This document shows positions 1 through 64,000 of a stretch of 64,000 bases of DNA, piece after piece (within the stretch, counting starts at the first letter, position 1; each line of letters opens with the position of its first letter). The stretch is taken from contig CAWFPD010000006.1 of the NCBI GenBank assembly GCA_963817725.1, positions 19,723 through 83,722 of the forward strand, in the 5' to 3' direction. The translations under genes were made by a program, and so were the position numbers. The notes beneath the pieces were generated by a model. That model did not search any database. It was not told where the DNA came from and worked only from the letters and a program-made list of their open reading frames with translations. Source of the stretch: an uncultured delta proteobacterium (GTDB lineage Bacteria > Myxococcota_A > Polyangia > Polyangiales > Houyiibacteriaceae).

Positions 1-2490
1 CTCAGGTGAATCGCGCGGTTCTGGTGGGAAACAAGATTTCACCCGGTAACCCGGTAACCAAGCCCGACGGTACCGTCGTGAACACTCTTTGGGGAGAGCT
101 CGCATGGCAGCTCGGTTTCGCAGCAGGTGGGCTGAAGGAGGGCAAGAAGGCATTCCAACGCATCAAGGCGGACGATGAGAGAGGCACCAACCCCGGAGAC
201 GTTCTGCGTGAGCTCATGGTGGACTATGGCCCTTGCCTGATTCTGATCGATGAGTGGGTTGCCTATGCACGACAGCTCCACGAAGAAAACGACCTGCCCG
301 GCGGCAGCTTTGAGACCCACTTTACCTTTGCGCAGGCGCTCACCGAGTCTGCGAAGCTCGCCAAGAATTGCCTGCTCGTCGTGAGCTTGCCGGCCTCCGA
401 TACGGCGACGTCACCCCATCTAGTTGGCGAGGACATCGAAGTCGGCGGAGAACGAGGCAGAGCAGCACTGAACAGTTTGCGCAACGCGATCGGACGCGTG
501 GACGCCGTGTGGCGTCCAGCGAGCGCCGAGGAAAGCTTTGAGATCGTGCGCCGGCGTCTCTTCGAGCCGCTCGTCGAAAAAGAGCAGTTTGTGGCGCGCG
601 ATACGGTCGCGCGTGCGTTTTACGACCTTTACCGCACGCAGCATGAAGAGTTTCCGCCTGAATGCCGAGACGCCGACTACGAAAAGCGAATTAAGGCGGC
701 TTACCCGATCCACCCTGAGGTTTTCGATCGGCTCTACACCGATTGGTCAAGCCTCGTGAAGTTCCAACGAACGCGCGGCGTGCTACGACTGATGGCAGCC
801 GTCATCCATAGCTTATGGGAGAAGAACGATCGAAATCCGCTCATTTTGCCCGCGAACTTTGCCATCGACGATCGACGCGTCCAGTTTGAGCTCACCCGGT
901 ACCTGTCCGCCAACTGGGTGCCCATCATCGAAAAAGACGTGGACGGGCCCAATGCGCTTCCCGTGAGGCTCGACGGCGAGGTGCCCAATCTTGGCAAGTA
1001 CGCGGCGTGCCGTCGCGTGGCGCGCACCATCTATCTCGGCTCCGCACCGAGCACTGCCACTGCGCACAAGGGCATCGAAGATCGCCGTGTGAAGCTCGGT
1101 TGCGTGATGCCGGGGGAGTCCCCGGCAATATTCGGTGACGCGCTCCGTCGCCTTTCGAGCACGGCTACCTATCTCTATCAAGATGGGGTTCGATACTGGT
1201 ACTCGACCCAGCCCACCGTAACCAAGCTGGCGGAAGACCGCACGGAACAATTGCGCCGAGAGTCAGACAAAGTGGTGCAAGAGCTCGACAAGCGACTCCG
1301 GACCAACCTGCGAAAGAAGGGCGATTTCAGTCGAGTTCATGCCCTTCCATATTCCGGGCAGGACGTACCAGATGACACCGACGCCCGGTTGGTGGTCCTC
1401 AGCATCGAGCACCCATACAGAAAGGGCGATGGCAATCCCGCAGAGCTCGCAGCCAAAGCGATTCTTGAATTGCAGAGGCAGCGCCCCGCGACTCTTTCAG
1501 AACACCCTGGTGTTTCTTGCAGTCGACGAGACGCGGCTTCAGGACCTCGACGAGGCCGTAAGGCGCCACTTGGCGTGGGAATCGATTCTCGCTGAGAAAG
1601 AAGAGCTGGACCTATCGCCGCATCAGGTCAAGCAAGCCGAAACACAACTTTCGTCGGCGGATAGCGTCGTATCCGCGCGACTGCCTGAGGCCTATCAATG
1701 GTTGCTCGTCCCCGTGCAGAAGACGCCACAAGACTCCGTCAAGTGGGAAGCATATCGCCTTACGGGTCACGAGGCTCTGGCAGAGCGGGCAAGCAAGAAG
1801 CTCCGCAACGATGAGCTGTTGATCCCTGCCTTTGGTGGCACGCGCCTTCAGATGGAGCTCGAAAAGATCCCGCTTTGGCGGGGCGATAGCGTCTCGATCA
1901 AACAGCTCACAGAAGACTTCGCGCGCTATCTCTACCTGCCTCGCCTCGTCGACTCTTCCGTCCTGTGGAAGGCGATCGAGGACGGCCTAAATCTCATCAC
2001 ATGGCCCAAAGACTCCTTCGCCTATGCTGAGAGTTACGACGAGGCCGAAAAGAGATTTCGCGGCCTCCAAGCGGGCAAGAGGGTGCCAATCAAAGATGGG
2101 GATCCCGGGTTGTTGGTTCGGCCCGAACTAGCGCACGCGCAGCTAGAGCAGGAGGCGGGGGAAAAACTGGGAGGTGAGGGAGACAAGAAAAACGGGGGAG
2201 GCGGTTCCACCACAGGCGATGGTGATGTCAAACCCGAGCCGCCAGTCAAGACCGATCCGCATCGCTTTCACGGAAGCGCAGTGCTCAACCCAACCCGCGT
2301 CGGCCGCGATGCTGGCCGCATCGCCGACGAAGTCATCTCCCACCTAGCCGGCCTCGTAGGCGCCGAGGTTCGAGTGACTCTCGAAATAGAAGCCAAGATC
2401 CCCGACGGAGCTCCCGAACGCGTGGTGCGGATCGTCACGGAGAATTGCAGCACGTTGAAGTTCACGAGTCAGGGGTTTGAAGACGAGTAG
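1..2490 (+). pseudogene. DUF499/COG1483-like AAA+ ATPase of an R-M-like defence module. It is 5'-truncated by the window edge and its reading frame is broken near 1465-1480.
   Basis: ORFs 6..1595 and 1339..2490 overlap in different frames. Protein-like sequence runs ...NPAELAAKAILE then RGSAPRLFQNTLVFLAVDETRLQDL... only after a 1-nt frame change. The long helical C-terminal part carries FARYLYLPRLV, which I recall from DUF499 proteins. Only 20 nt separate it from the OLD nuclease gene. Confidence 0.6.
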
Positions 2491-2510
2491 GCGCGCCCGG
2501 AAGTTCAGGC

Positions 2511-4184
2511 ATGATCACCATTACGCACGTTGAGATCGACCGGTTCAGATCAATACGAAGTGCCCGGATGATGCAGCTCGCTGATTTCTCCGTCCTTGCG
2601 GGCCTAAACAACTCGGGGAAATCAAATGTCTTACGAGCGCTTCATCTGTTCTTCACGGGTCAGGTCGAACCAGGCATAGACTTCGATGCATCGCGTGAGT
2701 TCTTTCGTGGTGAGTTGAGCGCCAAGAAGAAGAAGCAAATATCCGTCGGGGTGACCTTCCGCCTATCGAAGCGATTCAAGTTTCGGAAGGGTCTAGAGGC
2801 GTCAGAACAACTACTTGGGCGACAGTTCAAGATCACGAAGGTCTGGTCCATGAAGGACCGGGTACCATCCGTCTATCTGAACGACGGTGCCACACCGTTG
2901 GACGCCAACGGAAGCGCAAAAGTTCAAGCGTTCCTGAACTTGATCACGTTCAGGTTCATTCCCAATCGAGTTGTGCCAACTGACATGATTAGGCGCGAGC
3001 AGCTTGCGCTCAGAGACGTGCTGGTGCGGCGACTAGCAAAGTACAAAACGCGCTCTCAAGAGGTGTTCGACAAGATCGCGGAAACAGCGGATGCGCTGGT
3101 GAAAAGCCTCTCTGATGAGATCGGGCGCTTCGCACCGGATATTTCACAGGTCAAGCTAGCCACCGCTTCGTCTTTGGCGGACCTAGCTTTCCGCTTTGGG
3201 TATCAGCTGAGCGAGAGTGGAAGCCTCATGGACGAGACTGAGCAGGGCTCAGGCCTCCAAAGCTTGTTGATGTTCCAGACGTATCACCTGATCGATCGTG
3301 ACTACTTTCAACAGTTCGGATGGAAGCAAGCCGCAATCTGGGCAGTCGAAGAGCCTGAGTCCTCATTGAACACGGCCCTCGAAGCACAGGTCGCTAGCTA
3401 TCTCAAGCAGATCGCTGCCGAGTCCAAGGGGCGCCTACAAATTCTCGCGACAACGCATTCCGATCTGATGATTCAATACGCAGACGCCGGCTTCTTCGTG
3501 AACAAGGAGAACAAGACTGGTCGTTTTCTTGAGACAACGATCGAGCCTTACTCGCCGCGGCAGCTCCTAAAAGTCGCGTCCAACTTCGGTGTCTCCCGCT
3601 GGGTGGATCCGATTCTCTTCCACCCCTTAGATCCGGTTCTCCTAGTGGAGGGCAAATACGACCGAGATTTCATCATACAGTCCTACAAGGCCTTGTCCCT
3701 CGTTCCGCGTTTCAAGGTATTCTCTCTAGAAGACCTTCTTGAAGACCCGACCAAGGGTGGTGTTGAGATTCTGATTGGTTTCGTGAAGTCGCACGCGGAC
3801 GCGATCAAATCACGTTCTTCGGACGCTAAGGTTGGTGTGCTTCTCGATTGGGATGCTGACAGCAAGCTCGGTACCTTAAAAAAAACGTTCTCTGCCAAGG
3901 ACCCATTTGTTGCTCTAGCATGGGACAGCAAGGCGAAGAATCCGCTACTCACGAAACTATTCCGTGGAATAGAGGCGTTCTGCTCCGACCGTCTCATCCA
4001 GCAAGTTGAAACCAGTCACCCAGACTTGATTTATGCGAGTGGAGCAGGCAAGAAGACGGTCGACCCCGCCACCTACTCTCAGGTCAAGAAGCTGCTGAAT
4101 GCAGAGGTTCTGAAGGGCTTGACTCCAGCAGATACTGTTTATTCTGAGCCGCTTCTCAGGCAGCTGATGACAGACCTGAGCTGA
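2511..4184 (+). CDS. OLD-family ATP-dependent nuclease (ABC-type ATPase plus C-terminal Toprim)
   Basis: Walker A is GLNNSGKSN, Walker B is AIWAVEEPESSL and the H-loop is ILATTHSD. The C-terminal Toprim signature is PVLLVEGKYDRDFI ... VGVLLDWDADSK. Confidence 0.8.
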   Translation: MITITHVEIDRFRSIRSARMMQLADFSVLAGLNNSGKSNVLRALHLFFTGQVEPGIDFDASREFFRGELSAKKKKQISVGVTFRLSKRFKFRKGLEASEQLLGRQFKITKVWSMKDRVPSVYLNDGATPLDANGSAKVQAFLNLITFRFIPNRVVPTDMIRREQLALRDVLVRRLAKYKTRSQEVFDKIAETADALVKSLSDEIGRFAPDISQVKLATASSLADLAFRFGYQLSESGSLMDETEQGSGLQSLLMFQTYHLIDRDYFQQFGWKQAAIWAVEEPESSLNTALEAQVASYLKQIAAESKGRLQILATTHSDLMIQYADAGFFVNKENKTGRFLETTIEPYSPRQLLKVASNFGVSRWVDPILFHPLDPVLLVEGKYDRDFIIQSYKALSLVPRFKVFSLEDLLEDPTKGGVEILIGFVKSHADAIKSRSSDAKVGVLLDWDADSKLGTLKKTFSAKDPFVALAWDSKAKNPLLTKLFRGIEAFCSDRLIQQVETSHPDLIYASGAGKKTVDPATYSQVKKLLNAEVLKGLTPADTVYSEPLLRQLMTDLS

Positions 4185-4254
4185 CGCGCTCGTATGGGGT
4201 GGTTTTCGGTTTCCAGGCTATCCGGCCATTCCTTCGGGAACCCTCCATCCGGCC

Positions 4255-4447
4255 GCCCTGACTCCACCGGCACGCAGCGGTCAAAGTGCGGCACGGCGCC
4301 GGGGCAGACCGACTTCTCGAAACACGCGAAAGTTCGCGGCCGCCTTTCGTCGATGGCCCGGTCCGACCCTTCCGGCCTGCTGCCGCGACAAAGGGTTGCC
4401 TTCCCGAGGGTGCGATCCTCTTCGATGATCGCGACGCGAGCGATTCG
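4255..4447 (-). pseudogene. Fragment of the Cys-rich domain paralog family (see 4884..7520)
   Basis: The minus-strand translation VAIIEEDRTLG...RPRTFACFEKSVCPGAVPHFDRCV matches the V(R)V.IL.EG...FACFD...G.P.F..C motif of the neighbouring paralogs. No start codon or N-terminal part is present. Confidence 0.5.
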
Positions 4448-4484
4448 ACGCAGTCCTCGCGCGGCTCTTTCGCGCTTGCCCTCG

Positions 4485-4795
4485 GCGCGCAACTTCCAGT
4501 CCCGTCGGCCGATAACCCACCAAGCCCCGAACCCGACGCCGCTCCTACAAAACCACCTCAGGCGCCAGTCCAACTCAGCCGTTCTTTGACAATCCAATCC
4601 AGATATCCGGGAGTGCCAGAGACGAGCCGCCACCGAACGCGCTGTGCAGATATCCGGGAGTGCCAGCGACGAAGCATCTAACCAAGCTGTCCAGATATCC
4701 GGAAGTCCCCACGGCAAGGAAGGTGCCTACCGGCGCTGGTTAGTCGAGTCGATGGATTGCAGCGCGCGGGAGATTTCCTGGATCGCGCGGGCATG
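4485..4795 (+). repeat. Decayed copy A of the composite module (junction repeat, HigB-like stub, 3 x 23-bp HNH-type repeats, 3' stub of the small membrane-protein gene)
   Basis: Junction at 4485-4518 (gcgcgcaacttcc...cggccgataaccc). The 23-bp repeats sit at 4597, 4642 and 4687 with a 45-bp period. On the minus strand 4727-4792 reads RAIQEISRALQSIDSTNQRR*, the C-terminus of the 14612/30567 family. Confidence 0.75.
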
Positions 4796-4883
4796 GGGCG
4801 CACGCACCTCGTCGTCCGCGACCTAGCCTGCTCGACCAGATGCCTCTTTTGGCCCCTACCAGGAGGAACCGCTATCTTGATGT

Positions 4884-5633
4884 TTGGGGGATGTGGTGAG
4901 TGGGCACGAAGGACTCCGCGGCAAACATCTGCTGATCGCGATCGTGGTTTTGGCAGCATCGCTTCTGCTCATTGCAATCGGAATCGAACAGTCAGCGGAA
5001 GGCAAACAACCACGTCTTGCCTCTCCTTCGGACTCGATCGCGTATTGCCGCCTTCACTGGAACGGAAGAGTAGAGAAGCAGCGCGGGTACCGATCTGCCG
5101 ATCTCATATGGGACGAGGACCTCGAGCCGGTCTTGGGGGCCAAGCAAGCCGAGTTGATGCCAAGCGGGCCTCCCCCACTCGGGGACTTTCCTGACGTGAG
5201 CTACATCCACTCTTTCGCTGTTGCCCTCACGCCATCGGATTGTGAGGTTCGATATGCTGAAGAGGCCGAAATCGTTTGTGAGAGCTCTTGTTATGAGCTT
5301 GTTCGGGACAATGTGGTGGCGGCCAGCGCAAAGGTAGCTTGCGAGTCTTGTTTGGACCGCAACCGACGCGGGAGGAACAAGGGGTGCCTTGGGGAAGAAC
5401 CGAAATGTCCGCCTTTTTCCTTCAACGCAGTCATAGAGTCCGTCGAGGAGAACGATCCGAGCGCGGCGCGAGTGACAATACTCCAAGAGGGCAACGCGAA
5501 AACAAAGGCCATCGTGGATTGTGTCCGAATGCGCGACTGCAAGAACGTAGGTGAAAGAGTCCTCTTCAACTGCTGGGGCAAGTCTGACGCATCGCAAATC
5601 ATTCGCTATCAATACTGCGAGCAGGGCCGGTAG
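4884..5633 (+). CDS. Membrane-anchored Cys-rich protein, paralog family member P1
   Basis: TM helix LLIAIVVLAASLLLIAIGI. The C-terminal domain ...FSFNAVIESVEENDPSAARVTILQEGNAK... is shared with 5764..6342, 6339..7520 and 22363..22937. The start codon is uncertain (TTG 4884 or GTG 4893). Confidence 0.55.
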   Translation: MGDVVSGHEGLRGKHLLIAIVVLAASLLLIAIGIEQSAEGKQPRLASPSDSIAYCRLHWNGRVEKQRGYRSADLIWDEDLEPVLGAKQAELMPSGPPPLGDFPDVSYIHSFAVALTPSDCEVRYAEEAEIVCESSCYELVRDNVVAASAKVACESCLDRNRRGRNKGCLGEEPKCPPFSFNAVIESVEENDPSAARVTILQEGNAKTKAIVDCVRMRDCKNVGERVLFNCWGKSDASQIIRYQYCEQGR

Positions 5634-5763
5634 CACATCCAGGCTTCACACGTCCGTGCCCGCCGTCCGCCGCGCTATAGCGCTCGACCCGCCGGGCTAC
5701 GGCCTTCGATAAGCCGCTCGCCGTCCCGTCCGGCTGCCGGGGTACGGTGTCCTCCGTGGGATT

Positions 5764-6342
5764 TCAACGCCCGAAGCGAAGGCTGTCAAACCGGGCCGAG
5801 CTCTCATCGCTCGTGGTTTCGGCTCTTGCGACGCACCCCAGCTCGTCAGATTTGGATGCCAACATCTGCACGCAGTCCTGGAACCGTGGCACGCCATCTG
5901 GATCGTCGACGCTGTCGAAGCATGCAAACCTCACCGGCGCGCCCTCTTGCCCTATCACGCGCGCGTCTTCAGCCACGACGCTGCGATCGACGATGCCCCG
6001 AGTGAGCGCTCCGTGCTCTCCGAGGATGATGACCCGCGCGGCGTGCCCATCCTCATCGACCTCCGCCTCGATGACCGCGTTGAAGCAGTAGCCCACGCAA
6101 CCATCGCTGCTCATGACCGGAGTCGCCGCCGGCAACTGCTCCCAGTCGAGGCCATCCGAATCGTACGTTGGGAAGGCACAGTCTTCGCCGCCCTGTGCTT
6201 TGGCCGACGCGCTTGCGTAGGCTCCAGCGTATTGTTGTCTGCTGAGAGTGAGAAGGCGGCCGACGGCGACCAACAACAGCAGCGCGCCTACCGTTATCGT
6301 CACCCGAGCGACACGAAGTGCTTTTCCGCGGTTTTGTTTCAC
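5764..6342 (-). CDS. Membrane-anchored Cys-rich protein, paralog P2
   Basis: TM segment VTITVGALLLLVAVG. Domain CVGYCFNAVIEAEVDEDGHAARVIILGEHG...VRFACFDSVDDPDGVPRFQDCVQ. The GTG at 6342 overlaps the TGA of the upstream gene (GTGA coupling). An alternative ATG lies at 6387. Confidence 0.6.
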   Translation of the reverse strand: MKQNRGKALRVARVTITVGALLLLVAVGRLLTLSRQQYAGAYASASAKAQGGEDCAFPTYDSDGLDWEQLPAATPVMSSDGCVGYCFNAVIEAEVDEDGHAARVIILGEHGALTRGIVDRSVVAEDARVIGQEGAPVRFACFDSVDDPDGVPRFQDCVQMLASKSDELGCVARAETTSDESSARFDSLRFGR

Positions 6343-7520
6343 AGCTTCCCCGCTTTCGCTTTGAAAGCCTTCGATGCGGTCAAGCACGCCCAGTCGTCCG
6401 CTGGATCCGCTTCCATTTGGACGCAGTCATCAAAATGCGGCGCGACACCGCTGCCATCCGACTTGTCGAAGCAAGCGAATCTCAGGGGTTCTCTCCGACC
6501 CTCTTCCGTGTCAGTCGACGCCGCGACCACGCTGCGACTCAGGGTAGCTCGAGCGAGCGCACTGCCTTCGTCCAGGATCGCAACCCGAACGACATCAGGT
6601 GATTCTTTGGCCGTCGAATCGATGAACGCCCTGAAGCAGTATCCCACACAGCCATCGCTCGTTTGCGCCACGTCTGCCGGCGGGAGCCTCTTCCAGTGAT
6701 TCAACCCTGGTTGGTAATTGGGGTCTGAGCAGTCGTGTCGCGGTTTCCTCGAGCTAACCCTCGGTACGCCCGGGAGGCTTTGACCGTGACATCGCACGCC
6801 GGAGACGTGAGCGGCCAAGCCGCCTCTGCCTTCGGACGATGTCGTCCATTCGATCACGTCATTCTTGAGCATCCGGACTCCGCCCTGATGCTCGCCCTGA
6901 CCGGTGACGTATAGACCATTCGCCGCGACGACAACGAGATCGCTGCACCAAAGCCAGTCATTGCCGACTTCGGTCTGACCGTCCCTATCGCAGAGAAGGG
7001 TTTCCGGACCTTCGACTTTCACCGCGAGGAAGTCGCCGTCGTGGCGTGGAACGAAGGGCTTACCTTCGTGGTCCAAGAAATCGAAGCGATTGTCGGTCTC
7101 TCCATTCACGCCTCCGATTTCCACCTCCACGGTGAGCGGGTCCAAGCTCCACAGCCGATAGCGCGCTGGAGAGTCTGTTTCCACTATCTGCCCATTGCCT
7201 CTCGGTCCTCCCGCGGTTGTGCTCACGTGGAAGCGGTTGCACTCCGTCCAGGTCCACAAGCTCGCTCGCGTACCCTGTGCGAGCTTCTCGCCCAGGGTCT
7301 CAGAAGTTGCTGGCCGGCTGGGGTCGCCCCACGTCCGTTCGAACCTGGCCGGAAACCCCATCCTGTTGGCGGTCGGAGGGTCGGGGACCGGCGATGAAGG
7401 CTCCGCCCCCGACTCTTGCTCCTCACCAGCCTGAATGTCTAACGATCCGCTGCGCTGTGTCGGAGCCGTTGTCTTGCATCCAGCGAGCCCAACCGCCAAC
7501 GCCAAAATCAACCATCTCAT
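6339..7520 (-). CDS. Lipoprotein with C-terminal Cys-rich paralog domain (P3)
   Basis: Signal and lipobox MRWLILALAVGLAGC starting at 7520. C-terminal domain CVGYCFRAFIDSTAKESPDVVRVAILDEGS...LRFACFDKSDGSGVAPHFDDCVQ. Confidence 0.65.
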   Translation of the reverse strand: MRWLILALAVGLAGCKTTAPTQRSGSLDIQAGEEQESGAEPSSPVPDPPTANRMGFPARFERTWGDPSRPATSETLGEKLAQGTRASLWTWTECNRFHVSTTAGGPRGNGQIVETDSPARYRLWSLDPLTVEVEIGGVNGETDNRFDFLDHEGKPFVPRHDGDFLAVKVEGPETLLCDRDGQTEVGNDWLWCSDLVVVAANGLYVTGQGEHQGGVRMLKNDVIEWTTSSEGRGGLAAHVSGVRCHGQSLPGVPRVSSRKPRHDCSDPNYQPGLNHWKRLPPADVAQTSDGCVGYCFRAFIDSTAKESPDVVRVAILDEGSALARATLSRSVVAASTDTEEGRREPLRFACFDKSDGSGVAPHFDDCVQMEADPADDWACLTASKAFKAKAGKL

Positions 7521-7759
7521 CCGAAGCCCCCAATCCCCGACAATCCGAACAGCGATTTGCTCAGCGATCCGTATGCCTCCACCTACAACGTAGCAATCGA
7601 GCACCGACGCTTCCAAACCGTGAGACAAACCACAAAACGCGAGGTCGCTCGGCTCGCCGATCGGACTTGCTTCCCAATCCCGTAGCGCCCAGTGAATCAG
7701 CCTCTGTCGTTTGTGGGTCAGGTTTGCACTTCGCTAATCTGGAAAGGGGGAGGCAGTCG

Positions 7760-8422
7760 ATGCGGGATAGGAGTCAGAAGCGCTGGGCGACACCGCACGT
7801 GCTCACGATGACGCTCGCCCTGGCGATCACCATGGCTTTGAATGGCTGTGGCGCGGCACCTCCCGCCGCGCAGCCCACGGCGCAAGTCGTCGAACGCCAC
7901 TACTACTACTACAACGCGACGCCAGAGGCGCAGCAGGCACCTCCAGCGCAACCCGCACCGGCCGCAGCGGCACCCGTTCTGCAGCAAACACCGGCAACCG
8001 CTGCACGGCAAACACCGGCACCAGCACCTGCAGAAAACCAAGCAAAGGTGATTCTGGCGACGCTGGCGACTTTGCTGGAAAGCGACGTAAACAGCTTCTA
8101 TGAGATGTGCATGCAACCGCCCGCTGGCGACTTCACTCGGCGCGACGGCAATATCTATCATTGCTGGCAGGCCGAGGACGATCCGCCCTATAACCTTGCC
8201 GTCAGGTCCGAGGTGAGCTCGATCACCATCGCATCCTTCGCCACGTCGATGTCGGAGTTCGGGAACATTGGACGTGGTATGTACGAGCTCCTCGGAGATC
8301 CAGACGACATCACAGGAAATGAAGCCACCTGGGAAAGGTCAGGCGTGTACGTCCGCCTGATCGCGGACAAGGAAGCACAGGCGACGATGGTCGTGGTGTC
8401 TCGAAAGGGACAACAACTGTAA
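7760..8422 (+). CDS. Lipoprotein, Pro/Ala/Gln-rich linker, unknown function
   Basis: An ATG is preceded by ggggga-gg. Signal and lipobox LALAITMALNGC. The longer ORF 7217..8422 upstream part is antisense to the 6339..7520 gene. Confidence 0.6.
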   Translation: MRDRSQKRWATPHVLTMTLALAITMALNGCGAAPPAAQPTAQVVERHYYYYNATPEAQQAPPAQPAPAAAAPVLQQTPATAARQTPAPAPAENQAKVILATLATLLESDVNSFYEMCMQPPAGDFTRRDGNIYHCWQAEDDPPYNLAVRSEVSSITIASFATSMSEFGNIGRGMYELLGDPDDITGNEATWERSGVYVRLIADKEAQATMVVVSRKGQQL

Positions 8423-8537
8423 CCGTCTGCGGCACGGTGGTGACGGCTGTCACCGGACACCAACACGGGGCGACGGGACGCCTCTAAGTTGCGGTCGAGA
8501 GGCGCGCGCCCCTAACTTTGGAAAAGAGGAGAACAAC

Positions 8538-8846
8538 ATGGCGCGGCGCGGTACGTATTTGGGTGCGCTCTGGCTTGTCTCGGCGTGCGTGATCGCGCTT
8601 GCTGGGTGCACTAAGAAAACGGGATCGACGGAGGAGCAGAGCGCAGCGAGCTTTCAGTGCGACCGGGACGGGTGGTGCCGGAAGACCTGCAACGTTCTAG
8701 GGATTGCGGTTCTGGCCGGCCTCGAAGCCGAGATCGCTTCGGTGCGTGGAGGGCAAGGCCTCTCGCGCGACGAAGCCTACGCCAAAGCCAAAGCAAATCT
8801 CGAGTCATGGCGATCGTCATCGCGCCGCTTGCAGAAGGCGGTCTAG
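8538..8846 (+). pseudogene. Chimeric ORF: lipoprotein signal fused to the 3' part of a ParD-like antitoxin cassette
   Basis: The N-terminus is LVSACVIALAGC. From about 8709 the sequence LAGLEAEIASVRGGQGLSRDEAYAKAKANLE is nearly identical to the C-terminus of 27958..28221. It is followed by a ParE-like start stub (MAIVIAPLAE...) cut off by junction copy 8881-8917. Confidence 0.45.
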
Positions 8847-8917
8847 ACGGTCCGCTGACCACGCTCCGCTCAGGCGTCGAACGCGCAACTTCTGTCTCCG
8901 TCGTCCGATAACCAACC

Positions 8918-9178
8918 ATGCGCCGCGGACGATGGCGGTTCTACGAAACCGCCTCCGGTGCCAACCAAGTTCAAGCGTTCCTTGACAACCTAACCGCAAG
9001 CGAGGCCGCCGAAGTGGCCGCGGCGATGGAAGAAGTCGCCCGACACGGCCTCCGCCGCGCTCGCCACCTGCGGGGAGACATCTGGGAGGTTCGCGTCGAG
9101 GGTGAACGAAAAGCGTTCCGCGTGGTGTTCAGTCCCGAAGGCGGGTGCAACGCCGAGCCAAACCAAGAGACGACCTGA
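8918..9178 (+). pseudogene. Truncated Gp49/RelE-family toxin (paralog of 23243..23593)
   Basis: MRRGRWRFYETASGANQVQAFLDNLTASEAAEV...IWEVRVEGERKAFRVVFSPEG matches the intact paralog, then diverges and stops early. Confidence 0.7.
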
Positions 9179-9342
9179 AGCGCTACATCGCCGAGCGCGA
9201 CGCGCGCGAGCCAGGGTTTGCCGCGCTCGTGGCGGACGCGGAAGCACGCTTGGCATTTGGTCGCCAGATGGCCGAGCGCCGACGCACCCAAGGCCAGACA
9301 CAGACGCGCCCGCGCCCGATGCCGTTATCCAGATATCCGTGA
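9145..9342 (+). pseudogene. Truncated XRE-type antitoxin (paralog of 23634..23990), fused to a 23-bp repeat and to the 3' end of another antitoxin
   Basis: RRAKPRDDLKRYIAERDAREPGFAALVADAEARLAFGRQMAERRR matches the 23634 protein. The homology ends at repeat 9324-9346. Positions 9355-9430 then encode LIRTLLALGVNRKQVGRAIGAA, the C-terminus of the 16926/26606 antitoxins. Confidence 0.65.
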
Positions 9343-9346
9343 CCCC
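9324..9346 (+). repeat. Single copy of the 23-bp repeat (gttatccagatatccgtgacccc)
   Basis: Direct match to the CTGTCCAGATATCCGKGAGTCCC family. Confidence 0.8.
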
Positions 9347-9594
9347 GAAGACGAGGTCCTGATCCGCACACTCCTCGCCCTCGGCGTGAACCGAAAGCAA
9401 GTGGGCAGGGCGATCGGCGCAGCCCCCGCAGCGGAACCCCCAAAGAACACACGGAAAACAACTGGCCGTGCACACAGCCACCCTAACACAACAGGGTCCA
9501 CGGCCGCTCCGTCGTGCCCAAGGTGCGACGAGCTCACCGGGCATGGCCCATTCACCCCTCGGCCGGCTCAAACACCATACCAGCGACGAAAGCA

Positions 9595-10486
9595 GCGCCC
9601 CCCTTCTAGGGCACTAGCGCCGTTCACGCCGCAGGCGGCGGAGGGTGACGTGTGCTGGCGGTCCTGCCACGAGCTCGATTCCGCGGCTGTCGTTGCTTTG
9701 GAACGCGCTTGCGGTGATCACCTCGCCGTCCCCGAACAGCTCGATGCTGAAGCGATCGAAGACGGCCACGAAGCCCTCGGCGTTCGGCGCATCGCGGGTG
9801 AAGCGCGCAGAAAAACCTTCGCTGATTTCACGACCCTCGGTTCGGTCCACCACCAAGGTGCCGTCGGCCAGTCCCAGCTCGAGAAACTCGTCTTCGCCCA
9901 CGTGTACGCGGAACATCGCGTCCCCACGCACCTCGAGGACGAACGCCTCGCCCTCGATCCCCGCGAAGTCCTCGAAAGCGCGCAACTTCCTCCGGTGTCG
10001 GCCGATAACCAAGCATGCGCCGCAATCGATGGCGGTTCTACGAAACCGTTTCGGGCGCCAAGCCAGTCCGATCGTTCCTTGACAACCTAGCTGCAACCTC
10101 GCATCCGACCCCGACGAGCTCGCCGAAAGCGACGCAGCCACCCGAAGTCCAGATATCCGTGAGTGGGGGAGCCGAAGCCGCGCGCAATGAACCCGATGGA
10201 CGCGCCGGCAAAGAAAGGGCCGGCGCGCCCGAGCCCATGCCGCTGTCCAGATATCCGTGAGTGCCGGAGCCAACGAACCCACTGTCCAGATATCCGTCAG
10301 TCCCAACGACGAAGGCAGCGTTGTCCAGATATCCGTGAGTCCCGGAGACGAGGTCCGCTGTCCAGATATCCGTGAGTCCGGCGTCGACCGCGCCGTCATC
10401 TCCCGAACGCGACCACCGCAAGATCGATACGGCGCCGAGACGAACGCGCGCAATCGCGTAACTCCCGCCGGCGACGGTCGATAACC
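9595..10486 (+). repeat. Copy D of the composite module. It is a deletion derivative of block 18085..20272 (GH32 3' fragment, junction, HigB-like stub, 5 x 23-bp repeats, second junction).
   Basis: On the minus strand 9614-9970 encodes FAGIEGEAFVLEVRGDAMFRVHVGEDEFLELGLADGTLVVDRTEGREISEGF...LRRLRRERR*, the GH32 C-terminus. Junction at 9978-10014. The stub is ATG 10015 MRRNRWRFYETVSGAKPV.. The repeats are at 10145, 10243, 10282, 10321 and 10358. The second junction is at 10445-10486. Confidence 0.85.
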
Positions 10487-10525
10487 CTTCGTGCCTCTCA
10501 CCTCCCACCAAGCCTCCGGGATGAC

Positions 10526-10543
10526 ATGCGTCACGTGACGCAT
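10526..10543. promoter_or_regulatory. Perfect 18-bp palindrome ATGCGTCACGTGACGCAT, candidate HigA operator
   Basis: The palindrome ends 5 nt before the higB ATG (10548). Confidence 0.5.
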
Positions 10544-10547
10544 TACC

Positions 10548-10829
10548 ATGATTAAGTCGTTTGCGAATAGGCACACGGCCGACCTATTCTTCACGGGCAA
10601 GTCTCGGCGGCTGCCGCCAGACATCGTTCGACGGGCAATACGAAGGCTCGACTATGTTCACCTCGCAAAGCGGCTCGATGATCTCAGAATCCCTGCCAGC
10701 AACCGGCTGCACGGCTTGCACGGAGACCGAAAGGGGCAGCACGCAATATTCATCGACAAGCAGTGGAGGGTCTGTTTTCGCTTCGAGGGCGGCAATGCCT
10801 ATGAAGTAGAGGTGACCGACTACCACTAG
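10548..10829 (+). CDS. higB: HigB-family toxin (plasmid maintenance system killer)
   Basis: MIKSFANRHTADLFFTGKS...NRLHGLHGDRKGQHAIFIDKQWRVCFRFEGGNAYEVEVTDYH is the classic HigB pattern, ending in DYH. Confidence 0.85.
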   Translation: MIKSFANRHTADLFFTGKSRRLPPDIVRRAIRRLDYVHLAKRLDDLRIPASNRLHGLHGDRKGQHAIFIDKQWRVCFRFEGGNAYEVEVTDYH

Positions 10830-10839
10830 CCCGGACGGA

Positions 10840-11154
10840 ATGACCATGACACTCAGAAGGAAACGGCAAAGACGCCCCACGCACCCCGGAGAGTTCCTCC
10901 GCGAGGACTTCCTGCCCGACTACAACCTTTCGGTCGCCGACCTCGCCGCGGCCATCAAGGTGTCCCGCCAGACCGTCAACGAGCTCATCAACGAAAAGCG
11001 CGCCGTGAGCGCGGCCATGGCCCTCCGTCTCTCCCGCTACTTCGGCAACAGCGCCGAGTTCTGGCTCAACGCCCAACGCGAGCTCGACCTCTGGGAAGCA
11101 GAGCGCCTCCACAAAGCCGAGCTCAAACAAATCAAGCCCCTGTCGGCCGCCTAG
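10840..11154 (+). CDS. higA: HigA-family antitoxin (HTH)
   Basis: HPGEFLREDFLPDYNLSVADLAAAIKVSRQTVNELINEKRAVSAAMALRLSRYFGNSAEFWLNAQ is the HigA signature. It starts 10 nt after higB. Confidence 0.85.
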   Translation: MTMTLRRKRQRRPTHPGEFLREDFLPDYNLSVADLAAAIKVSRQTVNELINEKRAVSAAMALRLSRYFGNSAEFWLNAQRELDLWEAERLHKAELKQIKPLSAA

Positions 11155-11225
11155 CGTTTCGCGAGCTCGCTCAAAGGCCGCAACTCCACTGACGTCGTAG
11201 CGGTGGAGAGGAAAGACTCATCCCT

Positions 11226-13655
11226 CTACGGAATCGGCCCGCTTCTCAAATCGAGCGTAGCGTCCAGATCGTTGAACGACCACGAAACGTTGATGCGGTC
11301 GCCCGAGGGGTCGACCCTGAGCATCCCAAACTCGGCATCCCGGTACCCGCCGAGAATGCCGACGATGAGGTCGGTCGTGTACGGGCTCGGCTGCCCGTTG
11401 CTCGTGCAGGTTCCCGAAATCGCATTCTCGCCGGTGTAAAGCACCAGCTCCGTGTAGAACGAGCGATAAAGCGGCGAGATGCTCGGCGCCCCGCTCCACG
11501 CGCGAAGATGCGAGCCCATCTGGAAGTCCGTGGAGGCCACGTCGGCCTCGGTAAACGTCCCGCTGCCAGAGCCAGCGCACACGGTTCCGCCGAACTCCGT
11601 GTCCTCGTCGTATTGCCAGTTCGCCTCGAGGTTGGCGAGCTCGTAGTCGTCGCCCAAGTACCAATTCAGCGCGGGAAGCGTGCCCGGCGGAAGAAGCTCG
11701 TCGCCGAACCGGATCTCTCCACCGCCAGCGGCAATTCCGTTGAGCGTCATCTTCGGGCGTGTGAATTCGATGTTCGTGATCTCCACGTTGGTGAACTGCG
11801 TGTCGTTCCCATTGAGGATGACCTCCTGGGCACTGCCGCTTCCCGACCACTTGCCGCAGCCCATGTTGCTGGTGAGCAAGCGTGGAGGAAGACCGCGGGG
11901 CGCTGCAAAGAACGGCTTGTCGTCCCGGTGCTCCGCATTGATGAAGATCAGCACGAGCTCTTCGGCGCTCTCGCTGTCGACGAGGTTACAAAACGGCATG
12001 AACGCAACGTCGGAGAGATCCAGAGGCTCTGGTTCCCAGTTGCCGTCTTGCTTGATCAGCGCAACGACCTTTCGGCCGACACGGTCCTCGGCCGCGAGCT
12101 CGGTCGCGTAGAGCGTGTGCGTGCCCGATGATTGCAGCGCGTTCGGAACGCCCTCCGCCAGCTCGAAGTTGTAGCCATTCGCAAACAGCACCGTCCGCAC
12201 GTTCGCTGCCGACAGGTCGTAGTGGACGTACTGCGCAGACAAACGCGCCACACCGCCGCCGTCCAACACGAAAGCGATGTCGTCTTCCGGGTTCGGCATG
12301 GGTGTCTCGTGAGTGACTTCGACGGCGCTAAGACGGCCGGAGGGGCTCGTAAGCTCCACGAGACCATCCTCTTGATAGATGTTATACGGCGGGTTGTCGG
12401 AAAAGCCGGGGCGGTTCCACAGGGTCGCCGCGAACTCCTGGAACGTGTCTTCAAAGCCCCCGGGCGTCACGGCGTCCACCGCATCCAACACAGGCATCGT
12501 CTCGCTCAGCTCCCAGACTCGGCGGACGATCGAGTCATCCTCGAAGCGCTTCGTGAGGAAGTACCAGTACATCCACGTTCCGTACTCGCGAGTGGAAAAC
12601 AAGCTGCTGAGCGTGAGCTGCGGACGTTTCAACAGGTCGTTCACGGTGCGGTGCTCGATGTTCAACGACGGATAGATGTAGTCTATCGCCCAAGTCGCCG
12701 TGGCTTCGTGGAGCCAGCTTAGCGCCTCGGAGCTAGGCGTATCGAACGCGTGCCCCAAGACGTGGAAGAACTCGTGGGCCGTGGTGGCCTTGACCTCGTC
12801 TTCCGTTTGCGCGACGTCCGCATTGATCACGACATACGCACCGCGAGTGTTGTCGTCGGTGATGTCGACGAAGTAAGGCTGCGCGTAGGGAGTTGCCCAG
12901 CCGTAGCACCTCCGGAGGCTCGGATCACTCGTGATGTTGGGAAGTCGGACGATGTAGATGTCGAATCGGTCGTCGCCGCCGTTGTAGCTCGCGTCGAGCC
13001 CACCGTCCGACACCGGCTCGCGCCCCATCAGGTCGATCAACCCGTCCCACACCCCGTCGTTCTCGAGCGCCTCTTTCACCCAGCCCGCCTGCGTCGCAAG
13101 CTCGGTGAGCCCGGCCGGATACCGAATCCGCACCCGATTGAGCACCGCCGACACGGAAGAAAACGCAGGCGCCTTGAGCGCGACCGAGCCTGACTTCTGC
13201 GCTTGCTGCGCCGCCTGCTGTTCTTGAAGCTCGAACCAACTCCCGTCCGCGGCGGGCGGTAGCATGAAGGGCTCGAGCTCCGTCTGAACGTTCGCTGGCA
13301 ACGTGCTCCACTGTTCCCCGAGCTCTTCGACCACCTGGGTGCCTTCGAAGATCCCGCTCGCGCGATACGCCGCGGGCAACCGCTCATCGCCGAACACGGC
13401 AAACACTTTGTATCGCAGCGCATCGATGTCGGTGAGGTCGCCGGCCTCGAGCGCAGCGTCAATCGCATCGAGCGCACTTGGATCACCGAGTCCGTCGCCG
13501 CCTCCCCCACCGCCGACACCACCTGCGCCCCCGCTCGCTCCCGCGCCACCGGTTCCTCCGATCCCAGGGTCTCCGGAGCTGCACGCCCAAATCAGGAGAC
13601 CGAGCACGAGTACCCCGATGCGAAGTGGCGCACGCAAGATCGGGAATAGCCTCAT
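11226..13655 (-). CDS. Secreted lipoprotein, putative zinc metallopeptidase (HExxH)
   Basis: Signal and lipobox LLIWACSS, a Gly-rich linker, and the TTAHEFFHVLGHAFD motif. Confidence 0.6.
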   Translation of the reverse strand: MRLFPILRAPLRIGVLVLGLLIWACSSGDPGIGGTGGAGASGGAGGVGGGGGGDGLGDPSALDAIDAALEAGDLTDIDALRYKVFAVFGDERLPAAYRASGIFEGTQVVEELGEQWSTLPANVQTELEPFMLPPAADGSWFELQEQQAAQQAQKSGSVALKAPAFSSVSAVLNRVRIRYPAGLTELATQAGWVKEALENDGVWDGLIDLMGREPVSDGGLDASYNGGDDRFDIYIVRLPNITSDPSLRRCYGWATPYAQPYFVDITDDNTRGAYVVINADVAQTEDEVKATTAHEFFHVLGHAFDTPSSEALSWLHEATATWAIDYIYPSLNIEHRTVNDLLKRPQLTLSSLFSTREYGTWMYWYFLTKRFEDDSIVRRVWELSETMPVLDAVDAVTPGGFEDTFQEFAATLWNRPGFSDNPPYNIYQEDGLVELTSPSGRLSAVEVTHETPMPNPEDDIAFVLDGGGVARLSAQYVHYDLSAANVRTVLFANGYNFELAEGVPNALQSSGTHTLYATELAAEDRVGRKVVALIKQDGNWEPEPLDLSDVAFMPFCNLVDSESAEELVLIFINAEHRDDKPFFAAPRGLPPRLLTSNMGCGKWSGSGSAQEVILNGNDTQFTNVEITNIEFTRPKMTLNGIAAGGGEIRFGDELLPPGTLPALNWYLGDDYELANLEANWQYDEDTEFGGTVCAGSGSGTFTEADVASTDFQMGSHLRAWSGAPSISPLYRSFYTELVLYTGENAISGTCTSNGQPSPYTTDLIVGILGGYRDAEFGMLRVDPSGDRINVSWSFNDLDATLDLRSGPIP

Positions 13656-13859
13656 CTGGACTCCTTAGCCCGCGCTGGGGGAAGCGGGCCTCAACCAGAG
13701 TCGGACGATCTGCCCCACGGAGTCAAGCGCGCCGCCATCGACGAGAAGATACACGAGTCCATGAAGGTACCTCGGGAGAGGACCGAAACTTCCGCCGCTG
13801 CCGACCCATAACCTCCGCGAGCAGACACGCGCTCCCAACGATAGCCAGAGCTACCGACC

Positions 13860-14000
13860 GCCTCGTGATCTACCGCACAGGTCGAGCTCCAAGTGGAGCC
13901 CTTCGAAGCGACAGCGCCACCCGATAGTACGACGCGGAACGCTCGTGGATCCGAGGCTCCCAATGATCCCCCCGTAGCCAACCCCATCGAACGCCGCCGA
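13860..14000 (-). pseudogene. Fragment paralogous to lipoprotein 41436..41975
   Basis: AFDGVGYGGIIGSLGSTSVPRRTIGWRCRFEGLHLELDL versus AFDRIGYGGLIGALSPPLEVPAQTIDWRCTPRELSLKLDL. Confidence 0.45.
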
Positions 14001-14017
14001 ACACCAGCCGAAAAAGC

Positions 14018-14534
14018 GGCGCTCCCCTCTACGGCACCTCGCGCGGCTCACGCCGCAACCGCCGGAGGGTGACGTGCGCTGGCGTCCCCGCCACGAGCTC
14101 GATTCCGCGGCTGTCACTGTCTTGGAACGCGCTTGCCGTGATCACCTCGCCGTCCCCGAAGAGCTCGATGCTGAAGCGATCGACGACGGCCACGAAGCCC
14201 TCGGCGTTCGGCGCATCGCGGGTGAAGCGCCCAGAAAAACCTTCGCTGATTTCACGACCCTCGGTTCGATCCACCACCAAGGTGCCGTCGCGCAGTCCCA
14301 GCTCGAGAAACCCGTCTTCGCCCACGTGTACGCGGAACATCGCGTCCCCACGCACCTCGAGGACAAACGCGTCGGCCTCGATCCCCGCGAAGGCAACGAA
14401 AGCACGCAACTCCAGCTGCCATCGGCCGATAACCAACTAGGCACCGCGCACGGTCGAGCTCCCCCGAACGAAGCTGTCCAGATATCCGGGAGCTCCAAAG
14501 ACGAAGACAACGCTGTCCAGATATGCGTAGCCCC
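14018..14534 (+). repeat. Copy B of the composite module (GH32 3' fragment, junction, 2 x 23-bp repeats)
   Basis: On the minus strand 14029-14392 encodes FAGIEADAFVLEVRGDAMFRVHVGEDGFLELGLRDGTLVVDRTEGREISEGFSGRF...RRLRREPREVP*. Junction at 14401-14437. Repeats at 14474-14496 and 14513-14534. Confidence 0.85.
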
Positions 14535-14611
14535 AACGCCAAACTAACCCTCCGCATCGTTTCGTCTCGATGAACGAAGGCCGGAACGAGGCCCCATGGC
14601 GCGGTGGGAAC

Positions 14612-14866
14612 CTACCGGCGCTGGCTCCTCAGGGTCGAGTCGATGGATTGAATTGCCCGCGAGATTTCCTGGATGGCGCGGGTGTTGTCTTGAATGGCGC
14701 GGCTGGTGTCCTGCGATTTCAGCGTGCTGGCAATGTCCTGCAGGGCGCGCGCGCTGTCCTCCGAAGGGTTGCCGCTGTACGCCATGGCGAGCGTAGGGCC
14801 GACGCCCATGCCCACCGCGGCGCCGATGATGATGCCCAGTGCAAGAGTCCTAAGGTCTCGTTTCAT
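14612..14866 (-). CDS. Small single-pass membrane protein with RAIQ-type repeats (paralog of 30567..30821)
   Basis: RBS aaggagg precedes the ATG. TM segment LALGIIIGAAVGMGVG, then SARALQDIASTLKSQDTSRAIQDNTRAIQEISRAIQSIDSTLRSQRR. It is about 80% identical to the paralog. Confidence 0.65.
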   Translation of the reverse strand: MKRDLRTLALGIIIGAAVGMGVGPTLAMAYSGNPSEDSARALQDIASTLKSQDTSRAIQDNTRAIQEISRAIQSIDSTLRSQRR

Positions 14867-15015
14867 GAGGCTCCTCCTTTAGATTGAGCTCTAGCTTGAC
14901 CGTGTCCGGCTAAAGGTCGCGCAGAGTGCGATTCGCGTGATCCGACTTACGCAAACTAGGGAGCGAAGCGCGTCTCGATTTGCCACACTGACAATGGAGG
15001 CGCGGAACACCCCCC

Positions 15016-15723
15016 ATGGAAGTAGCCAGGCACGACTCGCTCGCGGACCAGCTCCTCGAGCTTCACACCCTTCAAGAGGAACGCTTAGTCGCCGAAAAGG
15101 AGGCCCGGGCGCAGGCCGAGCTCGAAGCAAGGCAGCGCGCGCAGGCCGCGGCTGAACGGCGGCGCGAACAAGAAGAAAAAGCCCGTCGACAGGCCGAAGC
15201 GCAAGCCCTGGCCGAGGCGCAGTCCAAGCGCGAAGCCGAAGAGCGTCGGGCGCTCGAAGCCCTCGAAGCCGAGCTCCGCGGCAGGCTCGACCAGGAAGCG
15301 CAGGCCCGCGGGGCCGAGCTTCGATCCGAGCTCGAACGCGAGACTCAAGCCAGGGTCGAAGAAGGCCTCCACGAGGCCAAGAAGCGCACACGCTTCGCCA
15401 TGGCCGCGGCAGTCCTCGCCGTGCTCGCGTCGGCCGCCGTCTACGTATTGGTGCTGGGGCCCAGGATGGAGCGCCAAGCCATTGAAATCGAGCGCATGCG
15501 CCAGGAAGCCGTCGTGCTTCAACACGAGAACGAAGCCCTCGAACGAAAGGTCGAAGAGCTCGACCGCAACCTCGAGAACATGAAGCACCAGCCCGAGGAA
15601 GCCGCGCCGCCCCGTCCAACGCACAAGCAGCCAAGACAAAGGCCCGAGACAAAGCGAGAACGCCCGCGCGACCCGCTCGAAAGGCCCGCCTGCGACGAAA
15701 ACGACCCGCTCTGCGGAATCTAG
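15016..15723 (+). CDS. Coiled-coil (E/R/A/Q-rich) protein with a central TM helix
   Basis: Long charged heptad-like region, TM segment FAMAAAVLAVLASAAVYVLVLG, and a second coiled coil. The overlapping minus ORF 14891..15769 is an Arg-rich shadow. Confidence 0.55.
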   Translation: MEVARHDSLADQLLELHTLQEERLVAEKEARAQAELEARQRAQAAAERRREQEEKARRQAEAQALAEAQSKREAEERRALEALEAELRGRLDQEAQARGAELRSELERETQARVEEGLHEAKKRTRFAMAAAVLAVLASAAVYVLVLGPRMERQAIEIERMRQEAVVLQHENEALERKVEELDRNLENMKHQPEEAAPPRPTHKQPRQRPETKRERPRDPLERPACDENDPLCGI

Positions 15724-15888
15724 GCCCCGGCATTCCTAGCCGATGAGGCTTTCGGCGATTCGCACGCACATCTCAAATGCCCGCACTGCCGTCGCGCGTT
15801 GGCCGGATACCCTGAAGATCACCGGAAGAGTGGGGTGACGCACAGCAGAGGGTTTCGACTAGGTGTTACGCTATGAGACATGGCTAGC

Positions 15889-15981
15889 ATGAATGAGATT
15901 TTCGTTTGGTGGCCGCTGATCGTCGCGGTGCCAGTCGCGATTGTTCTCGGGCTCGCTGTCGCCGCCATGTTCGGAGAGTGA
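15889..15981 (+). CDS. Candidate 30-aa hydrophobic peptide MNEIFVWWPLIVAVPVAIVLGLAVAAMFGE
   Basis: Manual translation; the ORF is below the track cut-off. It lies in a locally AT-richer pocket with an in-frame stop just upstream. No clear RBS. Confidence 0.3.
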   Translation: MNEIFVWWPLIVAVPVAIVLGLAVAAMFGE

Positions 15982-16041
15982 CGCCCGTCTAGCGGACGGA
16001 CCACGAATCGCACGCCTCCCTGACGGCATCCACGACCCCAG

Positions 16042-16510
16042 TTCACGACCCTCGCTTCGGTCCACCACCAAGGTGCCGTCCGCGAGTCCCAGCTCGACAA
16101 ACTCGTCTTCGCCCACGTGCACACGGAACATCGCGTCCCGCCGCCCGTCCGAGGACAAACGCGTCGGCCTCGATCCCCGCGAAGTCAACGAAAGCACGCA
16201 ACCCCAGCTGCCATCGTCCGATAACCAGCCATGCGTCCCAGCCGATGGCGGTTCTACGAACTCGGTTCGGGCGCCCACCCAGTCCAAGCGTTCTTTGACA
16301 ACCGAACCCCAACCTCGCGTCCGACCCACCGAAAGCGACGCAGCCACGCCAGTCCAGATATCCGGCAGTCGGTAGCCGAAGCCACGTTGTCCAGATATCC
16401 GTAACCCCAGTACGTCGCCGACGGAGCTAGTCGAACGAATGCGCGCCTTCGGCGCGCGCCACGGGCGCGCGCTCACGCGCAACTTCGCGCGCAAGCGACC
16501 GAGAGCTCCC
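16042..16510 (+). repeat. Copy E of the composite module (short frameshifted GH32 fragment, junction, HigB-like stub, 2 x 23-bp repeats, GC hairpin, junction variant)
   Basis: On the minus strand 16042-16186 encodes DAMFRVHVGEDEFVELGLADGTLVVDRSEGRE. Junction at 16193-16230. Stub ATG at 16231. Repeats at 16350 and 16387. Hairpin GCGCGCC-ttc-GGCGCGC at 16441-16457. Junction variant at 16475-16510. Confidence 0.8.
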
Positions 16511-16535
16511 ATGACGAAGAATCATGACAGTTCGG

Positions 16536-16563
16536 TTGCAAGTCTATGTCGAATATGACATAG
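16536..16563 (+). promoter_or_regulatory. Candidate promoter/operator of the 16579 TA operon
   Basis: TTGCAA (16536), then the inverted repeat CTATGTC-gaatat-GACATAG (16544-16563). The same architecture occurs upstream of the paralogous operon at 26216-26241. Confidence 0.45.
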
Positions 16564-16578
16564 AGGAAACCTGGCTTC

Positions 16579-16929
16579 ATGCCGGATAAGCCGCTCGTTT
16601 GGCTCGGCGAGACGGTGCGGAGTCCTCCCTTCTCGGCCGAGGCCCGAAAGCGAGCTGGATTGCTTCTGAGGAGACTGCAAAGAGGCGAAACACTTTCCAT
16701 GCCTGAATCACGACCCATGCCCTCGATCGGCCCGCGCTGCCATGAGCTGCGCATTCCGGATCACGAACGAGGCCAAACGTGGCGGATCATCTACCGTCTC
16801 GATGCCGATGCGATTGTCGTCGTGGATGCGTTCTCGAAGAAGACTCGCGGCACGCCGACCACGGCGATCCGCCGTGCCTCGCGCCGCCTACGGCGCTACG
16901 ACGAGGGCCCCGAGGGAGGCTTCCGATGA
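16579..16929 (+). CDS. Gp49-like/RelE-ParE superfamily toxin
   Basis: PLVWLGETVRSPPFSAEARKRAGLLLRRLQRGE...CHELRIPDHERGQTWRIIYRLDADAIVVVDAFSKKT. It overlaps the antitoxin start by 4 nt. Confidence 0.8.
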   Translation: MPDKPLVWLGETVRSPPFSAEARKRAGLLLRRLQRGETLSMPESRPMPSIGPRCHELRIPDHERGQTWRIIYRLDADAIVVVDAFSKKTRGTPTTAIRRASRRLRRYDEGPEGGFR

Positions 16930-17249
16930 AGGAATCAAAACGCCGCCGGCTCGAAGCCCAGGGGTGGAGATTCGGCTCCGCAAAGGACTTTCTCGGCCTC
17001 ACCGACGAGGAAGCCGAGTACATCGAGCTTCAGCTTTCCCTGGCCGCGCTGCTCAGGAAGCGCCGAGAGAGCCTCGGCTACACCCAAACCCAAGTCGCCG
17101 ACCTCATCGGCTCCAGCCAATCCCGAGTCGCCAAAATGGAAGCCGGCGACCCAAGCGTCTCGGTCGACCTCCTCATCCGCACCCTCCTAGCCCTCGGCAT
17201 AAACCGAAAGCAAGTGGGCAGGGCGATCGGCGCAATCGCCTCGGCGTAA
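16926..17249 (+). CDS. XRE-family HTH antitoxin
   Basis: MKESKRRRLEAQGWRFGSAKDFLGLTDEE...LGYTQTQVADLIGSSQSRVAKMEAGDPSVSVDLLIRTLLALG. The ATG at 16926 was chosen by comparison with paralog 26606. Confidence 0.8.
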   Translation: MKESKRRRLEAQGWRFGSAKDFLGLTDEEAEYIELQLSLAALLRKRRESLGYTQTQVADLIGSSQSRVAKMEAGDPSVSVDLLIRTLLALGINRKQVGRAIGAIASA

Positions 17250-17398
17250 CCAAGACAGAGCCGACAGGATCTCCGCGAGCGCGTCATCCGCGCTGGAACG
17301 CGCGCCTTCGGCGCGCGCCACGGGCGCGCGCACACGCGCAGCTTCCCACGGCAACGGCCGATAACCGTTCCGATGCAGCGGTCCGGTCCGAACCCGAT

Positions 17399-17417
17399 GG
17401 TAAGCCATTGACTTACC
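17399..17417. promoter_or_regulatory. Inverted repeat GGTAAG-ccattga-CTTACC upstream of brnT
   Basis: Lies 24 nt before the ATG at 17441 and contains TTGACT. Confidence 0.3.
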
Positions 17418-17440
17418 CCTCTTGAAAGGCGACACTTCGA

Positions 17441-17737
17441 ATGTCCATCCGGTTCGAGTGGGACCCGGCAAAGAACGATGCGAACCAACGAAAGCACGGC
17501 CTACGGTTCGAAGACGCGAAGCCCATCTTCATCTTGGAGGCCGACCGCTTGGACGAGCTCGATGAGACCTATCCCGGAGACGAAGCTCGTTTCATCTCCG
17601 TTGGCGCGATCCCCGAGGGGCTCATCACCGTCGTGTGGACCGCTCCGGCGGCTGGTGTGGTGCGCGTCATTAGCGTACGCCGCGCCAACAAGAGGGAGCG
17701 ACGACTCTATCTCGCCTACAACGACATCCACCAATGA
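17441..17737 (+). CDS. brnT: BrnT-family (DUF497) ribonuclease toxin
   Basis: FEWDPAKNDANQRKHGLRFEDAKPIF...ARFISVGAIPEGLITVVWT...VRVISVRRANKRERRLY. Confidence 0.85.
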   Translation: MSIRFEWDPAKNDANQRKHGLRFEDAKPIFILEADRLDELDETYPGDEARFISVGAIPEGLITVVWTAPAAGVVRVISVRRANKRERRLYLAYNDIHQ

Positions 17738-18060
17738 ATGACGATGATCTAGAAATCCCCGAGCTCACCGAGCGCGACTTCAAGCACATGATCCGTGCGA
17801 CCACACGCCGTCGCATCATGGAAGGCCGAATCGAGTCCGGCAAAGACATCGTCGCGCTCCGAAGGTTCACCAAGCTCAGCCAAAGAGAGTTCGCCCGCGC
17901 CCTCGAGATCAGCGTGCACACCCTGCGCAACTGGGAACAGGGCCGCCGGCAACCGGAAGGCCCCGCCATCGCGCTCCTCAAGATCGCTGCGCGTCACCCT
18001 AATATCATTCGACGCGCGGCGGCTCGTGCGCCGTCTCCGGCCAAGGCAACAGGCCGGTAG
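17734..18060 (+). CDS. HTH (XRE/MqsA-like) antitoxin partnered with BrnT
   Basis: LRRFTKLSQREFARALEISVHTLRNWEQGRRQPEGPAIALLKIAARHP, with a 4-nt overlap with brnT. Confidence 0.75.
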   Translation: MNDDDLEIPELTERDFKHMIRATTRRRIMEGRIESGKDIVALRRFTKLSQREFARALEISVHTLRNWEQGRRQPEGPAIALLKIAARHPNIIRRAAARAPSPAKATGR

Positions 18061-18094
18061 CACGACAAAACCACCGGCCGCGACGCGCCCCCCT

Positions 18095-19528
18095 CTACGG
18101 CACAACGCGCGGCTCACGCCGCAATCGCCGGAGGGTGACGTGTGCTGGCGTTCCTGCCACGAGCTCGATTCCGCGGCTGTCGCTGCCTTGGAACGCGCTT
18201 GCCGTGATCACCTCGCCGTCCCCGAAGAGCTCGATGCTGAAGCGATCGACGACGGCCACGAAGCCTTCGGCGTTCGGCGCATCGCGGGTGAAGCGCCCAG
18301 AAAAACCTTCGCTGATTTCACGACCCTCGGTTCGGTCCACCACCAAGGTGCCGTCGCGCAGTCCGAGCTCGAGAAACTCGTCTTCGCCCACGTGTACGCG
18401 GAACATCGCGTCCCCACGCACGCGCAGGACAAACGCGTCGGCCTCGATCCCCGCGAAGTCGTCGCCCGCAGGGCTGTCCTTGTCGACCAAAGGACAAGGG
18501 TCTTCGAGTCCGAAGAGATCCGGGGTTTGCACGAGTCGATCGGCCCGCAGGGCCAGGCGTCGCGGCACGCTCAGCTGGCCGACAAAGGGCTCGGTGGGTT
18601 GAAAAAAGGCATAGGCCCACGACGAGAGCCAGGCCATCCAGCGTGGTTCGTCCTGGTTGGCGATGACCTGTGCCGCATAGAAGTCGGGGCCGCCGTCGAT
18701 GGAGGTGAGCTCGCCGGTGGGCGTGAACGTCGAGCCATCGAAATCGCCGAGCAGGTAGCGGCCTTCACCCTGCTGAAGAAGGCCGGGCAACACGTCCGTC
18801 TTGAACACCCAGCGCCCGTCGATTTCAAAGAGCTCGGGGACTTCCCACGCGCCGTCCGGCATGTCGTCAAAGGGGCCGATCTCGCTCGCCTTGGTCCAGT
18901 GGATGAGGTCGGGCGCAGTGTAGATGTGCGCGCGGTCGCCGGCGTCGACGACCATCACGAACGCATCGGTGGGCTCATGAAAGAACACCTTGGGGTCGCG
19001 GAAGTCAGGCGTGCCCCCGGGGTTGGCCACGATCGGGTTGCCCGCGAAGAGGTCAAACGTTCGCCCACCATCTTCGCTGAATGCGAGCGACTGTTTTTGC
19101 ATCGAGTCGGCCCCACCCGCGTGCGTGAACGCGAGCACCAAACAAGGGGCTTGGCAGACCCCACCGCGCCCGTCCGTGTCGAGGTAGGCCGAGCCGGAAA
19201 AGGGCTCTCCAAGCGTGTCATCGGGGAAAAGCGCCAGGCCGAGATCCTCGTAGCGGGTGAAGTCGTCGGTGCGCGCGTGGCCCCAGTGGATGTTGCCCCA
19301 CAGCGGCCCGCTCGGGTTGTGCTGAAAGAAGAGATGAAGCCCGTCGTCGAGCTCGATCAACCCGTTCGGATCGTTCATCCAGTTCTCGAGCGGCGTGAAG
19401 TGCGCCTTGGGGTACGGGTCCTGCGCGTCGTTCACGTAGGGCGTCGGTACGCACGCGGCCGGCTGCTCCCCGGAGTCGCAAGCTAAGCCGAGCGTCAGCA
19501 CGACCAAGCAGGCCAGCTGCTTGAGCAT
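18095..19528 (-). CDS. Glycoside hydrolase family 32 (beta-fructofuranosidase/levanase-like) lipoprotein
   Basis: Start MLKQLACLVVLTLGLAC at 19528. Motifs NWMNDPNG, FRDPKVFF and WEVPELF. The C-terminal beta-sandwich is the segment duplicated at 9614, 14029 and 16042. Confidence 0.85.
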   Translation of the reverse strand: MLKQLACLVVLTLGLACDSGEQPAACVPTPYVNDAQDPYPKAHFTPLENWMNDPNGLIELDDGLHLFFQHNPSGPLWGNIHWGHARTDDFTRYEDLGLALFPDDTLGEPFSGSAYLDTDGRGGVCQAPCLVLAFTHAGGADSMQKQSLAFSEDGGRTFDLFAGNPIVANPGGTPDFRDPKVFFHEPTDAFVMVVDAGDRAHIYTAPDLIHWTKASEIGPFDDMPDGAWEVPELFEIDGRWVFKTDVLPGLLQQGEGRYLLGDFDGSTFTPTGELTSIDGGPDFYAAQVIANQDEPRWMAWLSSWAYAFFQPTEPFVGQLSVPRRLALRADRLVQTPDLFGLEDPCPLVDKDSPAGDDFAGIEADAFVLRVRGDAMFRVHVGEDEFLELGLRDGTLVVDRTEGREISEGFSGRFTRDAPNAEGFVAVVDRFSIELFGDGEVITASAFQGSDSRGIELVAGTPAHVTLRRLRREPRVVP

Positions 19529-19558
19529 GGTGGCAAGCGTGGCGGGACTTACGGCTTT

Positions 19559-19634
19559 GAGCAAGGGGCGTGGCGTAGAGCTTCGAGCAGGGGGTTTGGC
19601 GTAGGGCGTCGAGCAAGGGGCGTGGGTCGAGCTC
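19559..19634. repeat. Three tandem ~26-bp direct repeats (gagcaaggggcgtggcgtagagcttc) upstream of the GH32 start
   Basis: Units at 19559-19584, 19585-19610 and 19611-19634. Confidence 0.7.
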
Positions 19635-19723
19635 GAGCTGGTCACGCCTGCCCCGTGGTGGCCATAGTCCCGTTCTACAGGACGAAGCCGCTTGGCGGGG
19701 CGGCCTGCTGAATTCGAACGAAG

Positions 19724-20272
19724 GCGCGCAACTTCCTCCAGTGTCGGCCGATAACCAAGCATGCGCCGCAGACGATGGCGGTTCTACGAAACCGTTTCGG
19801 CTGCGAGACCGGTCCAACGTTCTTTGACAACCGAACTGCAAACTCCCGTCCGACCCCACGGAGCTCCCCGAGGGCAACGCTGCCACCCCTGTCCAGATAT
19901 CCGTGACCCGAGCCGAAGCCACCGTTGTCCAGATATCCGGGAGTCGGCGAGCCGAAACCGCGCGCAATGAACCCGATGGACGCGCCGGCAAAGAAGGGGC
20001 CGGCGCGCCCGAGCGCCATGCGGTTGTCCAGATATCCGGGAGTCCCAGAGCCAACAAACCCACTGTCCAGAATCCGTCAGTCTCAACGAAGAAGGCAACG
20101 CTGTCCAGATATCCGTGAGCCCCGATGACGAAGGCAACGCTGTCCAGATATCCGTGACTCCGGCGTCGACGGCACCGTGAGCCAAGCTAGCGGACGGAAG
20201 GAACGCGCGCCTTCGGCGCGCGCCACGGGCGCGCGCAATCGCGCAACTCCCGCCGGCGGCGTCCGATACCCC
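19724..20272 (+). repeat. Copy F of the composite module, adjoining intact GH32 (junction, HigB-like stub, 6 x 23-bp repeats, GC hairpin, junction)
   Basis: Junction at 19724-19760. Stub ATG at 19761 (MRRRRWRFYETVSAARPV). Repeats at 19888, 19925, 20024, 20063 (1-nt deletion), 20101 and 20140. Hairpin at 20201-20224. Junction at 20231-20272. Positions 19948-20023 are nearly identical to 10168-10242. Confidence 0.85.
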
Positions 20273-20341
20273 ATCGATGCCAAAGCAAGAACCCCAAACC
20301 ACACGCGCTAGGCCCACCCAAGGCCGCGTGCTACTCTCACC

Positions 20342-20572
20342 ATGATGTCGACGATTCGCGCCCGAGTTCGCAATGGCCGCCTCATCGTGGACGCGCCGAC
20401 TGACCTTCCCGAAGGCACCGAGCTCGATCTCGTAATCGACGACGCTGGCGACGGTCTCGACGCGGCCGAACGCGCCGCGCTCCACGCCGCCATCGGGCAA
20501 GCATGGGCGTCGTTCCAAGCCGGGGAAGGGCGCCTCGCCGCCGACGTCCTAGCTGACCTAGCCAAGCGCTGA
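20342..20572 (+). CDS. Small antitoxin-like protein, orphan (no toxin partner seen)
   Basis: MMSTIRARVRNGRLIVDAPTDLPEGTELDLVIDD resembles a swapped-hairpin/AbrB-like N-terminus, followed by ...AERAALHAAIGQAWASFQAGEG. It is preceded by junction copy j. Confidence 0.4.
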   Translation: MMSTIRARVRNGRLIVDAPTDLPEGTELDLVIDDAGDGLDAAERAALHAAIGQAWASFQAGEGRLAADVLADLAKR

Positions 20573-20579
20573 GCCCTCC

Positions 20580-20760
20580 GTGGCCAGGCTACACCCAAAC
20601 CCAAGTCGCCGACCTCATCGGCTCCAGCCAATCCAGAGTCGCCAAGATGGAAGCCGGCGACCCAACCGTCTCGGTCGACCTCCTCATCCGCACCCTCCTC
20701 GCCCTCGGCGTAAACCGAAAGCAAGTGGGCAGGGCGATCGGCGCCGCCGCCTCGGCGTAA
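20580..20760 (+). pseudogene. 3' half of an XRE antitoxin gene (paralog of 16926/26606), no start codon
   Basis: Encodes GYTQTQVADLIGSSQSRVAKMEAGDPTVSVDLLIRTLLALGVNRKQVGRAIGAAASA*. A further 56-bp piece lies at 22295-22350. Confidence 0.75.
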
Positions 20761-20779
20761 CCAACAGTTCCAACCGACC

Positions 20780-22134
20780 TCACTCCGGCAACTCGACCCC
20801 CGCCAGCTCGAACGCCGTTGCCCACACCGTATGTTGGAGCCCTGGAACCGAGCGCGCGGGTCCGTGAAAGCCCTCAGGCACATGGAAGTGCCGGCCGTAG
20901 CTCGTCGCGTATTCGCTGTAGCCCTCCTGCTGGTCGATGCGGTCACTCTCGGGAGGCACTTCAAGCCCGATCGGTGACCATGGGTCCTTGCCGCCCGACA
21001 CGAACACCAGTGGAACCCCCGCGGTCTCTAGCGCTGCAACGTCCGCGGCTTGTCCCTCGTGCTCCCTCACGAGATCAACCCAAACAGCGCCTGGCACTGT
21101 TCCGCCCAGTCTTCCTCGGTGCGCTGCCAAATGCCGTCAGGCCCCGAGGTGCGAAACGTCCCGATGTCGGTGCACTGCTGCCACATCCAGGTGCGCTCCC
21201 ACGGGTACTTCTCGAGCGCCTCCTCGCGTGACAGCGTCTTCAGCGCCCGGTTCTCCGCCCAGGCGGTAGCCTCTCCACCGGAGAACGCCTGGTCCAGCTC
21301 GCGGCCTTCCTCGATGAGCTGCTCGGTCGTCCGCGTCGCCGCCAAGCTCTGAAAGACCGGCACCAGCGACTGATACGCTGCGTATTGCGTGAGCCCCGCG
21401 GCGATACCCTCGAAGAACTCGCGGTCGATCCAGGTCTGATCAAAGAGCTCGGCCGGTTGCAGGTTCTCGATATGTCCGACGGCGTCCGCATACGCCTCTT
21501 CCCCGAGGAGCTCCCTCGTGAACAGGTCGTACTCCGCAAACGCCACCGGGTGCTCGACGATGCCACTCGCATCGACCACCGCGACGACGTCTTCCGGGTA
21601 CTTCGCGGCATACTGAAGAACCAATCCGCCGGTATAGCTCGAACCAAGCACGAACCACGGGCCCGTGTAGATCTCCTGCAATGCATTCGCGACCTCATGG
21701 GCATCCTCGGCCGCCTCACGCCGCGACACGTAGTGCGGCGTAGTTTGATCCGGATTGTCCGACAGGCTGTTGCCGTATCCTCGATGCTCTAAGTCAACGA
21801 CGATCATGGGGATTCCGAGCCGCCCCTGAATGCTCCCGACGAATGCCTCGTCGATCGGCGGCTGCTCACCTCCGAGCGCGAACAGCACCGGTGCATCGGT
21901 CTCTACGCCATCTGGAACTCCTACGTTGATGTGTTGATCGACGTGTCCGTCCGACGCGCGGTCGCGAAACTCGGGCTGCCGCGCAACGTATTGAACGAGC
22001 GTGTGCCCCTCGCGTGCCTCTTCATTCGTTTTCATGACTTCGGTCGGCGGCACCTCGAGCGACTCGCCATCCGAGCCACACGCAGCCGTCAGCACCAGCG
22101 CCACAAGCGTCCAAACCCTCACTCTCGCACTCAT
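20780..22134 (-). pseudogene. S28-like serine peptidase (alpha/beta hydrolase) lipoprotein with a frameshift near 21065-21085
   Basis: Start MSARVRVWTLVALVLTAACGS. Nucleophile motif LGSSYTGG. The ORF ends ...EQCQALFGLIS*, while the next frame continues VDLVREHEG...PLVFVSGGKDPWSPIG. The break is at the ctgtttgggttg homopolymer runs. Confidence 0.6.
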
Positions 22135-22194
22135 CGCGAACCTCACCTTCTCGATGATCATCAAGAGGTAGTTAGGAGCACGAAGCCGAGGCCT

Positions 22195-22214
22195 CCATAC
22201 GTAATTCTTTCCGG
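22195..22214 (-). promoter_or_regulatory. AT-rich conserved motif ccggaaAGAATTACGTATGG (copy 1 of 3)
   Basis: Lies 61 nt upstream of the S28 peptidase start. The same 13-14-mer occurs at 37512-37534 and 40880-40903. Confidence 0.4.
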
Positions 22215-22362
22215 ACCGGCCGGCGCAAATCCTGCGCCAACCGTCGTGGCGGCCGCAGCTCACCCCTCCGCAGGCTCAAACACCGCCGAGAAAACCTCGG
22301 CTACACCCAAACCCAAGTCGCCGACCTCATCGGCTCCAGCCAATCCCGCGTCGCGGGGGCGG

Positions 22363-22937
22363 CTATTCCAGCGTCGCCATCTGGCTGCAGCTTTCGAACC
22401 GCAGCCCGTCTTTTTCTCGGAAGCGGTCGAAGCAAGCAAAGCGGACGGGCTTGCCTTCAGCAGCGGGTATGCGGGACGAGGACAGAATCCTGGTTCGTTC
22501 CACGCAGGCGGGCGTCCTCTTGCCCTTCTTCCCAATGATCACGACTCTCGCGAGGCGCCAGTTGTCCTCGTCCACCGAGTCGATCGTCGCGTTGAAACAG
22601 AAGCCGACGCAGTTGGAGGCGGGCTCGGGTCGCGGGAAGGATCCTCGCCCGCCGCGAGCTGCTCCTCGACCCATCGCTTCCAATCCGGCGCGTTCCAGTC
22701 GTAGCAACCGATCAAGCTCGCGCAGTTGCCGTAGCCGGTGGTGTCGCGCGATTCAGGCTCGACGAGGTCCTCAGCGAAATGGACCTGCCTCCGTGAGCTC
22801 GGCTGGCCCCGCAACCTGTTCCTCTTGCGCTTCAAGGCCCCTGAACCCACATCCGTCGTGCCGACGACGACGAGCAGCCCCAACGCAATGGCGACTCCAA
22901 CAAACGCGACACGAGCTCGACTTCCCCCAGCGTCCAT
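22363..22937 (-). pseudogene. Cys-rich family paralog P4, frameshifted
   Basis: The N-terminal part MDAGGSRARVAFVGVAIALGLLVVVG...CASLIGCYDWNAPDWKRW is in one frame. The C-terminal domain NCVGFCFNATIDSVDEDNWRLARVVIIGKKG...VRFACFDRFREKDGLRFESC is in another. The frames overlap at 22539-22707. Confidence 0.55.
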
Positions 22938-23165
22938 GCTCAACCAACCCCCCACAACCACAATACCAACCCCCGCGTCCGCACCCCAGTTGGCGTCGTC
23001 ACGAAACCCTGAGTTTCCAGTCAAAAACAACAAGCCGCGCGGCCTGTTCGTTTTCCGACGAAAGCACGCAACGTCGCCGCCTTATGGCCGATGACTGAGC
23101 ATGCGCGTCGACAACCAAATCCCAAGGGACATCCGTGACCCCCGAAGACGAGGCGCCGGATAGAG

Positions 23166-23187
23166 CTGTCCAGATATCCGCGCGTCC
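23166..23187 (+). repeat. Single 23-bp repeat copy (plus a decayed copy at ~23120-23142)
   Basis: ctgtccagatatccgcgcgtcc. Confidence 0.7.
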
Positions 23188-23242
23188 TACGAACTGGTTG
23201 CGCAATCGCGCAACTCCCGTCGCGACCGTCCGATAACCAACC

Positions 23243-23593
23243 ATGCACCGCAGACGATGGCGGTTCTACGAAACCGCTTCGGGTGCCAAGCCAGTTCAAG
23301 CGTTCCTTGACAACCTAACCGCAACCGAGGCCGCTGAAGTGGTGGCGGCCATGAAAGAGATCGCCCGGGAAGGCCTCCGTTTCGCTCGTCACCTCCGCGG
23401 CGACATCTGGGAGGTTCGCGTCGAGGCCGAACGCAAAGCGTTCCGCGTGCTGTTCAGCCCCGAGGGAAGGGCCCAACAGGTCCTCTTGGCTCTCGACGCG
23501 TTCACCAAGAAGACCCAAAAGACACCAGCTCGCATGATCGAGCTCGCTGAGCGTCGCCTGTCGGATTGGCGAAGCCGGGGAAGGGGAGCGTAG
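23243..23593 (+). CDS. Gp49-like/RelE-ParE superfamily toxin (intact)
   Basis: MHRRRWRFYETASGAKPVQAFLDNL...RHLRGDIWEVRVEAERKAFRVLFSPEGRAQQVLLALDAFTKKTQKTP. The ATG follows junction copy k directly. Confidence 0.8.
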   Translation: MHRRRWRFYETASGAKPVQAFLDNLTATEAAEVVAAMKEIAREGLRFARHLRGDIWEVRVEAERKAFRVLFSPEGRAQQVLLALDAFTKKTQKTPARMIELAERRLSDWRSRGRGA

Positions 23594-23633
23594 CGTTGAG
23601 GCGCATTGCCACCTCACAAAAGGTATACTACAT

Positions 23634-23990
23634 ATGATAAATCTCATGGGACGCCGAGCCAAACCAAGAGACGACCTCGAACGCTACATCGCGAATCGCG
23701 ACGCCCGCGAGCGCGGCTTCGCCGCCTTCGTCGCTAATGCAGAGGTGCGATTGGCCTTTGGCCGTCGGATGGCCGAACGCCGGCGAGCCAACGGCAAGAC
23801 GCAAACCCAAGTCGCAGCCCTCATGCAAACCTCTCCAGCCATCGTGAGCCGCCTCGAGTCGGGCCACGACGTCCGCGTCTCCACCCTCGAGAAGTACGTA
23901 GCCGCCCTAGGTTTGCGGCTCGAAATCAACGCCGTGCCGCCAATGAAGCCGACCACCGAAGCGTCGCGCGCACGCCGCGCGAAGAAGTAG
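23634..23990 (+). CDS. XRE-type HTH antitoxin
   Basis: KTQTQVAALMQTSPAIVSRLESGHDVRVSTLEKYVAALGLRLEINAV. Confidence 0.75.
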   Translation: MINLMGRRAKPRDDLERYIANRDARERGFAAFVANAEVRLAFGRRMAERRRANGKTQTQVAALMQTSPAIVSRLESGHDVRVSTLEKYVAALGLRLEINAVPPMKPTTEASRARRAKK

Positions 23991-24017
23991 TTTCGCACGC
24001 CGCTGGTTTCTGATCCC

Positions 24018-24611
24018 ATGCCCGAACCCGATCCAGCCAAAGTCAAAACCTTTGCGTCAGCAAAAACGCTGCGGCAATGGCTCAAAGCCAACCATGCCTC
24101 CGAAAACGAGCTTTGGATCAGGGTATTCAAAGTGAAGACGGGCAAACCAAGCGTCAGTTGGACTGAGATCGTCATGGAAACGCTATGCTGGGGCTGGATC
24201 GACGGCATCAAGAAGTCCATCGATGGCGAAGCCTACCTCCAGCGGATCACGCCACGAAAACCTCGAAGCAGTTGGTCCAAGCGGAACCGAGAGCATGCGG
24301 AGCGTTTGATCGGCGAGGGTCGCATGCAGGAGCCGGGGCTGGTGCAGGTCCGCGCCGCGAAGGCGGACGGACGCTGGAAGAATGCCTACGCGGCAAGCGA
24401 AATGAAACTGCCCGCGGATTTCCTGGCAGCGGTCGAACGCAAGCCCAAAGCGAAACAATGCTTTGAAACGTTGAACAAGACCAATCGATACGCCATCGCG
24501 TACGGACTCACGACGGCCAAGCGACCCGAAACCAGAAAGAAACGCTTCGACGAGTTCCTGGACATGCTCATCCGCGGAGAGAAGCCGGACTTCGGGTTCA
24601 AGAAAACATAG
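24018..24611 (+). CDS. YdeI/OmpD-associated family protein
   Basis: WLKANHASENELWIRVFKVKTGKPSV...CWGWIDGIKKSIDGEAYLQRITPRKPRSSWSKRN...TAKRPETRKKRFDEFLDML. Confidence 0.7.
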   Translation: MPEPDPAKVKTFASAKTLRQWLKANHASENELWIRVFKVKTGKPSVSWTEIVMETLCWGWIDGIKKSIDGEAYLQRITPRKPRSSWSKRNREHAERLIGEGRMQEPGLVQVRAAKADGRWKNAYAASEMKLPADFLAAVERKPKAKQCFETLNKTNRYAIAYGLTTAKRPETRKKRFDEFLDMLIRGEKPDFGFKKT

Positions 24612-24681
24612 CAAAGCAATGAAGCCGCCAATCGGAGAAGAGGCGATAGCGAGTGACGAACCGCGCCCAAGCGTGATGCCG

Positions 24682-24704
24682 TTGTCCAGATATCCGGGAG
24701 TCCC
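24682..24704 (+). repeat. Single 23-bp repeat copy
   Basis: ttgtccagatatccgggagtccc. Confidence 0.8.
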
Positions 24705-24730
24705 ACGGGCAATTATCCTAACGGTCGCCC

Positions 24731-24859
24731 GGGCCCATTGACCTCACCCCCCTCGCCGCTAGATCCACAGCATCCCCAAACCCCCACGCGCACGACGACG
24801 ACATGGCCCAACGCCTCTACGAACACAGTCGCGAGCTCGTGGGCCTGGAGGCCTCATGA
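24731..24859 (+). pseudogene. Internally deleted remnant of an SDR gene paralogous to 35639..36637
   Basis: 24731-24780 aligns with the promoter/start region 35599-35650, with the ATG mutated to ATC. 24781-24859 encodes ..HDDDMAQRLYEHSRELVGLEAS*, matching the SDR C-terminus. Its TGA overlaps the ATG of the next gene. Confidence 0.7.
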
Positions 24860-25998
24860 CCCAAACAATCTCCGGTGACGCCCTTCAATTGCGATCGATC
24901 ATCAAAAGCGACGGCACGCTCGAGTTGTCGCTCGAGACGCTCCCGATCCCCCAACCCAAAGACGACGAGGTGCTCGTTCGCATCGAAGCATCGCCGATCA
25001 ACCCGTCGGACCTCGGTCTTCTGTTCGGCGCCGCGGACCCGTCGACCATGCGCGCGTCGGGCAGTCCGGATCGCCCGGTCGTAACCGCAAGCGTTCCCGA
25101 GAAGTCCATGCGCGCGATGGCCGCCCGCGTCGACAAGTCGCTGCCAGTCGGCAACGAGGGCGCAGGCGTCGTCGTTGCGGCGGGCGCGGGCGCCCAGGCG
25201 CTGATCGGCAAAACCGTCGGCGTGGTCGGCGGCGCCATGTACTCACAGTACCGCTGCCTTCCAGCCAAGCAGGTGCTTCCCTTCCCCGAGGGCACAACCC
25301 CGGCAGATGCCGCATCCTGGTTCGTCAATCCCCTGACCTCGCTCGGCATGGTCGAGACGATGCGCCTCGAAGGCCACAAGGCCCTCGTACACACGGCCGC
25401 CGCCTCGAATCTCGGTCAGATGCTGCAGAAGGTCTGCCTCGCGGACGAAATTCCCCTCGTCAACATCGTGCGTAAACCCGAACAGGTCGAGCTACTCCGC
25501 GGCATGGGCGCCTCCCACGTATGCAACTCGAGCGAACCCACCTTCATGAAAGATCTCACCAACGCGCTCGTCGAGACGGGTGCGACGCTGGCGTTCGACG
25601 CAATCGGCGGCGGTACGCTGGCCGGGCAGATTCTCACCTGCATGGAAGCCGCCGCAAGTTCGACTGGGGCCGCGTACAGCCCCTACGGCTCCACTACACA
25701 CAAGCAGGTCTACATCTACGGCGGACTCGATCGCAGTCCCATCGTATTGAACCGCAGCTTCGGCATGGCCTGGGGCGTCGGCGGCTGGCTCTTGTTCCCG
25801 TTCCTCCAAAGGATCGGCCCCGAAGCCGTTCAGAAGCTGCAGACCCGCGTCGCCGCCGAAATCAAAACCACCTTCGCGAGCAACTACACCCGCGAGGTCT
25901 CCCTCGCCGAGGCCCTCACCCTCGAAGCGATCGCGGTCTACGGCAAACAAGCAACCGGCGAAAAGTTCCTACTCAACCCCAACAAGGGCATCGCCTGA
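24856..25998 (+). CDS. MDR-superfamily (zinc-type/quinone oxidoreductase-like) dehydrogenase
   Basis: DDEVLVRIEASPINPSDL, a GroES-like N-terminus, and the Rossmann region LVHTAAASNLGQML. Confidence 0.65.
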   Translation: MTQTISGDALQLRSIIKSDGTLELSLETLPIPQPKDDEVLVRIEASPINPSDLGLLFGAADPSTMRASGSPDRPVVTASVPEKSMRAMAARVDKSLPVGNEGAGVVVAAGAGAQALIGKTVGVVGGAMYSQYRCLPAKQVLPFPEGTTPADAASWFVNPLTSLGMVETMRLEGHKALVHTAAASNLGQMLQKVCLADEIPLVNIVRKPEQVELLRGMGASHVCNSSEPTFMKDLTNALVETGATLAFDAIGGGTLAGQILTCMEAAASSTGAAYSPYGSTTHKQVYIYGGLDRSPIVLNRSFGMAWGVGGWLLFPFLQRIGPEAVQKLQTRVAAEIKTTFASNYTREVSLAEALTLEAIAVYGKQATGEKFLLNPNKGIA

Positions 25999-26215
25999 AC
26001 ACACGGACGCCGATCCTCGCCGCCCTACGCAAACGACGCCCCTGAGCGACGGTCGAGAACAACAGGCCGCGCGGCCTCACCAAGGTTGATACGCAGCCAA
26101 CCGAGCTGGCCGAAGGAACGCGCGCCTTCGTCGCCCGCCACGGGCGCGCACAAACGCGCAACTTCGCGCGCCATCAACCGATGACTCCCATGACGAGGGG
26201 ATCATGTAGGCTCGC

Positions 26216-26241
26216 TTGCATATCCATGTCAGATATGACAT
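26216..26241 (+). promoter_or_regulatory. Candidate promoter/operator of the 26259 TA operon
   Basis: TTGCAT followed by the inverted repeat ATGTC-agatat-GACAT. Paralogous to 16536-16563. Confidence 0.45.
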
Positions 26242-26258
26242 AAACAGTTCATGGCTTC

Positions 26259-26609
26259 ATGCTGGATAAGCCGCTCGTTTGGCTTGGGAGCAAGGTTCGA
26301 AGTCCGCCGTTTTCCCAAGACGCTCGGCGGCAGGCGGGGTGGCTCGTGAGGCGGCTGCAGAACGGAGAAGCGCTTTCTATGCCGAAGTCCCGGCCCATGC
26401 CCGGCATCGGCCCGCGCTGCCATGAGCTCCGCATCGACGACCGCGAGACCGGGAAGACCTGGCGCATCATCTACCGAGTCGACCCCGACGCGATTGTCAT
26501 CGTCGATTCATTCGCAAAGAAGTCGCAGGCAACGCCCCGAACCGCGATCGCCCGCGCAGCACGGCGTCTCCGGCTCTACGACGCATCCGCCAAGGAGGCA
26601 CTGCAATGA
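26259..26609 (+). CDS. Gp49-like/RelE-ParE superfamily toxin (paralog of 16579)
   Basis: PLVWLGSKVRSPPFSQDARRQAGWLVRRLQNGE...CHELRIDDRETGKTWRIIYRVDPDAIVIVDSFAKKS. Confidence 0.8.
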   Translation: MLDKPLVWLGSKVRSPPFSQDARRQAGWLVRRLQNGEALSMPKSRPMPGIGPRCHELRIDDRETGKTWRIIYRVDPDAIVIVDSFAKKSQATPRTAIARAARRLRLYDASAKEALQ

Positions 26610-26929
26610 AGCAAGAGAAACGCCGCCGGCTCGAGGCCCAAGGCTGGAAGTTCGGCTCTGCAAAAGAGTTCCTCAACCTCACCGACGAAGATGTCGAGTA
26701 CATCGAGCTCCACCTCTCCCTCGCGGCCCTCCTCACAAAACGAAGAAACTACCTCGGCTACACCCAAACCGAAGTCGCCGCCCTCATCGGCTCCAGCCAA
26801 TCCCGCGTCGCCAAAATGGAATCCGGCGACCCAAGCGTCTCCGTCGACCTCCTCATCCGCACCCTCCTAGCCCTCGGCGTAAACCGAAAGCAAGTGGGTA
26901 GGGCGATCGGAGCAGCTGCTTCTGCGTAG
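26606..26929 (+). CDS. XRE-family HTH antitoxin (paralog of 16926)
   Basis: LGYTQTEVAALIGSSQSRVAKMESGDPSVSVDLLIRTLLALG, with a 4-nt overlap with the toxin. Confidence 0.8.
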   Translation: MKQEKRRRLEAQGWKFGSAKEFLNLTDEDVEYIELHLSLAALLTKRRNYLGYTQTEVAALIGSSQSRVAKMESGDPSVSVDLLIRTLLALGVNRKQVGRAIGAAASA

Positions 26930-27082
26930 GCTCCAACGACACTGCAAAGACAACGGGCCGCGGGGGCCTCAGCGAAGTCGATACCCCGCTAGCCGAGCTC
27001 GCCCGAAGGAACGAGCGCCTTCGGCGCGCGCCACCATTGCCACATCCCCCGTCTCCACCAGGACACGCTATCCTAGCCGTCG

Positions 27083-27586
27083 ATGGCAGCCGCGACTCCC
27101 AAGATCGAGCTCATCTACGACCCTGACTGCCCGAACGTGGAGCGGGCGCGCGAACGGCTTCGCCAGGTCGTAGAGGCGGCAGGAGCTTCCCTGGGGGTGG
27201 TCGGCGGCCACGTCGCGTTCGTCGATCAAGATGGTGGGCGAGCCATGGCCTCGCGCGTAGTCGGGGAGCGCGGGATCGTCGCTCCGCCACTCGGTCCAAG
27301 CGAGGCCTTGGCCGCGCTCGGCGATGCCAACCAACGAAAGCACGGCCTGCGTTTCGAAGACGCAAAGTCCATCTTCATCTGGGAAGCCGACCGATTGGAT
27401 GAGCGCGACGAATGGCACCCAGCGAGCGAGGAGCGTTTCATCTCGATTGGGCCGATCGCGCTGGGCCTCGTCACCGTCGTCTGGACTGAGCCGGTTGACG
27501 ACTTGGTGCGGATCATCAGCGTGCGTCTGTCGACGAGGCGCGAGCGTGAAAGATACTGGCGATACAAGTCCGGTGACTACGCATGA
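27083..27586 (+). pseudogene. Chimeric ORF: rearranged thioredoxin-like remnant fused in frame to a 5'-truncated BrnT toxin
   Basis: The N-terminus is KIELIYDPDCPNVERARERLRQ. From ANQRKHGLRFEDAKSIF... the sequence parallels BrnT 17441 but lacks its first 13 codons. The opposite strand of 27172-27300 encodes AWTEWRSDDPALPDYARGHGSPTILIDERDVAA...SSCRLY. Confidence 0.5.
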
Positions 27587-27906
27587 CTGACGATCTGGAA
27601 ATTCGCGAGCTGACGGACGCCGATTTCAAAAGGATGATTCCGGCGCCGGTCAGGCGGCGCATACGCGAAGGACGGATCGAGTCTGGTAGAGACATCATCC
27701 TGCTTCGGCGCTTCGTCGGCCTTAGTCAGAAAGAGTTCGCGCGCGCTCTCGAGATCAGCGTTCACACACTGCGTAACTGGGAGCAAGGCCGCCGCCAACC
27801 CGAAGGCCCCGCCATCGCGCTACTGAAAATCGCGGCCCGGCATCCAAACATCGTTCGGCAAGCAGCAGGCCGCGGGCCATCTTCGCCCAGCGCAAAGAGC
27901 CGCTAA
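27583..27906 (+). CDS. HTH antitoxin, paralog of 17734..18060
   Basis: LRRFVGLSQKEFARALEISVHTLRNWEQGRRQPEGPAIALLKIAARHP. Confidence 0.75.
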   Translation: MTDDLEIRELTDADFKRMIPAPVRRRIREGRIESGRDIILLRRFVGLSQKEFARALEISVHTLRNWEQGRRQPEGPAIALLKIAARHPNIVRQAAGRGPSSPSAKSR

Positions 27907-27957
27907 CCGGCCTCGTCGGCCCCCCGCAACTTCCACTCCGTCGGCCGATAATAAAGT

Positions 27958-28221
27958 ATGTCCAACACACTCCTAGAATCCACCGGGAAAGGAAGGTTTG
28001 CTTTGCCCATGGCCGTGATCGTCCACTGGAACGGTGTCGACGTTCCTGAAGAGCTGAAAGCCCTGAAGAAGGGCCGCTACGTGCTCGTCCCGATCGACGA
28101 GCCGCCTGAGCTCACCGAAGAGCAAGAGGCCGGCCTCGAGGCCGCGCTCGCGTCCGTGCGTGAGGGGCAAGGTCTCTCGCGAGATGAGGCGTACGCGAAA
28201 GCCAAGGCAAACCTAGAGTGA
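27958..28221 (+). CDS. ParD-like small antitoxin
   Basis: The ATG follows junction copy l. The C-terminus is LTEEQEAGLEAALASVREGQGLSRDEAYAKAKANLE. The stop overlaps the GTG of a ParE-like stub. Confidence 0.5.
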   Translation: MSNTLLESTGKGRFALPMAVIVHWNGVDVPEELKALKKGRYVLVPIDEPPELTEEQEAGLEAALASVREGQGLSRDEAYAKAKANLE

Positions 28222-28346
28222 CGGGTCTCGTCGTAGCGCTCGAGGCGCTCGACGACCTGGCGGCTGCAACGACCTACATCGCTCGCGATAATCCGGCCGC
28301 GGTGACCAAGTCACGCCAAGGGGCGGCCTGTTGGAATTCGAACGAA
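28218..28346 (+). pseudogene. 5' stub of a ParE/RelE-family toxin truncated by junction copy m
   Basis: MTGLVVALEALDDLAAATTYIARDNPAAV... then the homology is lost where junction 28347-28385 begins. Confidence 0.55.
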
Positions 28347-28396
28347 AGCACGCAACACGCTCCAGCGGCGTCCGATAACCAGGCATGCTCAAGCGC

Positions 28397-28426
28397 TTGA
28401 CAAATGTTCAGTATTCAAGCTATAAT
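28397..28426 (+). promoter_or_regulatory. Near-consensus sigma70-type promoter (TTGACA-18 nt-TATAAT) of the HNH gene
   Basis: ttgaca at 28397-28402 and tataat at 28421-28426. The ATG at 28438 is only 11 nt after the -10 box. This is a locally AT-rich segment in a GC-rich genome. Confidence 0.55.
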
Positions 28427-28437
28427 CACAAGTAATC

Positions 28438-30375
28438 ATGCGGAGTTCCAGCGCACTAATCCCAGCTTCGCCACCCTCCGAGCACGTCCAGCTCGCCCGG
28501 CCCCTCCCAGCTCCACCGCACCCCGAAACCGCCCAGCTCGACGCCGAGCTCCACCGCCTCTCCCGCGGCGCCGGCCGCCTTCGTCTCCGAATCGGCCAAG
28601 CCCTCCACCGCCTAGCTGACGGCATCCACGAGCTCGGCTTTTCCACCCTGGGCGCGTACGCGCTCGAGCGCTGCAATCGCGGCGGTCGCTGGGCGGCCGA
28701 AAGCCGCACCCTCGCGCGCCGTCTGCAGTCGCTACCGCACCTGACGAACGCCCTCGAAGCCGGGTCCATCGGCTGGAGCATGGCGGAGCTGCTCGCCCGC
28801 CACGCCACACCTCAAACCGAAGCCGCACTGCTCCAGGTGGCACGCGGCAAAACGGTTCAAGCCATGCGCATCGCCTTGAGCCCGCAAGGCTCACCCGATC
28901 CCCCCGACGACGACGACCTCGCGCGCACGCTCTCGCTCACGCTGCCGGTCGAAGAAGCCTGGGCGCTAGAGGCCACGCGCATGATGGTCGAGCACATGGA
29001 CGGCAAGCACACCGGCGGCCACTTCCTCGAGTCACTCCTCGCCGAGGCCACCATCTCGCTGCTCGAGCTCACCGGGCCCACGCAAGCCCAAAAAGCCGGC
29101 CAAGCCGCGCAGGCCGACGAATCCGGCCAAGCCGCGCAAGCGGACGAAGCCGATGTCTCCGCGCAGATGGAAGCGGAATACACCGCGTGGCGCGCGCAGA
29201 TGCAGCACCTCCAACACCTGCAAGCAGAAGCCGAGCTCCGAAGCCGCCCGGCGGTCACCACCAAGCCCAATCCGGGTGAGGCCCCCGAAACCGACGACCT
29301 GCCCATCGGCCTCGAAGCGATCGACGCGCGCATCCGTCACTACAGCGCAGAGCTCGCCAGTCGCGACCTGTTCTTCGGCCGCATGGCCCAACGCTTCCTC
29401 GCACTCCGCGGTTGGCAAACACTCGGCTTCGCGACCGAAGCACATTACGCCCGCGAGCGCCTCGGCATGTCCCGCGCGTCGCTCCGAAGCAAGCTCAGCC
29501 TGGCACGCCGCAGTCGGGCGCTCGACCACGTCGTCGACGCGCTTCAGCAGGGCCGCATCGGCTTCGAAGCGGCACATCTCGTCGCCCGCATCGCCACGGG
29601 GGGCACCGAGCAAGCCTGGGTCGAGCGCGCCACCCGCCGCACCTTCAAACACCTCCGCGAAGAAGTCCAAGCCGTAGAAATGACCGCCCGCTTCACAGGC
29701 CAAACCGACCGCTCCCCCCCAAGCGAAGCCCAAATGCAACAATTCCAGTCGCTAGAACGCGCAATCCTCAGCGGCGAGCTCCTACGACGCGTCACACACA
29801 ACTATTCAGCCGAAAGCCCCGACGACGATGCTCCCACTGTCCAGATATCCGGGAGTCCCAACGACGAAAACCCCGCTGTCCAGATATCCGTAAGTCCCGA
29901 CAGCGAGGCACCGAACGAACCTGTCCAGATATCCGGAAGTCCGACCGGCAAAGTAACCTTGCGCATGCGCATCTCCGGCGATCTCCTCCTCCACTACCGC
30001 CAACTCGAACGCCTCCACCGCCAAAAACTCCCCGGCACCAGCTTCATTCAGTTCCTCTGCGCGACCTTCTGGCAAACCTGGGTGCCGACCCTGGGCGTCT
30101 CTGACAAATGGGAAACGATCTACCGCCGAGATCGCTACCGCTGCACCAGCCCCGTCTGCCACCAGCGCAACATCACCCTCCACCACGTGAAGTACCGTGC
30201 CACCGGCGGCACCGACGCCCCCAACAACCTCACCTGCCCCTGCGCCTTCTGCCACCTGCAAGGCGAGCACGGCGGTCGCCTCAAAATCCTCCCCCCAGGC
30301 TCCGACCCCACCTGGGTCCTCGGCCGCCACCCGATCATGCGCGTCCACCGCCGCGAGCGAACCCTCCTCAACTAG
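28438..30375 (+). CDS. HNH endonuclease with a DUF222-like N-terminal region (REP13E12-like family)
   Basis: The C-terminal HNH motif is CTSPVCHQRNITLHHVKYRATGGTDAPNNLTCPCAFCHLQGEHGG. The central tandem peptide repeat is TVQISGSPNDENPAVQISVSPDSEAPNEPVQISGSP. Confidence 0.8.
   Translation: MRSSSALIPASPPSEHVQLARPLPAPPHPETAQLDAELHRLSRGAGRLRLRIGQALHRLADGIHELGFSTLGAYALERCNRGGRWAAESRTLARRLQSLPHLTNALEAGSIGWSMAELLARHATPQTEAALLQVARGKTVQAMRIALSPQGSPDPPDDDDLARTLSLTLPVEEAWALEATRMMVEHMDGKHTGGHFLESLLAEATISLLELTGPTQAQKAGQAAQADESGQAAQADEADVSAQMEAEYTAWRAQMQHLQHLQAEAELRSRPAVTTKPNPGEAPETDDLPIGLEAIDARIRHYSAELASRDLFFGRMAQRFLALRGWQTLGFATEAHYARERLGMSRASLRSKLSLARRSRALDHVVDALQQGRIGFEAAHLVARIATGGTEQAWVERATRRTFKHLREEVQAVEMTARFTGQTDRSPPSEAQMQQFQSLERAILSGELLRRVTHNYSAESPDDDAPTVQISGSPNDENPAVQISVSPDSEAPNEPVQISGSPTGKVTLRMRISGDLLLHYRQLERLHRQKLPGTSFIQFLCATFWQTWVPTLGVSDKWETIYRRDRYRCTSPVCHQRNITLHHVKYRATGGTDAPNNLTCPCAFCHLQGEHGGRLKILPPGSDPTWVLGRHPIMRVHRRERTLLN
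29837..29943 (+). repeat. Three 23-bp repeats inside the HNH CDS (29837, 29876, 29921)
   Basis: ctgtccagatatccgggagtccc, ctgtccagatatccgtaagtccc and ctgtccagatatccggaagtccg. The periods are 39 and 45 bp. Confidence 0.9.
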
Positions 30376-30566
30376 CCCGGGCCAGCCTGCGTTGGCCCGC
30401 ACGATCTCGACCATCGCGCGCCGTACGCATGTCACCTGGCGCTAGGGCGCTGCATGTCGAGCCCGCCCCCCAGGTCGGACGAACGCGGCTCGCAAGGCTC
30501 AAGGGTCTTCGGCGCTAACGACGAACAACAGTATTCGGATGAGGTGTTCATCGCTGGAGTGATCGA

Positions 30567-30821
30567 CTACCGCCGCTGATACTTGAGCGTGCCCTCGATG
30601 GATTGGAGCGCGCGGGAGATTTCCTTCAGGGCACGGGTATTATCTTGGACGGCACGGCTGGTCTCCTGCGACTTCAACGTGCTTGCAATGTCCTCGAGCG
30701 CGCGCACCGTGTCCTGCGAGGGATTGCTGCTGTAGGCCGTGGCGAGCGCGGGGCCGACGCCCATGCCGATCACGCCGCCGATCATCACGCCGACCGCGAG
30801 CGACTTAAGGTCTCGTTTCAT
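30567..30821 (-). CDS. Small single-pass membrane protein (paralog of 14612..14866), convergent with HNH
   Basis: RBS aggagg. MKRDLKSLAVGVMIGGVIGMGVG...VRALEDIASTLKSQETSRAVQDNTRALKEISRALQSIEGTLKYQRR. Confidence 0.65.
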   Translation of the reverse strand: MKRDLKSLAVGVMIGGVIGMGVGPALATAYSSNPSQDTVRALEDIASTLKSQETSRAVQDNTRALKEISRALQSIEGTLKYQRR

Positions 30822-30969
30822 GACGTTCCTCCTTGTGATCCGCTCTGCGGAATCTGAGTGCACAGGGAGAGCTCGGGTATAGCAGGCTAACGAAGCCACC
30901 CCACGAATGGCCGACGAGATGGGCGGGCGTCGCGTCCACCCGCTTCATGAAGCTCACCCGATCGTCGTC

Positions 30970-31641
30970 TCACTCGGGGCGGGGCGGTGGCCGCGTGGAA
31001 CGAGGGCGAGCGACGATTCGGTGCTTCGCGAGATTGCGCAACATCTGACGAAAGGGCGAGTCCTTCTCGATAGCGGGAATCACGGAGGTGCGGTCCGGCT
31101 CCGGCACTCGAAATTGTGCGGTGACGCAGCCACTGCCTTGATACGCGAACTTGACCTCGTCATGGCTCACGGTCTCGATCAGATGTTTCATCCCCACATT
31201 GCGGGAGAAGAGCTCGAAGTGAAACCAACGGATGTCCCGCTCCCATGCGGCTCCGAGCAGGCGCTCAAGAAGGAGGGTCCCGATGCCTCGACTTTGGTAG
31301 GCATCGAGGATGGTCACCGCGGCCTCCGCAACATCTGCGTGGTCGCGCAGCCGAACGAACCGCGCGGTGCCAATCGGTTCCTCTTGTCCGCTGTCGGCAA
31401 TGTGGAAGGCTGCAAGCGCGAAGTGATCGACGCCATCGACTTCGGTGAAGTACTTGAGGTCGTCCTCGGTGAGCTCGGTCTTATGCCCCATGAACCGGTC
31501 GTAGCGTGAAGCCGCCGTCAACTGGTCGAAACCCATCGCTAGGGCCGACTTGTCGGAGGGCCGAATCTGGCGGAGACGCAACCGCGATCCGTCCCTGAGC
31601 TCCAAGATTTCCTCGTAGGTCGCGTCGTATCGATACGTCAT
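30970..31641 (-). CDS. GNAT-family N-acetyltransferase
   Basis: LDAYQSRGIGTLLLERLL is the acetyl-CoA binding motif. The start is MTYRYDATYEEI at 31641. Confidence 0.7.
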   Translation of the reverse strand: MTYRYDATYEEILELRDGSRLRLRQIRPSDKSALAMGFDQLTAASRYDRFMGHKTELTEDDLKYFTEVDGVDHFALAAFHIADSGQEEPIGTARFVRLRDHADVAEAAVTILDAYQSRGIGTLLLERLLGAAWERDIRWFHFELFSRNVGMKHLIETVSHDEVKFAYQGSGCVTAQFRVPEPDRTSVIPAIEKDSPFRQMLRNLAKHRIVARPRSTRPPPRPE

Positions 31642-31832
31642 CGAGTCCCCTTGCGTTCGCCCGCCAATTCCACCGAATGCCGCCCTGGACGGACTTCTTG
31701 GTCTTAGCATGCGGAGGTTAAGCCTGGGGTCGTGTCTCCTGACCCGGAAGTGCGGTCGGAAGTCTCTGACCGAGCTTGACGGCGAGCGCCGGTGTGCATG
31801 AAGGTACCCCTGTGACCACCACAACGAAACAG

Positions 31833-33203
31833 ATGTCGCCCGTCGATTCGGCCTGGCTGCACATGGATGAGCCGACCAATCTGATGATGATCACGGGGGT
31901 CTCGCTCCTCGATAAGCCGCTCGACTTCGAGCGCTTCCGCAAGACGTTGGAGGTTCGCCTGCTCACGCTCGATCGGTTCACCATGCGCGTGGTGGAGCCG
32001 GCGCTGCCGGTGGGTACGCCGCACTGGGAGGTCGACCCGAACTTCGATCTGGATGCGCACATCCATCGCGTGGCGCTGCCGGCGCCGGGCGACATGGGCG
32101 AGCTCCAGCGCCTCATCAGCGATCTGGCCAGCACGCCCCTCGATTTCTCGAAGCCGCTGTGGAACATCCATCTCGTCGAGAACGTGGAGGGCGGCGCGGC
32201 CATGGTCTTACGTCTCCATCATTGCATCGGCGATGGCACGGCCATGAATGCGGTTTTGTTTCGCCTGATGGACATGGCGCGCGATGCGCCCATCGGAAAA
32301 GTCGTGGAGCCCCCCGCCGAAGCGCTGAGACGCCGTGATTTCGTGTCGACTGCGTTCAGGCCCGTGCGCAGCATCGGAAACGCCATCCGCTACTTGGCGC
32401 GCGAAGGCAGCGAAAGCCTACGCAACCCCGCACGCATCGCGCAGGGCGCGGGCACCGCCGCCGAAGCGGCGAGCATCGTCGGGCGCGTGCTGCTGATGAC
32501 GCCCGATCCGAAGACGCCATTCAAAGGTCCTCTCGGTGTTCAAAAGCGCGTGGCCTGGTCCAACAACGTTCCGCTAGCGGACGTCAAGACCGTCACCAAA
32601 GCCTTGGGCGCGAAGGTCAACGACGTCATGCTGGCCGCGGTGGCCGGCGGGCTCCGCGACTATCTCATCGACCGCAACGCCGAGGTGAGCGACCTCGAGG
32701 TCCGGGCCGTGATCCCGGTGGACCTCCGCGAGCCTCAACGGGGAATCGAGCTTGGCAACGCCTTTGGTCTCGTCTTCTTGGCTCTCCCGCTGCGCATTGC
32801 CGACCCGGTAGAGCGGCTCCGCGAGACCAAGAAGCGCATGGATGCCATCAAGCAGTCGATCGAAGCGGTCACATTCTACAGCTTGCTCAGCGTCTTCGGC
32901 GTGACGCCCCGCCAGGTCGAAGAGCAGGCGCTGAACATCTTCGGCTCCCGCGCCACTGCGGTCGTGACCAACGTGCGCGGACCCGGTCAGGCGCTCTACA
33001 TCGCCGGCAGCAAGATCGAAAACATCATGGGTTGGGTTCCCCAAGCGGGACACCTGGGCCTCGGGGTCAGCATCTTCAGCTACGACGGCAAAGTCAGCGT
33101 CGGCGTCATCACCGACGCCGGCCTCGTGCCCGACCCGGAACGAATCACCGCGCGTTTCCGCGAGAGGTTCGACGAATTGCTAGCCATCGCGAAGCAAGGC
33201 TAG
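31833..33203 (+). CDS. Wax ester synthase/diacylglycerol acyltransferase (WS/DGAT)
   Basis: HHCIGDG active-site motif. N-terminus MSPVDSAWLHMDEPTNLMMI. An alternative upstream start lies at 31776. Confidence 0.8.
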   Translation: MSPVDSAWLHMDEPTNLMMITGVSLLDKPLDFERFRKTLEVRLLTLDRFTMRVVEPALPVGTPHWEVDPNFDLDAHIHRVALPAPGDMGELQRLISDLASTPLDFSKPLWNIHLVENVEGGAAMVLRLHHCIGDGTAMNAVLFRLMDMARDAPIGKVVEPPAEALRRRDFVSTAFRPVRSIGNAIRYLAREGSESLRNPARIAQGAGTAAEAASIVGRVLLMTPDPKTPFKGPLGVQKRVAWSNNVPLADVKTVTKALGAKVNDVMLAAVAGGLRDYLIDRNAEVSDLEVRAVIPVDLREPQRGIELGNAFGLVFLALPLRIADPVERLRETKKRMDAIKQSIEAVTFYSLLSVFGVTPRQVEEQALNIFGSRATAVVTNVRGPGQALYIAGSKIENIMGWVPQAGHLGLGVSIFSYDGKVSVGVITDAGLVPDPERITARFRERFDELLAIAKQG

Positions 33204-33204
33204 G

Positions 33205-33522
33205 CTAGTTGAGCTCGCGGTTGCGCACATAGTGGCCGTCCTCGAACGAATCGAAGAAATGCTCCACGAGTGGGTGCTCGATGGGTGTGCCCACGCGGTC
33301 TTCTTCGAGGTTCCGCTCCGCCACGTACGTCTCGTGCATCGCCCCCCCGACCAGCACCCGATACCATGGCGCGTCCTTGGGCGGCCGGCTCTTCGCCACT
33401 TCGTCGTACCACGCCTCGCTCAGTGAAAAGGTCGCATCGATGTCGACGACGACGCCTCGGTAGTCGAACAGTCGATGATGAACGAGCTGTCCAATCGCAA
33501 ATTTCGGTTTGGCCACGGTCAT
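33205..33522 (-). CDS. hspQ: HspQ/YccV-like hemimethylated-DNA-binding heat-shock protein
   Basis: KFAIGQLVHHRLFDYRGVVVDIDATFSLSE...PWYRVLVGGAMHETYVAERNLE. Only the last 105 codons of ORF 33205..34119 are protein-like. Confidence 0.75.
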   Translation of the reverse strand: MTVAKPKFAIGQLVHHRLFDYRGVVVDIDATFSLSEAWYDEVAKSRPPKDAPWYRVLVGGAMHETYVAERNLEEDRVGTPIEHPLVEHFFDSFEDGHYVRNRELN

Positions 33523-33641
33523 GAGGAAAGTCACTTTACTCGATCTCAGGGCTGCGCATGTCTTTGTTGTTTTGGAACGATTGCGTTTCGTGGACGCGTG
33601 AGTGTATCGTCGTCCTTTCAGCTCGAACGAAGGAGAAAAGG

Positions 33642-35556
33642 ATGCGTGAAGTGCTTCGATGCTCAGCCCTAGCCATCGTGTTGGCGTGCGGGTCGACAGC
33701 CTGCGGCTCCGATAACGGCGAAAACGGTGGCGGTACCGGTGGGACCGGCGGCTCCGCCGGATCAGGCGGGAGCGCGGGCACCGGCGGCTCTGCTGGCTCG
33801 GGCGGCGTCGGTGGTGTCGGCGGTGCGGGTGGTGTCGGCGGCGTCGGCGGCGTCGGCGGTGTCGGTGCGACCGGGCGGTGCGGGTGGTACTGGCGGCGTA
33901 GGAGGCATGGGCGGCGTAGGAGGCACGGGTGGCGGAATTGACGAGGCCCCCGTGATCGACTATGCGGGCACCGTCGGTGCCTCGGGTGGCATCATCGAAG
34001 CACGGAACGGTCGCGTCGTGCTCGCCTTCCCCGCGGGCGCCGTGTCTGAAGACACCGACATTCGCGTGAGCCCGCTCGTCAACGTCGGCGTCCCCGGGGC
34101 GATCACGCCAACCGCTCATGACTTTGGTCCCGACGGCGCAACATTTGGCGCACCGGTCACGCTCACCCTCGAGTACGATGAAGCAGACCTGCCGGCGGGC
34201 ATCGATGAGGCCGCCGACCTCTTCATCTTGGGGACTTCACATACAACGGGCGAGCTCGTTCCAGTCGCGGGCAGCACCGTCAATGCGGCTGCCAACACGG
34301 TCTCGGCGCCGATCGATGGGTTCAGCACGTTCCTGATTGCGATCTCGTGCGTACCCGGTCTGGTCCTCGACCCGTGGTGCCCTGCCAAGTGCGAGGACCC
34401 GCCGCCCACGTACCCCGACGATCCCGGCGGGGACCTCGACACGAGCTTCGGCACCGCAGGCAAGCTCACCTTCGAGCTCGGCCTTGCGAGCAGCACCGGT
34501 ACGAGTGACCTGCTGATCGACGACCAGGGCCGGCTACTGCTCGGCGCCTCTGCGCTGCGGATGGCCGTGATCCGTGTCCTGCCCGACGGGGAGGGCCTCG
34601 ATCCGAGCTTCGGCGACGAAGGTGTCGCCCTGGCCTACACGGGAGGCTCGGACAGCCTCGCGACCTCGATTGCGCTCCGCACCGACGGTCGCATCGTGTT
34701 GCTGGGCGCGAGGCAGCCCGCAGGTGGCGGTATGGACCTGCTGCTCGCCCGGTTCCTGCAGGACGGGACGCTCGACCCGTCGTTTGGAGGCGGCGACGGC
34801 ATCGTCCTCGATTTGCGGCAGGGGATCACCGAGGAAGGGCAGGTGGCAACGCTCCCCGACGGACGTGTGATTGCCACCGAGGCCGGGGCACCGGGCACCT
34901 ATCAGTTTCTCGTCGATGGCACGCCCGACCCGAGCTTCGGTGAGGACGGCCTCGCCGCCACCGGCACTAGGCGGATCGTGCGCCGCGCCACCGGAGACTG
35001 GCTTCTCAGCAACGGAGGCCGCATTCTCGTGCTTGACGCGCAGGGTACACTCGGTGCGCTTTACCAAGCGTCGGGGCCGGGGGGCGCTACCGGTGGTTTC
35101 GAAGAGATCGCGGGTGGCGGTTACGTCATCGGCGGCCGCACCGCTGCGTTGGTCGGAGAACCCACCGACGTATGGGCCGCGCGTTTCTTGCCGGGGAGCG
35201 AGCCAGGTTCGCTGTCAGCAGACCTGTGTTTCTCGGGTGACGCCGTGGCTGTTCACGATTTCGGCGGCGACGAGCGCGGATCCGACTCGACCGTACAGTC
35301 TGATGGTCGAATCCTCGTGGCGGGTGCGACGGCCGACCGCGGTGACGACGACGACCTGTTCGTCGCACGAATTCGTCCCGACGGCGAGGTCGACGCTGGC
35401 TTCGGAACCAATGGAATCGTCTACATCGATTTTGGCGGGGACGAGGCGGACGGCTCGATTGCAATCGACGATCAAGGTCGCATCGTCGTTGCCGGCAGCT
35501 CCCGCGATCCCATCTCGGGCGACCGACTAGGCGTCGTGGCGAGGCTGCTGCCTTGA
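33642..35556 (+). pseudogene. Delta-60-repeat lipoprotein with a frameshift inside a (GGN)n linker (~33850-33875)
   Basis: RBS aggag. Signal and lipobox MREVLRCSALAIVLACGS sit in one frame. After the Gly-rich tract the body (LDTSFGTAGKL, LDPSFGDEGVA, LDPSFGGGDGIV, PDPSFGEDGLA, VDAGFGTNGIV) is in the +1 frame (ORF 33727..35556). Confidence 0.6.
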
Positions 35557-35638
35557 GCGCACGGGAGCCGTACCCTCGCGCGGCGTCTGCACAATGAAGG
35601 CCCATTGACCCCAGACCCCGCGTCGCTAGAACCCCAGC

Positions 35639-36637
35639 ATGCCCAAACCTCTGATGTGTCCCCCCGAAGTCCTCCGCCAAGATCTCCACGGCCGCCGCGC
35701 GATTGTGACGGGCGCCAACTCCGGCATCGGCTTCGTCACCGCGAAACAGCTCGCGAAGCAAGGCGCCTCGGTGACCCTCGCATGCCGAAACGAAGCCGAG
35801 GGTAGGGCGCGGGCGGACGAGATTCGCGCCGAACTCCCAAACGCCGACCTCGAAGTGCGAAAGCTCGATCTCGGAGAGCTGAGCTCCGTGCGCGCCTTCG
35901 TCGACGGCTATCTCAGGGATCACGACTCCCTTCATCTCTTGATCAACAACGCGGGTGTGATGAACACGCCCAAAGGCAAAACGGTGGATGGATTCGAAAC
36001 CCAAATCGGCGTCAACCACCTCGGCCATTTTCTCCTGACCGAGCTCCTCCTCGACACCCTCCAAAAGAGCGCGCCCGCGCGAGTAGTCGCGGTCTCGAGC
36101 TGCTACCACGACAAGGCGATGGGCCGTGAAGGCGTCATCGTTCTCGACGATCTCCACTTCGACAATCGCAAGTACGACGGCTGGGTCTCCTACGCGCAGT
36201 CCAAGTTGGCGAACGTTCTGCACGCCAAGCACCTCGCGAAGCGTCTCGAGGGAACCGGAGTCACCGCGGTGAGTGTTCATCCCGGGTGGGTCAGGACGCG
36301 GCTCACGCGTCACATGATGCCAGCGTGGATACAATCCGTGATGCGACCGTTCATGAGCATGGTGGGCATGATCGAGCCCTGGGAGGGCGCCCAAACCACC
36401 CTTTACGCTGCGCTCGGTCCCGACGTCGAAGCCCACCCGGGCGCCTACTACAGCCAGACCGGCACGTATCGCGACAAATCCAAGAACGCAGGCGGCTGGC
36501 CGCTCGAATCCCCAAATCCCCACGCCCACGATGACGAGATGGCACAACGCCTCTACGAACACAGCCGCCAGCTAGTGGGCCTCGAGGCTGCGTCAGCACG
36601 ACAAGCCCAACAGGCCGCGCGGCCTCCGCAAGTTTGA
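35639..36637 (+). CDS. Short-chain dehydrogenase/reductase (retinol-dehydrogenase-like)
   Basis: AIVTGANSGIGFVTA and YAQSKLANV. The last ~10 codons are encoded by a copy of the GGCCGCGCGGCC hairpin element. Confidence 0.8.
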   Translation: MPKPLMCPPEVLRQDLHGRRAIVTGANSGIGFVTAKQLAKQGASVTLACRNEAEGRARADEIRAELPNADLEVRKLDLGELSSVRAFVDGYLRDHDSLHLLINNAGVMNTPKGKTVDGFETQIGVNHLGHFLLTELLLDTLQKSAPARVVAVSSCYHDKAMGREGVIVLDDLHFDNRKYDGWVSYAQSKLANVLHAKHLAKRLEGTGVTAVSVHPGWVRTRLTRHMMPAWIQSVMRPFMSMVGMIEPWEGAQTTLYAALGPDVEAHPGAYYSQTGTYRDKSKNAGGWPLESPNPHAHDDEMAQRLYEHSRQLVGLEAASARQAQQAARPPQV

Positions 36638-36741
36638 TACGGCGCTAGAATGCTTTCGAGCTTGGTGCTCGTCATGAAGATCGGCCACCGGCGCGAGGTG
36701 TACGAAGGCTAGGGTCTCCCCCGGGGTGCTACGGTCTCACC

Positions 36742-37338
36742 ATGGCACGCTTGACCTCGACCAATCCCATCATCAGATGCACGTGGGCCGCCCTTGCGGC
36801 GCTTCTCAGTACGGCGTGCCAGGGCAAACCGACGCCCACGCAACCGGTGGAGGAGGCTTCGGCGCCGGTGGCTTTGACCGACGCATGTCAGCCGATTTCC
36901 GATCTCCATGCGCTCGACCCGCGGCGGCCGGTTCCGCTGCAACCGATGATGGCCTGGCACCAAAAGCAGAACATGCAGGCACACCTAGAAGCGATCCAGC
37001 GCGTCCTCGACGCCCTCGCCCACGAGGATTGGGAAGCGATCGGCCGTGCCTCCGCCCCGATCGAGTCGTCGCCCCAGATGCAGCAGATGTGCGAGCACAT
37101 GGGTGCTGGCGCAGAGGGGTTCACCGAGCTCGCGCTCGACTTCCATCACCGGGCCGACGCGATCGGCGAGGCCGCCCGCGCACACGATGCGCAGGCCGTC
37201 TTACGAGCCACGTCGAGCACCTTGCAGGCCTGCACGAGCTGTCACGCAAAGTACCGACAGGAAGTCGTCGACGCCGAGACGTGGATGGCGCGAACCGGCC
37301 AGGCCCACGACCCCGCGATGATGCACGGCGAGCACTGA
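36742..37338 (+). CDS. Class II (four-helix-bundle type) c-type cytochrome lipoprotein
   Basis: Lipobox LLSTAC. A single C-terminal heme motif, ACTSCHAKYR. Confidence 0.55.
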   Translation: MARLTSTNPIIRCTWAALAALLSTACQGKPTPTQPVEEASAPVALTDACQPISDLHALDPRRPVPLQPMMAWHQKQNMQAHLEAIQRVLDALAHEDWEAIGRASAPIESSPQMQQMCEHMGAGAEGFTELALDFHHRADAIGEAARAHDAQAVLRATSSTLQACTSCHAKYRQEVVDAETWMARTGQAHDPAMMHGEH

Positions 37339-37511
37339 GCGGACGAACATTCCCGGGGCAAATCCCGCCTCTTCGATCGCTACGCGGCGCTGGCGACCGC
37401 AGAACGCGGTAAGCGCGACAGGCCGCCCCGCCTACTCCTGGCGCCCCGTGGTAGCCCGCGCATTTTGTGCGCGTTGTAGGAAGTGGCGCACGGTTTGCGT
37501 CGGCGCCTCGT

Positions 37512-37534
37512 CCGAAGAATTACGTATAGACCGG
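37512..37534 (+). promoter_or_regulatory. AT-rich conserved motif ccgaAGAATTACGTATAGAccgg (copy 2 of 3)
   Basis: Lies 80 nt upstream of the ATG at 37614. Confidence 0.4.
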
Positions 37535-37613
37535 TCACGCTTTCACCTGTAGGCGACAAATGTGCGGCGCGTCCCGTTCGTTCCGCGACTCAACGAACGA
37601 CAAGGAGGCAGTC

Positions 37614-40600
37614 ATGAAGCTACAGGTTGCAAAGGTCGCGCTTCTATGCGCGGCAATCGCTCCCCATGCGGCGCTCGCGCAGGAAAGCTCGACAAACGCC
37701 AACACGTGCTCGATCAGCCCCTCGGGTGGCAGCTCGAGCGGGGATATCACCGTCGCGGCGACGGCAGGGCAGGTCGGTCAAACGGCTACACTCTCCAACG
37801 TCTCGGTGACGTTTCCGACGACGATCGCGAACGATCCCGTCATCGATGCATACAACGCGGGCGCTTTCGGGCTCGTTCCTGGCCTCAACCCGATCCTCAC
37901 CAACGTGACCGTGCAGGTCGACGCGACGAACACGATGGAGGGGAGTCAACCTCTTTTCGGGTCGGCAAACGTGCTCGTGGAGATCGTCGATCCGAATGGA
38001 GATCCGGGCACCGGTGATGAATACCTCGCACCTCGAGACGCGACGATCCCGCTGCCGAACAGCAACTGGAGCCCCACCGATCTCAGCATCGAGTTTACGC
38101 AGACCGTCTTCATTGCCATGAACGGCGGAATCACAATCGACTGCGTTCCGAGCTCGAGCCCCATTCCATTCGCGACCCTGGCGGTCACGACCACTCCTTG
38201 CGACGACACGCTCGACTGCAATGATCCGAATGGCTACTGCGATTTCTGGGGCGACTGCATTTGCAATGCCGGCTTCGGCGGTGCCGACTGTGCGTGTCAA
38301 GACGCCGTCACGTGTAACGGAAGGGGCGCATGCAACGCCGCGGGCAACTGTGTCTGTGACCCCGGCTTTGGCGGCCCGAATTGCCTCTGCGAAGACGCGA
38401 TCGACTGTAACAGCAACGGCTCTTGCACCGCGCCCGGCACCTGTGTCTGTGACCCAGGGTTCGGTGGGCCCGATTGCTCTTGCGACCCCGCGATCGCATG
38501 CAATGGCAACGGCGTTTGTGATGCGTCCGGGGCATGCGTTTGTGGACCGGCCTGGACGGGTGCCGACTGCCTGACTCCGACCTGCATTCCAGAGACCGAC
38601 TGCAACGGCAACGGCATCTGCGTGGACGGCGGGTGCGTGTGCGACGCGGGATTCATCGGAGACGACTGTTCGACTCAGCTCTGTGACCCGGCTGTCGACT
38701 GCGACGGAGTACCCGTGGCAGTCGGAACTATCCAGCCGCACATCGTTGCAACCGATGCCATGGGGTCACTGCTGTCATGGTCGAATCAAGACTTCACGCT
38801 TTTCAATCAGCCGTCGCCCATCAATCTAGGGTTGGCCGCGGGCCTGAATCCGATGAGCGTGCAGTCGGGCGAGGGAGTCGTGATCGTCAATGATCCCGGG
38901 ACGGATCCGGCCAGTGGTACGTTCGACGCGATCTACCGCTCGAACACCGCCGGCGTGCTCGACCTGACCGTCCAAGGGAACTACGTCTGCCCCGGCATCG
39001 CGTTCAACTGCGGTCCGGTCCTCGGCGATCCAATGTATCCCTACTGGAGGGCGAACTTCGTGACCACGGTCGCTACGATTTCCGGCGCCCTGGTGGGCTC
39101 GGGCGCAGGCCAGCTTCCAACCGAGTTGAATGGCGCGCCGATCACATACGCCATCGACGGGGACGTCCTGTGCCTCTCTGGGGCCGCGACCGATTGCGAC
39201 GGGACGGCTTATCTCAACGCGTTCAAGGGAGTTGGTACCGACCTGTCCGAACCAGGCTCCAAGAGGACTGTGACGATCAAACAGGTCTTTGCCGACCCGT
39301 CCGACCCGTCCGGACAGACACTCCTGCCCATCCATCTCGACATCATTTATGACGAGGTAGTGAGCGCTGGGTTTACCACCGCAGTGAGCTCGTCTCAGGA
39401 GGCTGGCACCATCAGCTCCGACTTCAGCCTCGCGGCGCTAGGCTTTGGCCCGGTCTTTTTCGACATCACGACGACGGCGGAGTTCACAGACGACGTCACA
39501 GTCTGCTTCGAATATCCGGAGACGATGACAGACGAGTGCGATCTTCGCCTCCTTCACAACGCCGACGGGGGAGCCGACGAGTTCGTCGACGTGACCCTAG
39601 GCGAAGCGCACGAGGACTGTCCGTTCGTCGACGCAGAGACGACGTGCGCCAACAACCTCTGCATCAACACGGTGACGCACCAAGTCTGCGGCGGCGCAAC
39701 GAGCTTGTCCCCGTGGACACCGGCAATGTTCGTCGGGAACAACGCGCCCTCCGCCGATGCCGGCCTCGATCAGGCGGTGACCGTCATCGGGACTGTTGTT
39801 CATCTCGATGGAAGTGCGAGTTACGACCTGGACGGCGATCCGATTTCCTACAGCTGGACCCTGTCCGGGCCCGCCGGAAGCTCCGCCACGCTGCAGGGCG
39901 CGACGACCGCCACGCCAAGCTTCGTGCCCGACGTGTACGGAGATTTCGTGGCTACGCTGGTCGTCACGGACTCGGGGGGCCTGACCGGCACGGACGAAGT
40001 CCTCGTGAGCTTCGACAATGTGCCGCCGGTCGCGGACGCAACGGCGCATCCGCAAGCGGTGCGCGTTGGCGAGATGGTTCTGCTCGATGGAAGCGGAAGC
40101 ACGGACGCCAACGGCGACTCGTTGACCTACGAGTGGAGCGTCGTTCTGGCGCCAGCGGGAAGCGTCGCCACGCTGGACGATCCCACCGCTCAGATGCCGA
40201 CTTTCACGCCGGATATAGCCGGCACCTACCAGATGGACCTCATCGTGAGTGACGGCATCGCAAACAGCGAGGTCGCTAGCGTCACCGTGGTCGCAACCAC
40301 CGCCGAGGGCGAGCTCGTGGAAGCGCTCGAGGCAGCCATCGATGTGGTCAACGGTCTCGACCCGACGACCTTCAAGAACAAGAGCCTTCAGAAGAACATG
40401 GCCAAGCACATTGGTCAGGCGCTTGCTCATGTGGACAACGGCAAGCTCAACGCGGCTCGGGACAAGCTCGAGGCGGTTTTTCAGAAGACCGACGGGTGCG
40501 CGAACAACGCCTCTCCAGATCCCAACGACTGGATCGACGACTGCGCGGCTCAATCGCAGGTGCATCCGCTGATTGTCCAGGCCATCGCGCTCATCGACGA

Positions 40601-40616
40601 AATCCTCGGACAGTAA
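37614..40616 (+). CDS. Large secreted protein with tandem EGF-like (tenascin-type) repeats and PKD-like domains
   Basis: RBS aaggagg and signal MKLQVAKVALLCAAIAPHAALA. Repeats are of the form CNGRGACNAAGNCVCDPGFGGPNCLC. Two VxLDGSxSxDxDGDxxxYxW PKD-type modules are present. Confidence 0.75.
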   Translation: MKLQVAKVALLCAAIAPHAALAQESSTNANTCSISPSGGSSSGDITVAATAGQVGQTATLSNVSVTFPTTIANDPVIDAYNAGAFGLVPGLNPILTNVTVQVDATNTMEGSQPLFGSANVLVEIVDPNGDPGTGDEYLAPRDATIPLPNSNWSPTDLSIEFTQTVFIAMNGGITIDCVPSSSPIPFATLAVTTTPCDDTLDCNDPNGYCDFWGDCICNAGFGGADCACQDAVTCNGRGACNAAGNCVCDPGFGGPNCLCEDAIDCNSNGSCTAPGTCVCDPGFGGPDCSCDPAIACNGNGVCDASGACVCGPAWTGADCLTPTCIPETDCNGNGICVDGGCVCDAGFIGDDCSTQLCDPAVDCDGVPVAVGTIQPHIVATDAMGSLLSWSNQDFTLFNQPSPINLGLAAGLNPMSVQSGEGVVIVNDPGTDPASGTFDAIYRSNTAGVLDLTVQGNYVCPGIAFNCGPVLGDPMYPYWRANFVTTVATISGALVGSGAGQLPTELNGAPITYAIDGDVLCLSGAATDCDGTAYLNAFKGVGTDLSEPGSKRTVTIKQVFADPSDPSGQTLLPIHLDIIYDEVVSAGFTTAVSSSQEAGTISSDFSLAALGFGPVFFDITTTAEFTDDVTVCFEYPETMTDECDLRLLHNADGGADEFVDVTLGEAHEDCPFVDAETTCANNLCINTVTHQVCGGATSLSPWTPAMFVGNNAPSADAGLDQAVTVIGTVVHLDGSASYDLDGDPISYSWTLSGPAGSSATLQGATTATPSFVPDVYGDFVATLVVTDSGGLTGTDEVLVSFDNVPPVADATAHPQAVRVGEMVLLDGSGSTDANGDSLTYEWSVVLAPAGSVATLDDPTAQMPTFTPDIAGTYQMDLIVSDGIANSEVASVTVVATTAEGELVEALEAAIDVVNGLDPTTFKNKSLQKNMAKHIGQALAHVDNGKLNAARDKLEAVFQKTDGCANNASPDPNDWIDDCAAQSQVHPLIVQAIALIDEILGQ

Positions 40617-40666
40617 CACTCGCAACGCGCCGGACCGTAATGGCCGGTCCGCAACTCACAGTGAAA

Positions 40667-40691
40667 GGCCCCGCCTCCGGCGGGGCCTTTT
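40667..40691 (+). terminator. Rho-independent terminator
   Basis: GGCCCCGCC-tcc-GGCGGGGCC followed by TTTT, about 50 nt after the stop at 40616. Confidence 0.7.
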
Positions 40692-40757
40692 CGCGCGATC
40701 ACCCTCGATCCGCGTTCTTTGACAGACCAGATGCAACCGATGCGCTGTGGGCATTCG

Positions 40758-40870
40758 GATCTACACGAACAGTGTCGACGCTCCGGAGGAGTTCAAAGCC
40801 AAGGCGAAAGCAAACCTCGAGTGATGGGGATCGTCGTTCCGCTCCGCGCATTCGACCTCTTGCTGCAGTC
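40758..40870 (+). pseudogene. Internally deleted remnant of the ParD-like/ParE-like cassette
   Basis: ..VDAPEEFKAKAKANLE* overlapping ATGGGGATCGTCGTT.. (MGIVVPLRAFDLL). It parallels 27958..28346 and 8709..8880. Confidence 0.5.
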
Positions 40871-40879
40871 ACGGCATCC

Positions 40880-40903
40880 AAGGAAATAATTACGTATGGA
40901 CGA
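40880..40903 (+). promoter_or_regulatory. AT-rich conserved motif aaggaAATAATTACGTATGGAcg (copy 3 of 3)
   Basis: Lies 33 nt upstream of the ATG at 40936. Confidence 0.4.
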
Positions 40904-40935
40904 AGCTGCATTTGTCCGGCCATGCTGCCGGACAA

Positions 40936-41352
40936 ATGCGCGACAAGCCGCTCAGCACGATGTTCTTCGTGGCGGCACTTTGGAATTTCGCCGCCGCGTT
41001 GCCAGGGCTCATTTCCTACGAGTGGCAGTTCAAGCTGCTCTTCGGCGACGAAGCGTACACGGGGGACTTTCACCAGGCGCTGCTCTTCCGGTCGTTCGCC
41101 CTCTCCGTGCTCCTCTTCGGTATCGGCTACTATCTCGTATCGAGAGACATCAGCCAGAACCGAGGGATCGTGTGGCTCGGAGCCGTGGGCAAAATCTTGG
41201 TCTTCGTCTTTTTCACGGTTGCCTTCCTCGGTGAGCAGGTCACGACGCTGGCCTGGACAGTCTCTATCGGAGACCTCCTCTGGGCCCTGGCGTTCTTGTG
41301 GTTCCTCCACCGAACCAAGGACCAAGTGCGGGTGAGCAATCTCGTCGGGTAA
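40936..41352 (+). CDS. Integral membrane protein (4 predicted TM segments), unknown function
   Basis: MRDKPLSTMFFVAALWNFAAALPGLI..., with hydrophobic segments throughout. A TTG alternative start lies at 40912. Confidence 0.55.
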   Translation: MRDKPLSTMFFVAALWNFAAALPGLISYEWQFKLLFGDEAYTGDFHQALLFRSFALSVLLFGIGYYLVSRDISQNRGIVWLGAVGKILVFVFFTVAFLGEQVTTLAWTVSIGDLLWALAFLWFLHRTKDQVRVSNLVG

Positions 41353-41435
41353 CGAACAGGCCGCTCCTAGTCGCGTCCTGATGGAATTCTGACCGGCCGC
41401 GCGGCCTCACCGAGGTTGATACGGCGCTGAAGGAT

Positions 41436-41975
41436 CTACTTGCCGATCGCAGGTTCGAAGCTGGCCGAATCGCCCGATTGTAGCGTGACGGCGACCTTCA
41501 TCTGATCCGCGGTCGGATCGAGCCCAAGCGAGGCTAGGGAGGACAGAATGTCTTTGAGCACGATGCTTGCTCGAGAGGCTGCGTCGTCGTCCTCGGGTAA
41601 GTCGAGCTTGAGGCTCAGCTCGCGCGGCGTGCAGCGCCAGTCAATTGTCTGCGCTGGAACTTCGAGCGGTGGGCTCAGGGCGCCGATCAACCCACCGTAA
41701 CCAATGCGGTCGAACGCACTCGGATACCACCCATTGACGATCCGTCCCGCCGCATCGGCATACCGTTCGCAGAGCTCGGACCCGGGCGAGCTCACACCCT
41801 TTGGCACGAACCTTTGGGGCAACTTCTCTTCACGCAGAAACTTCGAAGGAGACTCCGCGGCGGCCACCGAGGTTTGGATCGCCTCCGAGAACCAAGCCTG
41901 CCGATCCGTTTGCCTCGCGCATGGCGTCAGCAACAGCAGCATCACGGACGCACCGATGAGTTGCGTCCACTTCAT
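41436..41975 (-). CDS. Secreted/lipoprotein, unknown function
   Basis: Signal MKWTQLIGASVMLLLLTPC. A paralogous fragment lies at 13860-14000. Confidence 0.5.
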   Translation of the reverse strand: MKWTQLIGASVMLLLLTPCARQTDRQAWFSEAIQTSVAAAESPSKFLREEKLPQRFVPKGVSSPGSELCERYADAAGRIVNGWYPSAFDRIGYGGLIGALSPPLEVPAQTIDWRCTPRELSLKLDLPEDDDAASRASIVLKDILSSLASLGLDPTADQMKVAVTLQSGDSASFEPAIGK

Positions 41976-42161
41976 TTGTTGTCGCTGCCCCGGTCCTCCC
42001 ATGGCTCCCCACTTGCCAGGATACCAACCGGCTCATCCACGACCCAAAAATGGTGAGCGCGCTTTCACTCCACCGGAATCTTGCAAACTGAACAGGCGGC
42101 GCGGCCGCGATGGCGCCCACCATTGTCGCGGCCCAGCTCGCCAGGTTACCATCCGTGCTCC

Positions 42162-42533
42162 ATGCCCAAGACCACGCGCACCTATTACAACCCGCTCTCC
42201 GACGAGCATCGCGGCGACTGGCAAGCGGTCGAAGGCCTCGAAGGCATGGCCGACGAGCTCACGCTCGCCATCGACGAACAGAACGGCGACTACACCCGCC
42301 TCACCCGCTTCGCCCCCGGCACCGACACGACCCCCTTCGGCAGCAAGTCACACGAGTATCCGGAAGAAGTGTTCATCATCGAAGGAAGCCTCTACGACGC
42401 CGCCTTCGATCGCTGGCTGCACAAAGGCGACTACGCGAGCCGCCCGCCCGGCGAAGCCCACGGCCCCTTCCGCACCGAAGAAGGCTGCCTCGTCCTCGAG
42501 ATGTCGTATCCAAGCCAGTCGGTGAGGAAGTAA
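42162..42533 (+). CDS. Cupin-domain protein
   Basis: HEYPEEVFIIEGSLYD...GDYASRPPGEAHGPF. Confidence 0.6.
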   Translation: MPKTTRTYYNPLSDEHRGDWQAVEGLEGMADELTLAIDEQNGDYTRLTRFAPGTDTTPFGSKSHEYPEEVFIIEGSLYDAAFDRWLHKGDYASRPPGEAHGPFRTEEGCLVLEMSYPSQSVRK

Positions 42534-42654
42534 TTCGGCAGTACAAGTGTTCACCAGCTAACCAAAACACGACAATGTCAACCGGCCGCGCGGCCTGTTT
42601 GCTCGCCAACGCAACTTCTCATCACACCACACGGCGTCACTTTGATAGGATCGG

Positions 42655-45411
42655 GTGAACTTGGCTTCGCATCGGCATCGGCTGCTCACGGCATTCATCG
42701 CATCGACGCTCCTCAGCTGTGGCGGCAACGGCGGCGAGACGCCGATGGAAGGTTCGGGCCCGGCACAAAGTTGGACCGTGAGCCTCGGCGTGCCCCCGGG
42801 GGCCGCTCCTTGTTTCGCGCCCGGTCAGCTGCTGCCACTCGACATCGCCGTCTACGACGGCGACGGGCAGCTTCTGCCGAACACCCAAGTGCAACTCACG
42901 GGTGACGCGCAAAGCGCATTCGAAGAGGATGGGCACGGCGGCTGGATCATCCGCGGCGAGGGTGATTTCACTTTCGGCGTCACCTACACGGGCGAAGTCG
43001 CCGACAACGCCGACCTTTCTCCCGCCAGCTTCGAGCTCATCAGCGATCAAACGCCGCCCGAGATCACAGTCTCCGCTCCGGCCCGCGCAGCGATGATCAC
43101 CACCAACACCGATGTTCGGGTGCAGGCCCAGGTTTCCGACGCCGTCAGCACGCTGCAAAGCGTGACGCTCAACGAAGACGAACAGCTCAGCGCCGCCGAC
43201 CGTCAACAGCTAGACCTCGACACCGCGCCGCCCGGTCAATGGGGCTTGAACACGGTGCGCATCGTCGCCACCGATGCTTGCGGCAACACCAAGCGCCACG
43301 CCCAGAGCTACCTCCGAAGCGAGCAGTATCTCGAAGCCGCCACCGCCAGCAACGCCGCTTCGCAGGTGCCCAACGGCCAGGGGCTTCGCATGGCTCAGGC
43401 AGTCGTCGACGACCGAAATCGCAACGACCTCGATGACCTGGCCACCCTGATGGAACGCTACCTCGAGCGAAATCTCAACCCGGCGTTGAAGCAGGGGACA
43501 GCCGGGGCGCTCGTGTACCAGCAAGACGGGGCCTTGTGTAGCTGGATCACGCGAATCACGATTTCGAACGTCGGCATCACGGTCGCAGACCCCAACGTCA
43601 CGGCCATCGACCTCTTGCCTGGCGGCCTCCGCAATCGTCTGTCGTTCCATAGCGTGCAGATGCCCATCGACATCACCGCGCGCGTCTACAATCCGATCAA
43701 CTGCTCGTACACCGAAGCCCGATACGCCACATTTGTGACGCTCGACATGAACGTGACGGTCGACACGCTCTCCTCGGTCGAGAACGGCGCGGTGATGATG
43801 CAAACCCAGGCTCCGTCCGTGACGGTGTCCAATCTAGCGGTCAGCGCGACCGGTGTTTCCGCCATCGACTCGCTGCTGAGCTCGTTGCTCAACTTGTTCC
43901 AGACGACCATCAGCAATGCGGTCGAAGACGCGCTGGCTTCCGAGCTGCCCGCCATCATCGATCCCTTCCTCAACTCCCTGCTGGCCGGCACGCTTTCGCT
44001 CTCGGGTGAGGCCTATGGCTACGAGCTCAACGTGTTGAGTGGCATTGACGGGCAAGAGATCGACCCAAGCGCGCTGACCCAAACGGCATTTGCGCAAGTC
44101 TACCCCTCCACGGCGGCGCCCCCTGGCGTGGACCAAGGCTCGCTGATGAGGCCCATCGACCCCACCAGCTTTGCCGGGGCAAGCGAGCCGCTCACTTATG
44201 CGCTCAACGACAACCTGATCAACAACGGCTTGTGGGCGCTGTGGTACGGCGGCTACTTGGAGCTCGATGATCTCTTCGGCCTGGGTGGGGTCACCATGCG
44301 CGTCGGCGCCGGGCTTCCCCCCGTGCTGATGCCAGGCCCCACCGACGAGCTGAGCACCCTCGCGCTCGGTGACCTCCAGGTCTCGTTGGGTCTCACCTTG
44401 CCCGAAGGCATCGTGCCGGGCGCCTCGGGTGAGCTGTCGGTCGACGCCTTCGTGAGCCAATACGTCGTGGGCACCTTCAGCTACAACGCGGACACCGGAC
44501 AACTACAGCTCAGCCCCAACCTCGCGCAGAGTCAGTCCTACGTGCAGGTCGACTCCACTTCGTTAAATGGAGAGCCGGTCACCGACCCCGAGCAGGCGGC
44601 TGCAATCCGCGACTACGCCGAGAATGTGATCAGCGGAGCGACTCGCATGCTTTTGAACGACAGCTTGGGCGCCATTCCGCTCCCGCCCTTGACGCTCGAT
44701 TTCACCGAGACCCTTGGCGGCGGGACCATCACCGCCATGGAGCTCACGCTGCTGCAAGTGAGGGACGCCCCGGACGGCATCTTTTTGGACTTCAGCGTGA
44801 ATGCGCAAAGCTCGCCCCTATGCGGCCCGAGCGACACGCTCAGCACCAACCACCGCTGGGATAACGCCGACCTCATGGAACAGGGCGTGCCGTATCTCGA
44901 TGGCAGCATCGACTACCCCGAGTGCCCCTCCGAGCCTTACTGCCCCGCCAAAGCCCAACCGTACGAGGTCACGGTCGGCGAGTATCAAAGCCAATTCGCT
45001 GCGTGCGAAGCAGCAGGCACGTATCGCGGAGCCGCCAAGTGTCTGACCAGCTGGCGATTGCCCCTGGCGTACGGTTGGTATTGCGGTGGGGGAAGGCCGG
45101 TTCTAGACGAAGCTGCAGGCGACGACTTCTGGACGACCCCCATCCTCGATCCGGTCGACTTCTGCTGCAAGCTCCACGACCTCAATCTATGGGATCCCGT
45201 GAACGCTGCCACGTCCCCGCTCAACGCCTGCGGCTTTGCCATGTGTCTTCATCAGGCCGCCACCTCCGCGCCTGACATCTTCCGTTGCATGCCCAACGTC
45301 GCCAGAGCACGCATCCGCATGTACAACCAAGCCGCCATCCTCTGCACTTCCGAAGGAGGCGACACCCTCGCCCCGGTGGGCGATCCGTACGTAGGCGAGC
45401 TGCCGCAGTGA
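42655..45411 (+). CDS. Large lipoprotein with C-terminal secreted-phospholipase-A2-like domain
   Basis: Lipobox ASTLLSCGG. The C-terminus has YGWYCGGGRP (compare the sPLA2 Ca-loop YGCYCGxGG) and FCCKLHDLNLW (compare CCxxHD). Confidence 0.65.
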   Translation: MNLASHRHRLLTAFIASTLLSCGGNGGETPMEGSGPAQSWTVSLGVPPGAAPCFAPGQLLPLDIAVYDGDGQLLPNTQVQLTGDAQSAFEEDGHGGWIIRGEGDFTFGVTYTGEVADNADLSPASFELISDQTPPEITVSAPARAAMITTNTDVRVQAQVSDAVSTLQSVTLNEDEQLSAADRQQLDLDTAPPGQWGLNTVRIVATDACGNTKRHAQSYLRSEQYLEAATASNAASQVPNGQGLRMAQAVVDDRNRNDLDDLATLMERYLERNLNPALKQGTAGALVYQQDGALCSWITRITISNVGITVADPNVTAIDLLPGGLRNRLSFHSVQMPIDITARVYNPINCSYTEARYATFVTLDMNVTVDTLSSVENGAVMMQTQAPSVTVSNLAVSATGVSAIDSLLSSLLNLFQTTISNAVEDALASELPAIIDPFLNSLLAGTLSLSGEAYGYELNVLSGIDGQEIDPSALTQTAFAQVYPSTAAPPGVDQGSLMRPIDPTSFAGASEPLTYALNDNLINNGLWALWYGGYLELDDLFGLGGVTMRVGAGLPPVLMPGPTDELSTLALGDLQVSLGLTLPEGIVPGASGELSVDAFVSQYVVGTFSYNADTGQLQLSPNLAQSQSYVQVDSTSLNGEPVTDPEQAAAIRDYAENVISGATRMLLNDSLGAIPLPPLTLDFTETLGGGTITAMELTLLQVRDAPDGIFLDFSVNAQSSPLCGPSDTLSTNHRWDNADLMEQGVPYLDGSIDYPECPSEPYCPAKAQPYEVTVGEYQSQFAACEAAGTYRGAAKCLTSWRLPLAYGWYCGGGRPVLDEAAGDDFWTTPILDPVDFCCKLHDLNLWDPVNAATSPLNACGFAMCLHQAATSAPDIFRCMPNVARARIRMYNQAAILCTSEGGDTLAPVGDPYVGELPQ

Positions 45412-45478
45412 CCTAGAACCACGGCCCTCCCGTCCTCGCGAGGCGGATTCGTTCCCGCTTGCGATGCCAACGAGTGGC

Positions 45479-45622
45479 TTAGGCGGGCTTGCGCGCGTGG
45501 AAGTTGGCGCCGTGCACGTGGAGGTCTTTGGACACCTTTTCCTCTGCCGATGTGTTCTTGAAGCAGTCGAAGGTCTCGGTGATCTCGCAGTCGACGAATC
45601 CCGCACCCTCGGCGACGCGCAT
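45479..45622 (-). pseudogene. C-terminal remnant of a class I SAM-dependent methyltransferase
   Basis: Manual translation gives MRVAEGAGFVDCEITETFDCFKNTSAEEKVSKDLHVHGANFHARKPA*. An in-frame stop lies just upstream and no N-terminal domain is present. Confidence 0.35.
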
Positions 45623-45667
45623 CAGATCCTTTCAACCTCTGTAGTTTTTGGCATACCGCGCCGCCAA

Positions 45668-46336
45668 CTAGGGCTCCACCGCGTCATACCCCGCATCGAT
45701 GCCCGGCTTTTCACGCCAATGCGGCGGCCAACTCGTCTGGACCGACGGCCGCGCGACCATGCGCTCGTACCACGCCGCGAGCTTGGGCGTGCGCTTCGAA
45801 AGCGTGAGCCCGGTTCTTACGAGGAACGCCGCACCGGGAAAGAGGACGATGTCAGCGAGGCTGAGCTCGTCGCCCACGAGGTAGTCACCGCCGCGTTCGA
45901 GATGAGCCTCCCATCGTTCGACTTCGGCATGAAGCTTCCGGTAGGCTTTCTCTCGTGGCTCCGGGCCTTGGTCGTCTCTCTTGGCGCCAAGCGCAAACAA
46001 GACCGCATCCTCGGTCTCCGAGTCCACGTACTCTGCCTCGCTCATCAGCACGAGCGCGCGTGCCCGCTCCGCGGTCGAGTGAGGGATCAGCGGCGGCTCC
46101 GGATGCTCGAGCTCGAGGAACAAACAGATCGCGACGCTTTCATAGAGCGTCACGTCCCCGTACCGAAGGATCGGCAAACGCCCACGCGGGTTAAGCGCCA
46201 GCATCTCCGGCGTCCGATGCTCGCCCGAGGAGCGAGGAATCCACTTCGCTTCGTATTCGATTCCCTTCTCTTCCAACGCGATCAGCGCTCGCCATACATA
46301 GGGAGAACCGGAAAAGCAGTAGATGAGGGGCTTCAT
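45668..46336 (-). CDS. Glutathione S-transferase
   Basis: MKPLIYCFSGSPYVWRALIALEEKGIEYE...LNPRGRLPIL..LYESVAICLFLE. Confidence 0.8.
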   Translation of the reverse strand: MKPLIYCFSGSPYVWRALIALEEKGIEYEAKWIPRSSGEHRTPEMLALNPRGRLPILRYGDVTLYESVAICLFLELEHPEPPLIPHSTAERARALVLMSEAEYVDSETEDAVLFALGAKRDDQGPEPREKAYRKLHAEVERWEAHLERGGDYLVGDELSLADIVLFPGAAFLVRTGLTLSKRTPKLAAWYERMVARPSVQTSWPPHWREKPGIDAGYDAVEP

Positions 46337-46475
46337 GTCGTTCGCGGGCACAATGCGAGCACCCTACCGCGGTTGGGCCCCATCCTAAACCCTCTTGGGA
46401 CCAGCATTCGTCGTCATTGATGCTGCAAGTCTCCTCCTTGAGTTTTTTTCGCCTGCATGGTCCCCTTTTTCACGG

Positions 46476-47528
46476 ATGGGCAGGCTCAAGCCAGCACGCT
46501 CGGCCGTCATTGATATGGTCGAGGCCGCGTATCGTCTCGCAGAAGAGGAGTCGGACTGGCTCGAGCATGTCTTGCAGGCGGGCCTATCGGCGATGGGACA
46601 TGCGGTGTTTGCCTCCGGCATCACCTTCAACCGTCCGCGCAAAGGAGAAAGGGTGCGAGTTCAAGCTTGGCGACATGCTGGTGCGTCGGACGAAATGAAA
46701 GCGGCTGTGGTGCAAAATGCCGTTCGCGTCCCCAAGGAAGTGGAGCGCGCGTGGTTTCGCCAGGGTCTGGTCGATACCGCTTCGCACATCTCGGGCGGCT
46801 CACGGCAGTTCTTCGAAGCGATCGTTTCGAAGACCGGAATGGCGGCCGATGCGTTGTTGGTCAACGCGATCGACCCCGATGGACGCGGGGCGTACCTAGC
46901 GATGTTCCTTCCCGAGCAGATCGCGCTCCATCCGGCCGAGCGCGAGCGGTGGAAGATGCTCGGGGCGCATCTGACGGCTGGACATCGAATGTGGGCGGCG
47001 ATCGGATCGGTGAAAGCCCCGTCCACGCCCTTGCCCTGCGGAGCCGAGGCCGTGTTGAATCCCAAGACCTTTGAGGTCATGGATGCTGCGGGTCCCGCCA
47101 AGGACCGCAGCGCTGCGTCCATGCTTCGCGACTCGGCGCGGCGGGTCGACCGTGCTCGAGGCCGCTTGCGAAAAACCGACCCGGACGAAGCCCTTCAAAC
47201 CTGGTGGGCCTTGATGCACGGCCGCTGGTCCATCGTCGATTGGTTCGACTCGGATGGTCGGCGCTTCGTGTTGGGTGTTCCCAACTCGCCCGATCTCGGC
47301 GACCCAAGAGGGCTCACCGAGATTGAGCTCCAGGTCGCGACTTACGCAGCGCTTGGCGAGACCGGAAAGCTCATCAGTTACCGCCTCGGCGTCACCCGGG
47401 GAACCGTATCCCGTGAGCTGAATGCCGCGATGCGCAAGCTGGGGGTCAAGACGCAAGCGCAGCTCGCCGAAAAGATGCGCGGCTTCACCCGGCACTTCAG
47501 ACGCGCCCGCGAAACCAAGGCCAATTGA
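46476..47528 (+). CDS. LuxR-family transcriptional regulator (C-terminal HTH)
   Basis: LTEIELQVATYAALGETGKLISYRLGVTRGTVSRELNAAMRKLGV. Divergent from the GST gene. Confidence 0.7.
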   Translation: MGRLKPARSAVIDMVEAAYRLAEEESDWLEHVLQAGLSAMGHAVFASGITFNRPRKGERVRVQAWRHAGASDEMKAAVVQNAVRVPKEVERAWFRQGLVDTASHISGGSRQFFEAIVSKTGMAADALLVNAIDPDGRGAYLAMFLPEQIALHPAERERWKMLGAHLTAGHRMWAAIGSVKAPSTPLPCGAEAVLNPKTFEVMDAAGPAKDRSAASMLRDSARRVDRARGRLRKTDPDEALQTWWALMHGRWSIVDWFDSDGRRFVLGVPNSPDLGDPRGLTEIELQVATYAALGETGKLISYRLGVTRGTVSRELNAAMRKLGVKTQAQLAEKMRGFTRHFRRARETKAN

Positions 47529-47580
47529 CCGAGCTCCCCGCGGTTCATAGTCGCCATGAGCTTCAAAAAGCAGGAAAAAC

Positions 47581-47600
47581 AACAGGCCGTGCGGCCTGTT
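47581..47600 (+). terminator. Hairpin AACAGGCC-gtgc-GGCCTGTT, a member of a dispersed hairpin family
   Basis: Perfect 8-bp stem, 50 nt after the LuxR stop, with no T-tract. Confidence 0.45.
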
Positions 47601-47723
47601 GAGGCCGCCGACCGTCCTCCCCGACCATCACCAGCTTTCGATAAACGGAATATAAATAGAGGTGATCGAGGTTTTGGATGGCAGGAAGCGCAGGCAATAC
47701 TTTCTACGACTGCGAGGCATGCA

Positions 47724-48173
47724 ATGAAGATGGGTCATTCCCCAGCGGGCCAGGAACCGATCATGGTGGGCCAAATGGCAATTCGTTACCTCATCGACGG
47801 CTCGGCTACGGGCGGTCTGGGCGTCTTCGAACTGACCGTTCCACCGGGCTCGAATGTTCCGCCTCCACACAGCCATACCCACAATGAAGAGTGCGTGTAC
47901 GTTCTCGACGGCCTGCTGCGATATGCAGTGGACGATGACACACGAGATCTGCATCCCGGGGACTGGATGTTCACGCCTCGAGGCGCCGTCCACCAGTTCA
48001 GCAATCCACACGACGAGCTGGCTCGCGCGCTCATCGTCCTGACGCCGGACATCGGGGCTCAGTACTTTCGCGACGTGGCCGCGGTCGTCAATGTCGGTGG
48101 CCCACCCGACCGGGCCAAGCTGCTCGCCGTGATGTCCCGGTATGGATTGGAACCAGCCGCGCCCGCAGCCTAA
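47724..48173 (+). CDS. Cupin-domain protein
   Basis: VPPPHSHTHNEECVYVLDG...GDWMFTPRGAVHQFSN. Confidence 0.65.
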   Translation: MKMGHSPAGQEPIMVGQMAIRYLIDGSATGGLGVFELTVPPGSNVPPPHSHTHNEECVYVLDGLLRYAVDDDTRDLHPGDWMFTPRGAVHQFSNPHDELARALIVLTPDIGAQYFRDVAAVVNVGGPPDRAKLLAVMSRYGLEPAAPAA

Positions 48174-48201
48174 CCTGCCGCCGAGGCCTATAGACATCCG
48201 A

Positions 48202-48223
48202 AGTGAGTGAGTAGATACTCACT
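48202..48223. promoter_or_regulatory. Palindrome AGTGAGT-gagtagat-ACTCACT (inner GTGAGTA-ga-TACTCAC), candidate TetR operator
   Basis: Ends 4 nt before the TetR start at 48227. Confidence 0.5.
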
Positions 48224-48226
48224 TTC

Positions 48227-48871
48227 GTGGCTGCTCCCGCCGAATCCCCCGGAAAAACCGGCTCGGCTCGGAGCCGGCGTGCGGCGAAGACACGGTGGAA
48301 GCTTCTCGACGCCTCCGCGGAGCTACTGGCCGAGCGGGGTTACAGTCGGCTGTCGACGGCGGCGGTCGCGGAGCGGGCGGGGGTCGCGCACGGGACGCTG
48401 TTCAAGCACTTCCCGACCAAGAGCGCGTTGATGGCGGCAACGACGGAGCTCGTGCTGGAAGACGTGATCGGGCAGTTCCTGGAGATGGCCCGGGAGTTCG
48501 CGGGGCAGCCGGAGCCGATCGATCAAGCGCTCCGTGCGGTGTGGTCGCTCTTCCGATCGGACCGCCTGCAAGCGACGCTCGAGCTCTACGTGGCGGCGCG
48601 GACCGACGAGGCGCTGCGAGATGCGCTTCGGCCGATCTTCACGACGCATCGAAGCGCGTTCTTGTCGGCGGCGCGCGCGTTGCTCCCAGCGTCTGCCGAC
48701 GAATCACACTTCGAGTCGAACGTCACGGGCATTCTCGCCACCTTGCTCGGCGGCGCCGTGCTCTGGTCGGTCGTGCCCGAGCCCGAGTTCTTTCAGTCCG
48801 AGCTCGCATTCGTCGACCGAATCGCAAAAGCCGAGCTGGCGCGCATCGAATCGGGCAAGGAGGACGCATGA
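48227..48871 (+). CDS. TetR/AcrR-family transcriptional regulator
   Basis: LLDASAELLAERGYSRLSTAAVAERAGVAHGTLFKHFPTKSAL. Confidence 0.8.
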   Translation: MAAPAESPGKTGSARSRRAAKTRWKLLDASAELLAERGYSRLSTAAVAERAGVAHGTLFKHFPTKSALMAATTELVLEDVIGQFLEMAREFAGQPEPIDQALRAVWSLFRSDRLQATLELYVAARTDEALRDALRPIFTTHRSAFLSAARALLPASADESHFESNVTGILATLLGGAVLWSVVPEPEFFQSELAFVDRIAKAELARIESGKEDA

Positions 48872-50127
48872 CCAAGCGAGCAAACCTCGTGGCGCTCGTC
48901 ACGTTGCTTACCTCAGTCATCTGCGGCCGGGCGTCGGCGAACATCGAGCCGTCCTCCTATGACGCCAAAAGCATCGCCGCCGGCACGACCGGCATGGCCT
49001 ACCTCGACAATCCCTCCGCGCTGGCGATCAACCCCGCGAATCTCACCGGCATCGATCGCGGCGGGATGAGCGTGAACCTCACCCCGGTGCTCTCGGTGTC
49101 GCATGCGCCGCTCTCCGGCCCCAACACCGACGTGCAATCGGACCTCGGCTTTGGGCCGATCCCCAGCCTTTTTGGGGCGGTTCGAGTGGCCGATCGCGTC
49201 GTGCTCGGCTTCGGGGCGTACGCGCTCGGGCTCTTCGGGGCGAAGTATTCGAACGTGCAGGACTTGTACGGGCAGCCGGGCTCGACCGGGGACTTCGAAG
49301 TCACGTTCGTGTCGGGCGAGGCGGCCGTGGGCGTGGGCATCAGGCTCGCCCCGTCGTTGGATCTCGGTGTCGCGCTCCGCGTTCCGTTCGCGCGGCAACA
49401 CGCCACGATTCCCGCCGAGCTCGGCACGTTGATCATTCCCACGACCGCCACCCTCGGTGGCGCTGGATGGCCGGGCGGTCGAATCGGCCTCACCTGGCGC
49501 GCGACCTCGATGATGGCCCTGTCGCTCATGTACCGCACCGTCGCGACGACCCGTCTCAGCGGCGACCTCCACACGGGGGGACCCGTCGAGCTCAGCTCCT
49601 CGGTCACGGCCCGCTTCTCAACGCCTCACGTGTTGTCGGGCGGTCTTGCGTTTTCGTTCCTCCACGACGCGCTCACGGTGGCGGGCGAGCTCCATGTGAT
49701 GTTCTATGAAGCAGCGAACGACAAGCAGACGCTGACGCTAGACGGCTCGGAGCCGCTGCTGCCGGAGACGGCAGACATCTTGTTCCTCTGGCAGAATGCA
49801 TTCAGCCTTCGCTTTGGCGTCGACTATCAGATCAACTCGCGCTTCGCCGTGCGAGCCGGCTACGTGCCGAGCTCGTCGGCGACGACCGCGGCAGGCGCGC
49901 AGCCCGTGGTGCCGCCGCCCGGTTGGAGCCATTCCTTCAGCGCCGGGTTTGGGGCGAGCTGGAAGCGCTTTGCCGTGGACTTCGCCCTGCAGTCGGCATT
50001 TTCGAGCGCGTACGTCGGACCGAGCTCGGACCCCAACGCATGCAGCGGCTTCGTTCGCATCGGGTGCGAAGGCGACTACAAAACCGTCAACGGCTCCGCG
50101 TCGGTGCAGTTCGTCTACAGGAAATAG
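48868..50127 (+). CDS. FadL/TodX/OMPP1-family outer-membrane transporter for hydrophobic compounds
   Basis: Signal MTKRANLVALVTLLTSVICGRASA, then AKSIAAGTTGMAYLDNPSALAINPANL. Beta-barrel-like alternating pattern with a terminal F..YRK. ATGA overlap with TetR. Confidence 0.7.
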   Translation: MTKRANLVALVTLLTSVICGRASANIEPSSYDAKSIAAGTTGMAYLDNPSALAINPANLTGIDRGGMSVNLTPVLSVSHAPLSGPNTDVQSDLGFGPIPSLFGAVRVADRVVLGFGAYALGLFGAKYSNVQDLYGQPGSTGDFEVTFVSGEAAVGVGIRLAPSLDLGVALRVPFARQHATIPAELGTLIIPTTATLGGAGWPGGRIGLTWRATSMMALSLMYRTVATTRLSGDLHTGGPVELSSSVTARFSTPHVLSGGLAFSFLHDALTVAGELHVMFYEAANDKQTLTLDGSEPLLPETADILFLWQNAFSLRFGVDYQINSRFAVRAGYVPSSSATTAAGAQPVVPPPGWSHSFSAGFGASWKRFAVDFALQSAFSSAYVGPSSDPNACSGFVRIGCEGDYKTVNGSASVQFVYRK

Positions 50128-50130
50128 CGG

Positions 50131-51171
50131 GTGGACGCGATGTTGGAACCGACCGACGAGCACTGGCACGCATCGACCAAGCAAGCGCACTGGAACGAGT
50201 CGTTTTATTTCAACGCGTTCGACACGGCCGCGGGTTGGGGGTGCGCCGTCCGGGTAGGGGCCTCGCCCAACGCGTGCACCCGCGACGGGTTCGTCTGCCT
50301 TTTCCTTCCGGATCACACCACCGGATTCATTCGCACCTCGCAACAGCTCACCGGCGACGAATCGCGAATCGTCGCGGGCGGCATCGAGCCCGTTTGCGCG
50401 GAGCCGTTTGAACGCTGGCGGATCACGTATGACGGGCCCATTCACCATTACAGCCGAGCGGCCTCGAGCAGCGACATCCTCTGCACGCTCACCAGCGCTC
50501 CGGAGAAGCATCTGGTGCTCGAGCTCGAGCTCGAAGCGCTGAGCACCGTGGTCGACTACGAGGACCGTTCCGTCCGCATGCGCCCGGTGAGCGAGCTCGT
50601 CCGCTTCGGCAAGCGCGGAAACACGCTTCGAACGATTCAGCGAACATTGCGCGCGCTCGGCGCCCTGCCCGCGATGATGGGTGCGCAACACTACGAGCAA
50701 TCGATGAGCATGCGGGGCACGCTGACCGTCGACGGCGAGCGCCACACCATCGCCGGCTACGGGCAGCGCGACCACTCCTGGGGCGTTCGCGACATGGGGG
50801 TTCCCGCCAGTTGGCGCTGGGTGTCGTGCCAGTTCGGCGACGACCTTTGCTTCAATGCGACCCAAGTCGACCTGCTTGGAATGCGAGTCCAAAGCGGCTT
50901 CGTCTACGCGGCGGGGGAGACCGAGGCCATCGATCGTTGGGGTTACGACGCCACGCATGACACCAGCCCCTACTGGCCCGACTCGATGGAAGTAAGGCTC
51001 GAGACGAAGTCCGGCCGCGAGATTACGCTTGCCGCCAAGGTGACGACGCCGCTGCCTGTCATCGCCGAGCCAGACCGTGCGGACGTTCTCGTCACGGCTG
51101 CCCGGGCCGAGTACCGCTGGAAGGGGCGCACTGCCGATGGTGTGGTCGAGTTCATGGAGCGGCTTTCATGA
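50131..51171 (+). CDS. Conserved hypothetical protein (GQRDHSWGVRD motif)
   Basis: Codon-biased ORF, 4 nt after fadL and overlapping the next gene by ATGA. No confident family assignment. Confidence 0.5.
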   Translation: MDAMLEPTDEHWHASTKQAHWNESFYFNAFDTAAGWGCAVRVGASPNACTRDGFVCLFLPDHTTGFIRTSQQLTGDESRIVAGGIEPVCAEPFERWRITYDGPIHHYSRAASSSDILCTLTSAPEKHLVLELELEALSTVVDYEDRSVRMRPVSELVRFGKRGNTLRTIQRTLRALGALPAMMGAQHYEQSMSMRGTLTVDGERHTIAGYGQRDHSWGVRDMGVPASWRWVSCQFGDDLCFNATQVDLLGMRVQSGFVYAAGETEAIDRWGYDATHDTSPYWPDSMEVRLETKSGREITLAAKVTTPLPVIAEPDRADVLVTAARAEYRWKGRTADGVVEFMERLS

Positions 51172-53825
51172 ATGTCGTCGGCCTGCGATCCCCCGAAGCG
51201 AGGTCTCGGACGCTTTGCGGTGGCAAGGGCGCCGAGCTCGCGGACCTGATCGGCGCGGACCTGCCCGTTCCGAATGGGATCGTAGTGACGACGCGCGCCT
51301 TTTCTTCGTTCCTCGATGGGTTGGGCGTGGCCGCCGCCCGCGCCGAGCTCGCGTCGCCCGGCTGTCAGCGCACCACCGAGCTCGCGAATCACCTGCGCGA
51401 TGAAATCGCCCGAGCCGACGTTCCGCGTGCGCTTGCCGACGAGATCACCGAGAAGCTCGCCGATTGCGAGCCGGGCCCGCATCACACGGGCCTTTGGGCC
51501 GTCCGCTCTTCGGCCATCGCCGAAGACACCGACACCGCGAGCTTTGCAGGGCAGTACGACACGACGCTCGGAGTGAGTGCCGAGCGGGTGCCGGAGGCAA
51601 TTCAGCGCTCATGGAGCTCCGCGTTCAGCGAACGCGCTATCCGCTATAGAAGAGCGCACGAGTGCACCGAGGACCTCATGGCCGTCGTGGTGCAGCGCCT
51701 CCTACGAGCCGACGCCGCAGGGGTTTGCTTCACGGTCGATCCGATGACCGGCGACGACGATATCGTCATCAACGCCAACTACGGGCTCGGCGAGTCCGTG
51801 GTGGGGGGGCTCGCTGCGCCCGACACCTACCGGGTGGAGCCCGAGCGCTACGAGGTCGTGTCGAGGCTCGTAGGAGACAAGAAGGTTCGCGTGGTCGCGG
51901 GCGCAAGCGGCGTGCAAACGCTCGAAGTCTCCGCCGAAGAGCGCGCCGCGCTCTGTCTCACCGAGAACCAGGCCGCGGACGTGGCGAGGCTCGCGATGGC
52001 TGTTGAAAAACAGCACGGCGCGCCCGTCGACATCGAGTGGGCATACGAGGCAGGGACGCTCTTTCTCCTGCAAGCGCGCTCGATCACGTCGCCACGCGCG
52101 TCCCTCGGACCGCCTCCCGCCGGCTGGACACCGGCCAACAACACGCCGATCGACCCGCGGTATCCCCTCTACTCGAACGGAAACATCAGCGAGGTCCTCC
52201 CTGGTTGCGTGACCCCGCTTTCTTGGGACCACACGGGAAAGCTCATCGAGCACGCGTTTCGAGCTCAGCTCGAGGCGCTCGGCGCGCTTAGTCCGGCAGA
52301 TGAAGGAGCCCGTGTGCTGGGGTTCTTCTTCCACAGGCCTTACGTCAACGTGTCGCTCCTGGTCGAGGCCTCGAAACGAACGCCCGGCATGACGCCCGAC
52401 ACGGTGCTCGAAGAGTTCGTGGGCAGGCCCGACGTGAGCACGCCGCCGCTTCGCGCCGAGGACTTCATGCCGCATCGGCTGCCTGCGCTCGTGCGCGTGG
52501 CGAGGGTCGTCTTGATGCACCTCGTGTCCCTGAACCGCCAAATCGACGCGTGTCGCCGCGAGGCAGACGCCGACGCGCAGCGCTTCACCGCAGCGTGGCT
52601 CGCGAACGCACCCGATCGAGTGCTGCTCGATCACGTCCGCATGACCGAAGATCTGGCGAGACCATCCGTCGTCCACGTCTGGGCATCGACGCTTGCCTCG
52701 GTGGCATTTGCCCAGCTTCGGAGGCTCACGGACCGATGGCTTGGCGACGAGGACGGCGCATTGGCCTCCGAGCTCGTGACTGGGATCGAGCGCCTGCCAA
52801 GCGCAGAGCCGGCCCTCGAGCTGCACACGCTCAGCGAGAAGATCGCCTGCTCCGATGAGCTTGCCCGGGTCTTTCGAAGCGAAGCCGACGATGCCTCGGT
52901 CCTCGAGGCATTGCGCACCCATCCCCTGCATGAGGAGCTCGAGCGGTTTCTTCACCAATACGGTCACCGCGGCGTGGCGGAAGCCGAGCTCAGCCGGCTT
53001 TGCTGGCGCGAGGACCCGGCGCAGGTCGTCGCGCTCATCCGGAACAATCTCCGTCCGGGTGCGGTGACGCCCGCGCTGGTCCGCGAGCGTCAAAGGCGCG
53101 CGCATCAGGAAGCGATGAAACGGCTCCACTCGCTGAGCGTCTGGCGGCGACTGTGGCTGCGGCGGCTGATTCGGCGAGCCCGCGCCGGCTTCGTCCAGCG
53201 CGAAACCATGAAGGACCTCGTCATCCGCCGGCTCGATCGCTCGCGCCGCATCTACCAAGAGCTCAATCGTCGATTGGTTCCACGAGGCCTGACCGCTTCG
53301 GCAGACGACCTCTTCTTTTTGGTATGGAGCGAGGTGAACGCGCTGCTCACGGGCTCCCTGACCCCCGAGGACTCCGCGAAGATCATCGAACGGCGGAGGC
53401 GCGACTACCGGTGGTCGCAGCAAGTGGAGGTTCCCAAGATCCAGCGGGGAGCGCCGCGTACGTTGGATCCCGAGGAGCTACCTCACGGATTGGAGCTCCG
53501 TGGCTTGGGAGTGAGCCCCGGCATGGTCACCGGCCTGGCGCGTGTCGTGACGGACCCTCGGCGCGGCTCCTACATCGAGCCCGGCGAAATCCTCGTGGCG
53601 CCCGTCACCGACGTCGCCTGGACACCGCTCTTCTCGCAAGCGGCAGGGCTCGTGGTCGAAGTCGGCGGTCTCTTGTCTCACGGGTCCATCGTCGCGAGAG
53701 AGTATGGCGTGCCGGCTGTCGTCGGGGTGTCGGGCGCGACCCGCACGATTCAGACCGGCGACCGCATCCGCCTGGACGGCGCGCGCGGCCACGTCTTCAA
53801 GCTCGACGCAGAGGGAGGCGCATGA
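51168..53825 (+). CDS. PEP-utilising enzyme family protein with rifampin-phosphotransferase-like architecture (N-terminal ATP-grasp/PPDK_N, C-terminal swivel His domain, no TIM barrel)
   Basis: GGKGAELADLIGADLPVPNGIVVTTRAF at the N-terminus. GVSPGMVTGLARVV...GEILVAPVTDVAWTPLF...GGLLSHGSIVAREYGVPAVVGV at the C-terminus. Confidence 0.75.
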   Translation: MNVVGLRSPEARSRTLCGGKGAELADLIGADLPVPNGIVVTTRAFSSFLDGLGVAAARAELASPGCQRTTELANHLRDEIARADVPRALADEITEKLADCEPGPHHTGLWAVRSSAIAEDTDTASFAGQYDTTLGVSAERVPEAIQRSWSSAFSERAIRYRRAHECTEDLMAVVVQRLLRADAAGVCFTVDPMTGDDDIVINANYGLGESVVGGLAAPDTYRVEPERYEVVSRLVGDKKVRVVAGASGVQTLEVSAEERAALCLTENQAADVARLAMAVEKQHGAPVDIEWAYEAGTLFLLQARSITSPRASLGPPPAGWTPANNTPIDPRYPLYSNGNISEVLPGCVTPLSWDHTGKLIEHAFRAQLEALGALSPADEGARVLGFFFHRPYVNVSLLVEASKRTPGMTPDTVLEEFVGRPDVSTPPLRAEDFMPHRLPALVRVARVVLMHLVSLNRQIDACRREADADAQRFTAAWLANAPDRVLLDHVRMTEDLARPSVVHVWASTLASVAFAQLRRLTDRWLGDEDGALASELVTGIERLPSAEPALELHTLSEKIACSDELARVFRSEADDASVLEALRTHPLHEELERFLHQYGHRGVAEAELSRLCWREDPAQVVALIRNNLRPGAVTPALVRERQRRAHQEAMKRLHSLSVWRRLWLRRLIRRARAGFVQRETMKDLVIRRLDRSRRIYQELNRRLVPRGLTASADDLFFLVWSEVNALLTGSLTPEDSAKIIERRRRDYRWSQQVEVPKIQRGAPRTLDPEELPHGLELRGLGVSPGMVTGLARVVTDPRRGSYIEPGEILVAPVTDVAWTPLFSQAAGLVVEVGGLLSHGSIVAREYGVPAVVGVSGATRTIQTGDRIRLDGARGHVFKLDAEGGA

Positions 53826-55117
53826 CGAAACGACGGCTCGAAGCCCTCCGCTCGGAGATGACCAAATGCACTCGCTGCAGCCTCTGCAAGATGGTGCCGA
53901 TGCCCACGGTGCAAGATGCGAAGTACGCCAACGCCTGCCCGCCGGTGAACGCCAAGCACTTCCATGCGTATTCGGGCGGAGGGCTTCAAGTCATGGCGCT
54001 GTCCCTCGTCGACGGGCGGATCGACGTCGATGAGGACCTCGCGCGCATCGCGTTTGCCTGCACGACCTGCGGCCTTTGCGACGTGTCGTGCAAGTTCATC
54101 ATGGAGGCCGAGCGCCAGGACGTGATCCTCGCCCTTCGTGAGCACATCGTCGCCGAAGGATATGGGCCCGAGGCCCACCGCGGCGCAGCCGAACGGCTCC
54201 GAACGACCGGCTATGCGAACGGGACGCCAAGCGCCGACGCCCGCGATTGGGCGGATGGGCTCGACCTCAAATCGCTCCCGAAAGAACGAGCAGACGTCCT
54301 CCTCTACACCGGCGCCTCCGTCTATGATGACCGAAGGCACGCAACGCGGGCGCGCAAGCTCGCCGAGCTGATGCTTTCGGCGGGTCTCGATGTGGGCATT
54401 GTCGACCCGGAGCCCGACATCGGCCTCGAGGCCTTTTGGACCGGTCACCGCGATCTCGTCGAAAAGCAGGCCGCGCACGTGTGCGATGTTCTCGACGACT
54501 CCGGCGTGTCGACGATCGTCGTCCCGTCGGGCTCTCACCTCGGGCTCTTGCGCGCGCACTATCCGCGCTACGCCCGCGCCCCTCGAGCCAAAGTCGTGCA
54601 TGCAAGCGAGCTGCTGGACGAGTTGCTTCGCCGCGGCCGCCTCTTGCTCCGCGAGCCGATCGAGCGCTCGGTGACGTACCACGATCCTTGCTACCTCGGG
54701 CGCCAAAGCGAGCCTCCGCAGCCGTGGCATGGCGAAGAAAAGATGACGCACGGCGTGCTCACCTACTTCGATCCGCCCAAGCCGATCAACAACGGGGTCC
54801 ATGGCGTCTACGAGCCCCCCCGCCGGGTGTTGGATCGGATCACGGGCATCCGGCGAATCGAGATGCACCGCATCCGCGAGTATTCATTTTGCTGCGGAGG
54901 CGGCGGCGGCGTCCCCGAGGTGCACCCCGACGTCGCGCGCACCGCCGCCCAATCGCGCATCGAGGAAGCCGGGGACGTGGGAGCCGACGCGATCGTGACC
55001 GCGTGTCACCACTGCATCGCGAATCTCGAACGATGGCAGCCCGAGGGTGCGATGCCGGTGCTCGACCTCATCGACCTCGTCTACGAGGCCGCCGGCTTGC
55101 AAGGGAGGGACACATGA
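53822..55117 (+). CDS. (Fe-S)-binding protein with CCG domains (GlcF/HdrD/LutA-like)
   Basis: CTRCSLCKMVP...CP and CTTCGLCDVSC clusters, plus DPCYLGR and FCCGGGGG CCG motifs. ATGA overlap upstream. Confidence 0.75.
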   Translation: MTKRRLEALRSEMTKCTRCSLCKMVPMPTVQDAKYANACPPVNAKHFHAYSGGGLQVMALSLVDGRIDVDEDLARIAFACTTCGLCDVSCKFIMEAERQDVILALREHIVAEGYGPEAHRGAAERLRTTGYANGTPSADARDWADGLDLKSLPKERADVLLYTGASVYDDRRHATRARKLAELMLSAGLDVGIVDPEPDIGLEAFWTGHRDLVEKQAAHVCDVLDDSGVSTIVVPSGSHLGLLRAHYPRYARAPRAKVVHASELLDELLRRGRLLLREPIERSVTYHDPCYLGRQSEPPQPWHGEEKMTHGVLTYFDPPKPINNGVHGVYEPPRRVLDRITGIRRIEMHRIREYSFCCGGGGGVPEVHPDVARTAAQSRIEEAGDVGADAIVTACHHCIANLERWQPEGAMPVLDLIDLVYEAAGLQGRDT

Positions 55118-56481
55118 CTGGCGCCTGCCAGCCGTCCAGAGTCCTCGTCCCTGGCGACGTCGATGAGCTGCGACGGATCATCCAACACGCAAACGAGGTC
55201 GGCGAGAGCCTCGTCGTCACGTCCTCGAAAAGCCCACACTTCCGGGGTGGCTTGGCCAGCGCGGAGCCGCACGCCCTCGTCGACCTCTCCTCTTGGAAGC
55301 GGATCGATTTAGTCGACCGGCGTAACCGAGTGTGTCGCGTCGAGCCCGGGGTGACGTACGACGAGCTCCTCGAGGCGCTCCGGCCCCACGGCATGACGCT
55401 TCCGATGCCGATCGCACCGCGCAGCACCAAGAGCGTGGTCGCAGCCGTGATGGACCGCGAGCCCGGCACCTGGCCGAACAAGCAATGGGACGGGAGCGAC
55501 CCCGTCGGGAGCACCGAGTTTTTGTTCGGAAGCGGGGAGCACTTTCGAACGGGCGCAGCAGGTGGCCCGGGCTCGATCGAGGCGCAACGCAAGGCGGGAG
55601 GGGCGCAGAAGTTTTCGTCGGGGCCATCGCACACCGATTTTCATCGTGTGTTGCAGGGTGCGCAGGGAACGATGGGCATCGTGACTTGGGCCACGCTCAG
55701 GGCGGAGCTCGCTCCGTCGATCGAGGACCCGCATCTTTTGCGCGCGGACTCCCTAGACGCCCTGATCCCGTATGTCTACGACGTGCAACGGGCTCTGCTC
55801 GGGGAGCATTCGTTCATCTTGAACCGTCAGGCGGCCGCCATGCTGATGGCGGGCGCAGACGAGGCGCGATTCGCCTCGCTCTGCGGCTCGCTACCAGCCT
55901 TCCTCTGCCTGCAGAACATCGCGGGGTTCGAGCGGCTGCCCAAAGAGCGGCTCGCCTACCAGCGCGACGACATCGGCGCGCACGCCGCCCGGCATCACCT
56001 AGAGCTCCTTCGCGCGTTCGACGCGGTGTCCGCGCGCGATCTGCTCTCGCGCTCGACTTGCACCTGCGGGCAGAACGATTGGCGCCACCACCTTCAGGGC
56101 GGCTGTCTTTCGGTCTTCTTCCTCACCACGCTCGATCGAGCGCCCGAGCTCGCCGCGTGCTTCGTGACGTGCGCGAAAGAGCACGGCGTCGCCGAAGCCG
56201 AGATCGGCCTCTACATCCAGCCGATCGTTCAAAACCACGGCTGTCATGTCGAGCTCATGGTCCGCTACGATTCCGGCTCACCAAGCGCACACGCGAACAT
56301 GCAGCGGCTCGAACGAGGCGCGGTCGGACGGCTCCTCGATGCCGGCGCGTTTTTCAGCCGCCCGTACGGGACAGCGGATCGGATTTTTGCGAAGAACCCG
56401 GCCAATTTCGCGCTGATCCGGCAGGTGAAATCGATCTTCGATCCGAACCGCGTGCTTCATCGCGGCAAGTGGGGGCTCTAG
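55114..56481 (+). CDS. FAD-binding (PCMH-type) oxidoreductase, GlcD/GlcE-like
   Basis: RVLVPGDVDELRRIIQHANEVGESLVV...VEPGVTYDELLEAL...LQGAQGTMGIVTWATL. ATGA overlap upstream. Confidence 0.65.
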   Translation: MTGACQPSRVLVPGDVDELRRIIQHANEVGESLVVTSSKSPHFRGGLASAEPHALVDLSSWKRIDLVDRRNRVCRVEPGVTYDELLEALRPHGMTLPMPIAPRSTKSVVAAVMDREPGTWPNKQWDGSDPVGSTEFLFGSGEHFRTGAAGGPGSIEAQRKAGGAQKFSSGPSHTDFHRVLQGAQGTMGIVTWATLRAELAPSIEDPHLLRADSLDALIPYVYDVQRALLGEHSFILNRQAAAMLMAGADEARFASLCGSLPAFLCLQNIAGFERLPKERLAYQRDDIGAHAARHHLELLRAFDAVSARDLLSRSTCTCGQNDWRHHLQGGCLSVFFLTTLDRAPELAACFVTCAKEHGVAEAEIGLYIQPIVQNHGCHVELMVRYDSGSPSAHANMQRLERGAVGRLLDAGAFFSRPYGTADRIFAKNPANFALIRQVKSIFDPNRVLHRGKWGL

Positions 56482-56483
56482 CG

Positions 56484-58184
56484 ATGCCGCTCGACGAACA
56501 CGCATACGAAACGCTGACCGACATCGTCGGCGAGCCTTGGGTGGAGCGGGCTGCCTGCGTGCTCGATACCTACGCGTACTACCAAAACCCCGAAACGATG
56601 AATCAGGATGGGTCGCAATGGCTGCCTCGGCCCGCTGCGGTGGTTCTGCCCGACTCGGCCGAAGAGATCCAAGAGATCATGCGCTTTTGCTCGCGCAGCA
56701 AGTACATGGCCAAACCGATTTCAACCGGGTTCCACACGGCCGCGGCCGCGTCCAACGACGACACGATCATCCTCGACCTCAAGCGGATGAACCGCATCCT
56801 CGACATCGACGAGAAGAATCAGATCGCGGTCATCGAGCCCTACGTCCGGGGCATCGACTTGCAAACGCAGCTTCTGAAAGTCGGCCTCAACTGCCACATC
56901 ATCTCGGCAGGGGCGATGCACTCGCTGCTCGCTTCGCACGCAGCGGCGTGGGGGTACGGCGTGACAGGCGCATCGACCAGCTATTCCGGGCGCAATCTCC
57001 TCGGAGTCGAATGGGTCCTCCCGAACGGCGATATCGTCACGCTCGGGAGTGGGGGCTCGGGCGCGGGCTGGTTCACCTGCGAGGGGCCGGGGCCTTCGAT
57101 GCGCGGCGTCATGCGGGGCTTTCACGGCACATTTGGCGGCTTGGGCGTGTTCACGAAATGTTCGATCAAGCTCTACAAGTACGACGGGCCGCGTTCCTGG
57201 GACTTCGAAGGTCAATCCCCAAACTACGTGCTCAAGGAGATCCCGAAGCGGAGCAAGTTCACCGCGATCGCCTTCCCCTCGCGCCAGGCCGAACGCGACG
57301 GGGGCTACAAGATGGGCGAGGCGGAGCTCAACTACGGCGAATTCCGCACGCCGATGTTCTTCACTGCGCTCGGTCTCACCAACAACAACCTCGAGCTCAA
57401 AGAAGCCCTCGACAGCGGGCTCTTTCCGAAGTTCGCCAATCACGTGCTGTCTTGTGCGTTCTTCGCGGCCTCGGACGCGGAGTTTGCGTGGAAGGAGAGG
57501 GCGCTCGCGGAAATCATCAAAGAAACGAATGCCGCGCCCGTGCCGTTCAACCTGTCCGCGTCGGTCCGCTCACTCAAGCTCGCTGGGAAGTTGCTGGCCG
57601 CCGTCAAAGACCCGCTCGCACCGCTCCGTAGGTCGACTGCGCTCCAGAGGTTCGCCGAGTCGTCGAGGTTCGGAGCCGCACAGCGAAGGGCGACCCAGTC
57701 GCGGCTCTTCTGGCTCCTGGTGCGCAACGCCGTGAACATTCAATCGGCATTCCGTCCGTCGCAGGGGATGGCGACGATGATGGGCGCGTTTGACACCTGG
57801 GACCTCGCGCACACCCAAGCCGAGTACGCCGCGAAAGCCAAGCAAAAGTACATCGAACAGGGGCTGATCATCGCCGATGGCGGCGACTTGGGCGCGGGCG
57901 GCACGTTCGAGAGCGGGCACCTCGGCTATCTCGAGGGGATCATCCTCTACGATCCAAGCAACCCCGCCTCGGTCGAAGCGGTGCGCGACTTGGTCGAAAG
58001 CGGCCTTCGCGCATCGATCGACAACGCCTTGGGTGTCCCCATCGCCGGCTTCGGCGTGAACGCCAACAAAGAGCTCGGACCCGCCTGCTCCCACTACGAC
58101 CGCTGGGTCGCCCGAATCAAGTCCGCCCTCGACCCAAACACCGCATCGGACCCATTCTTCTACTCCGAGCCCGACGAGGAATGA
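56484..58184 (+). CDS. FAD-binding (PCMH-type) oxidoreductase, second copy
   Basis: PAAVVLPDSAEEIQEIMRFCSRSKYMAKPISTG...IAVIEPYVRGIDLQTQL. It starts 2 nt after the previous stop. Confidence 0.65.
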   Translation: MPLDEHAYETLTDIVGEPWVERAACVLDTYAYYQNPETMNQDGSQWLPRPAAVVLPDSAEEIQEIMRFCSRSKYMAKPISTGFHTAAAASNDDTIILDLKRMNRILDIDEKNQIAVIEPYVRGIDLQTQLLKVGLNCHIISAGAMHSLLASHAAAWGYGVTGASTSYSGRNLLGVEWVLPNGDIVTLGSGGSGAGWFTCEGPGPSMRGVMRGFHGTFGGLGVFTKCSIKLYKYDGPRSWDFEGQSPNYVLKEIPKRSKFTAIAFPSRQAERDGGYKMGEAELNYGEFRTPMFFTALGLTNNNLELKEALDSGLFPKFANHVLSCAFFAASDAEFAWKERALAEIIKETNAAPVPFNLSASVRSLKLAGKLLAAVKDPLAPLRRSTALQRFAESSRFGAAQRRATQSRLFWLLVRNAVNIQSAFRPSQGMATMMGAFDTWDLAHTQAEYAAKAKQKYIEQGLIIADGGDLGAGGTFESGHLGYLEGIILYDPSNPASVEAVRDLVESGLRASIDNALGVPIAGFGVNANKELGPACSHYDRWVARIKSALDPNTASDPFFYSEPDEE

Positions 58185-58285
58185 TCGAGCCGCACGCTTC
58201 CCAAGATCCCCATACGAACGTACGATGCAGGCATCGCCTGGAAGGTCGTGGGTGCGGCGGTGTCCGGTGGCGAGGGGAGGGCGCG

Positions 58286-59932
58286 ATGCGACGGTGCAAG
58301 CTCCATGGGATCGGCATGTATGGGGCCCTGGCCGCCCTGCTCGCGTCATGCAGCAGCTCGAACGGCAGCGGTACAGGTGGTACCGGCGGCGCAGGGGGCG
58401 TGGCCGGCAATGAGGGCAACGGCGGCACCGGCGGAAACGAGCTCGGCATCGACGACCCGTCGGACCACTTCGACATCTTCGACCCGCAAGAAGATGCCGA
58501 GGGCATGGAGCTTGCGGCCGGCACCGAAACCGCACTGCCGCCCGACGAGGAGATCCGAGCGTTCTTCACGGCCATCGAAGCAAGCGGCGGCGAGGCGTCG
58601 CTGCTCTTCGACCACGACACCGACGGTCAGCTCCTCAATGTGCGCATCCCGGTTCCCGAAGGCGACATCGTGACCGACGGAAGCGGCGGGGCCTATGTCG
58701 ACGTGGACATCGGTCCGGTCACCATCCGCGTCGCCAACAACGTCGACTCCACCATGACGCTTCCTCTGTTGGTGGTTCCCGTTTCGGATTTGTCGTCGAT
58801 CGTGCTTCTCAAGAGTTACTCGCGCTTGCTTCGGGACGGCTCACTCGGCCCGGTGCGCCTTGATTTCGTCTCGGCATTCGACGCGGAAAACGAAGCGGCG
58901 GGGCCCCTGGCGGGGCTCGACCTCAGCAGCGAGCCGCAGGTCGACCTGACCGGCGACTGCGATTCGATGGCCTGGCAGATCGCGAGCGAAGTGCCGGCGA
59001 TGGCGGTGAAGTTCCCCCCAATCGAAGGTTGCAGCGAAAATGAGTGCGCCCTCGTCAAGGCCGCGTGGATTCGCGCAAATCACGACGTCTGGCGCATCCG
59101 GCAGATGCTCGAGTACCTGGACACCCAGTTCGAAGAGCAGCGTAACTTCTTGTGGGACAAGCCGGCCGTGGATCCGCAAGGAAACCCCATGGGCGAGGAA
59201 ACCTCTCTTCAGTTCTATTTCGGCGGCTTTGCGCAATATCGTTTCGAGGCCATCCGCTGGGTGTTCAAGCGGCTCTGGGACGACATGCATGACCTCGATC
59301 TGCAGGGCCTCGCGCTCGATTTCGAATGTCGACCCAGTGGCGCGGGTGACGTCTGCAACACGGCGCATCCTCCCGCCCATCATGCCGTCAAGAGCAACAT
59401 CAAGATCTGCGACGAGTTTTTCGACCAGCCCGACTGGTATCAGCCTTTGCTCATGGTCCACGAGCCGCTGCACCACGTCTTCGTCCCCTGGAACGACAAC
59501 ACCCCACGCCTCGATCCGATCCAAGACACCCACACCCACGGTCACGGCAACGTCTGTGCAGCCAGCCTGCAGACCAACAAGGGCTACGGCATCAACGAAG
59601 TGCGTCACCTGGCCACGTACAAAGCGGACAACGGCAACACCTGCTTTCATCGCAACTTCGCGTTTCGCAACAACGACACCTATGGCTGGGTCGCCCAAGT
59701 GATCGGCTCAGGCGTGCGTTTTGGCGAGATTCACCACTGGCCCTACATCCCCAATACCTCGCCGCCGACCCCCGAGCCCTGCTCGAACGACGGCTACCCC
59801 GACCCGGGCAACGGCTGGGACGATCCGCTCGATCAATGCATGAAGATCGGTCAGGAGATGGTGTGCCCCGGTGGCGGAGGCGGCGGCGGGCCCACCCTGC
59901 CGGACCTCGACATCGGAATCAACTGCCCCTAG
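58286..59932 (+). CDS. Lipoprotein, putative zinc metallopeptidase (HExxH)
   Basis: RBS ggggagg, lipobox LAALLASCSS, a Gly-rich linker, and LLMVHEPLHHVF. Confidence 0.55.
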   Translation: MRRCKLHGIGMYGALAALLASCSSSNGSGTGGTGGAGGVAGNEGNGGTGGNELGIDDPSDHFDIFDPQEDAEGMELAAGTETALPPDEEIRAFFTAIEASGGEASLLFDHDTDGQLLNVRIPVPEGDIVTDGSGGAYVDVDIGPVTIRVANNVDSTMTLPLLVVPVSDLSSIVLLKSYSRLLRDGSLGPVRLDFVSAFDAENEAAGPLAGLDLSSEPQVDLTGDCDSMAWQIASEVPAMAVKFPPIEGCSENECALVKAAWIRANHDVWRIRQMLEYLDTQFEEQRNFLWDKPAVDPQGNPMGEETSLQFYFGGFAQYRFEAIRWVFKRLWDDMHDLDLQGLALDFECRPSGAGDVCNTAHPPAHHAVKSNIKICDEFFDQPDWYQPLLMVHEPLHHVFVPWNDNTPRLDPIQDTHTHGHGNVCAASLQTNKGYGINEVRHLATYKADNGNTCFHRNFAFRNNDTYGWVAQVIGSGVRFGEIHHWPYIPNTSPPTPEPCSNDGYPDPGNGWDDPLDQCMKIGQEMVCPGGGGGGGPTLPDLDIGINCP

Positions 59933-59939
59933 CGGTGGG

Positions 59940-60278
59940 TCACCCGTGGTCATGCCCGTGCGGTCGCTGTGCCAAGGCCTCGACCCGGGTTTCGAGCTCG
60001 CTCGAGCGCACGGCGCTTTGCTGATTCAGAAGCGACTCGAGCGCACGCGCCCAGCAGCGGTAGTAGCTCCAGCTCTCTTCGGGCGGATGGTCCGCTTCCC
60101 ACGCGGCGATTTCGGCGATGAGATGCTCGCGGAAGCGCGCGTACTCGATCGCGCCGCGTTCGACGAGTGCCATGGTCAACCCAAAGACACGCCGCTCCCA
60201 GGGGGCTTCGAAGACGAGCTCGCCATTTTGGCGCGGAGGCGCGGCGGTGCCCGTCACGTCCAAAAGCTCCTCGCTCAC
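59940..60278 (-). CDS. Nitrile hydratase accessory (activator) protein
   Basis: [26 protein letters not shown]. The GTG overlaps the alpha-subunit stop (GTGA). Confidence 0.75.
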
Positions 60279-60871
60279 GTGCGCCGGCTCCCTTCCGGCT
60301 TCGCAACGCCGATCATCGAGTCCCGAGTGACCAGCGCGACGAGCTCCTCTTCGCCGAGGGCTTCCGTTCCAGGCGGACGCTCGGGAAGCACCAGGTACCG
60401 AACCTCCGAGCTGCTGTCCCACACCCGCACTTCGACGTCCTCGGGAAGCGCGAGACCCATTTCACGCAGGACCTTTCGCGGCTCCCGCACCACGCGCGAG
60501 CGATATTCCGGGGACTTGTACCAATTCGGGGGCAAGCCGAGGACGGGCCATGGGTAGCACGAACACAGCGTACAAACGACGACGTTGTGGATCTCGGGCG
60601 TGTTCTCGACCACGCGAAGATGCGCGCCTTCGGGCCCGCCGAATCCGAGCTCCGCGACGGCCTCGGTGGCGTTCTTCAAGAGCCGCTGTTTGTAAGCAGG
60701 GTCGACCCATGCCCGCGCCACCACCTTGGCGCCATTGAGCGGGCCGACGTTGGTTTCGTAATGCGCGATGATCTGGTCGACGGTCTTCTCGTCAATCAAA
60801 TCCTTTTCGAGCAGGAGCGCTTCGAGCGCTTCCACGCGGGTGGCGAGGTCCGAGTTGTCGTGTTTGCTCAT
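60275..60871 (-). CDS. nthA: Nitrile hydratase alpha subunit, cobalt type
   Basis: [11 protein letters not shown] is the Co-type VCTLCSC motif. RBS ggagg. Confidence 0.9.
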
Positions 60872-60888
60872 TCGGCCTCCATTGCTCT

Positions 60889-61608
60889 TCACGCGGTCTC
60901 CAGGTACGGCTCGAACAGATCGACCAAAAGAACGACGCCTGGCTCCGAGCCTGGTCCCCACACTTCTTGGCCGTCGAACGCGACCGTGTAGAGATGCTGC
61001 GGATGTTCCTTTTTCCCTGCGGCATGCACGTCCGGAAAGATCATGGCGCCGTGGGCGCGCTGCACCGTGCCCCGATGACCGCACACATAACCCGGGATTC
61101 GCGTGTGCCCTGACGGCCTCTCCACGACGGTGCGCACGTGGTCACCGGGCTCGAACGCTGGGTCGTGCGGCGCCTTGCGCGAGAAGCCCTGGACACGGGG
61201 ATACAATCGCAAGAGCCACGGCGGCATCGGGCTCATGGCCTTGCGCGTCAACCAAGTCCGGATCGCCTTTTGCCATGTGGGCGGCTTGCGTGTGCCGCGT
61301 GCCGGCGGCTCCTCTCCACGCAAACGCGCCTCCACCTCCCCGTCTGCAAGGAACCCCCGGGCTTCCAGTCGACCCTCGAGCGCGCGCAACCAGCGGGCGT
61401 AGTACCCGCGAAGATAGATCTCCGGATCGAGCCGCTCGATCGCGTCACGCATGGCGTCGAGGTTCGCGCCCAAGATCCCTCCGGCCGCGATCGCCAGCCC
61501 GAATGTCCGAGCTTCCCAGCGCTCATGAAAGACGGGCTCGTCGGCTTCGCGCTCGATCGGCCCAAAGAACCGCTCATCTCCTCCCATGTCATGGAGGGCT
61601 CTCGGCAT
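60889..61608 (-). CDS. nthB: Nitrile hydratase beta subunit
   Basis: [38 protein letters not shown] ... [16 protein letters not shown]. Confidence 0.85.
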
Positions 61609-61693
61609 GCGTCGGGATGGTATCAGCTCGCGCCTATGAGAAGCCACCTTATATGTTCCCCACGTGTCTGCAAACTAGGAATCCTTTGCTACG

Positions 61694-62731
61694 ATGCCTT
61701 GCATGAAACGCCGCCCCTGGCGTCTCGTGGTCCTTGGCCTCGTCGCCGTGCTTGCGATCCTATTCGCCGTCGCGGTCTTCTTGCTCCACACCTACCAGTC
61801 CCCTCCGGTCGATCCCAATTGGGCCGTGCCAGGCGCGACCGAGATTCCTGAAGGCGCCGTCACCGTGCGCTACACGGGCACGGCGACGCTCACGTTTTCC
61901 GATGGCGAGACGACCTGGATGACCGACGGTTGGTTCTCGCGTCCGGGGGCGTTGCAGGTCCTCTTCGGTGAGATCGAGCCCGACCTCGACGCGATCACAA
62001 GAGGCCTCGAGCGCAACCACGTCGACCACCTCGCGGCCGTCTTCGTGCTGCACTCGCACTACGACCATGCGATGGACGCCCCCGAGGTAGCCAAGCGAAC
62101 GGGCGCCCTGCTCCTCGGCTCCGAATCGACGGCCAACATCGGGCGAGGGTGGGGCCTTCCCGAGGAGCAAATCCGCGTAGTCGAAAACCGTAAACCCATC
62201 GAGCTCGGCAAGTTCACGCTGACCCCGATCGAGCTTCAGCATTTTCAGTTCCCCGACCCCAAGCTCGCCGCCCGCGCTCTCGGCGACCCGGACATCGACG
62301 CGCCGCTCATCCCGCCTGTCGGCGCCTTCGACTACAAGGTCGGCAAGGTGTACGCGCTCCACGTCGCGCATCCCAAGGGCACCTGGCTCATTCTGGGTAG
62401 CGCCGGCTTCGTCGAGGGAGCCCTGCAAGGCTACGACGCCGACGTGGTTTTCCTAGGCGTCGGCGCCCTCGGTTCGCAAACCGACGCTTACCGCGGAACC
62501 TATTGGAAGGAAACCATCGGCCGCACCCGCCCAACCCGCGTCATCCCGATCCACTGGGACAGCCTCACCGGTCCCGCCGAGGGTCCCTTCACCGGCATGG
62601 TCCGCGGCGCCGCGCTGCTCTCCAAAGGATCCGACGAGCTGCTTCCGTTCCTCGAGGCGAAAGCAGCCGAGAATCCGAATGTCCAGTTCATCACGCTGCC
62701 GCGATACGAGCCGGTGGTATTGTTTGACTGA
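61694..62731 (+). CDS. Membrane-anchored MBL-fold metallo-hydrolase
   Basis: N-terminal TM segment LVVLGLVAVLAILFAVAVFLL and the VLHSHYDHAMD (HxHxDH) motif. Confidence 0.75.
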   Translation: MPCMKRRPWRLVVLGLVAVLAILFAVAVFLLHTYQSPPVDPNWAVPGATEIPEGAVTVRYTGTATLTFSDGETTWMTDGWFSRPGALQVLFGEIEPDLDAITRGLERNHVDHLAAVFVLHSHYDHAMDAPEVAKRTGALLLGSESTANIGRGWGLPEEQIRVVENRKPIELGKFTLTPIELQHFQFPDPKLAARALGDPDIDAPLIPPVGAFDYKVGKVYALHVAHPKGTWLILGSAGFVEGALQGYDADVVFLGVGALGSQTDAYRGTYWKETIGRTRPTRVIPIHWDSLTGPAEGPFTGMVRGAALLSKGSDELLPFLEAKAAENPNVQFITLPRYEPVVLFD

Positions 62732-62752
62732 GCACCCCGCGATGTCGCACCC

Positions 62753-64000
62753 ATGACCTCCACCCCTTTCGAAAGTCTCGAAGGCCAGGCGTTCTATCAA
62801 AGACGCGTGGCCCTTTTCGGCCTGAGCGCTGCGGCTGCCGGCGCCATCGGGCTCCTGTTTCGCGTGATCATCGGCCTTTGGTCGGGAACGTTCGAGCAGC
62901 TTGGCGACGACCCGAGCTTTTGGCTTCATTTCGCAGGCATCGTGCCATGCGTTGGGATGTGGCTGTTTTGCCGACGCGGCCGGCTGCCGCTCAACAAGGC
63001 GATGGCCGCGGAGACGTCGGGTCTCCTGTTCGCGTCGGTCGCATATATCGGCATGGGAATGACGATTCCGCCCGAGGTGGGGGCCGATGTCATCACGGCG
63101 TTCACGCTTTCGTTTGCCTTTTTTTCGCGTGCCGTGTTCGTTCCGAGCACCGCGCGGCAGACCGTCTGGTTAGGTTTCCTCATCGGCGTGCCCCTCATCG
63201 GCATGATGAGTTGGCACTACCTCGACGTCGACGCCGAGATGTGGCGCAGGGTCGGTTACGACACCCGCGGCTTTGAAAGACGACGCATTGCCGTATCCTC
63301 GGCCCTGATGACGACCATGTGGTGGACGCTGACCGTCGGGCTGGCAAGCCTGGCTTCGCGCGTGATTCACCGTCTTCGGAGCGAGATGCAAACCATTCGG
63401 CGTCTCGGGCAGTACCAGCTCGAGCGCAAGCTCGGCGAAGGCTCGATGGGGGTCGTCTATCAGGCCACACACGGGATGTTGAAGCGGCCGACCGCGGTGA
63501 AGCTGCTCCGCCCGGAGCTCGGCGGCTCCGAAATGCTCGACCGCTTTCGTAGAGAAGTGCAGCTGACGGCCAAGCTGACGCATTCGCACACGGTCAAGAT
63601 CTACGACTACGGCCGGACACCCGAGGGGCTGTTCTACTACGCCATGGAGCTTCTCAACGGTGCGAGCCTCCAAGATATCGTCGATGCCACGGGGCCTCAG
63701 CCGGTACGACGTGTCGTGCGGATCCTCCGGGATGTGGCGCTCGCGCTCGACGAAGCCCACGCCATCGGTTTGATCCATCGCGACATTAAGCCAAGTAACA
63801 TCATGCTCACGAGGCAGGGCAGGGCCTACGACGTCGTCAAAGTCCTCGATTTCGGGCTGGTGAAGGACATGGAAGACACCGAAGACCCCGACCAGACCGA
63901 CATCCGAATGATCAAGGGCACACCCCGTTACATCAGCCCTGAGGCGGTCAACGATCCGCGAAGCGTCGATCCGCGAAGTGACCTCTACGCGCTCGGGGCG
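62753..64000 (+). CDS. Ser/Thr protein kinase with an N-terminal multi-TM domain, 3'-partial (runs off the window)
   Basis: Manual translation; this frame is absent from the ORF track because no stop is reached. Motifs: LGEGSMGVVYQA, AVKLL, LIHRDIKPSNIML, DFGLVK and GTPRYISPE. Confidence 0.85.
   Translation, partial: MTSTPFESLEGQAFYQRRVALFGLSAAAAGAIGLLFRVIIGLWSGTFEQLGDDPSFWLHFAGIVPCVGMWLFCRRGRLPLNKAMAAETSGLLFASVAYIGMGMTIPPEVGADVITAFTLSFAFFSRAVFVPSTARQTVWLGFLIGVPLIGMMSWHYLDVDAEMWRRVGYDTRGFERRRIAVSSALMTTMWWTLTVGLASLASRVIHRLRSEMQTIRRLGQYQLERKLGEGSMGVVYQATHGMLKRPTAVKLLRPELGGSEMLDRFRREVQLTAKLTHSHTVKIYDYGRTPEGLFYYAMELLNGASLQDIVDATGPQPVRRVVRILRDVALALDEAHAIGLIHRDIKPSNIMLTRQGRAYDVVKVLDFGLVKDMEDTEDPDQTDIRMIKGTPRYISPEAVNDPRSVDPRSDLYALGA

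Follow-up and report, generated by a model that had tools for sequence, protein, structure and literature searches.

A co-oriented toxin-antitoxin cassette array punctuated by three recurring non-coding elements in a Polyangiales-type myxobacterium

A toxin-antitoxin (TA) island occupies 4.5-30.9 kb of the 64-kb stretch of DNA analysed here (the window), which comes from a Polyangiales-type myxobacterium. Its cassettes (HigBA, Gp49-XRE, BrnT-HTH, a ParD/ParE fragment and an AF2212-like antitoxin) are co-oriented and accompanied by numerous truncated genes, and the array is punctuated by three non-coding elements, J, H and R, all on the plus strand; at its right end lies an HNH endonuclease gene (28438-30375). 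The reading preferred here, to which we give a probability of about 0.5 as a whole, is that this is one instance of a lineage-wide (Polyangiales/Myxococcota) class of co-oriented TA-cassette arrays in which dispersed J/H/R modules would drive duplication and deletion. The original prediction, an accessory, TA-rich island of reiterated composite blocks, is borne out by self-BLASTN (which showed the repeats to be real), motif counts and Pfam. It had also described six copies (blocks A to F) of one ordered module, and this is not so: A and C lack GH32 sequence, which is confined to D, B, E and F, and the comparisons show instead nested products of duplication and deletion among the three conserved elements. 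The architecture had not been recognised as a described element type, and in the literature searched we found no description of it either.

J is a bipartite motif, GCGCAACTTCC-N11-CCGATAACC, with about 15 copies in the window; TCGGCCGATAACCA has 10 matches (0.39 expected), all on the plus strand and all within 4.5-30 kb. The predicted “junction repeat” is better described as this discrete motif at a fixed distance before start codons. Each cassette begins at J, some J copies are preceded by a GC hairpin (H), and the order R-H-J-gene recurs. The genes headed by J encode Gp49, HigB, BrnT, the ParD-like antitoxin, the AF2212-like antitoxin, a 122-aa protein and the HNH endonuclease. In 31 cases, from unrelated gene families, the distance from J to the start codon is exactly 5 nt, and in the others it is 53-75 nt; this placement suggests that J is probably a promoter. 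Among eight copies of the 87-aa antitoxin cassette, the similarity starts exactly with the CGCAAC box and stops at the stop codon. J could be an ECF-sigma-type promoter (AAC-N16-CGA) giving putative leaderless or short-leader TA transcripts, and H would insulate it from upstream transcription. The HNH gene and the FitA genes have a separate sigma-70 promoter downstream of J, so J could serve another role.

R has the core TGTCCAGATATCCG, with 23 copies in the window (0.27 expected), again all on the plus strand and within 4.5-30 kb. The copies are spaced mostly 36-47 nt apart (32-47 nt overall), with no helical phasing. What had been called a 23-bp tandem repeat is an array with a 39-nt period (Tandem Repeats Finder), a conserved core of 14-21 nt and variable spacers. 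By BLASTN, the R clusters of the window match the linker of the HNH gene at a related locus (L036) and that of the window's own HNH gene, and they share spacers with these linkers, for example GRAGKEEAGAPEP, as well as the trailing PA(T/G)K. These matches show the R arrays to be copies of the DNA for the disordered interdomain linker of the HNH protein, conserved at the nucleotide level; the “HNH-type repeat” is thus not the relic of a 23-bp repeat.

The HNH gene (28438-30375, 645 aa, Pfam HNH) is preceded by J at 28352 and by a perfect sigma-70 consensus promoter, TTGACA-N18-TATAAT (28397-28426; 12/12 in a promoter scan). The repeat cluster predicted for block C is present, but it lies inside this intact reading frame: three R cores, starting at 29838, 29877 and 29922, are read as VQIS (residues 468, 481 and 496) in a linker that is disordered in the AlphaFold2 model (pLDDT <50, residues 455-503) and connects the HNH domain to a helical N-terminal part. 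In 58 metagenomic HNH homologues, found by peptide patterns outside the R motif, the VQIS codons are GTC in 62/62, CAG in 62/62, ATA in 58/62 and TCC in 62/62 cases; elsewhere in the same genes CAG makes up 39% of Gln, ATA 3% of Ile and TCC 23% of Ser codons. That VQIS is almost always written GTC CAG ATA TCC points to selection on the nucleotides of the motif in HNH genes. The number of R copies per HNH gene is 1-3 or more; a distant homologue has four 39-nt repeats with a variant core, GTCTCGATGTCCGG, at the corresponding position, and in relatives further removed the linker still contains a Q-[IM]-S motif. Non-coding R clusters diverge by 3.9% in their cores against 19.2% in their flanks, in a comparison of non-independent pairs whose alignments were seeded on the cores. 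Both within HNH genes and among non-coding copies, the nucleotides of the R core are kept constant. Several HNH genes (L043, L050, L051) have neither J nor non-coding R in their 10-kb flanks, so the enzyme is not tied to arrays.

The history of the blocks can be read most clearly from GH32. The intact GH32 glycoside hydrolase gene (18095-19762, minus strand; Pfam Glyco_hydro_32N E=8e-67; likely lipoprotein start at 19528, MLKQLACLVV...) is the evident source of three 3′ fragments with coding sense on the minus strand, at 9595-9974 in block D, 14019-14392 in block B and 16042-16186 in block E (92.7%, 95.5% and 91.1% identity to the intact gene, respectively, by self-BLASTN). As predicted, D, B and E leave GH32 homology at a common nucleotide, after GATCCCCGCGAAG(T/G)C, and J follows. 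The same GH32/J junction is present at locus L011 of a different genome, which indicates that it is old and real, not an assembly artefact. These common junctions support the original idea of one ancestral deletion derivative that was re-duplicated: a single derivative was copied three times.

A Gp49 5′ stub had been placed in every block. It follows J at 9982 in D (80 nt, 10015-10095), at 16198 in E (16231-16310) and at 19728 in F (19761-19840), but it is decayed in A, almost gone in B and absent from C. Block A (4489-4701) consists of J (4489-4518), the degenerate stub, which lacks a start codon, and R cores at 4596, 4643 and 4688. Block D (9595-10487) continues with an R array of five cores at a 39-nt period (10146-10372), after which J appears again at 10458. 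In block B (14019-14866), J at 14406 and R cores at 14475 and 14514 are followed by about 30 nt of HNH 3′-side sequence; a copy of this block in another metagenome-assembled genome (MAG; locus L018) is 86% identical. Block E (16042-16506) has R cores at 16351 and 16388, an H hairpin at 16452 and a J variant at 16479, and its orthologue in L011/L036 is 93-95% identical. The right part of block F (19728-20764) has six R cores (19890-20154, that at 20063 with a 1-nt deletion), H at 20216 and J at 20243. D 10168-10242 and F 19948-20023 are nearly identical, as had been noticed, within a longer similarity of 89% (D 10130-10500, F 19905-20290). The reported duplication of a small membrane-protein gene also holds: the minus-strand copies at 14612-14866 (convergent, block B) and 30567-30821 (convergent on the HNH gene) are 78% identical by self-BLASTN.

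Between the blocks, Pfam identifies HigB/HTH, three Gp49/XRE pairs and one truncated, two BrnT/HTH pairs and the AF2212-like antitoxin, in agreement with the HigBA, Gp49-XRE and BrnT-HTH cassettes originally called. In the truncated cassette, J at 8885 heads a shortened Gp49 gene (8918-9178, Pfam Gp49; homologous to the gene at 23243 up to 9141). Two pieces of an XRE gene follow, a 5′ remnant (9150-9305) and a 3′ fragment (9357-9438), with a single R core between them at 9326, and the region 8885-9438 has 86% and 78% BLASTN identity to 23207-23806. HigB (10548-10829, Pfam HigB-like_toxin E=3e-14) is paired with a HigA-type HTH antitoxin (10840-11154, HTH_3 E=3e-9). A Gp49-type toxin (16579-16929) and XRE antitoxin (16926-17249) are separated by H (17311) and J (17338) from BrnT (17441-17737) and its BrnA/MqsA-like HTH antitoxin (17734-18060), all four genes with Pfam matches. 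The AF2212-like antitoxin (20342-20572, Pfam) has no toxin and is followed by an XRE 3′ fragment (20587-20764). Next is a segment (23068-24696) with J at 23068, an R core at 23167, J at 23210, the intact Gp49 toxin (23243-23593) and XRE antitoxin (23634-23990), both Pfam calls, an OmdA/YdeI-like gene (24018-24611) and an R core at 24683. H (26131) and J (26158) introduce a further Gp49 (26259-26609) and XRE pair (26606-26929; Pfam), then a 5′-truncated BrnT fused to foreign sequence (27083-27586) and its HTH antitoxin (27583-27906, Pfam). Finally, J at 27926 precedes a counterpart of the predicted ParDE-like cassette: a gene for an 87-aa ParD-like antitoxin (27958-28221), overlapped by the 5′ fragment of a ParE gene (28218-28330). 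The ParE fragment has no Pfam match; it is recognised by its N-terminal sequence and by L036, where its homologue is a 75-aa gene upstream of a Pfam ParE gene.

The design recurs beyond the window, which the original prediction had missed. A scan for two tandem R cores returned 34 loci in about 20 Myxococcota MAGs, and J, H and R with TA cassettes recur in about 20 Polyangiales/Myxococcota genomes. In one relative (L036/L035), Gp49/XRE, BrnT/MqsA, HigBA, ParE, FitA/PIN and OmdA cassettes lie on a single strand and the array ends in two HNH genes; in other lineages R arrays lie between RHH-PIN cassettes. Of 55 R clusters outside HNH genes, 29 have a strict J within 400 nt, and where J and R occur within 500 nt of each other they share a strand (71 R copies, against 0 with J on the opposite strand). 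Cassettes common to the window and the relative are 93-96.6% identical and differently ordered, while flanking core genes are 88% identical (two core genes only) and HNH genes 78-86%. Truncated toxin genes abut R arrays time and again: there are three independent Gp49-stub/R junctions, and R stands in place of ParE directly after the antitoxin stop codon at L001, L006 and L023. At L003, L005 and L010 the HNH promoter and ATG are joined to the gene's own R array.

Under the preferred reading, R would work in the manner of iterons or a centromere: the HNH protein would bind the array through its helical N-terminal part, which may be a ParB-type HTH. From the co-occurrence of the two and the presence of R inside the gene, we infer a link between R and the protein. 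A bound array, or HNH cutting beside R, would make the R flanks fragile, and deletions would then end at both R edges and spare R itself. The dispersed J/H/R copies would supply homology for unequal crossing-over and gene conversion, which would shuffle, duplicate and truncate cassettes. Similarity to the ParB/Noc HTH falls short of significance, with E=1.7 in Foldseek and, for one distant relative, E=0.004 to Pfam HTH_ParB. Two known systems invite comparison. First, R resembles iterons and centromere repeats in being a tandem direct repeat whose core is short and partly palindromic (CCAGATATCCGG), with spacers and a copy number that vary and a core that varies together with distant homologues. 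In the F plasmid centromere sopC, the ParB-type SopB binds 12 repeats of 43 bp. The phage lambda origin lies inside gene O, and R likewise occupies the gene part encoding a flexible linker between two domains. R differs in that its binding is putative, the protein that carries it is an HNH nuclease, not a replication initiator or partition protein, and its arrays are scattered among TA cassettes, with no plasmid or phage context found when this was looked for. Second, REP13E12 of M. tuberculosis (DUF222 + HNH) is likewise a chromosomal, multi-copy gene whose product combines a helical N-terminal part with a zinc-finger HNH domain at the C terminus. To our knowledge, REP13E12 has no codon-invariant internal array, dispersed non-coding copies or TA cassette array. 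DUF222 is matched by 3 of 29 orthologues of the window HNH protein (best E=4.5e-7), whereas the window protein itself and ten distant relatives fall below significance. REP13E12 loci are gene-conversion hot spots in M. tuberculosis (PMC13061034; PMC10589994), among the most frequently converted there (PMC13061034).

The same remains could come from plain decay of an ordinary TA/defence island by RecA-dependent unequal crossing-over between any paralogues, with R clusters as inert remains of dead HNH copies and J as a promoter inherited with duplicated TA genes. The abundance of truncated genes and fragments, the 5-25% divergence between blocks (as expected of old duplications) and the HNH genes without arrays would all suit it. 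We think it unlikely, since a core conserved five times better than its flanks is not expected of inert remains, and neither is R as the sole surviving part of HNH, with independent deletions at both edges, or a codon-invariant motif that persists across species. J moreover heads unrelated families with similarity beginning exactly at the -35 box, for which gene duplication alone is insufficient.

R might also act as RNA: arrays downstream of a promoter would yield a repeat transcript that serves either as a cis-regulatory leader or, as in type III TA systems, in the way of an antitoxin or decoy, and the motif within HNH mRNA would be the same signal. In 6 of 8 window clusters and many relatives R lies 70-165 nt downstream of J or the HNH promoter. 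H follows R arrays, and L028 has J, then R x4 in the leader of an RHH-PIN operon. R always has the orientation of J (71 versus 0), which could simply be inherited. This order (promoter, tandem array of 30-45 nt units, hairpin, toxin-related gene) resembles ToxIN, CptIN and TenpIN, and the 32-47 nt units are within the range of type III antitoxin repeats (36 nt in ToxI). The idea is nevertheless rather doubtful: only the 14-21 nt core is conserved and spacers vary, unlike the exact units of ToxI, no conserved hairpin is seen in R units by eye, no Rfam family matches the region, and no ToxN/AbiQ-like endoribonuclease was found; the neighbouring toxins are type II, with their own protein antitoxins.

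An integron-like site-specific system, with J or R-H-J as the attC counterpart and cassettes inserted and excised as units by the HNH protein or by a recombinase whose gene lies elsewhere in the genome, seems improbable. The array does recall sedentary chromosomal integrons (such as the Vibrio superintegron) and integrase-less attC clusters: long, co-oriented and TA-rich, it has small cassettes bounded by J (left) and a stop codon (right), a conserved element between them, an order that changes between relatives, and cassette identity exceeding that of core genes. TA cassettes are typical chromosomal-integron cargo (PMC13108822). Yet neither the 64 kb nor the 22-kb related loci yielded an IntI tyrosine recombinase or other integrase, and, as originally predicted, there is no classical recombinase in the window, where no integrase, transposase, phage gene or tRNA was found. 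We know of no strand-exchange recombinases among HNH nucleases. J has no attC-like hairpin (folding z-scores of -0.5 to +0.9, short form) and no R''/R' core pair, its fixed 5-nt distance to the start codon suits a promoter better than a crossover site, and R is absent from many cassette junctions. Integron cassettes are also mostly promoterless, whereas these each seem to carry their own promoter. In defence/TA islands and the pdif (Xer) modules of Acinetobacter plasmids, TA modules (HigBA, BrnTA) are likewise small portable units found together with defence genes, but J and R are unlike XerC/XerD sites (11-6-11 layout) and the window units keep a single orientation instead of alternating.

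Expansion or mis-joining of repeats in metagenome assembly is very improbable, even though the window very probably comes from a MAG, arrays in relatives often lie at contig ends and a split HmaC gene may reflect sequencing errors, because copies differ by 5-25% and have different neighbours, and the GH32/J junction, block E and block B recur in independent assemblies of other genomes. That HmaC-like AAA+ ATPase (two overlapping frames, 6-1595 and 1339-2490, plus strand; PADLOC HmaC E=5e-196 and 2e-79) and an OLD/AriA/GajA-like ATPase (2511-4184, plus strand; AriA E=5e-23, Old E=1e-19) form the left flank, as in defence/TA islands, where TA units cluster with defence genes. Pfam AAA_15 is matched within these genes (6-4184), and G+C falls to 53-57% across this flank.

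Self-BLASTN bears out the reiteration at the core of the original prediction, which had placed six copies of one module at 4485 (block A), 9595 (D), 14018 (B), 16042 (E), 18085 (F) and 28347 (C), but it does not recover a single ordered module. What recurs instead is three non-coding elements on the + strand: J (a bipartite motif before genes), H (a GC hairpin) and R (a repeat core). Three fragments of the GH32 3′ end, 91-95% identical to the intact glycoside hydrolase gene, are present as described, as are the ~80-nt 5′ end (stub) of a Gp49 gene and a duplicated small membrane-protein gene, and the Gp49/XRE and BrnT/HTH cassettes between blocks are indeed paralogous. GH32 homology in D, B and E stops at the same nucleotide (GATCCCCGCGAAG[T/G]C), followed by the junction motif, and D and F share 89% identity across 390 nt. 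The claim that every block has GH32 sequence and a stub was too broad: the former is present in D, B, E and F only, and the latter is clear in D, E and F only. The repeat, given as 23 bp, has a period of 39 nt and a core of 14-21 nt, and the repeats of C belong to the HNH reading frame. Two short motifs far exceed chance (23 matches against 0.27 expected, and 10 against 0.39), always on the + strand and restricted to 4.5-30 kb.

The genes at 0-31 kb were mapped from Pfam, NCBIfam and PADLOC scans. The window has a G+C content of 59-68% and Myxococcota-type genes (EGF/PKD surface proteins, a Ser/Thr kinase and lipoproteins). An HmaC-like (DUF499) ATPase occupies two overlapping + strand frames (6-1595 and 1339-2490) that match positions 128-596 and 583-940 of the HmaC profile; the split points to a pseudogene with a frameshift or to an error in sequencing. 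G+C falls to 53-57% at the OLD/AriA/GajA-like ATPase that follows (2511-4184, +), immediately to the left of the toxin-antitoxin (TA) array; the array therefore sits within a defence island. Adjacent partners of the type II kind, assigned by Pfam and all on the + strand, are HigB with an HTH antitoxin (10548-11154), three intact Gp49/XRE pairs (16579-17249, 23243-23990 and 26259-26929) and two pairs of BrnT with an MqsA-like HTH antitoxin (17441-18060, and 27083-27906 with a 5′-truncated BrnT). Several partners are truncated or missing: the same strand carries a truncated Gp49 toxin (8918-9178), an AF2212-like antitoxin without a toxin (20342-20572), and an 87-aa ParD-like antitoxin (27958-28221) followed by a 5′ fragment of ParE (28218-28330). 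An OmdA-like gene (24018-24611, +), an alcohol dehydrogenase-like gene (24856-25998, +) and, at the right end, the gene for a 645-aa HNH endonuclease (28438-30375, +) share this orientation; GH32 (18095-19762), an MXAN_6640-type metalloprotease (11226-13655) and an S28-like hydrolase (21067-22263) are on the - strand. A 26-nt tandem repeat (3.3 copies, 19554-19638) closely precedes the likely start codon of GH32, and an 81-nt direct repeat with 89% identity (24772-24852 and 36508-36588) is found upstream of the alcohol dehydrogenase-like gene and at the 3′ end of a short-chain dehydrogenase gene. A paralogous secreted or lipoprotein-like family, all - strand (4139-4480, 5764-6387, 6339-7628 and 22363-22707), has a common Cys-rich C-terminal domain (C.GYCF.A.I...V.IL...RFACFD...P.F..C) and no Pfam or NCBIfam match. 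Further right, a GGC-rich repeat with a 9-nt period (33729-33937) encodes the Gly-rich N-terminus of a DUF5122 beta-propeller protein (33727-35556).

Element R reads TGTCCAGATATCCG, is often lengthened to ...G(T/G)GAGTCC, and occurs in clusters of one to six. These clusters are homologous to ~160 nt of the HNH gene's linker-coding region, a homology that takes in the acidic spacers, a prefix (GRAGKEEAGAPEP) that some orthologues have and the first codons past the last repeat. In the AlphaFold2 model, the linker joins a helical N-terminal part of two similar modules to the HNH domain, and its disordered residues 455-503 hold the repeats. The domain is recognised by Pfam (E=2e-4, residues 568-608; all 29 family members match) and its motif is intact in translation (CTSPVC...LHHV...NNL...CAFCH). 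The family is 70-83% identical in dozens of metagenome-assembled genomes (MAGs), and codon usage was compared in 63 metagenomic loci fetched via peptide patterns outside the motif, avoiding the bias of using it as bait. Within 58 HNH genes, the VQIS codons are GTC (62/62), CAG (62/62), ATA (58/62) and TCC (62/62), while elsewhere in the same genes CAG makes up 39% of Gln, ATA 3% of Ile and TCC 23% of Ser codons. Given this contrast, the R core inside HNH genes is, on codon evidence, under selection at the nucleotide level. Among non-coding clusters the core differs by 3.9% and the flanks by 19.2%, in pairs that are not independent. At the same place, four 39-nt repeats with a related core (GTCTCGATGTCCGG) occur in a homologue from Sandaracinaceae (38% identical), and Q-[IM]-S persists in the linker of relatives that are more distant still. 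The gene also contains a separate 27-nt/9-nt tandem repeat (29081-29153); the QAAQADE-type repeats that it encodes fall in a second protein segment of low confidence.

Element J (GCGCAACTTCC-N11-CCGATAACC) occurs in ~15 copies in the window, four of them with H (the palindrome GCGCGCGCC-ACG-GGCGCGCGC) upstream, and the order R cluster, H, J, gene(s) recurs here and in relatives. When only reading frames of at least 40 codons are taken, 31 of 89 distinct J copies have a start codon exactly 5 nt past CCGATAAC, a fixed distance that fits leaderless transcripts; the families concerned include Gp49, the 87-aa antitoxin and a 122-aa protein. Other copies have the start codon 53-75 nt downstream (BrnT, HigB, a second Gp49 type, the AF2212-like antitoxin and HNH). 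When the cassette of the 87-aa antitoxin is compared in eight copies from differing contexts, similarity sets in exactly at the CGCAAC box and ends with the stop codon. The sequence GCAAC-N16-CGATAA fits a promoter of the ECF-sigma type (AAC at -35, a 16-17 nt spacer and CGT/CGA at -10), the AAC-N16-CGA layout being one that we take to resemble ECF-sigma promoters; such promoters fall outside the model of the sigma-70 scan. J is thus probably a promoter module from which leaderless or short-leader transcripts start, and H, upstream of it, may insulate it or act as a terminator. Ahead of the HNH gene, J is followed by a perfect TTGACA-N18-TATAAT promoter (within 28397-28437), a near-perfect sigma-70 consensus in a genome of 63% G+C. 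The spacer of this promoter (AAxGTTCAGTAT[C/T]), loosely like the R core, is conserved in 18 genomes (the window and 17 other loci, e.g. L033, L049 and L059) and might be an operator; CAGTAATCATG ahead of the HNH start codon is likewise conserved across genomes. The BrnT leader (17367-17440, and in the BrnT cassettes of L001, L006, L029, L030 and L032) contains a conserved hairpin (GGTAAGCCATTGACTTACC); it may also hold an upstream reading frame of 12 codons, beginning right after J.

Independent deletions repeatedly stop at the edges of R arrays and spare R itself. There are three different Gp49-stub/R junctions, and in three genomes ParE has been replaced by R straight after the antitoxin stop codon, the window's order of antitoxin, ParE fragment, J and HNH being the presumed precursor. 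At three loci the HNH promoter and ATG are joined to the gene's own R array, block B keeps ~30 nt of HNH sequence past the last R, and B, D and E part from one another right after J. The simplest account would be that R arrays are bound by a protein and have fragile flanks, and that dispersed copies of J, H and R offer the homology on which unequal crossing-over and gene conversion act. The HNH enzyme itself is the natural candidate binder, by analogy with lambda O/ori and sopC/SopB. We give this account a probability of roughly 0.45. R may be an iteron- or centromere-like array that its cognate protein binds; nucleotide-level conservation, the position in the linker and a weak ParB-HTH resemblance of the protein speak for this indirectly. 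The account fits the REP13E12 loci, which are gene-conversion hot spots in M. tuberculosis (PMC13061034).

Plain decay of the cassettes is an unlikely substitute, as it leaves both the conservation of the core and the survival of R alone unexplained. A role for R at the RNA level is rather improbable: R does always lie downstream of promoters and co-oriented with them, but type III TA systems need near-identical repeats, while R units match at 74-87% with variable spacers, and a type III toxin is absent (no ToxN/AbiQ-type endoribonuclease family of Pfam among the array genes). A CRISPR or guide array was rejected, with a core of 14-21 nt, spacers that are mutually similar and coding-derived, no cas genes found and no match to Rfam CRISPR repeat families; the only Rfam match to 1-34 kb at E<=1 was to ArcZ, by chance. 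An integron-like site-specific system is decidedly improbable, since both an integrase and attC-type sites are lacking. In the 64 kb no integrase, transposase or phage gene was found, as originally stated, and no tRNA, hence no tRNA-linked integration site; Pfam and PADLOC found no IntI-type recombinase domain in open reading frames chosen by a codon-bias survey of the 64 kb, nor in L035/L036. Folding of the short J form does not exceed that of shuffled sequence (z -0.5 to +0.9), a GC palindrome is all that the long form has (z about -2), and no RYYYAAC/GTTRRRY pair was seen at J by eye. A Xer/dif or pdif-like site was also discarded by eye (J has a GCGCATAA-like half, and the XerD arm is absent). 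An insertion sequence or MITE was rejected too: no transposase was found in the window, R clusters have variable ends and three different Gp49 junctions, and the orientation is the same throughout.

If R arrays are protein-bound sites, a bolder version would be a previously unrecognised Polyangiales cassette-array system, in which an HNH endonuclease, through a ParB-like part that binds DNA, recognises the repeats in its own linker-coding DNA and breaks R arrays between TA cassettes; the breaks would capture, shuffle, duplicate and disarm cassettes, and R would preferentially take the place of toxin genes. We regard this as doubtful. It would be a functional counterpart of integrons that uses a nuclease and host recombination instead of a tyrosine recombinase. 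The known kinds involved are a TA/defence island and multi-copy HNH repeat genes. Like REP13E12/DUF222-HNH proteins, the window protein has a C-terminal HNH domain with an intact motif. DUF222 (PF02720) does not match it at E<0.1 but matches 3 of 29 orthologues (best E=4.5e-7) and 0 of 10 distant relatives, and precomputed PF02720 assignments exist for four homologues. Neither a PDB sequence search nor Foldseek with the AlphaFold2 model gave a significant match, a weak resemblance to the Noc/ParB HTH in Foldseek being below significance; PADLOC assigned no defence family, and in plasmid and phage collections the HNH domain alone matched, to IscB. Multi-copy HNH genes with a DUF222-like N-terminal part, REP13E12 included, are recombination hot spots for which we know of no function. 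The family would gain a testable one: the relative described here carries a 12-nt motif with codons near-invariant across dozens of species, the same motif punctuates TA cassette arrays, and the HNH protein may bind or cut its own internal repeats. TA/defence islands may be built without classical mobile-element enzymes, and a promoter module common to unrelated TA families would define a leaderless-TA regulon in a little-studied phylum. Should these parts fail, a well-documented nested segmental duplication in a TA island would still stand.

With each species represented by one genome, a search for pairs of R cores separated by 20-36 nt gave 34 loci in ~20 Polyangiales/Myxococcota MAGs. R is either within HNH orthologues or in short non-coding clusters, which are read in any of the three frames and adjoin J, Gp49 stubs, the small membrane-protein gene or TA genes. 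The literature searches turned up no account of arrays like these. The close relative, contig_12641 of MFD09779.bin.2.182 (L035, L036 and L011), has a co-oriented array of Gp49/XRE, BrnT/MqsA, HigBA, ParE, FitA/PIN, OmdA and GNAT, then two HNH genes. The cassettes that it shares with the window are 87-96.6% identical but differently ordered; identity is 88% for two flanking core genes and 78-86% for the HNH genes. Block E, including the GH32/J junction, is also in this relative, and a copy of block B (86% identical over J, two R cores and downstream sequence) is in L018 of another MAG (CAWJNN010000030.1, labelled Planctomycetales), a sign of mis-binning or else of a transfer between phyla. This makes the reiteration old, and with copies that have diverged and are conserved across genomes, an assembly artefact is extremely improbable. 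A 198-aa lipoprotein gene outside the array in the window (36663-37340) has an 80% identical counterpart inside the TA array of L036 (5748-6424), so that non-TA genes also move in and out of arrays.

Follow-up and report, generated by a model that had tools for sequence, protein, structure and literature searches.

The GC-rich repeat found at gene junctions in a hypervariable toxin-antitoxin island is probably a regulatory motif of the promoter type, belonging in each case to the gene that follows. In the 64-kb window (the whole stretch of DNA analysed), we found 12-13 strong copies, three variants and one weak copy between positions 4485 and 28380, all on the plus strand (Table 1), and a profile search of the window gave no strong copies outside the island. 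The copies have the layout CGCAAC-N12-CGKCCGATAAC(C), and the core can be written as C(G/A)CAAC-N16/17-CGA(T/C)A; a start codon follows after another 8-10 nt. In a window scan allowing at most one mismatch, the 3' box CGKCCGATAACC occurred 11 times against 0.64 expected, on the plus strand only. An earlier, sequence-only reading had placed all of the copies in Table 1, including the three degenerate variants and the weak copy, and these positions were confirmed. Its spacer of 11-16 nt was not: the spacer is constant at 12 nt (11 nt in one copy), and the apparent range arises because an extra GCGCAAT box stands before the true CGCGYAAC box in some copies.

Table 1. Copies of the junction motif and neighbouring elements in the window.
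Feature	Position	Strand	Sequence and context	Search or comparison
J1	4485..4517	+	decayed Gp49-toxin N-terminal remnant without start codon, then 3 VQIS repeats; homologous to 8882-8988	profile match, 15.3 bits, E 0.0017
J2	8881..8913	+	ATG 8918, truncated Gp49-like toxin; adjoins ParE stub (residues 38-59)	profile match
J3	9978..10010	+	ATG 10015, Gp49 N-terminal fragment continuing into VQIS repeats; minus-strand GH32 C-terminal fragment upstream	profile match
J4	10445..10486	+	CGCGTAAC-N12-CGGTCGATAACC, extra GCGCAAT box in front; short ORF from GTG 10491; HigB start 10548, HigA start 10840	profile match; GTG at +5 retained in 5 related genomes
Weak degenerate copy	13790..13813	+	GAAAC-N12-CGACCCATAACC	profile E 8.2, alone not significant
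J5	14401..14434	+	start codon gone (TAG), then 2 VQIS repeats; GH32 fragment upstream	profile match
J6	16193..16226	+	ATG 16231, Gp49 N-terminal fragment; GH32 fragment upstream	profile match; same junction in another genome (L034)
Degenerate variant	16475..16510	+	ATG 16512; separate palindromic operator/promoter, then Gp49-type toxin (16579), HTH antitoxin	profile E 0.63
J7	17334..17366	+	5' box CGCAGC; 12-codon ORF from ATG 17373; BrnT start 17441, BrnA start 17734	profile match; ORF retained in 5 related genomes
J8	19724..19756	+	ATG 19761, Gp49 N-terminal fragment, then 5-6 VQIS repeats; terminator-like type A extension 19697-19723; profile match	
J9	20231..20271	+	3' box CGTCCGATACCC; 22-codon ORF from ATG 20277, its stop overlapping (ATGA) the AF2212-like gene start, 20342	profile match
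Variant	23063..23096	+	CGCAAC-N12-TGGCCGATGAC, ATG 23101; directly 3' of terminator-type hairpin 23029-23048	profile E 2.2
J11	23198..23238	+	ATG 23243; sole intact Gp49-like toxin (116 aa), then its HTH antitoxin (23634-23990)	top profile match, 17.6 bits, E 0.0003
Variant	26153..26188	+	CGCAAC-N12-CAACCGATGAC; 17-codon ORF from ATG 26190, then Gp49-type toxin (26259), HTH antitoxin (26606)	profile E 4.4
J12	27923..27953	+	11-nt spacer, GATAAT; ATG 27958, ParD-like antitoxin (87 aa), then ParE stub 28227-28310 (residues 3-30)	profile match
J13	28347..28380	+	type A extension 28320-28346; 16-codon ORF from ATG 28385, then HNH gene with own promoter	profile match
Type B extension, GC-rich hairpin	17297..17331	+	GCGCGCC-ttc-GGCGCGC then CACGGGCGCGCGC; other copies 16437-16472, 20201-20236; degenerate 26115-26150, 27004-27034	folding z -2.9
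VQIS repeat	4599..29935 (span)	+ only	TGTCCAGATATCCGKGAGTCCC	23 copies
HNH promoter, sigma-70-type	28397..28426	+	TTGACA-18-TATAAT, perfect	12/12 matches
HNH endonuclease gene	28438..30375	+	645 aa; right end of island	

A start codon lies 4-7 nt past GATAAC in about 13 of the 15 window copies, and not after six only, as had been read before. The true starts of the HigB, BrnT, AF2212-like and Gp49-type toxin genes do lie 50-110 nt downstream, as the same reading had it, but a short ORF occupies the motif-proximal start in these cases, and for BrnT and HigB its start codon is retained in related genomes. Because the motif heads at least six unrelated genes, it is more than the 5' region of a single duplicated family, the outcome that had been named as speaking against a cassette boundary. 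The claim that it precedes every plus-strand cassette was too strong: the plus-strand genes at 4884, ~7761, 8538, 24018 (OmdA), 24856 (ADH) and 27083 (BrnT') have no copy.

The view that the motif marks the 5' boundary of modular units holds up. In related Polyangia-type MAGs, where the island sits at a similar chromosomal position, the BrnTA, HigBA, Gp49/HTH, ParD-like, AF2212-like and HNH modules are reordered beside homologous flanks, which is the cassette-level polymorphism at the boundaries that the sequence-only reading had proposed to look for. The motif stands directly in front of the BrnT, HigB, ParD-like and Gp49 modules in nearly all related genomes examined, and the sequence further upstream is interchangeable. 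Truncated genes had been thought to end exactly at the 5' edge of the motif. This is true of one ParE stub, which ends at CGCGCAAC (8881), 0 nt from the motif, but the second is separated from it by a terminator-like extension of ~35 nt, and the three GH32 fragments, a single truncation event copied three times, join ~10 nt upstream. There is thus no single fixed base, and the breakpoints share only 5-6 nt of microhomology.

Several other elements accompany the units. What had been described as a long 5' extension of the repeat contains a real hairpin (type B), conserved in related genomes, but this is a separate element that stands without the motif at 27004-27034, and it probably serves as the terminator or insulator that closes the preceding unit. 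VQIS copies frequently form tandem arrays with a period of about 39, and in many units they lie near the 3' end; three in-frame VQISxSP repeats (29841-29935) lie within the HNH gene, some relatives of which have DUF222 as a precomputed annotation. The promoter of the HNH gene is conserved ahead of a solitary, motif-less HNH gene in locus L203.

The motif also occurs in unrelated Myxococcota genomes ahead of comEC, comF, radA, yraN and an endonuclease I gene, 4-9 nt from the start codon. A strict-motif scan of 185,579 species genomes, which includes chance matches and samples rather than delimits the regulon, found at least 118 stretches, and ~44% of the matches listed came from Myxococcota-type records. 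The cultured strains Myxococcus sp. RHSTA-1-4 and Pyxidicoccus fallax DSM 14698 are among the carriers. Among the matches listed, a start codon lay 3-9 nt past GATAAC at 21 of 35 non-island Myxococcota sites, 15 of which opened an ORF of 40 codons or more; in other taxa, where we treated matches as mostly due to chance, the corresponding numbers were 12 and 7 of 64. Pfam searches of the downstream genes identified RadA, ComEC (two proteins scanned; a third is ComEC-like by sequence), ComF, YraN/UPF0102, endonuclease I and PDDEXK_3.

Further comEC and radA loci were fetched by protein similarity alone, not by the motif. In all four Kofleriaceae-type ComEC homologues, the ATG set by the gene caller comes 6-8 nt after C(G/A)CAAC-N12-NNNNCGATANN, and a relaxed motif matches only once in each of these 14-22 kb loci, ahead of comEC. 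Upstream of radA, the four closest RadA relatives all show the motif or a variant of it, with the ATG 7-9 nt past the box in three and ~30 nt past it in the fourth (L122). A profile built only from seven of these foreign comEC and radA sites returned window copies as its top 12 matches, all on the plus strand (E 0.0003-0.22). Across Myxococcota the motif keeps a fixed short distance to the ATG of single-copy comEC, comF, radA, yraN and endonuclease I genes, and therefore behaves as a promoter would.

In the Bacillus subtilis sigma-W/M/X consensus, TGAAAC or TGCAAC is followed after 16-17 nt by CGTA or CGTC. AAC at -35 and CGT at -10 are the hallmark of ECF promoters (PMC8103513), and the motif resembles those of ECF group 4 in that AAC ends the putative -35 box, a CG-led -10 box follows 16-17 nt on, and the regulon would be small and dedicated. 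AAC-N16/17-CGA(T/C)A followed by 8-10 nt to the ATG would fit an ECF-sigma-type promoter for leaderless mRNAs, in which the CGCAAC box would be the -35 element and CCGATAAC the -10 element, and transcription would start at, or a base or two from, the start codon. It is from geometry and comparison between genomes that we infer promoter function, transcription start, the type of sigma factor or activator and the regulon signal. The motif differs from ECF promoters in the predicted leaderless transcripts and in its -10-like box, CGAT (CGA(T/C)A) against the consensus CGT; GATAAC, for its part, is not a full sigma-70 -10 hexamer, as the final T is missing. Also unlike ECF systems, the fetched loci contained no cognate sigma/anti-sigma pair and no autoregulated sigma gene, apart from a single weak sigma-like lead in L207.

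Under this promoter model, each toxin-antitoxin or HNH module of the island would carry one copy of the motif, and a short leaderless ORF would fill the position after it where the true gene starts further downstream. That genes seem to 'end at' the motif would reflect the insertion, deletion and duplication of modules through illegitimate, microhomology-level recombination, and the recognisable copies would be only those of rearrangements that retained the downstream promoter.

The island copies are more alike (CGKCCGATAACC) than promoter function strictly demands, and unrelated upstream sequences join them at CGCAAC or immediately before it, so the motif may also act as a recombination hotspot. 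The motif, perhaps in combination with the GC hairpin and VQIS repeats, would then supply shared short sequences for homology-facilitated insertion, replacement or deletion of modules, which could take place in the course of natural transformation or once the HNH enzyme has broken the DNA. The reshuffling of the same modules beside homologous flanks would agree with such an anchor, as would the identity of island segments to one genome (91-98%, against only 80% in the adjoining flank), the free combination of two kinds of upstream extension with several downstream genes, the direct orientation of all repeats and duplications in the window, and the gene fragments that surround the solitary HNH gene of L203. 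We nevertheless consider it doubtful, given the variable breakpoints with so little microhomology, some module boundaries that coincide with the hairpin or leave out the motif entirely (L097, L203), the poor substrate that a 30-nt repeat of ~85% identity offers to homologous recombination, and the lack of any implicated enzyme. The sequence-only reading had gone further and taken the repeat for a recombination site or MITE and not a simple promoter; this is not supported, given the repeat's direct boxes, unfolded core, variable breakpoints and occurrence at comEC and radA, and given that the window and ten large ORFs from related arrays yielded no integrase or transposase. It is very improbable that the repeat represents attC-type sites in a chromosomal integron, or targets of some other site-specific recombinase, even though the CGCAAC box resembles RYYYAAC and the long, co-oriented, toxin-antitoxin-rich array, at a similar chromosomal position and with content varying between relatives, is reminiscent of sedentary chromosomal integrons. 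The inverted partner box is absent, since the second ...AAC box is direct; folding of the core gave z near 0 on both strands; a crude architecture scan gave one candidate against 0.1 expected, and none at motif copies; and neither the 64-kb window nor the ten large ORFs taken from related arrays contained intI or any other tyrosine or serine recombinase. Cassettes of integrons mostly lack promoters and have attC at their 3' end, whereas the motif accompanies the downstream gene at the 5' end of units whose boundaries are imprecise, and stands ahead of single-copy comEC and radA outside any array, so that this reading is largely refuted. A selfish repeat of the MITE or REP type, inserting autonomously, could likewise be short, GC-rich, multi-copy and confined to intergenic positions, but is scarcely credible here: terminal inverted repeats, target-site duplications and a palindrome are all absent, the motif is never solitary and nearly always has a start codon at a fixed distance, its strong copies in the window are confined to the island, and it is conserved ahead of orthologous genes across Myxococcota families.

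The remaining alternative is a variant of the promoter explanation and not its opposite, namely that the motif is mainly a transcription-factor site, for a repressor or for an activator that replaces -35 recognition, as PafBC does in mycobacteria, on a promoter read by the housekeeping sigma factor. The PafBC/RecA-NDp motif is tTGTCRgtg-N8-TAnnnT. PafBC-dependent (RecA-NDp) promoters of Actinobacteria resemble our putative one in having a distinctive upstream element in place of the normal -35, which controls a DNA-damage regulon (PMC8635444), but they differ in motif and phylum, and nothing here points to a WYL-type regulator. The 3' box exceeds a typical -10 element in length and conservation, the sigma gene missing from the fetched loci would be accounted for, and in another clade radA is preceded by GGCCGATACTT, with a good sigma-70-like hexamer, GATACT, 6-7 nt from the ATG. 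Against this, AAC-N16/17-CG is the ECF pattern, and the two boxes form neither a palindrome nor clear tandem half-sites, and we regard a mainly transcription-factor site as unlikely.

If the motif is a promoter, its gene set of DNA uptake and repair is unlike the cell-envelope regulons of B. subtilis ECF factors. It resembles the CRP-S/Sxy competence regulon of Haemophilus influenzae, where one dedicated promoter type joins comEC (rec2), comF and radA; the streptococcal ComX 'cin-box' likewise serves competence genes as one dedicated promoter type. The sequence of our motif and its predicted mechanism differ from both. H. influenzae also has a toxin-antitoxin pair on a competence promoter, toxTA, with a ParE/RelE-superfamily toxin and an HTH-XRE antitoxin (PMC6957337), and the Gp49/HTH modules here similarly carry the motif common to comEC, comF and radA. 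The motif-led genes, comEC, comF, radA, yraN and those for endonuclease I and the PD-(D/E)XK nuclease, look like a DNA-uptake and DNA-repair ('competence-like') regulon.

In the window, the 3' box CGKCCGATAACC occurs 11 times at no more than one mismatch against 0.64 occurrences expected, and all of these lie on the plus strand between 4.5 and 28.4 kb. This count, together with a reading of all the copies, confirmed the repeat at the positions where a sequence-only reading had placed it, and reading the copies with their flanks yielded a motif of fixed spacing, CGCAAC-N12-CGKCCGATAAC(C). The variable spacer (N11-16) proposed earlier proved to be an artefact of copies that have an extra GCGCAAT box ahead of the real 5' box. 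In approximately 13 of the 15 window copies a start codon (ATG or GTG) lies 4-7 nt past GATAAC, and no Shine-Dalgarno sequence is present in this gap.

Positions of the repeats and genes discussed (window coordinates; L-numbers are loci fetched from other genomes or metagenomes)
Feature	Position or locus	Strand	Remark
Motif, strong copies (12-13)	4485, 8881, 9978, 10445, 14401, 16193, 17334, 19724, 20231, 23198, 27923, 28347	+	
Motif, degenerate variants (n=3)	16475, 23063, 26153	+	
Motif, weak copy (n=1)	13790	+	
GC hairpin	16437-16472, 17297-17331, 20201-20236		GCGCGCC-ttc-GGCGCGC, then CACGGGCGCGCGC
GC hairpin, further copies	26115-26150, 27004-27034		
Common hairpin AACAGGCCGCGCGGCCTGTT	23029-23048, 26064-26077, 36608-36641, 41392-41423, about 47600		
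TGTCCAGATATCCGKGAGTCCC tandem clusters	4599-4701, 10149-10372, 19893-20154, 29841-29935	+	
Gp49/RelE-like toxin + HTH antitoxin	23243/23634		One intact pair
Gp49/RelE-like toxin + HTH antitoxin, second type	16579 and 26259		Two pairs
Gp49/RelE-like toxin, N-terminal fragments			n=5
HigBA	10548/10840		
BrnTA	17441/17734		Decayed copy 27083/27583
AF2212-like gene	20342		
ParD-like gene with ParE stubs	27958		Another at 8538-8880
HNH endonuclease	28438-30375		645 aa
Cargo		-	Intact GH32 gene, three GH32 fragments, S28 peptidase, 809-aa protein
OmdA	24018	+	Without motif
ADH	24856	+	Without motif
HmaC AAA+ ATPase	6-1595 and 1339-2490		Defence, left of island; overlapping frames
OLD/AriA/GajA-like ATPase	2511-4184		Left of island, after HmaC
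ADH/SDR bracket matches	24732-24852		vs 35599-35649 and 36508-36588
ADH/SDR bracket matches	26060-26093		vs 36608-36641
Island segments 91-98% identical in another MAG	16042-18460, 20299-20764, 24257-24663		
Distant RadA clade	L139, L142, L146, L151, L152, L155, L157, L159-L163, L166, L175, L178, L179, L185, L186, L195, L196		

A scan for the strict motif in one genome per species (185,579 species) returned at least 118 stretches, a set that must be regarded as mixed because roughly 140 chance matches are expected in that DNA by our estimate. Among the matches listed, about 44% are Myxococcota-type records, from Polyangiales, Sandaracinaceae, Kofleriaceae, Bradymonadales, Myxococcus, Pyxidicoccus and 'delta proteobacterium' MAGs. 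Among these same listed matches, a start codon lies 3-9 nt past GATAAC at 21 of 35 non-island Myxococcota sites vs 12 of 64 sites in other taxa, and at 15/35 and 7/64, respectively, this start opens an ORF of 40 codons or more. The genes headed by the motif, again among the matches listed, include those for RadA, ComF, YraN/UPF0102 and a PD-(D/E)XK nuclease, and in a cultured Myxococcus, Myxococcus sp. RHSTA-1-4, the motif heads an endonuclease I gene. Pyxidicoccus fallax DSM 14698, too, has the motif. ComEC is present at three loci found through the motif (two Pfam-confirmed, the third ComEC-like by sequence), and ComF and RadA at one such locus each.

Since these sites were found through the motif itself, we also retrieved loci purely on protein similarity. 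All four of the closest metagenome RadA relatives (64-76% identity) have the motif or a variant of it upstream of radA, for example as CGCAAC-N12-CCGTCGATAAC followed by 9 nt and an ATG; the ATG is 7-9 nt past the box in three of them and about 30 nt past it in the remaining one, L122. The pattern C(G/A)CAAC-N12-NNNNCGATANN is likewise shared by four Kofleriaceae-type ComEC homologues picked out of a protein search (59-75% identity); in these, the ATG assigned by the gene caller lies 6-8 nt further on. Seven of the eight independently fetched loci have a start codon 6-9 nt past the box, and comEC, comF and recombination-mediator genes were found to have a common putative control element before them. 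We also searched the window on both strands with a sequence-only profile of seven foreign comEC/radA sites; island copies took the first 12 ranks (17.6 to 8.8 bits, E 0.0003-0.22), and nothing else scored above these. In a distant RadA clade (51-56% identity, GC 0.66-0.72, soil metagenomes), radA is preceded by (G/C)CCGATACTT, then 6-7 nt and the ATG. As this leaderless arrangement has the CCGATA core in common with the motif, the CCGATA part may predate the Myxococcota.

The combination of AAC at -35 and CG(T) at -10, with 16-17 nt between them, is the hallmark of promoters of ECF-type sigma factors (PMC8103513). The motif has this arrangement, with a -10-like box that reads CGAT or CGAC rather than CGT, and the invariant columns of the seven independent comEC/radA sites, C..AAC and CGA.A at 16-17 nt from one another, hold in the window copies too. 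We infer from these sequences that the motif is a promoter, and likewise its start site and sigma factor type; it is best explained as a leaderless, ECF-like promoter that serves a DNA-uptake/repair regulon in Myxococcota. An ECF-type sigma factor would read the AAC box as the -35 and the CG(T)-like box as the -10 element, and with the start codon 8-10 nt past CGA, transcription would start at or beside the ATG to give a leaderless mRNA. The toxin-antitoxin and HNH modules of the hypervariable island, a rearranged module array at 4.4-30.4 kb, would also carry the promoter of this regulon. Where an island gene starts 50-110 nt past its motif copy, a short ORF occupies the leaderless position; for BrnT this is a 12-codon ORF and for HigB a GTG, both kept in five genomes. 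The genes at this greater distance also carry sigma-70-like promoters or operators of their own, and the HNH gene has a perfect TTGACA-18-TATAAT promoter. A 22-codon ORF at 20277-20345 opens 6 nt past the copy at 20231 (J9), and its stop overlaps the ATG of the AF2212-like gene (ATGA), which suggests translational coupling of that gene to the leaderless upstream ORF.

A general housekeeping promoter was rejected, given that the 34 kb of ordinary genes in the window outside the island contain no copy, and that each 14-22 kb comEC locus has a single match to the relaxed motif, at comEC. As to the regulator, a tblastn search with RpoE and SigW against all fetched loci gave no sigma gene at E<1e-3, and low-stringency Pfam searches for a sigma factor near the regulon genes were negative or marginal. 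Approximately 1 kb downstream of comEC at locus L207 (4743-5561, minus strand) we observed a gene for a 272-aa protein with below-threshold similarity to RpoE region 2 and Sigma70_r4_2, a weak lead to a divergent sigma-like regulator. It is possible that the promoter is activator-dependent instead of being read by an ECF-type sigma factor, with the PafBC-dependent promoter as a model (PMC8635444). As far as our searches went, the putative ECF-like promoter is previously undescribed; we found no description of the motif in literature searches directed at it, which is weak evidence of novelty, and searches for myxobacterial leaderless promoters, competence promoters or Myxococcota integrons gave nothing specific.

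The sequence-only reading had favoured a cassette boundary, recombination site or MITE-like insertion, and part of this stands, namely that the motif marks the start of a shuffled module. A reading as an attC or other recombination site, or as a MITE, is not supported. Each module type retains a motif copy directly before it in almost every related genome that we examined, and the sequences upstream of the motif are of two interchangeable terminator-like types. The motif therefore belongs to the downstream gene, and in this it is unlike an attC, which would be the 3' end of the upstream cassette and have one fixed crossover base. The AAC that ends each box is on one and the same strand, and the copies therefore have no inverted R''(RYYYAAC)/R'(GTTRRRY) pair. 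When the 38-nt core was folded as DNA, 13 of 15 copies scored z near 0 for either strand; the one part that folds is the separate GC hairpin ahead of some copies. A crude scan of 4-31 kb for attC architecture gave one candidate (7612-7728, off any copy) vs 0.1 +/- 0.4 in shuffles. Scanned ORFs across the 64-kb window contain no integrase, transposase or recombinase domain, and recombinases were likewise absent from 10 large ORFs of related arrays, whose products are hydrolases, methylases and similar, and from the gene tables of loci L202 and L203. An attC was thus rejected on box orientation, folding, architecture scan and the absence of an integrase from the ORFs scanned. By inspection, the copies also lack the two inverted 11-bp arms around a 6-bp spacer of a Xer dif/pdif site. 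A MITE or REP element was rejected as well: self-comparison of the window gave no inverted matches and showed the island as a patchwork of duplications in direct orientation, the core is without structure, and a start codon almost always accompanies the element. A link to phages was rejected too, as 2.9 million viral contigs gave only three motif matches.

The breakpoints bear on the same question. Truncated genes had been described as stopping exactly at the edge of the motif, which is true of one ParE stub (residues 38-59) that continues directly into CGCGCAAC; the others end about 10 or 35 nt before CGCAAC, and thus not at one base. About 35 nt of a terminator-like extension separate the second ParE stub (residues 3-30) from the motif. 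The three GH32 fragments have a common junction about 10 nt upstream of CGCAAC and are therefore taken as one event copied by later duplication. The joins carry 5-6 nt of microhomology (GAAGTC/GAATTC and TCGAA), and the pattern of breakpoints bears the signature of illegitimate recombination rather than that of a site-specific crossover.

The gene content of the island was assigned by Pfam. To its left, the split of HmaC over two frames suggests a frameshift or a pseudogene, and to its right are ordinary genes; searches of the window for Rfam families (gathering thresholds) and for tRNAs returned nothing. The minus strand has two copies (78% identity) of a small gene whose product, about 84 aa long, has a glycine/alanine-rich N-terminal end: one at 14612-14866 and one at 30567-30834, just beyond the right end of the island. 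A remnant lies at 4704-4791. The island ADH gene is bracketed by copies of the sequences that bracket an SDR gene 11 kb rightward, and it looks as if one gene was swapped for another inside common flanks. The GC hairpin is kept in related genomes, often as the left boundary of a module and once without the motif; as it has no T-tract, it may be an unusual terminator or insulator. The AACAGGCCGCGCGGCCTGTT hairpin is present both inside and outside the island and is probably a genome-wide bidirectional terminator or REP-like element.

A second repeat found on the plus strand only, TGTCCAGATATCCGKGAGTCCC, has 23 copies at 4599-29935; its period is close to 39 and its core, around GATATC, is nearly palindromic. 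The copies within the HNH gene are read in frame as VQISxSP, of which members of the HNH protein family have 0-5. This VQIS repeat recurs in many units toward their 3' side, frequently at the point of truncation of a toxin gene, and typically just past Gp49 N-terminal fragments and ParD-like genes lacking ParE. It may serve to bind a protein or be a hotspot of recombination. That the repeats are plain leftovers of broken HNH genes seems only partly tenable, because outside the HNH gene only a VQIS segment of about 150 nt recurs, never adjoining HNH coding sequence. In a Myxococcales MAG (CP070650.1; L203, 9579-12573), a solitary HNH gene of the same family lacks the motif and has its own TTGACA/CATAAT promoter and one VQIS repeat. 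It is flanked by short products with partial domain matches (FA_desaturase, RTC, PmbA_TldD), apparently gene fragments, and the HNH gene looks to have inserted alone.

Related MAGs have the same modules in other orders and combinations, and in L034, L039, L062 and L111 the array adjoins homologues of the window genes at 31.8-37.3 kb; the arrays tend toward contig ends, as expected for repeat-rich DNA. In a 'delta proteobacterium' MAG (CAVOVB010000002.1; L002/L034), island segments are 91-98% identical, compared with 80% for the adjoining flank gene, and this difference suggests recent horizontal exchange of island DNA between lineages. We consider it unlikely that the shared short elements are recombination anchors. 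It is also rather improbable that the island is an integrase-free gene-cassette system of Polyangia-type myxobacteria, in which the promoter motif, the GC hairpin and the VQIS repeat (also inside the HNH endonuclease gene) would anchor capture, swapping and loss of cassettes. Each cassette would carry the host's DNA-uptake/repair promoter and thus be on during DNA uptake or repair, and exchange could be driven by transformation, through homology-facilitated recombination, or follow breaks that the HNH protein makes. If true, the array would be a functional analogue of an integron with another mechanism behind it.

Gene control in Myxococcota beyond Myxococcus is poorly known. If our reading of the motif as an ECF-like promoter is right, one short motif defines a regulon of comEC, comF, radA, yraN and secreted or cytoplasmic nucleases, and would give a handle on the timing of DNA uptake or repair as well as a bait for the sigma factor or activator. 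For those scanning genomes, there is the caution that a repeat heading every unit of a cassette-like array, and abutted by truncated genes, can be a shared promoter and need not be a recombination site. Selfish modules, namely toxin-antitoxin pairs and an HNH endonuclease, would on the same reading be wired to this regulon, echoing the competence-regulated ParE/RelE-type toxin-antitoxin pair, toxTA, of Haemophilus influenzae (PMC6957337).
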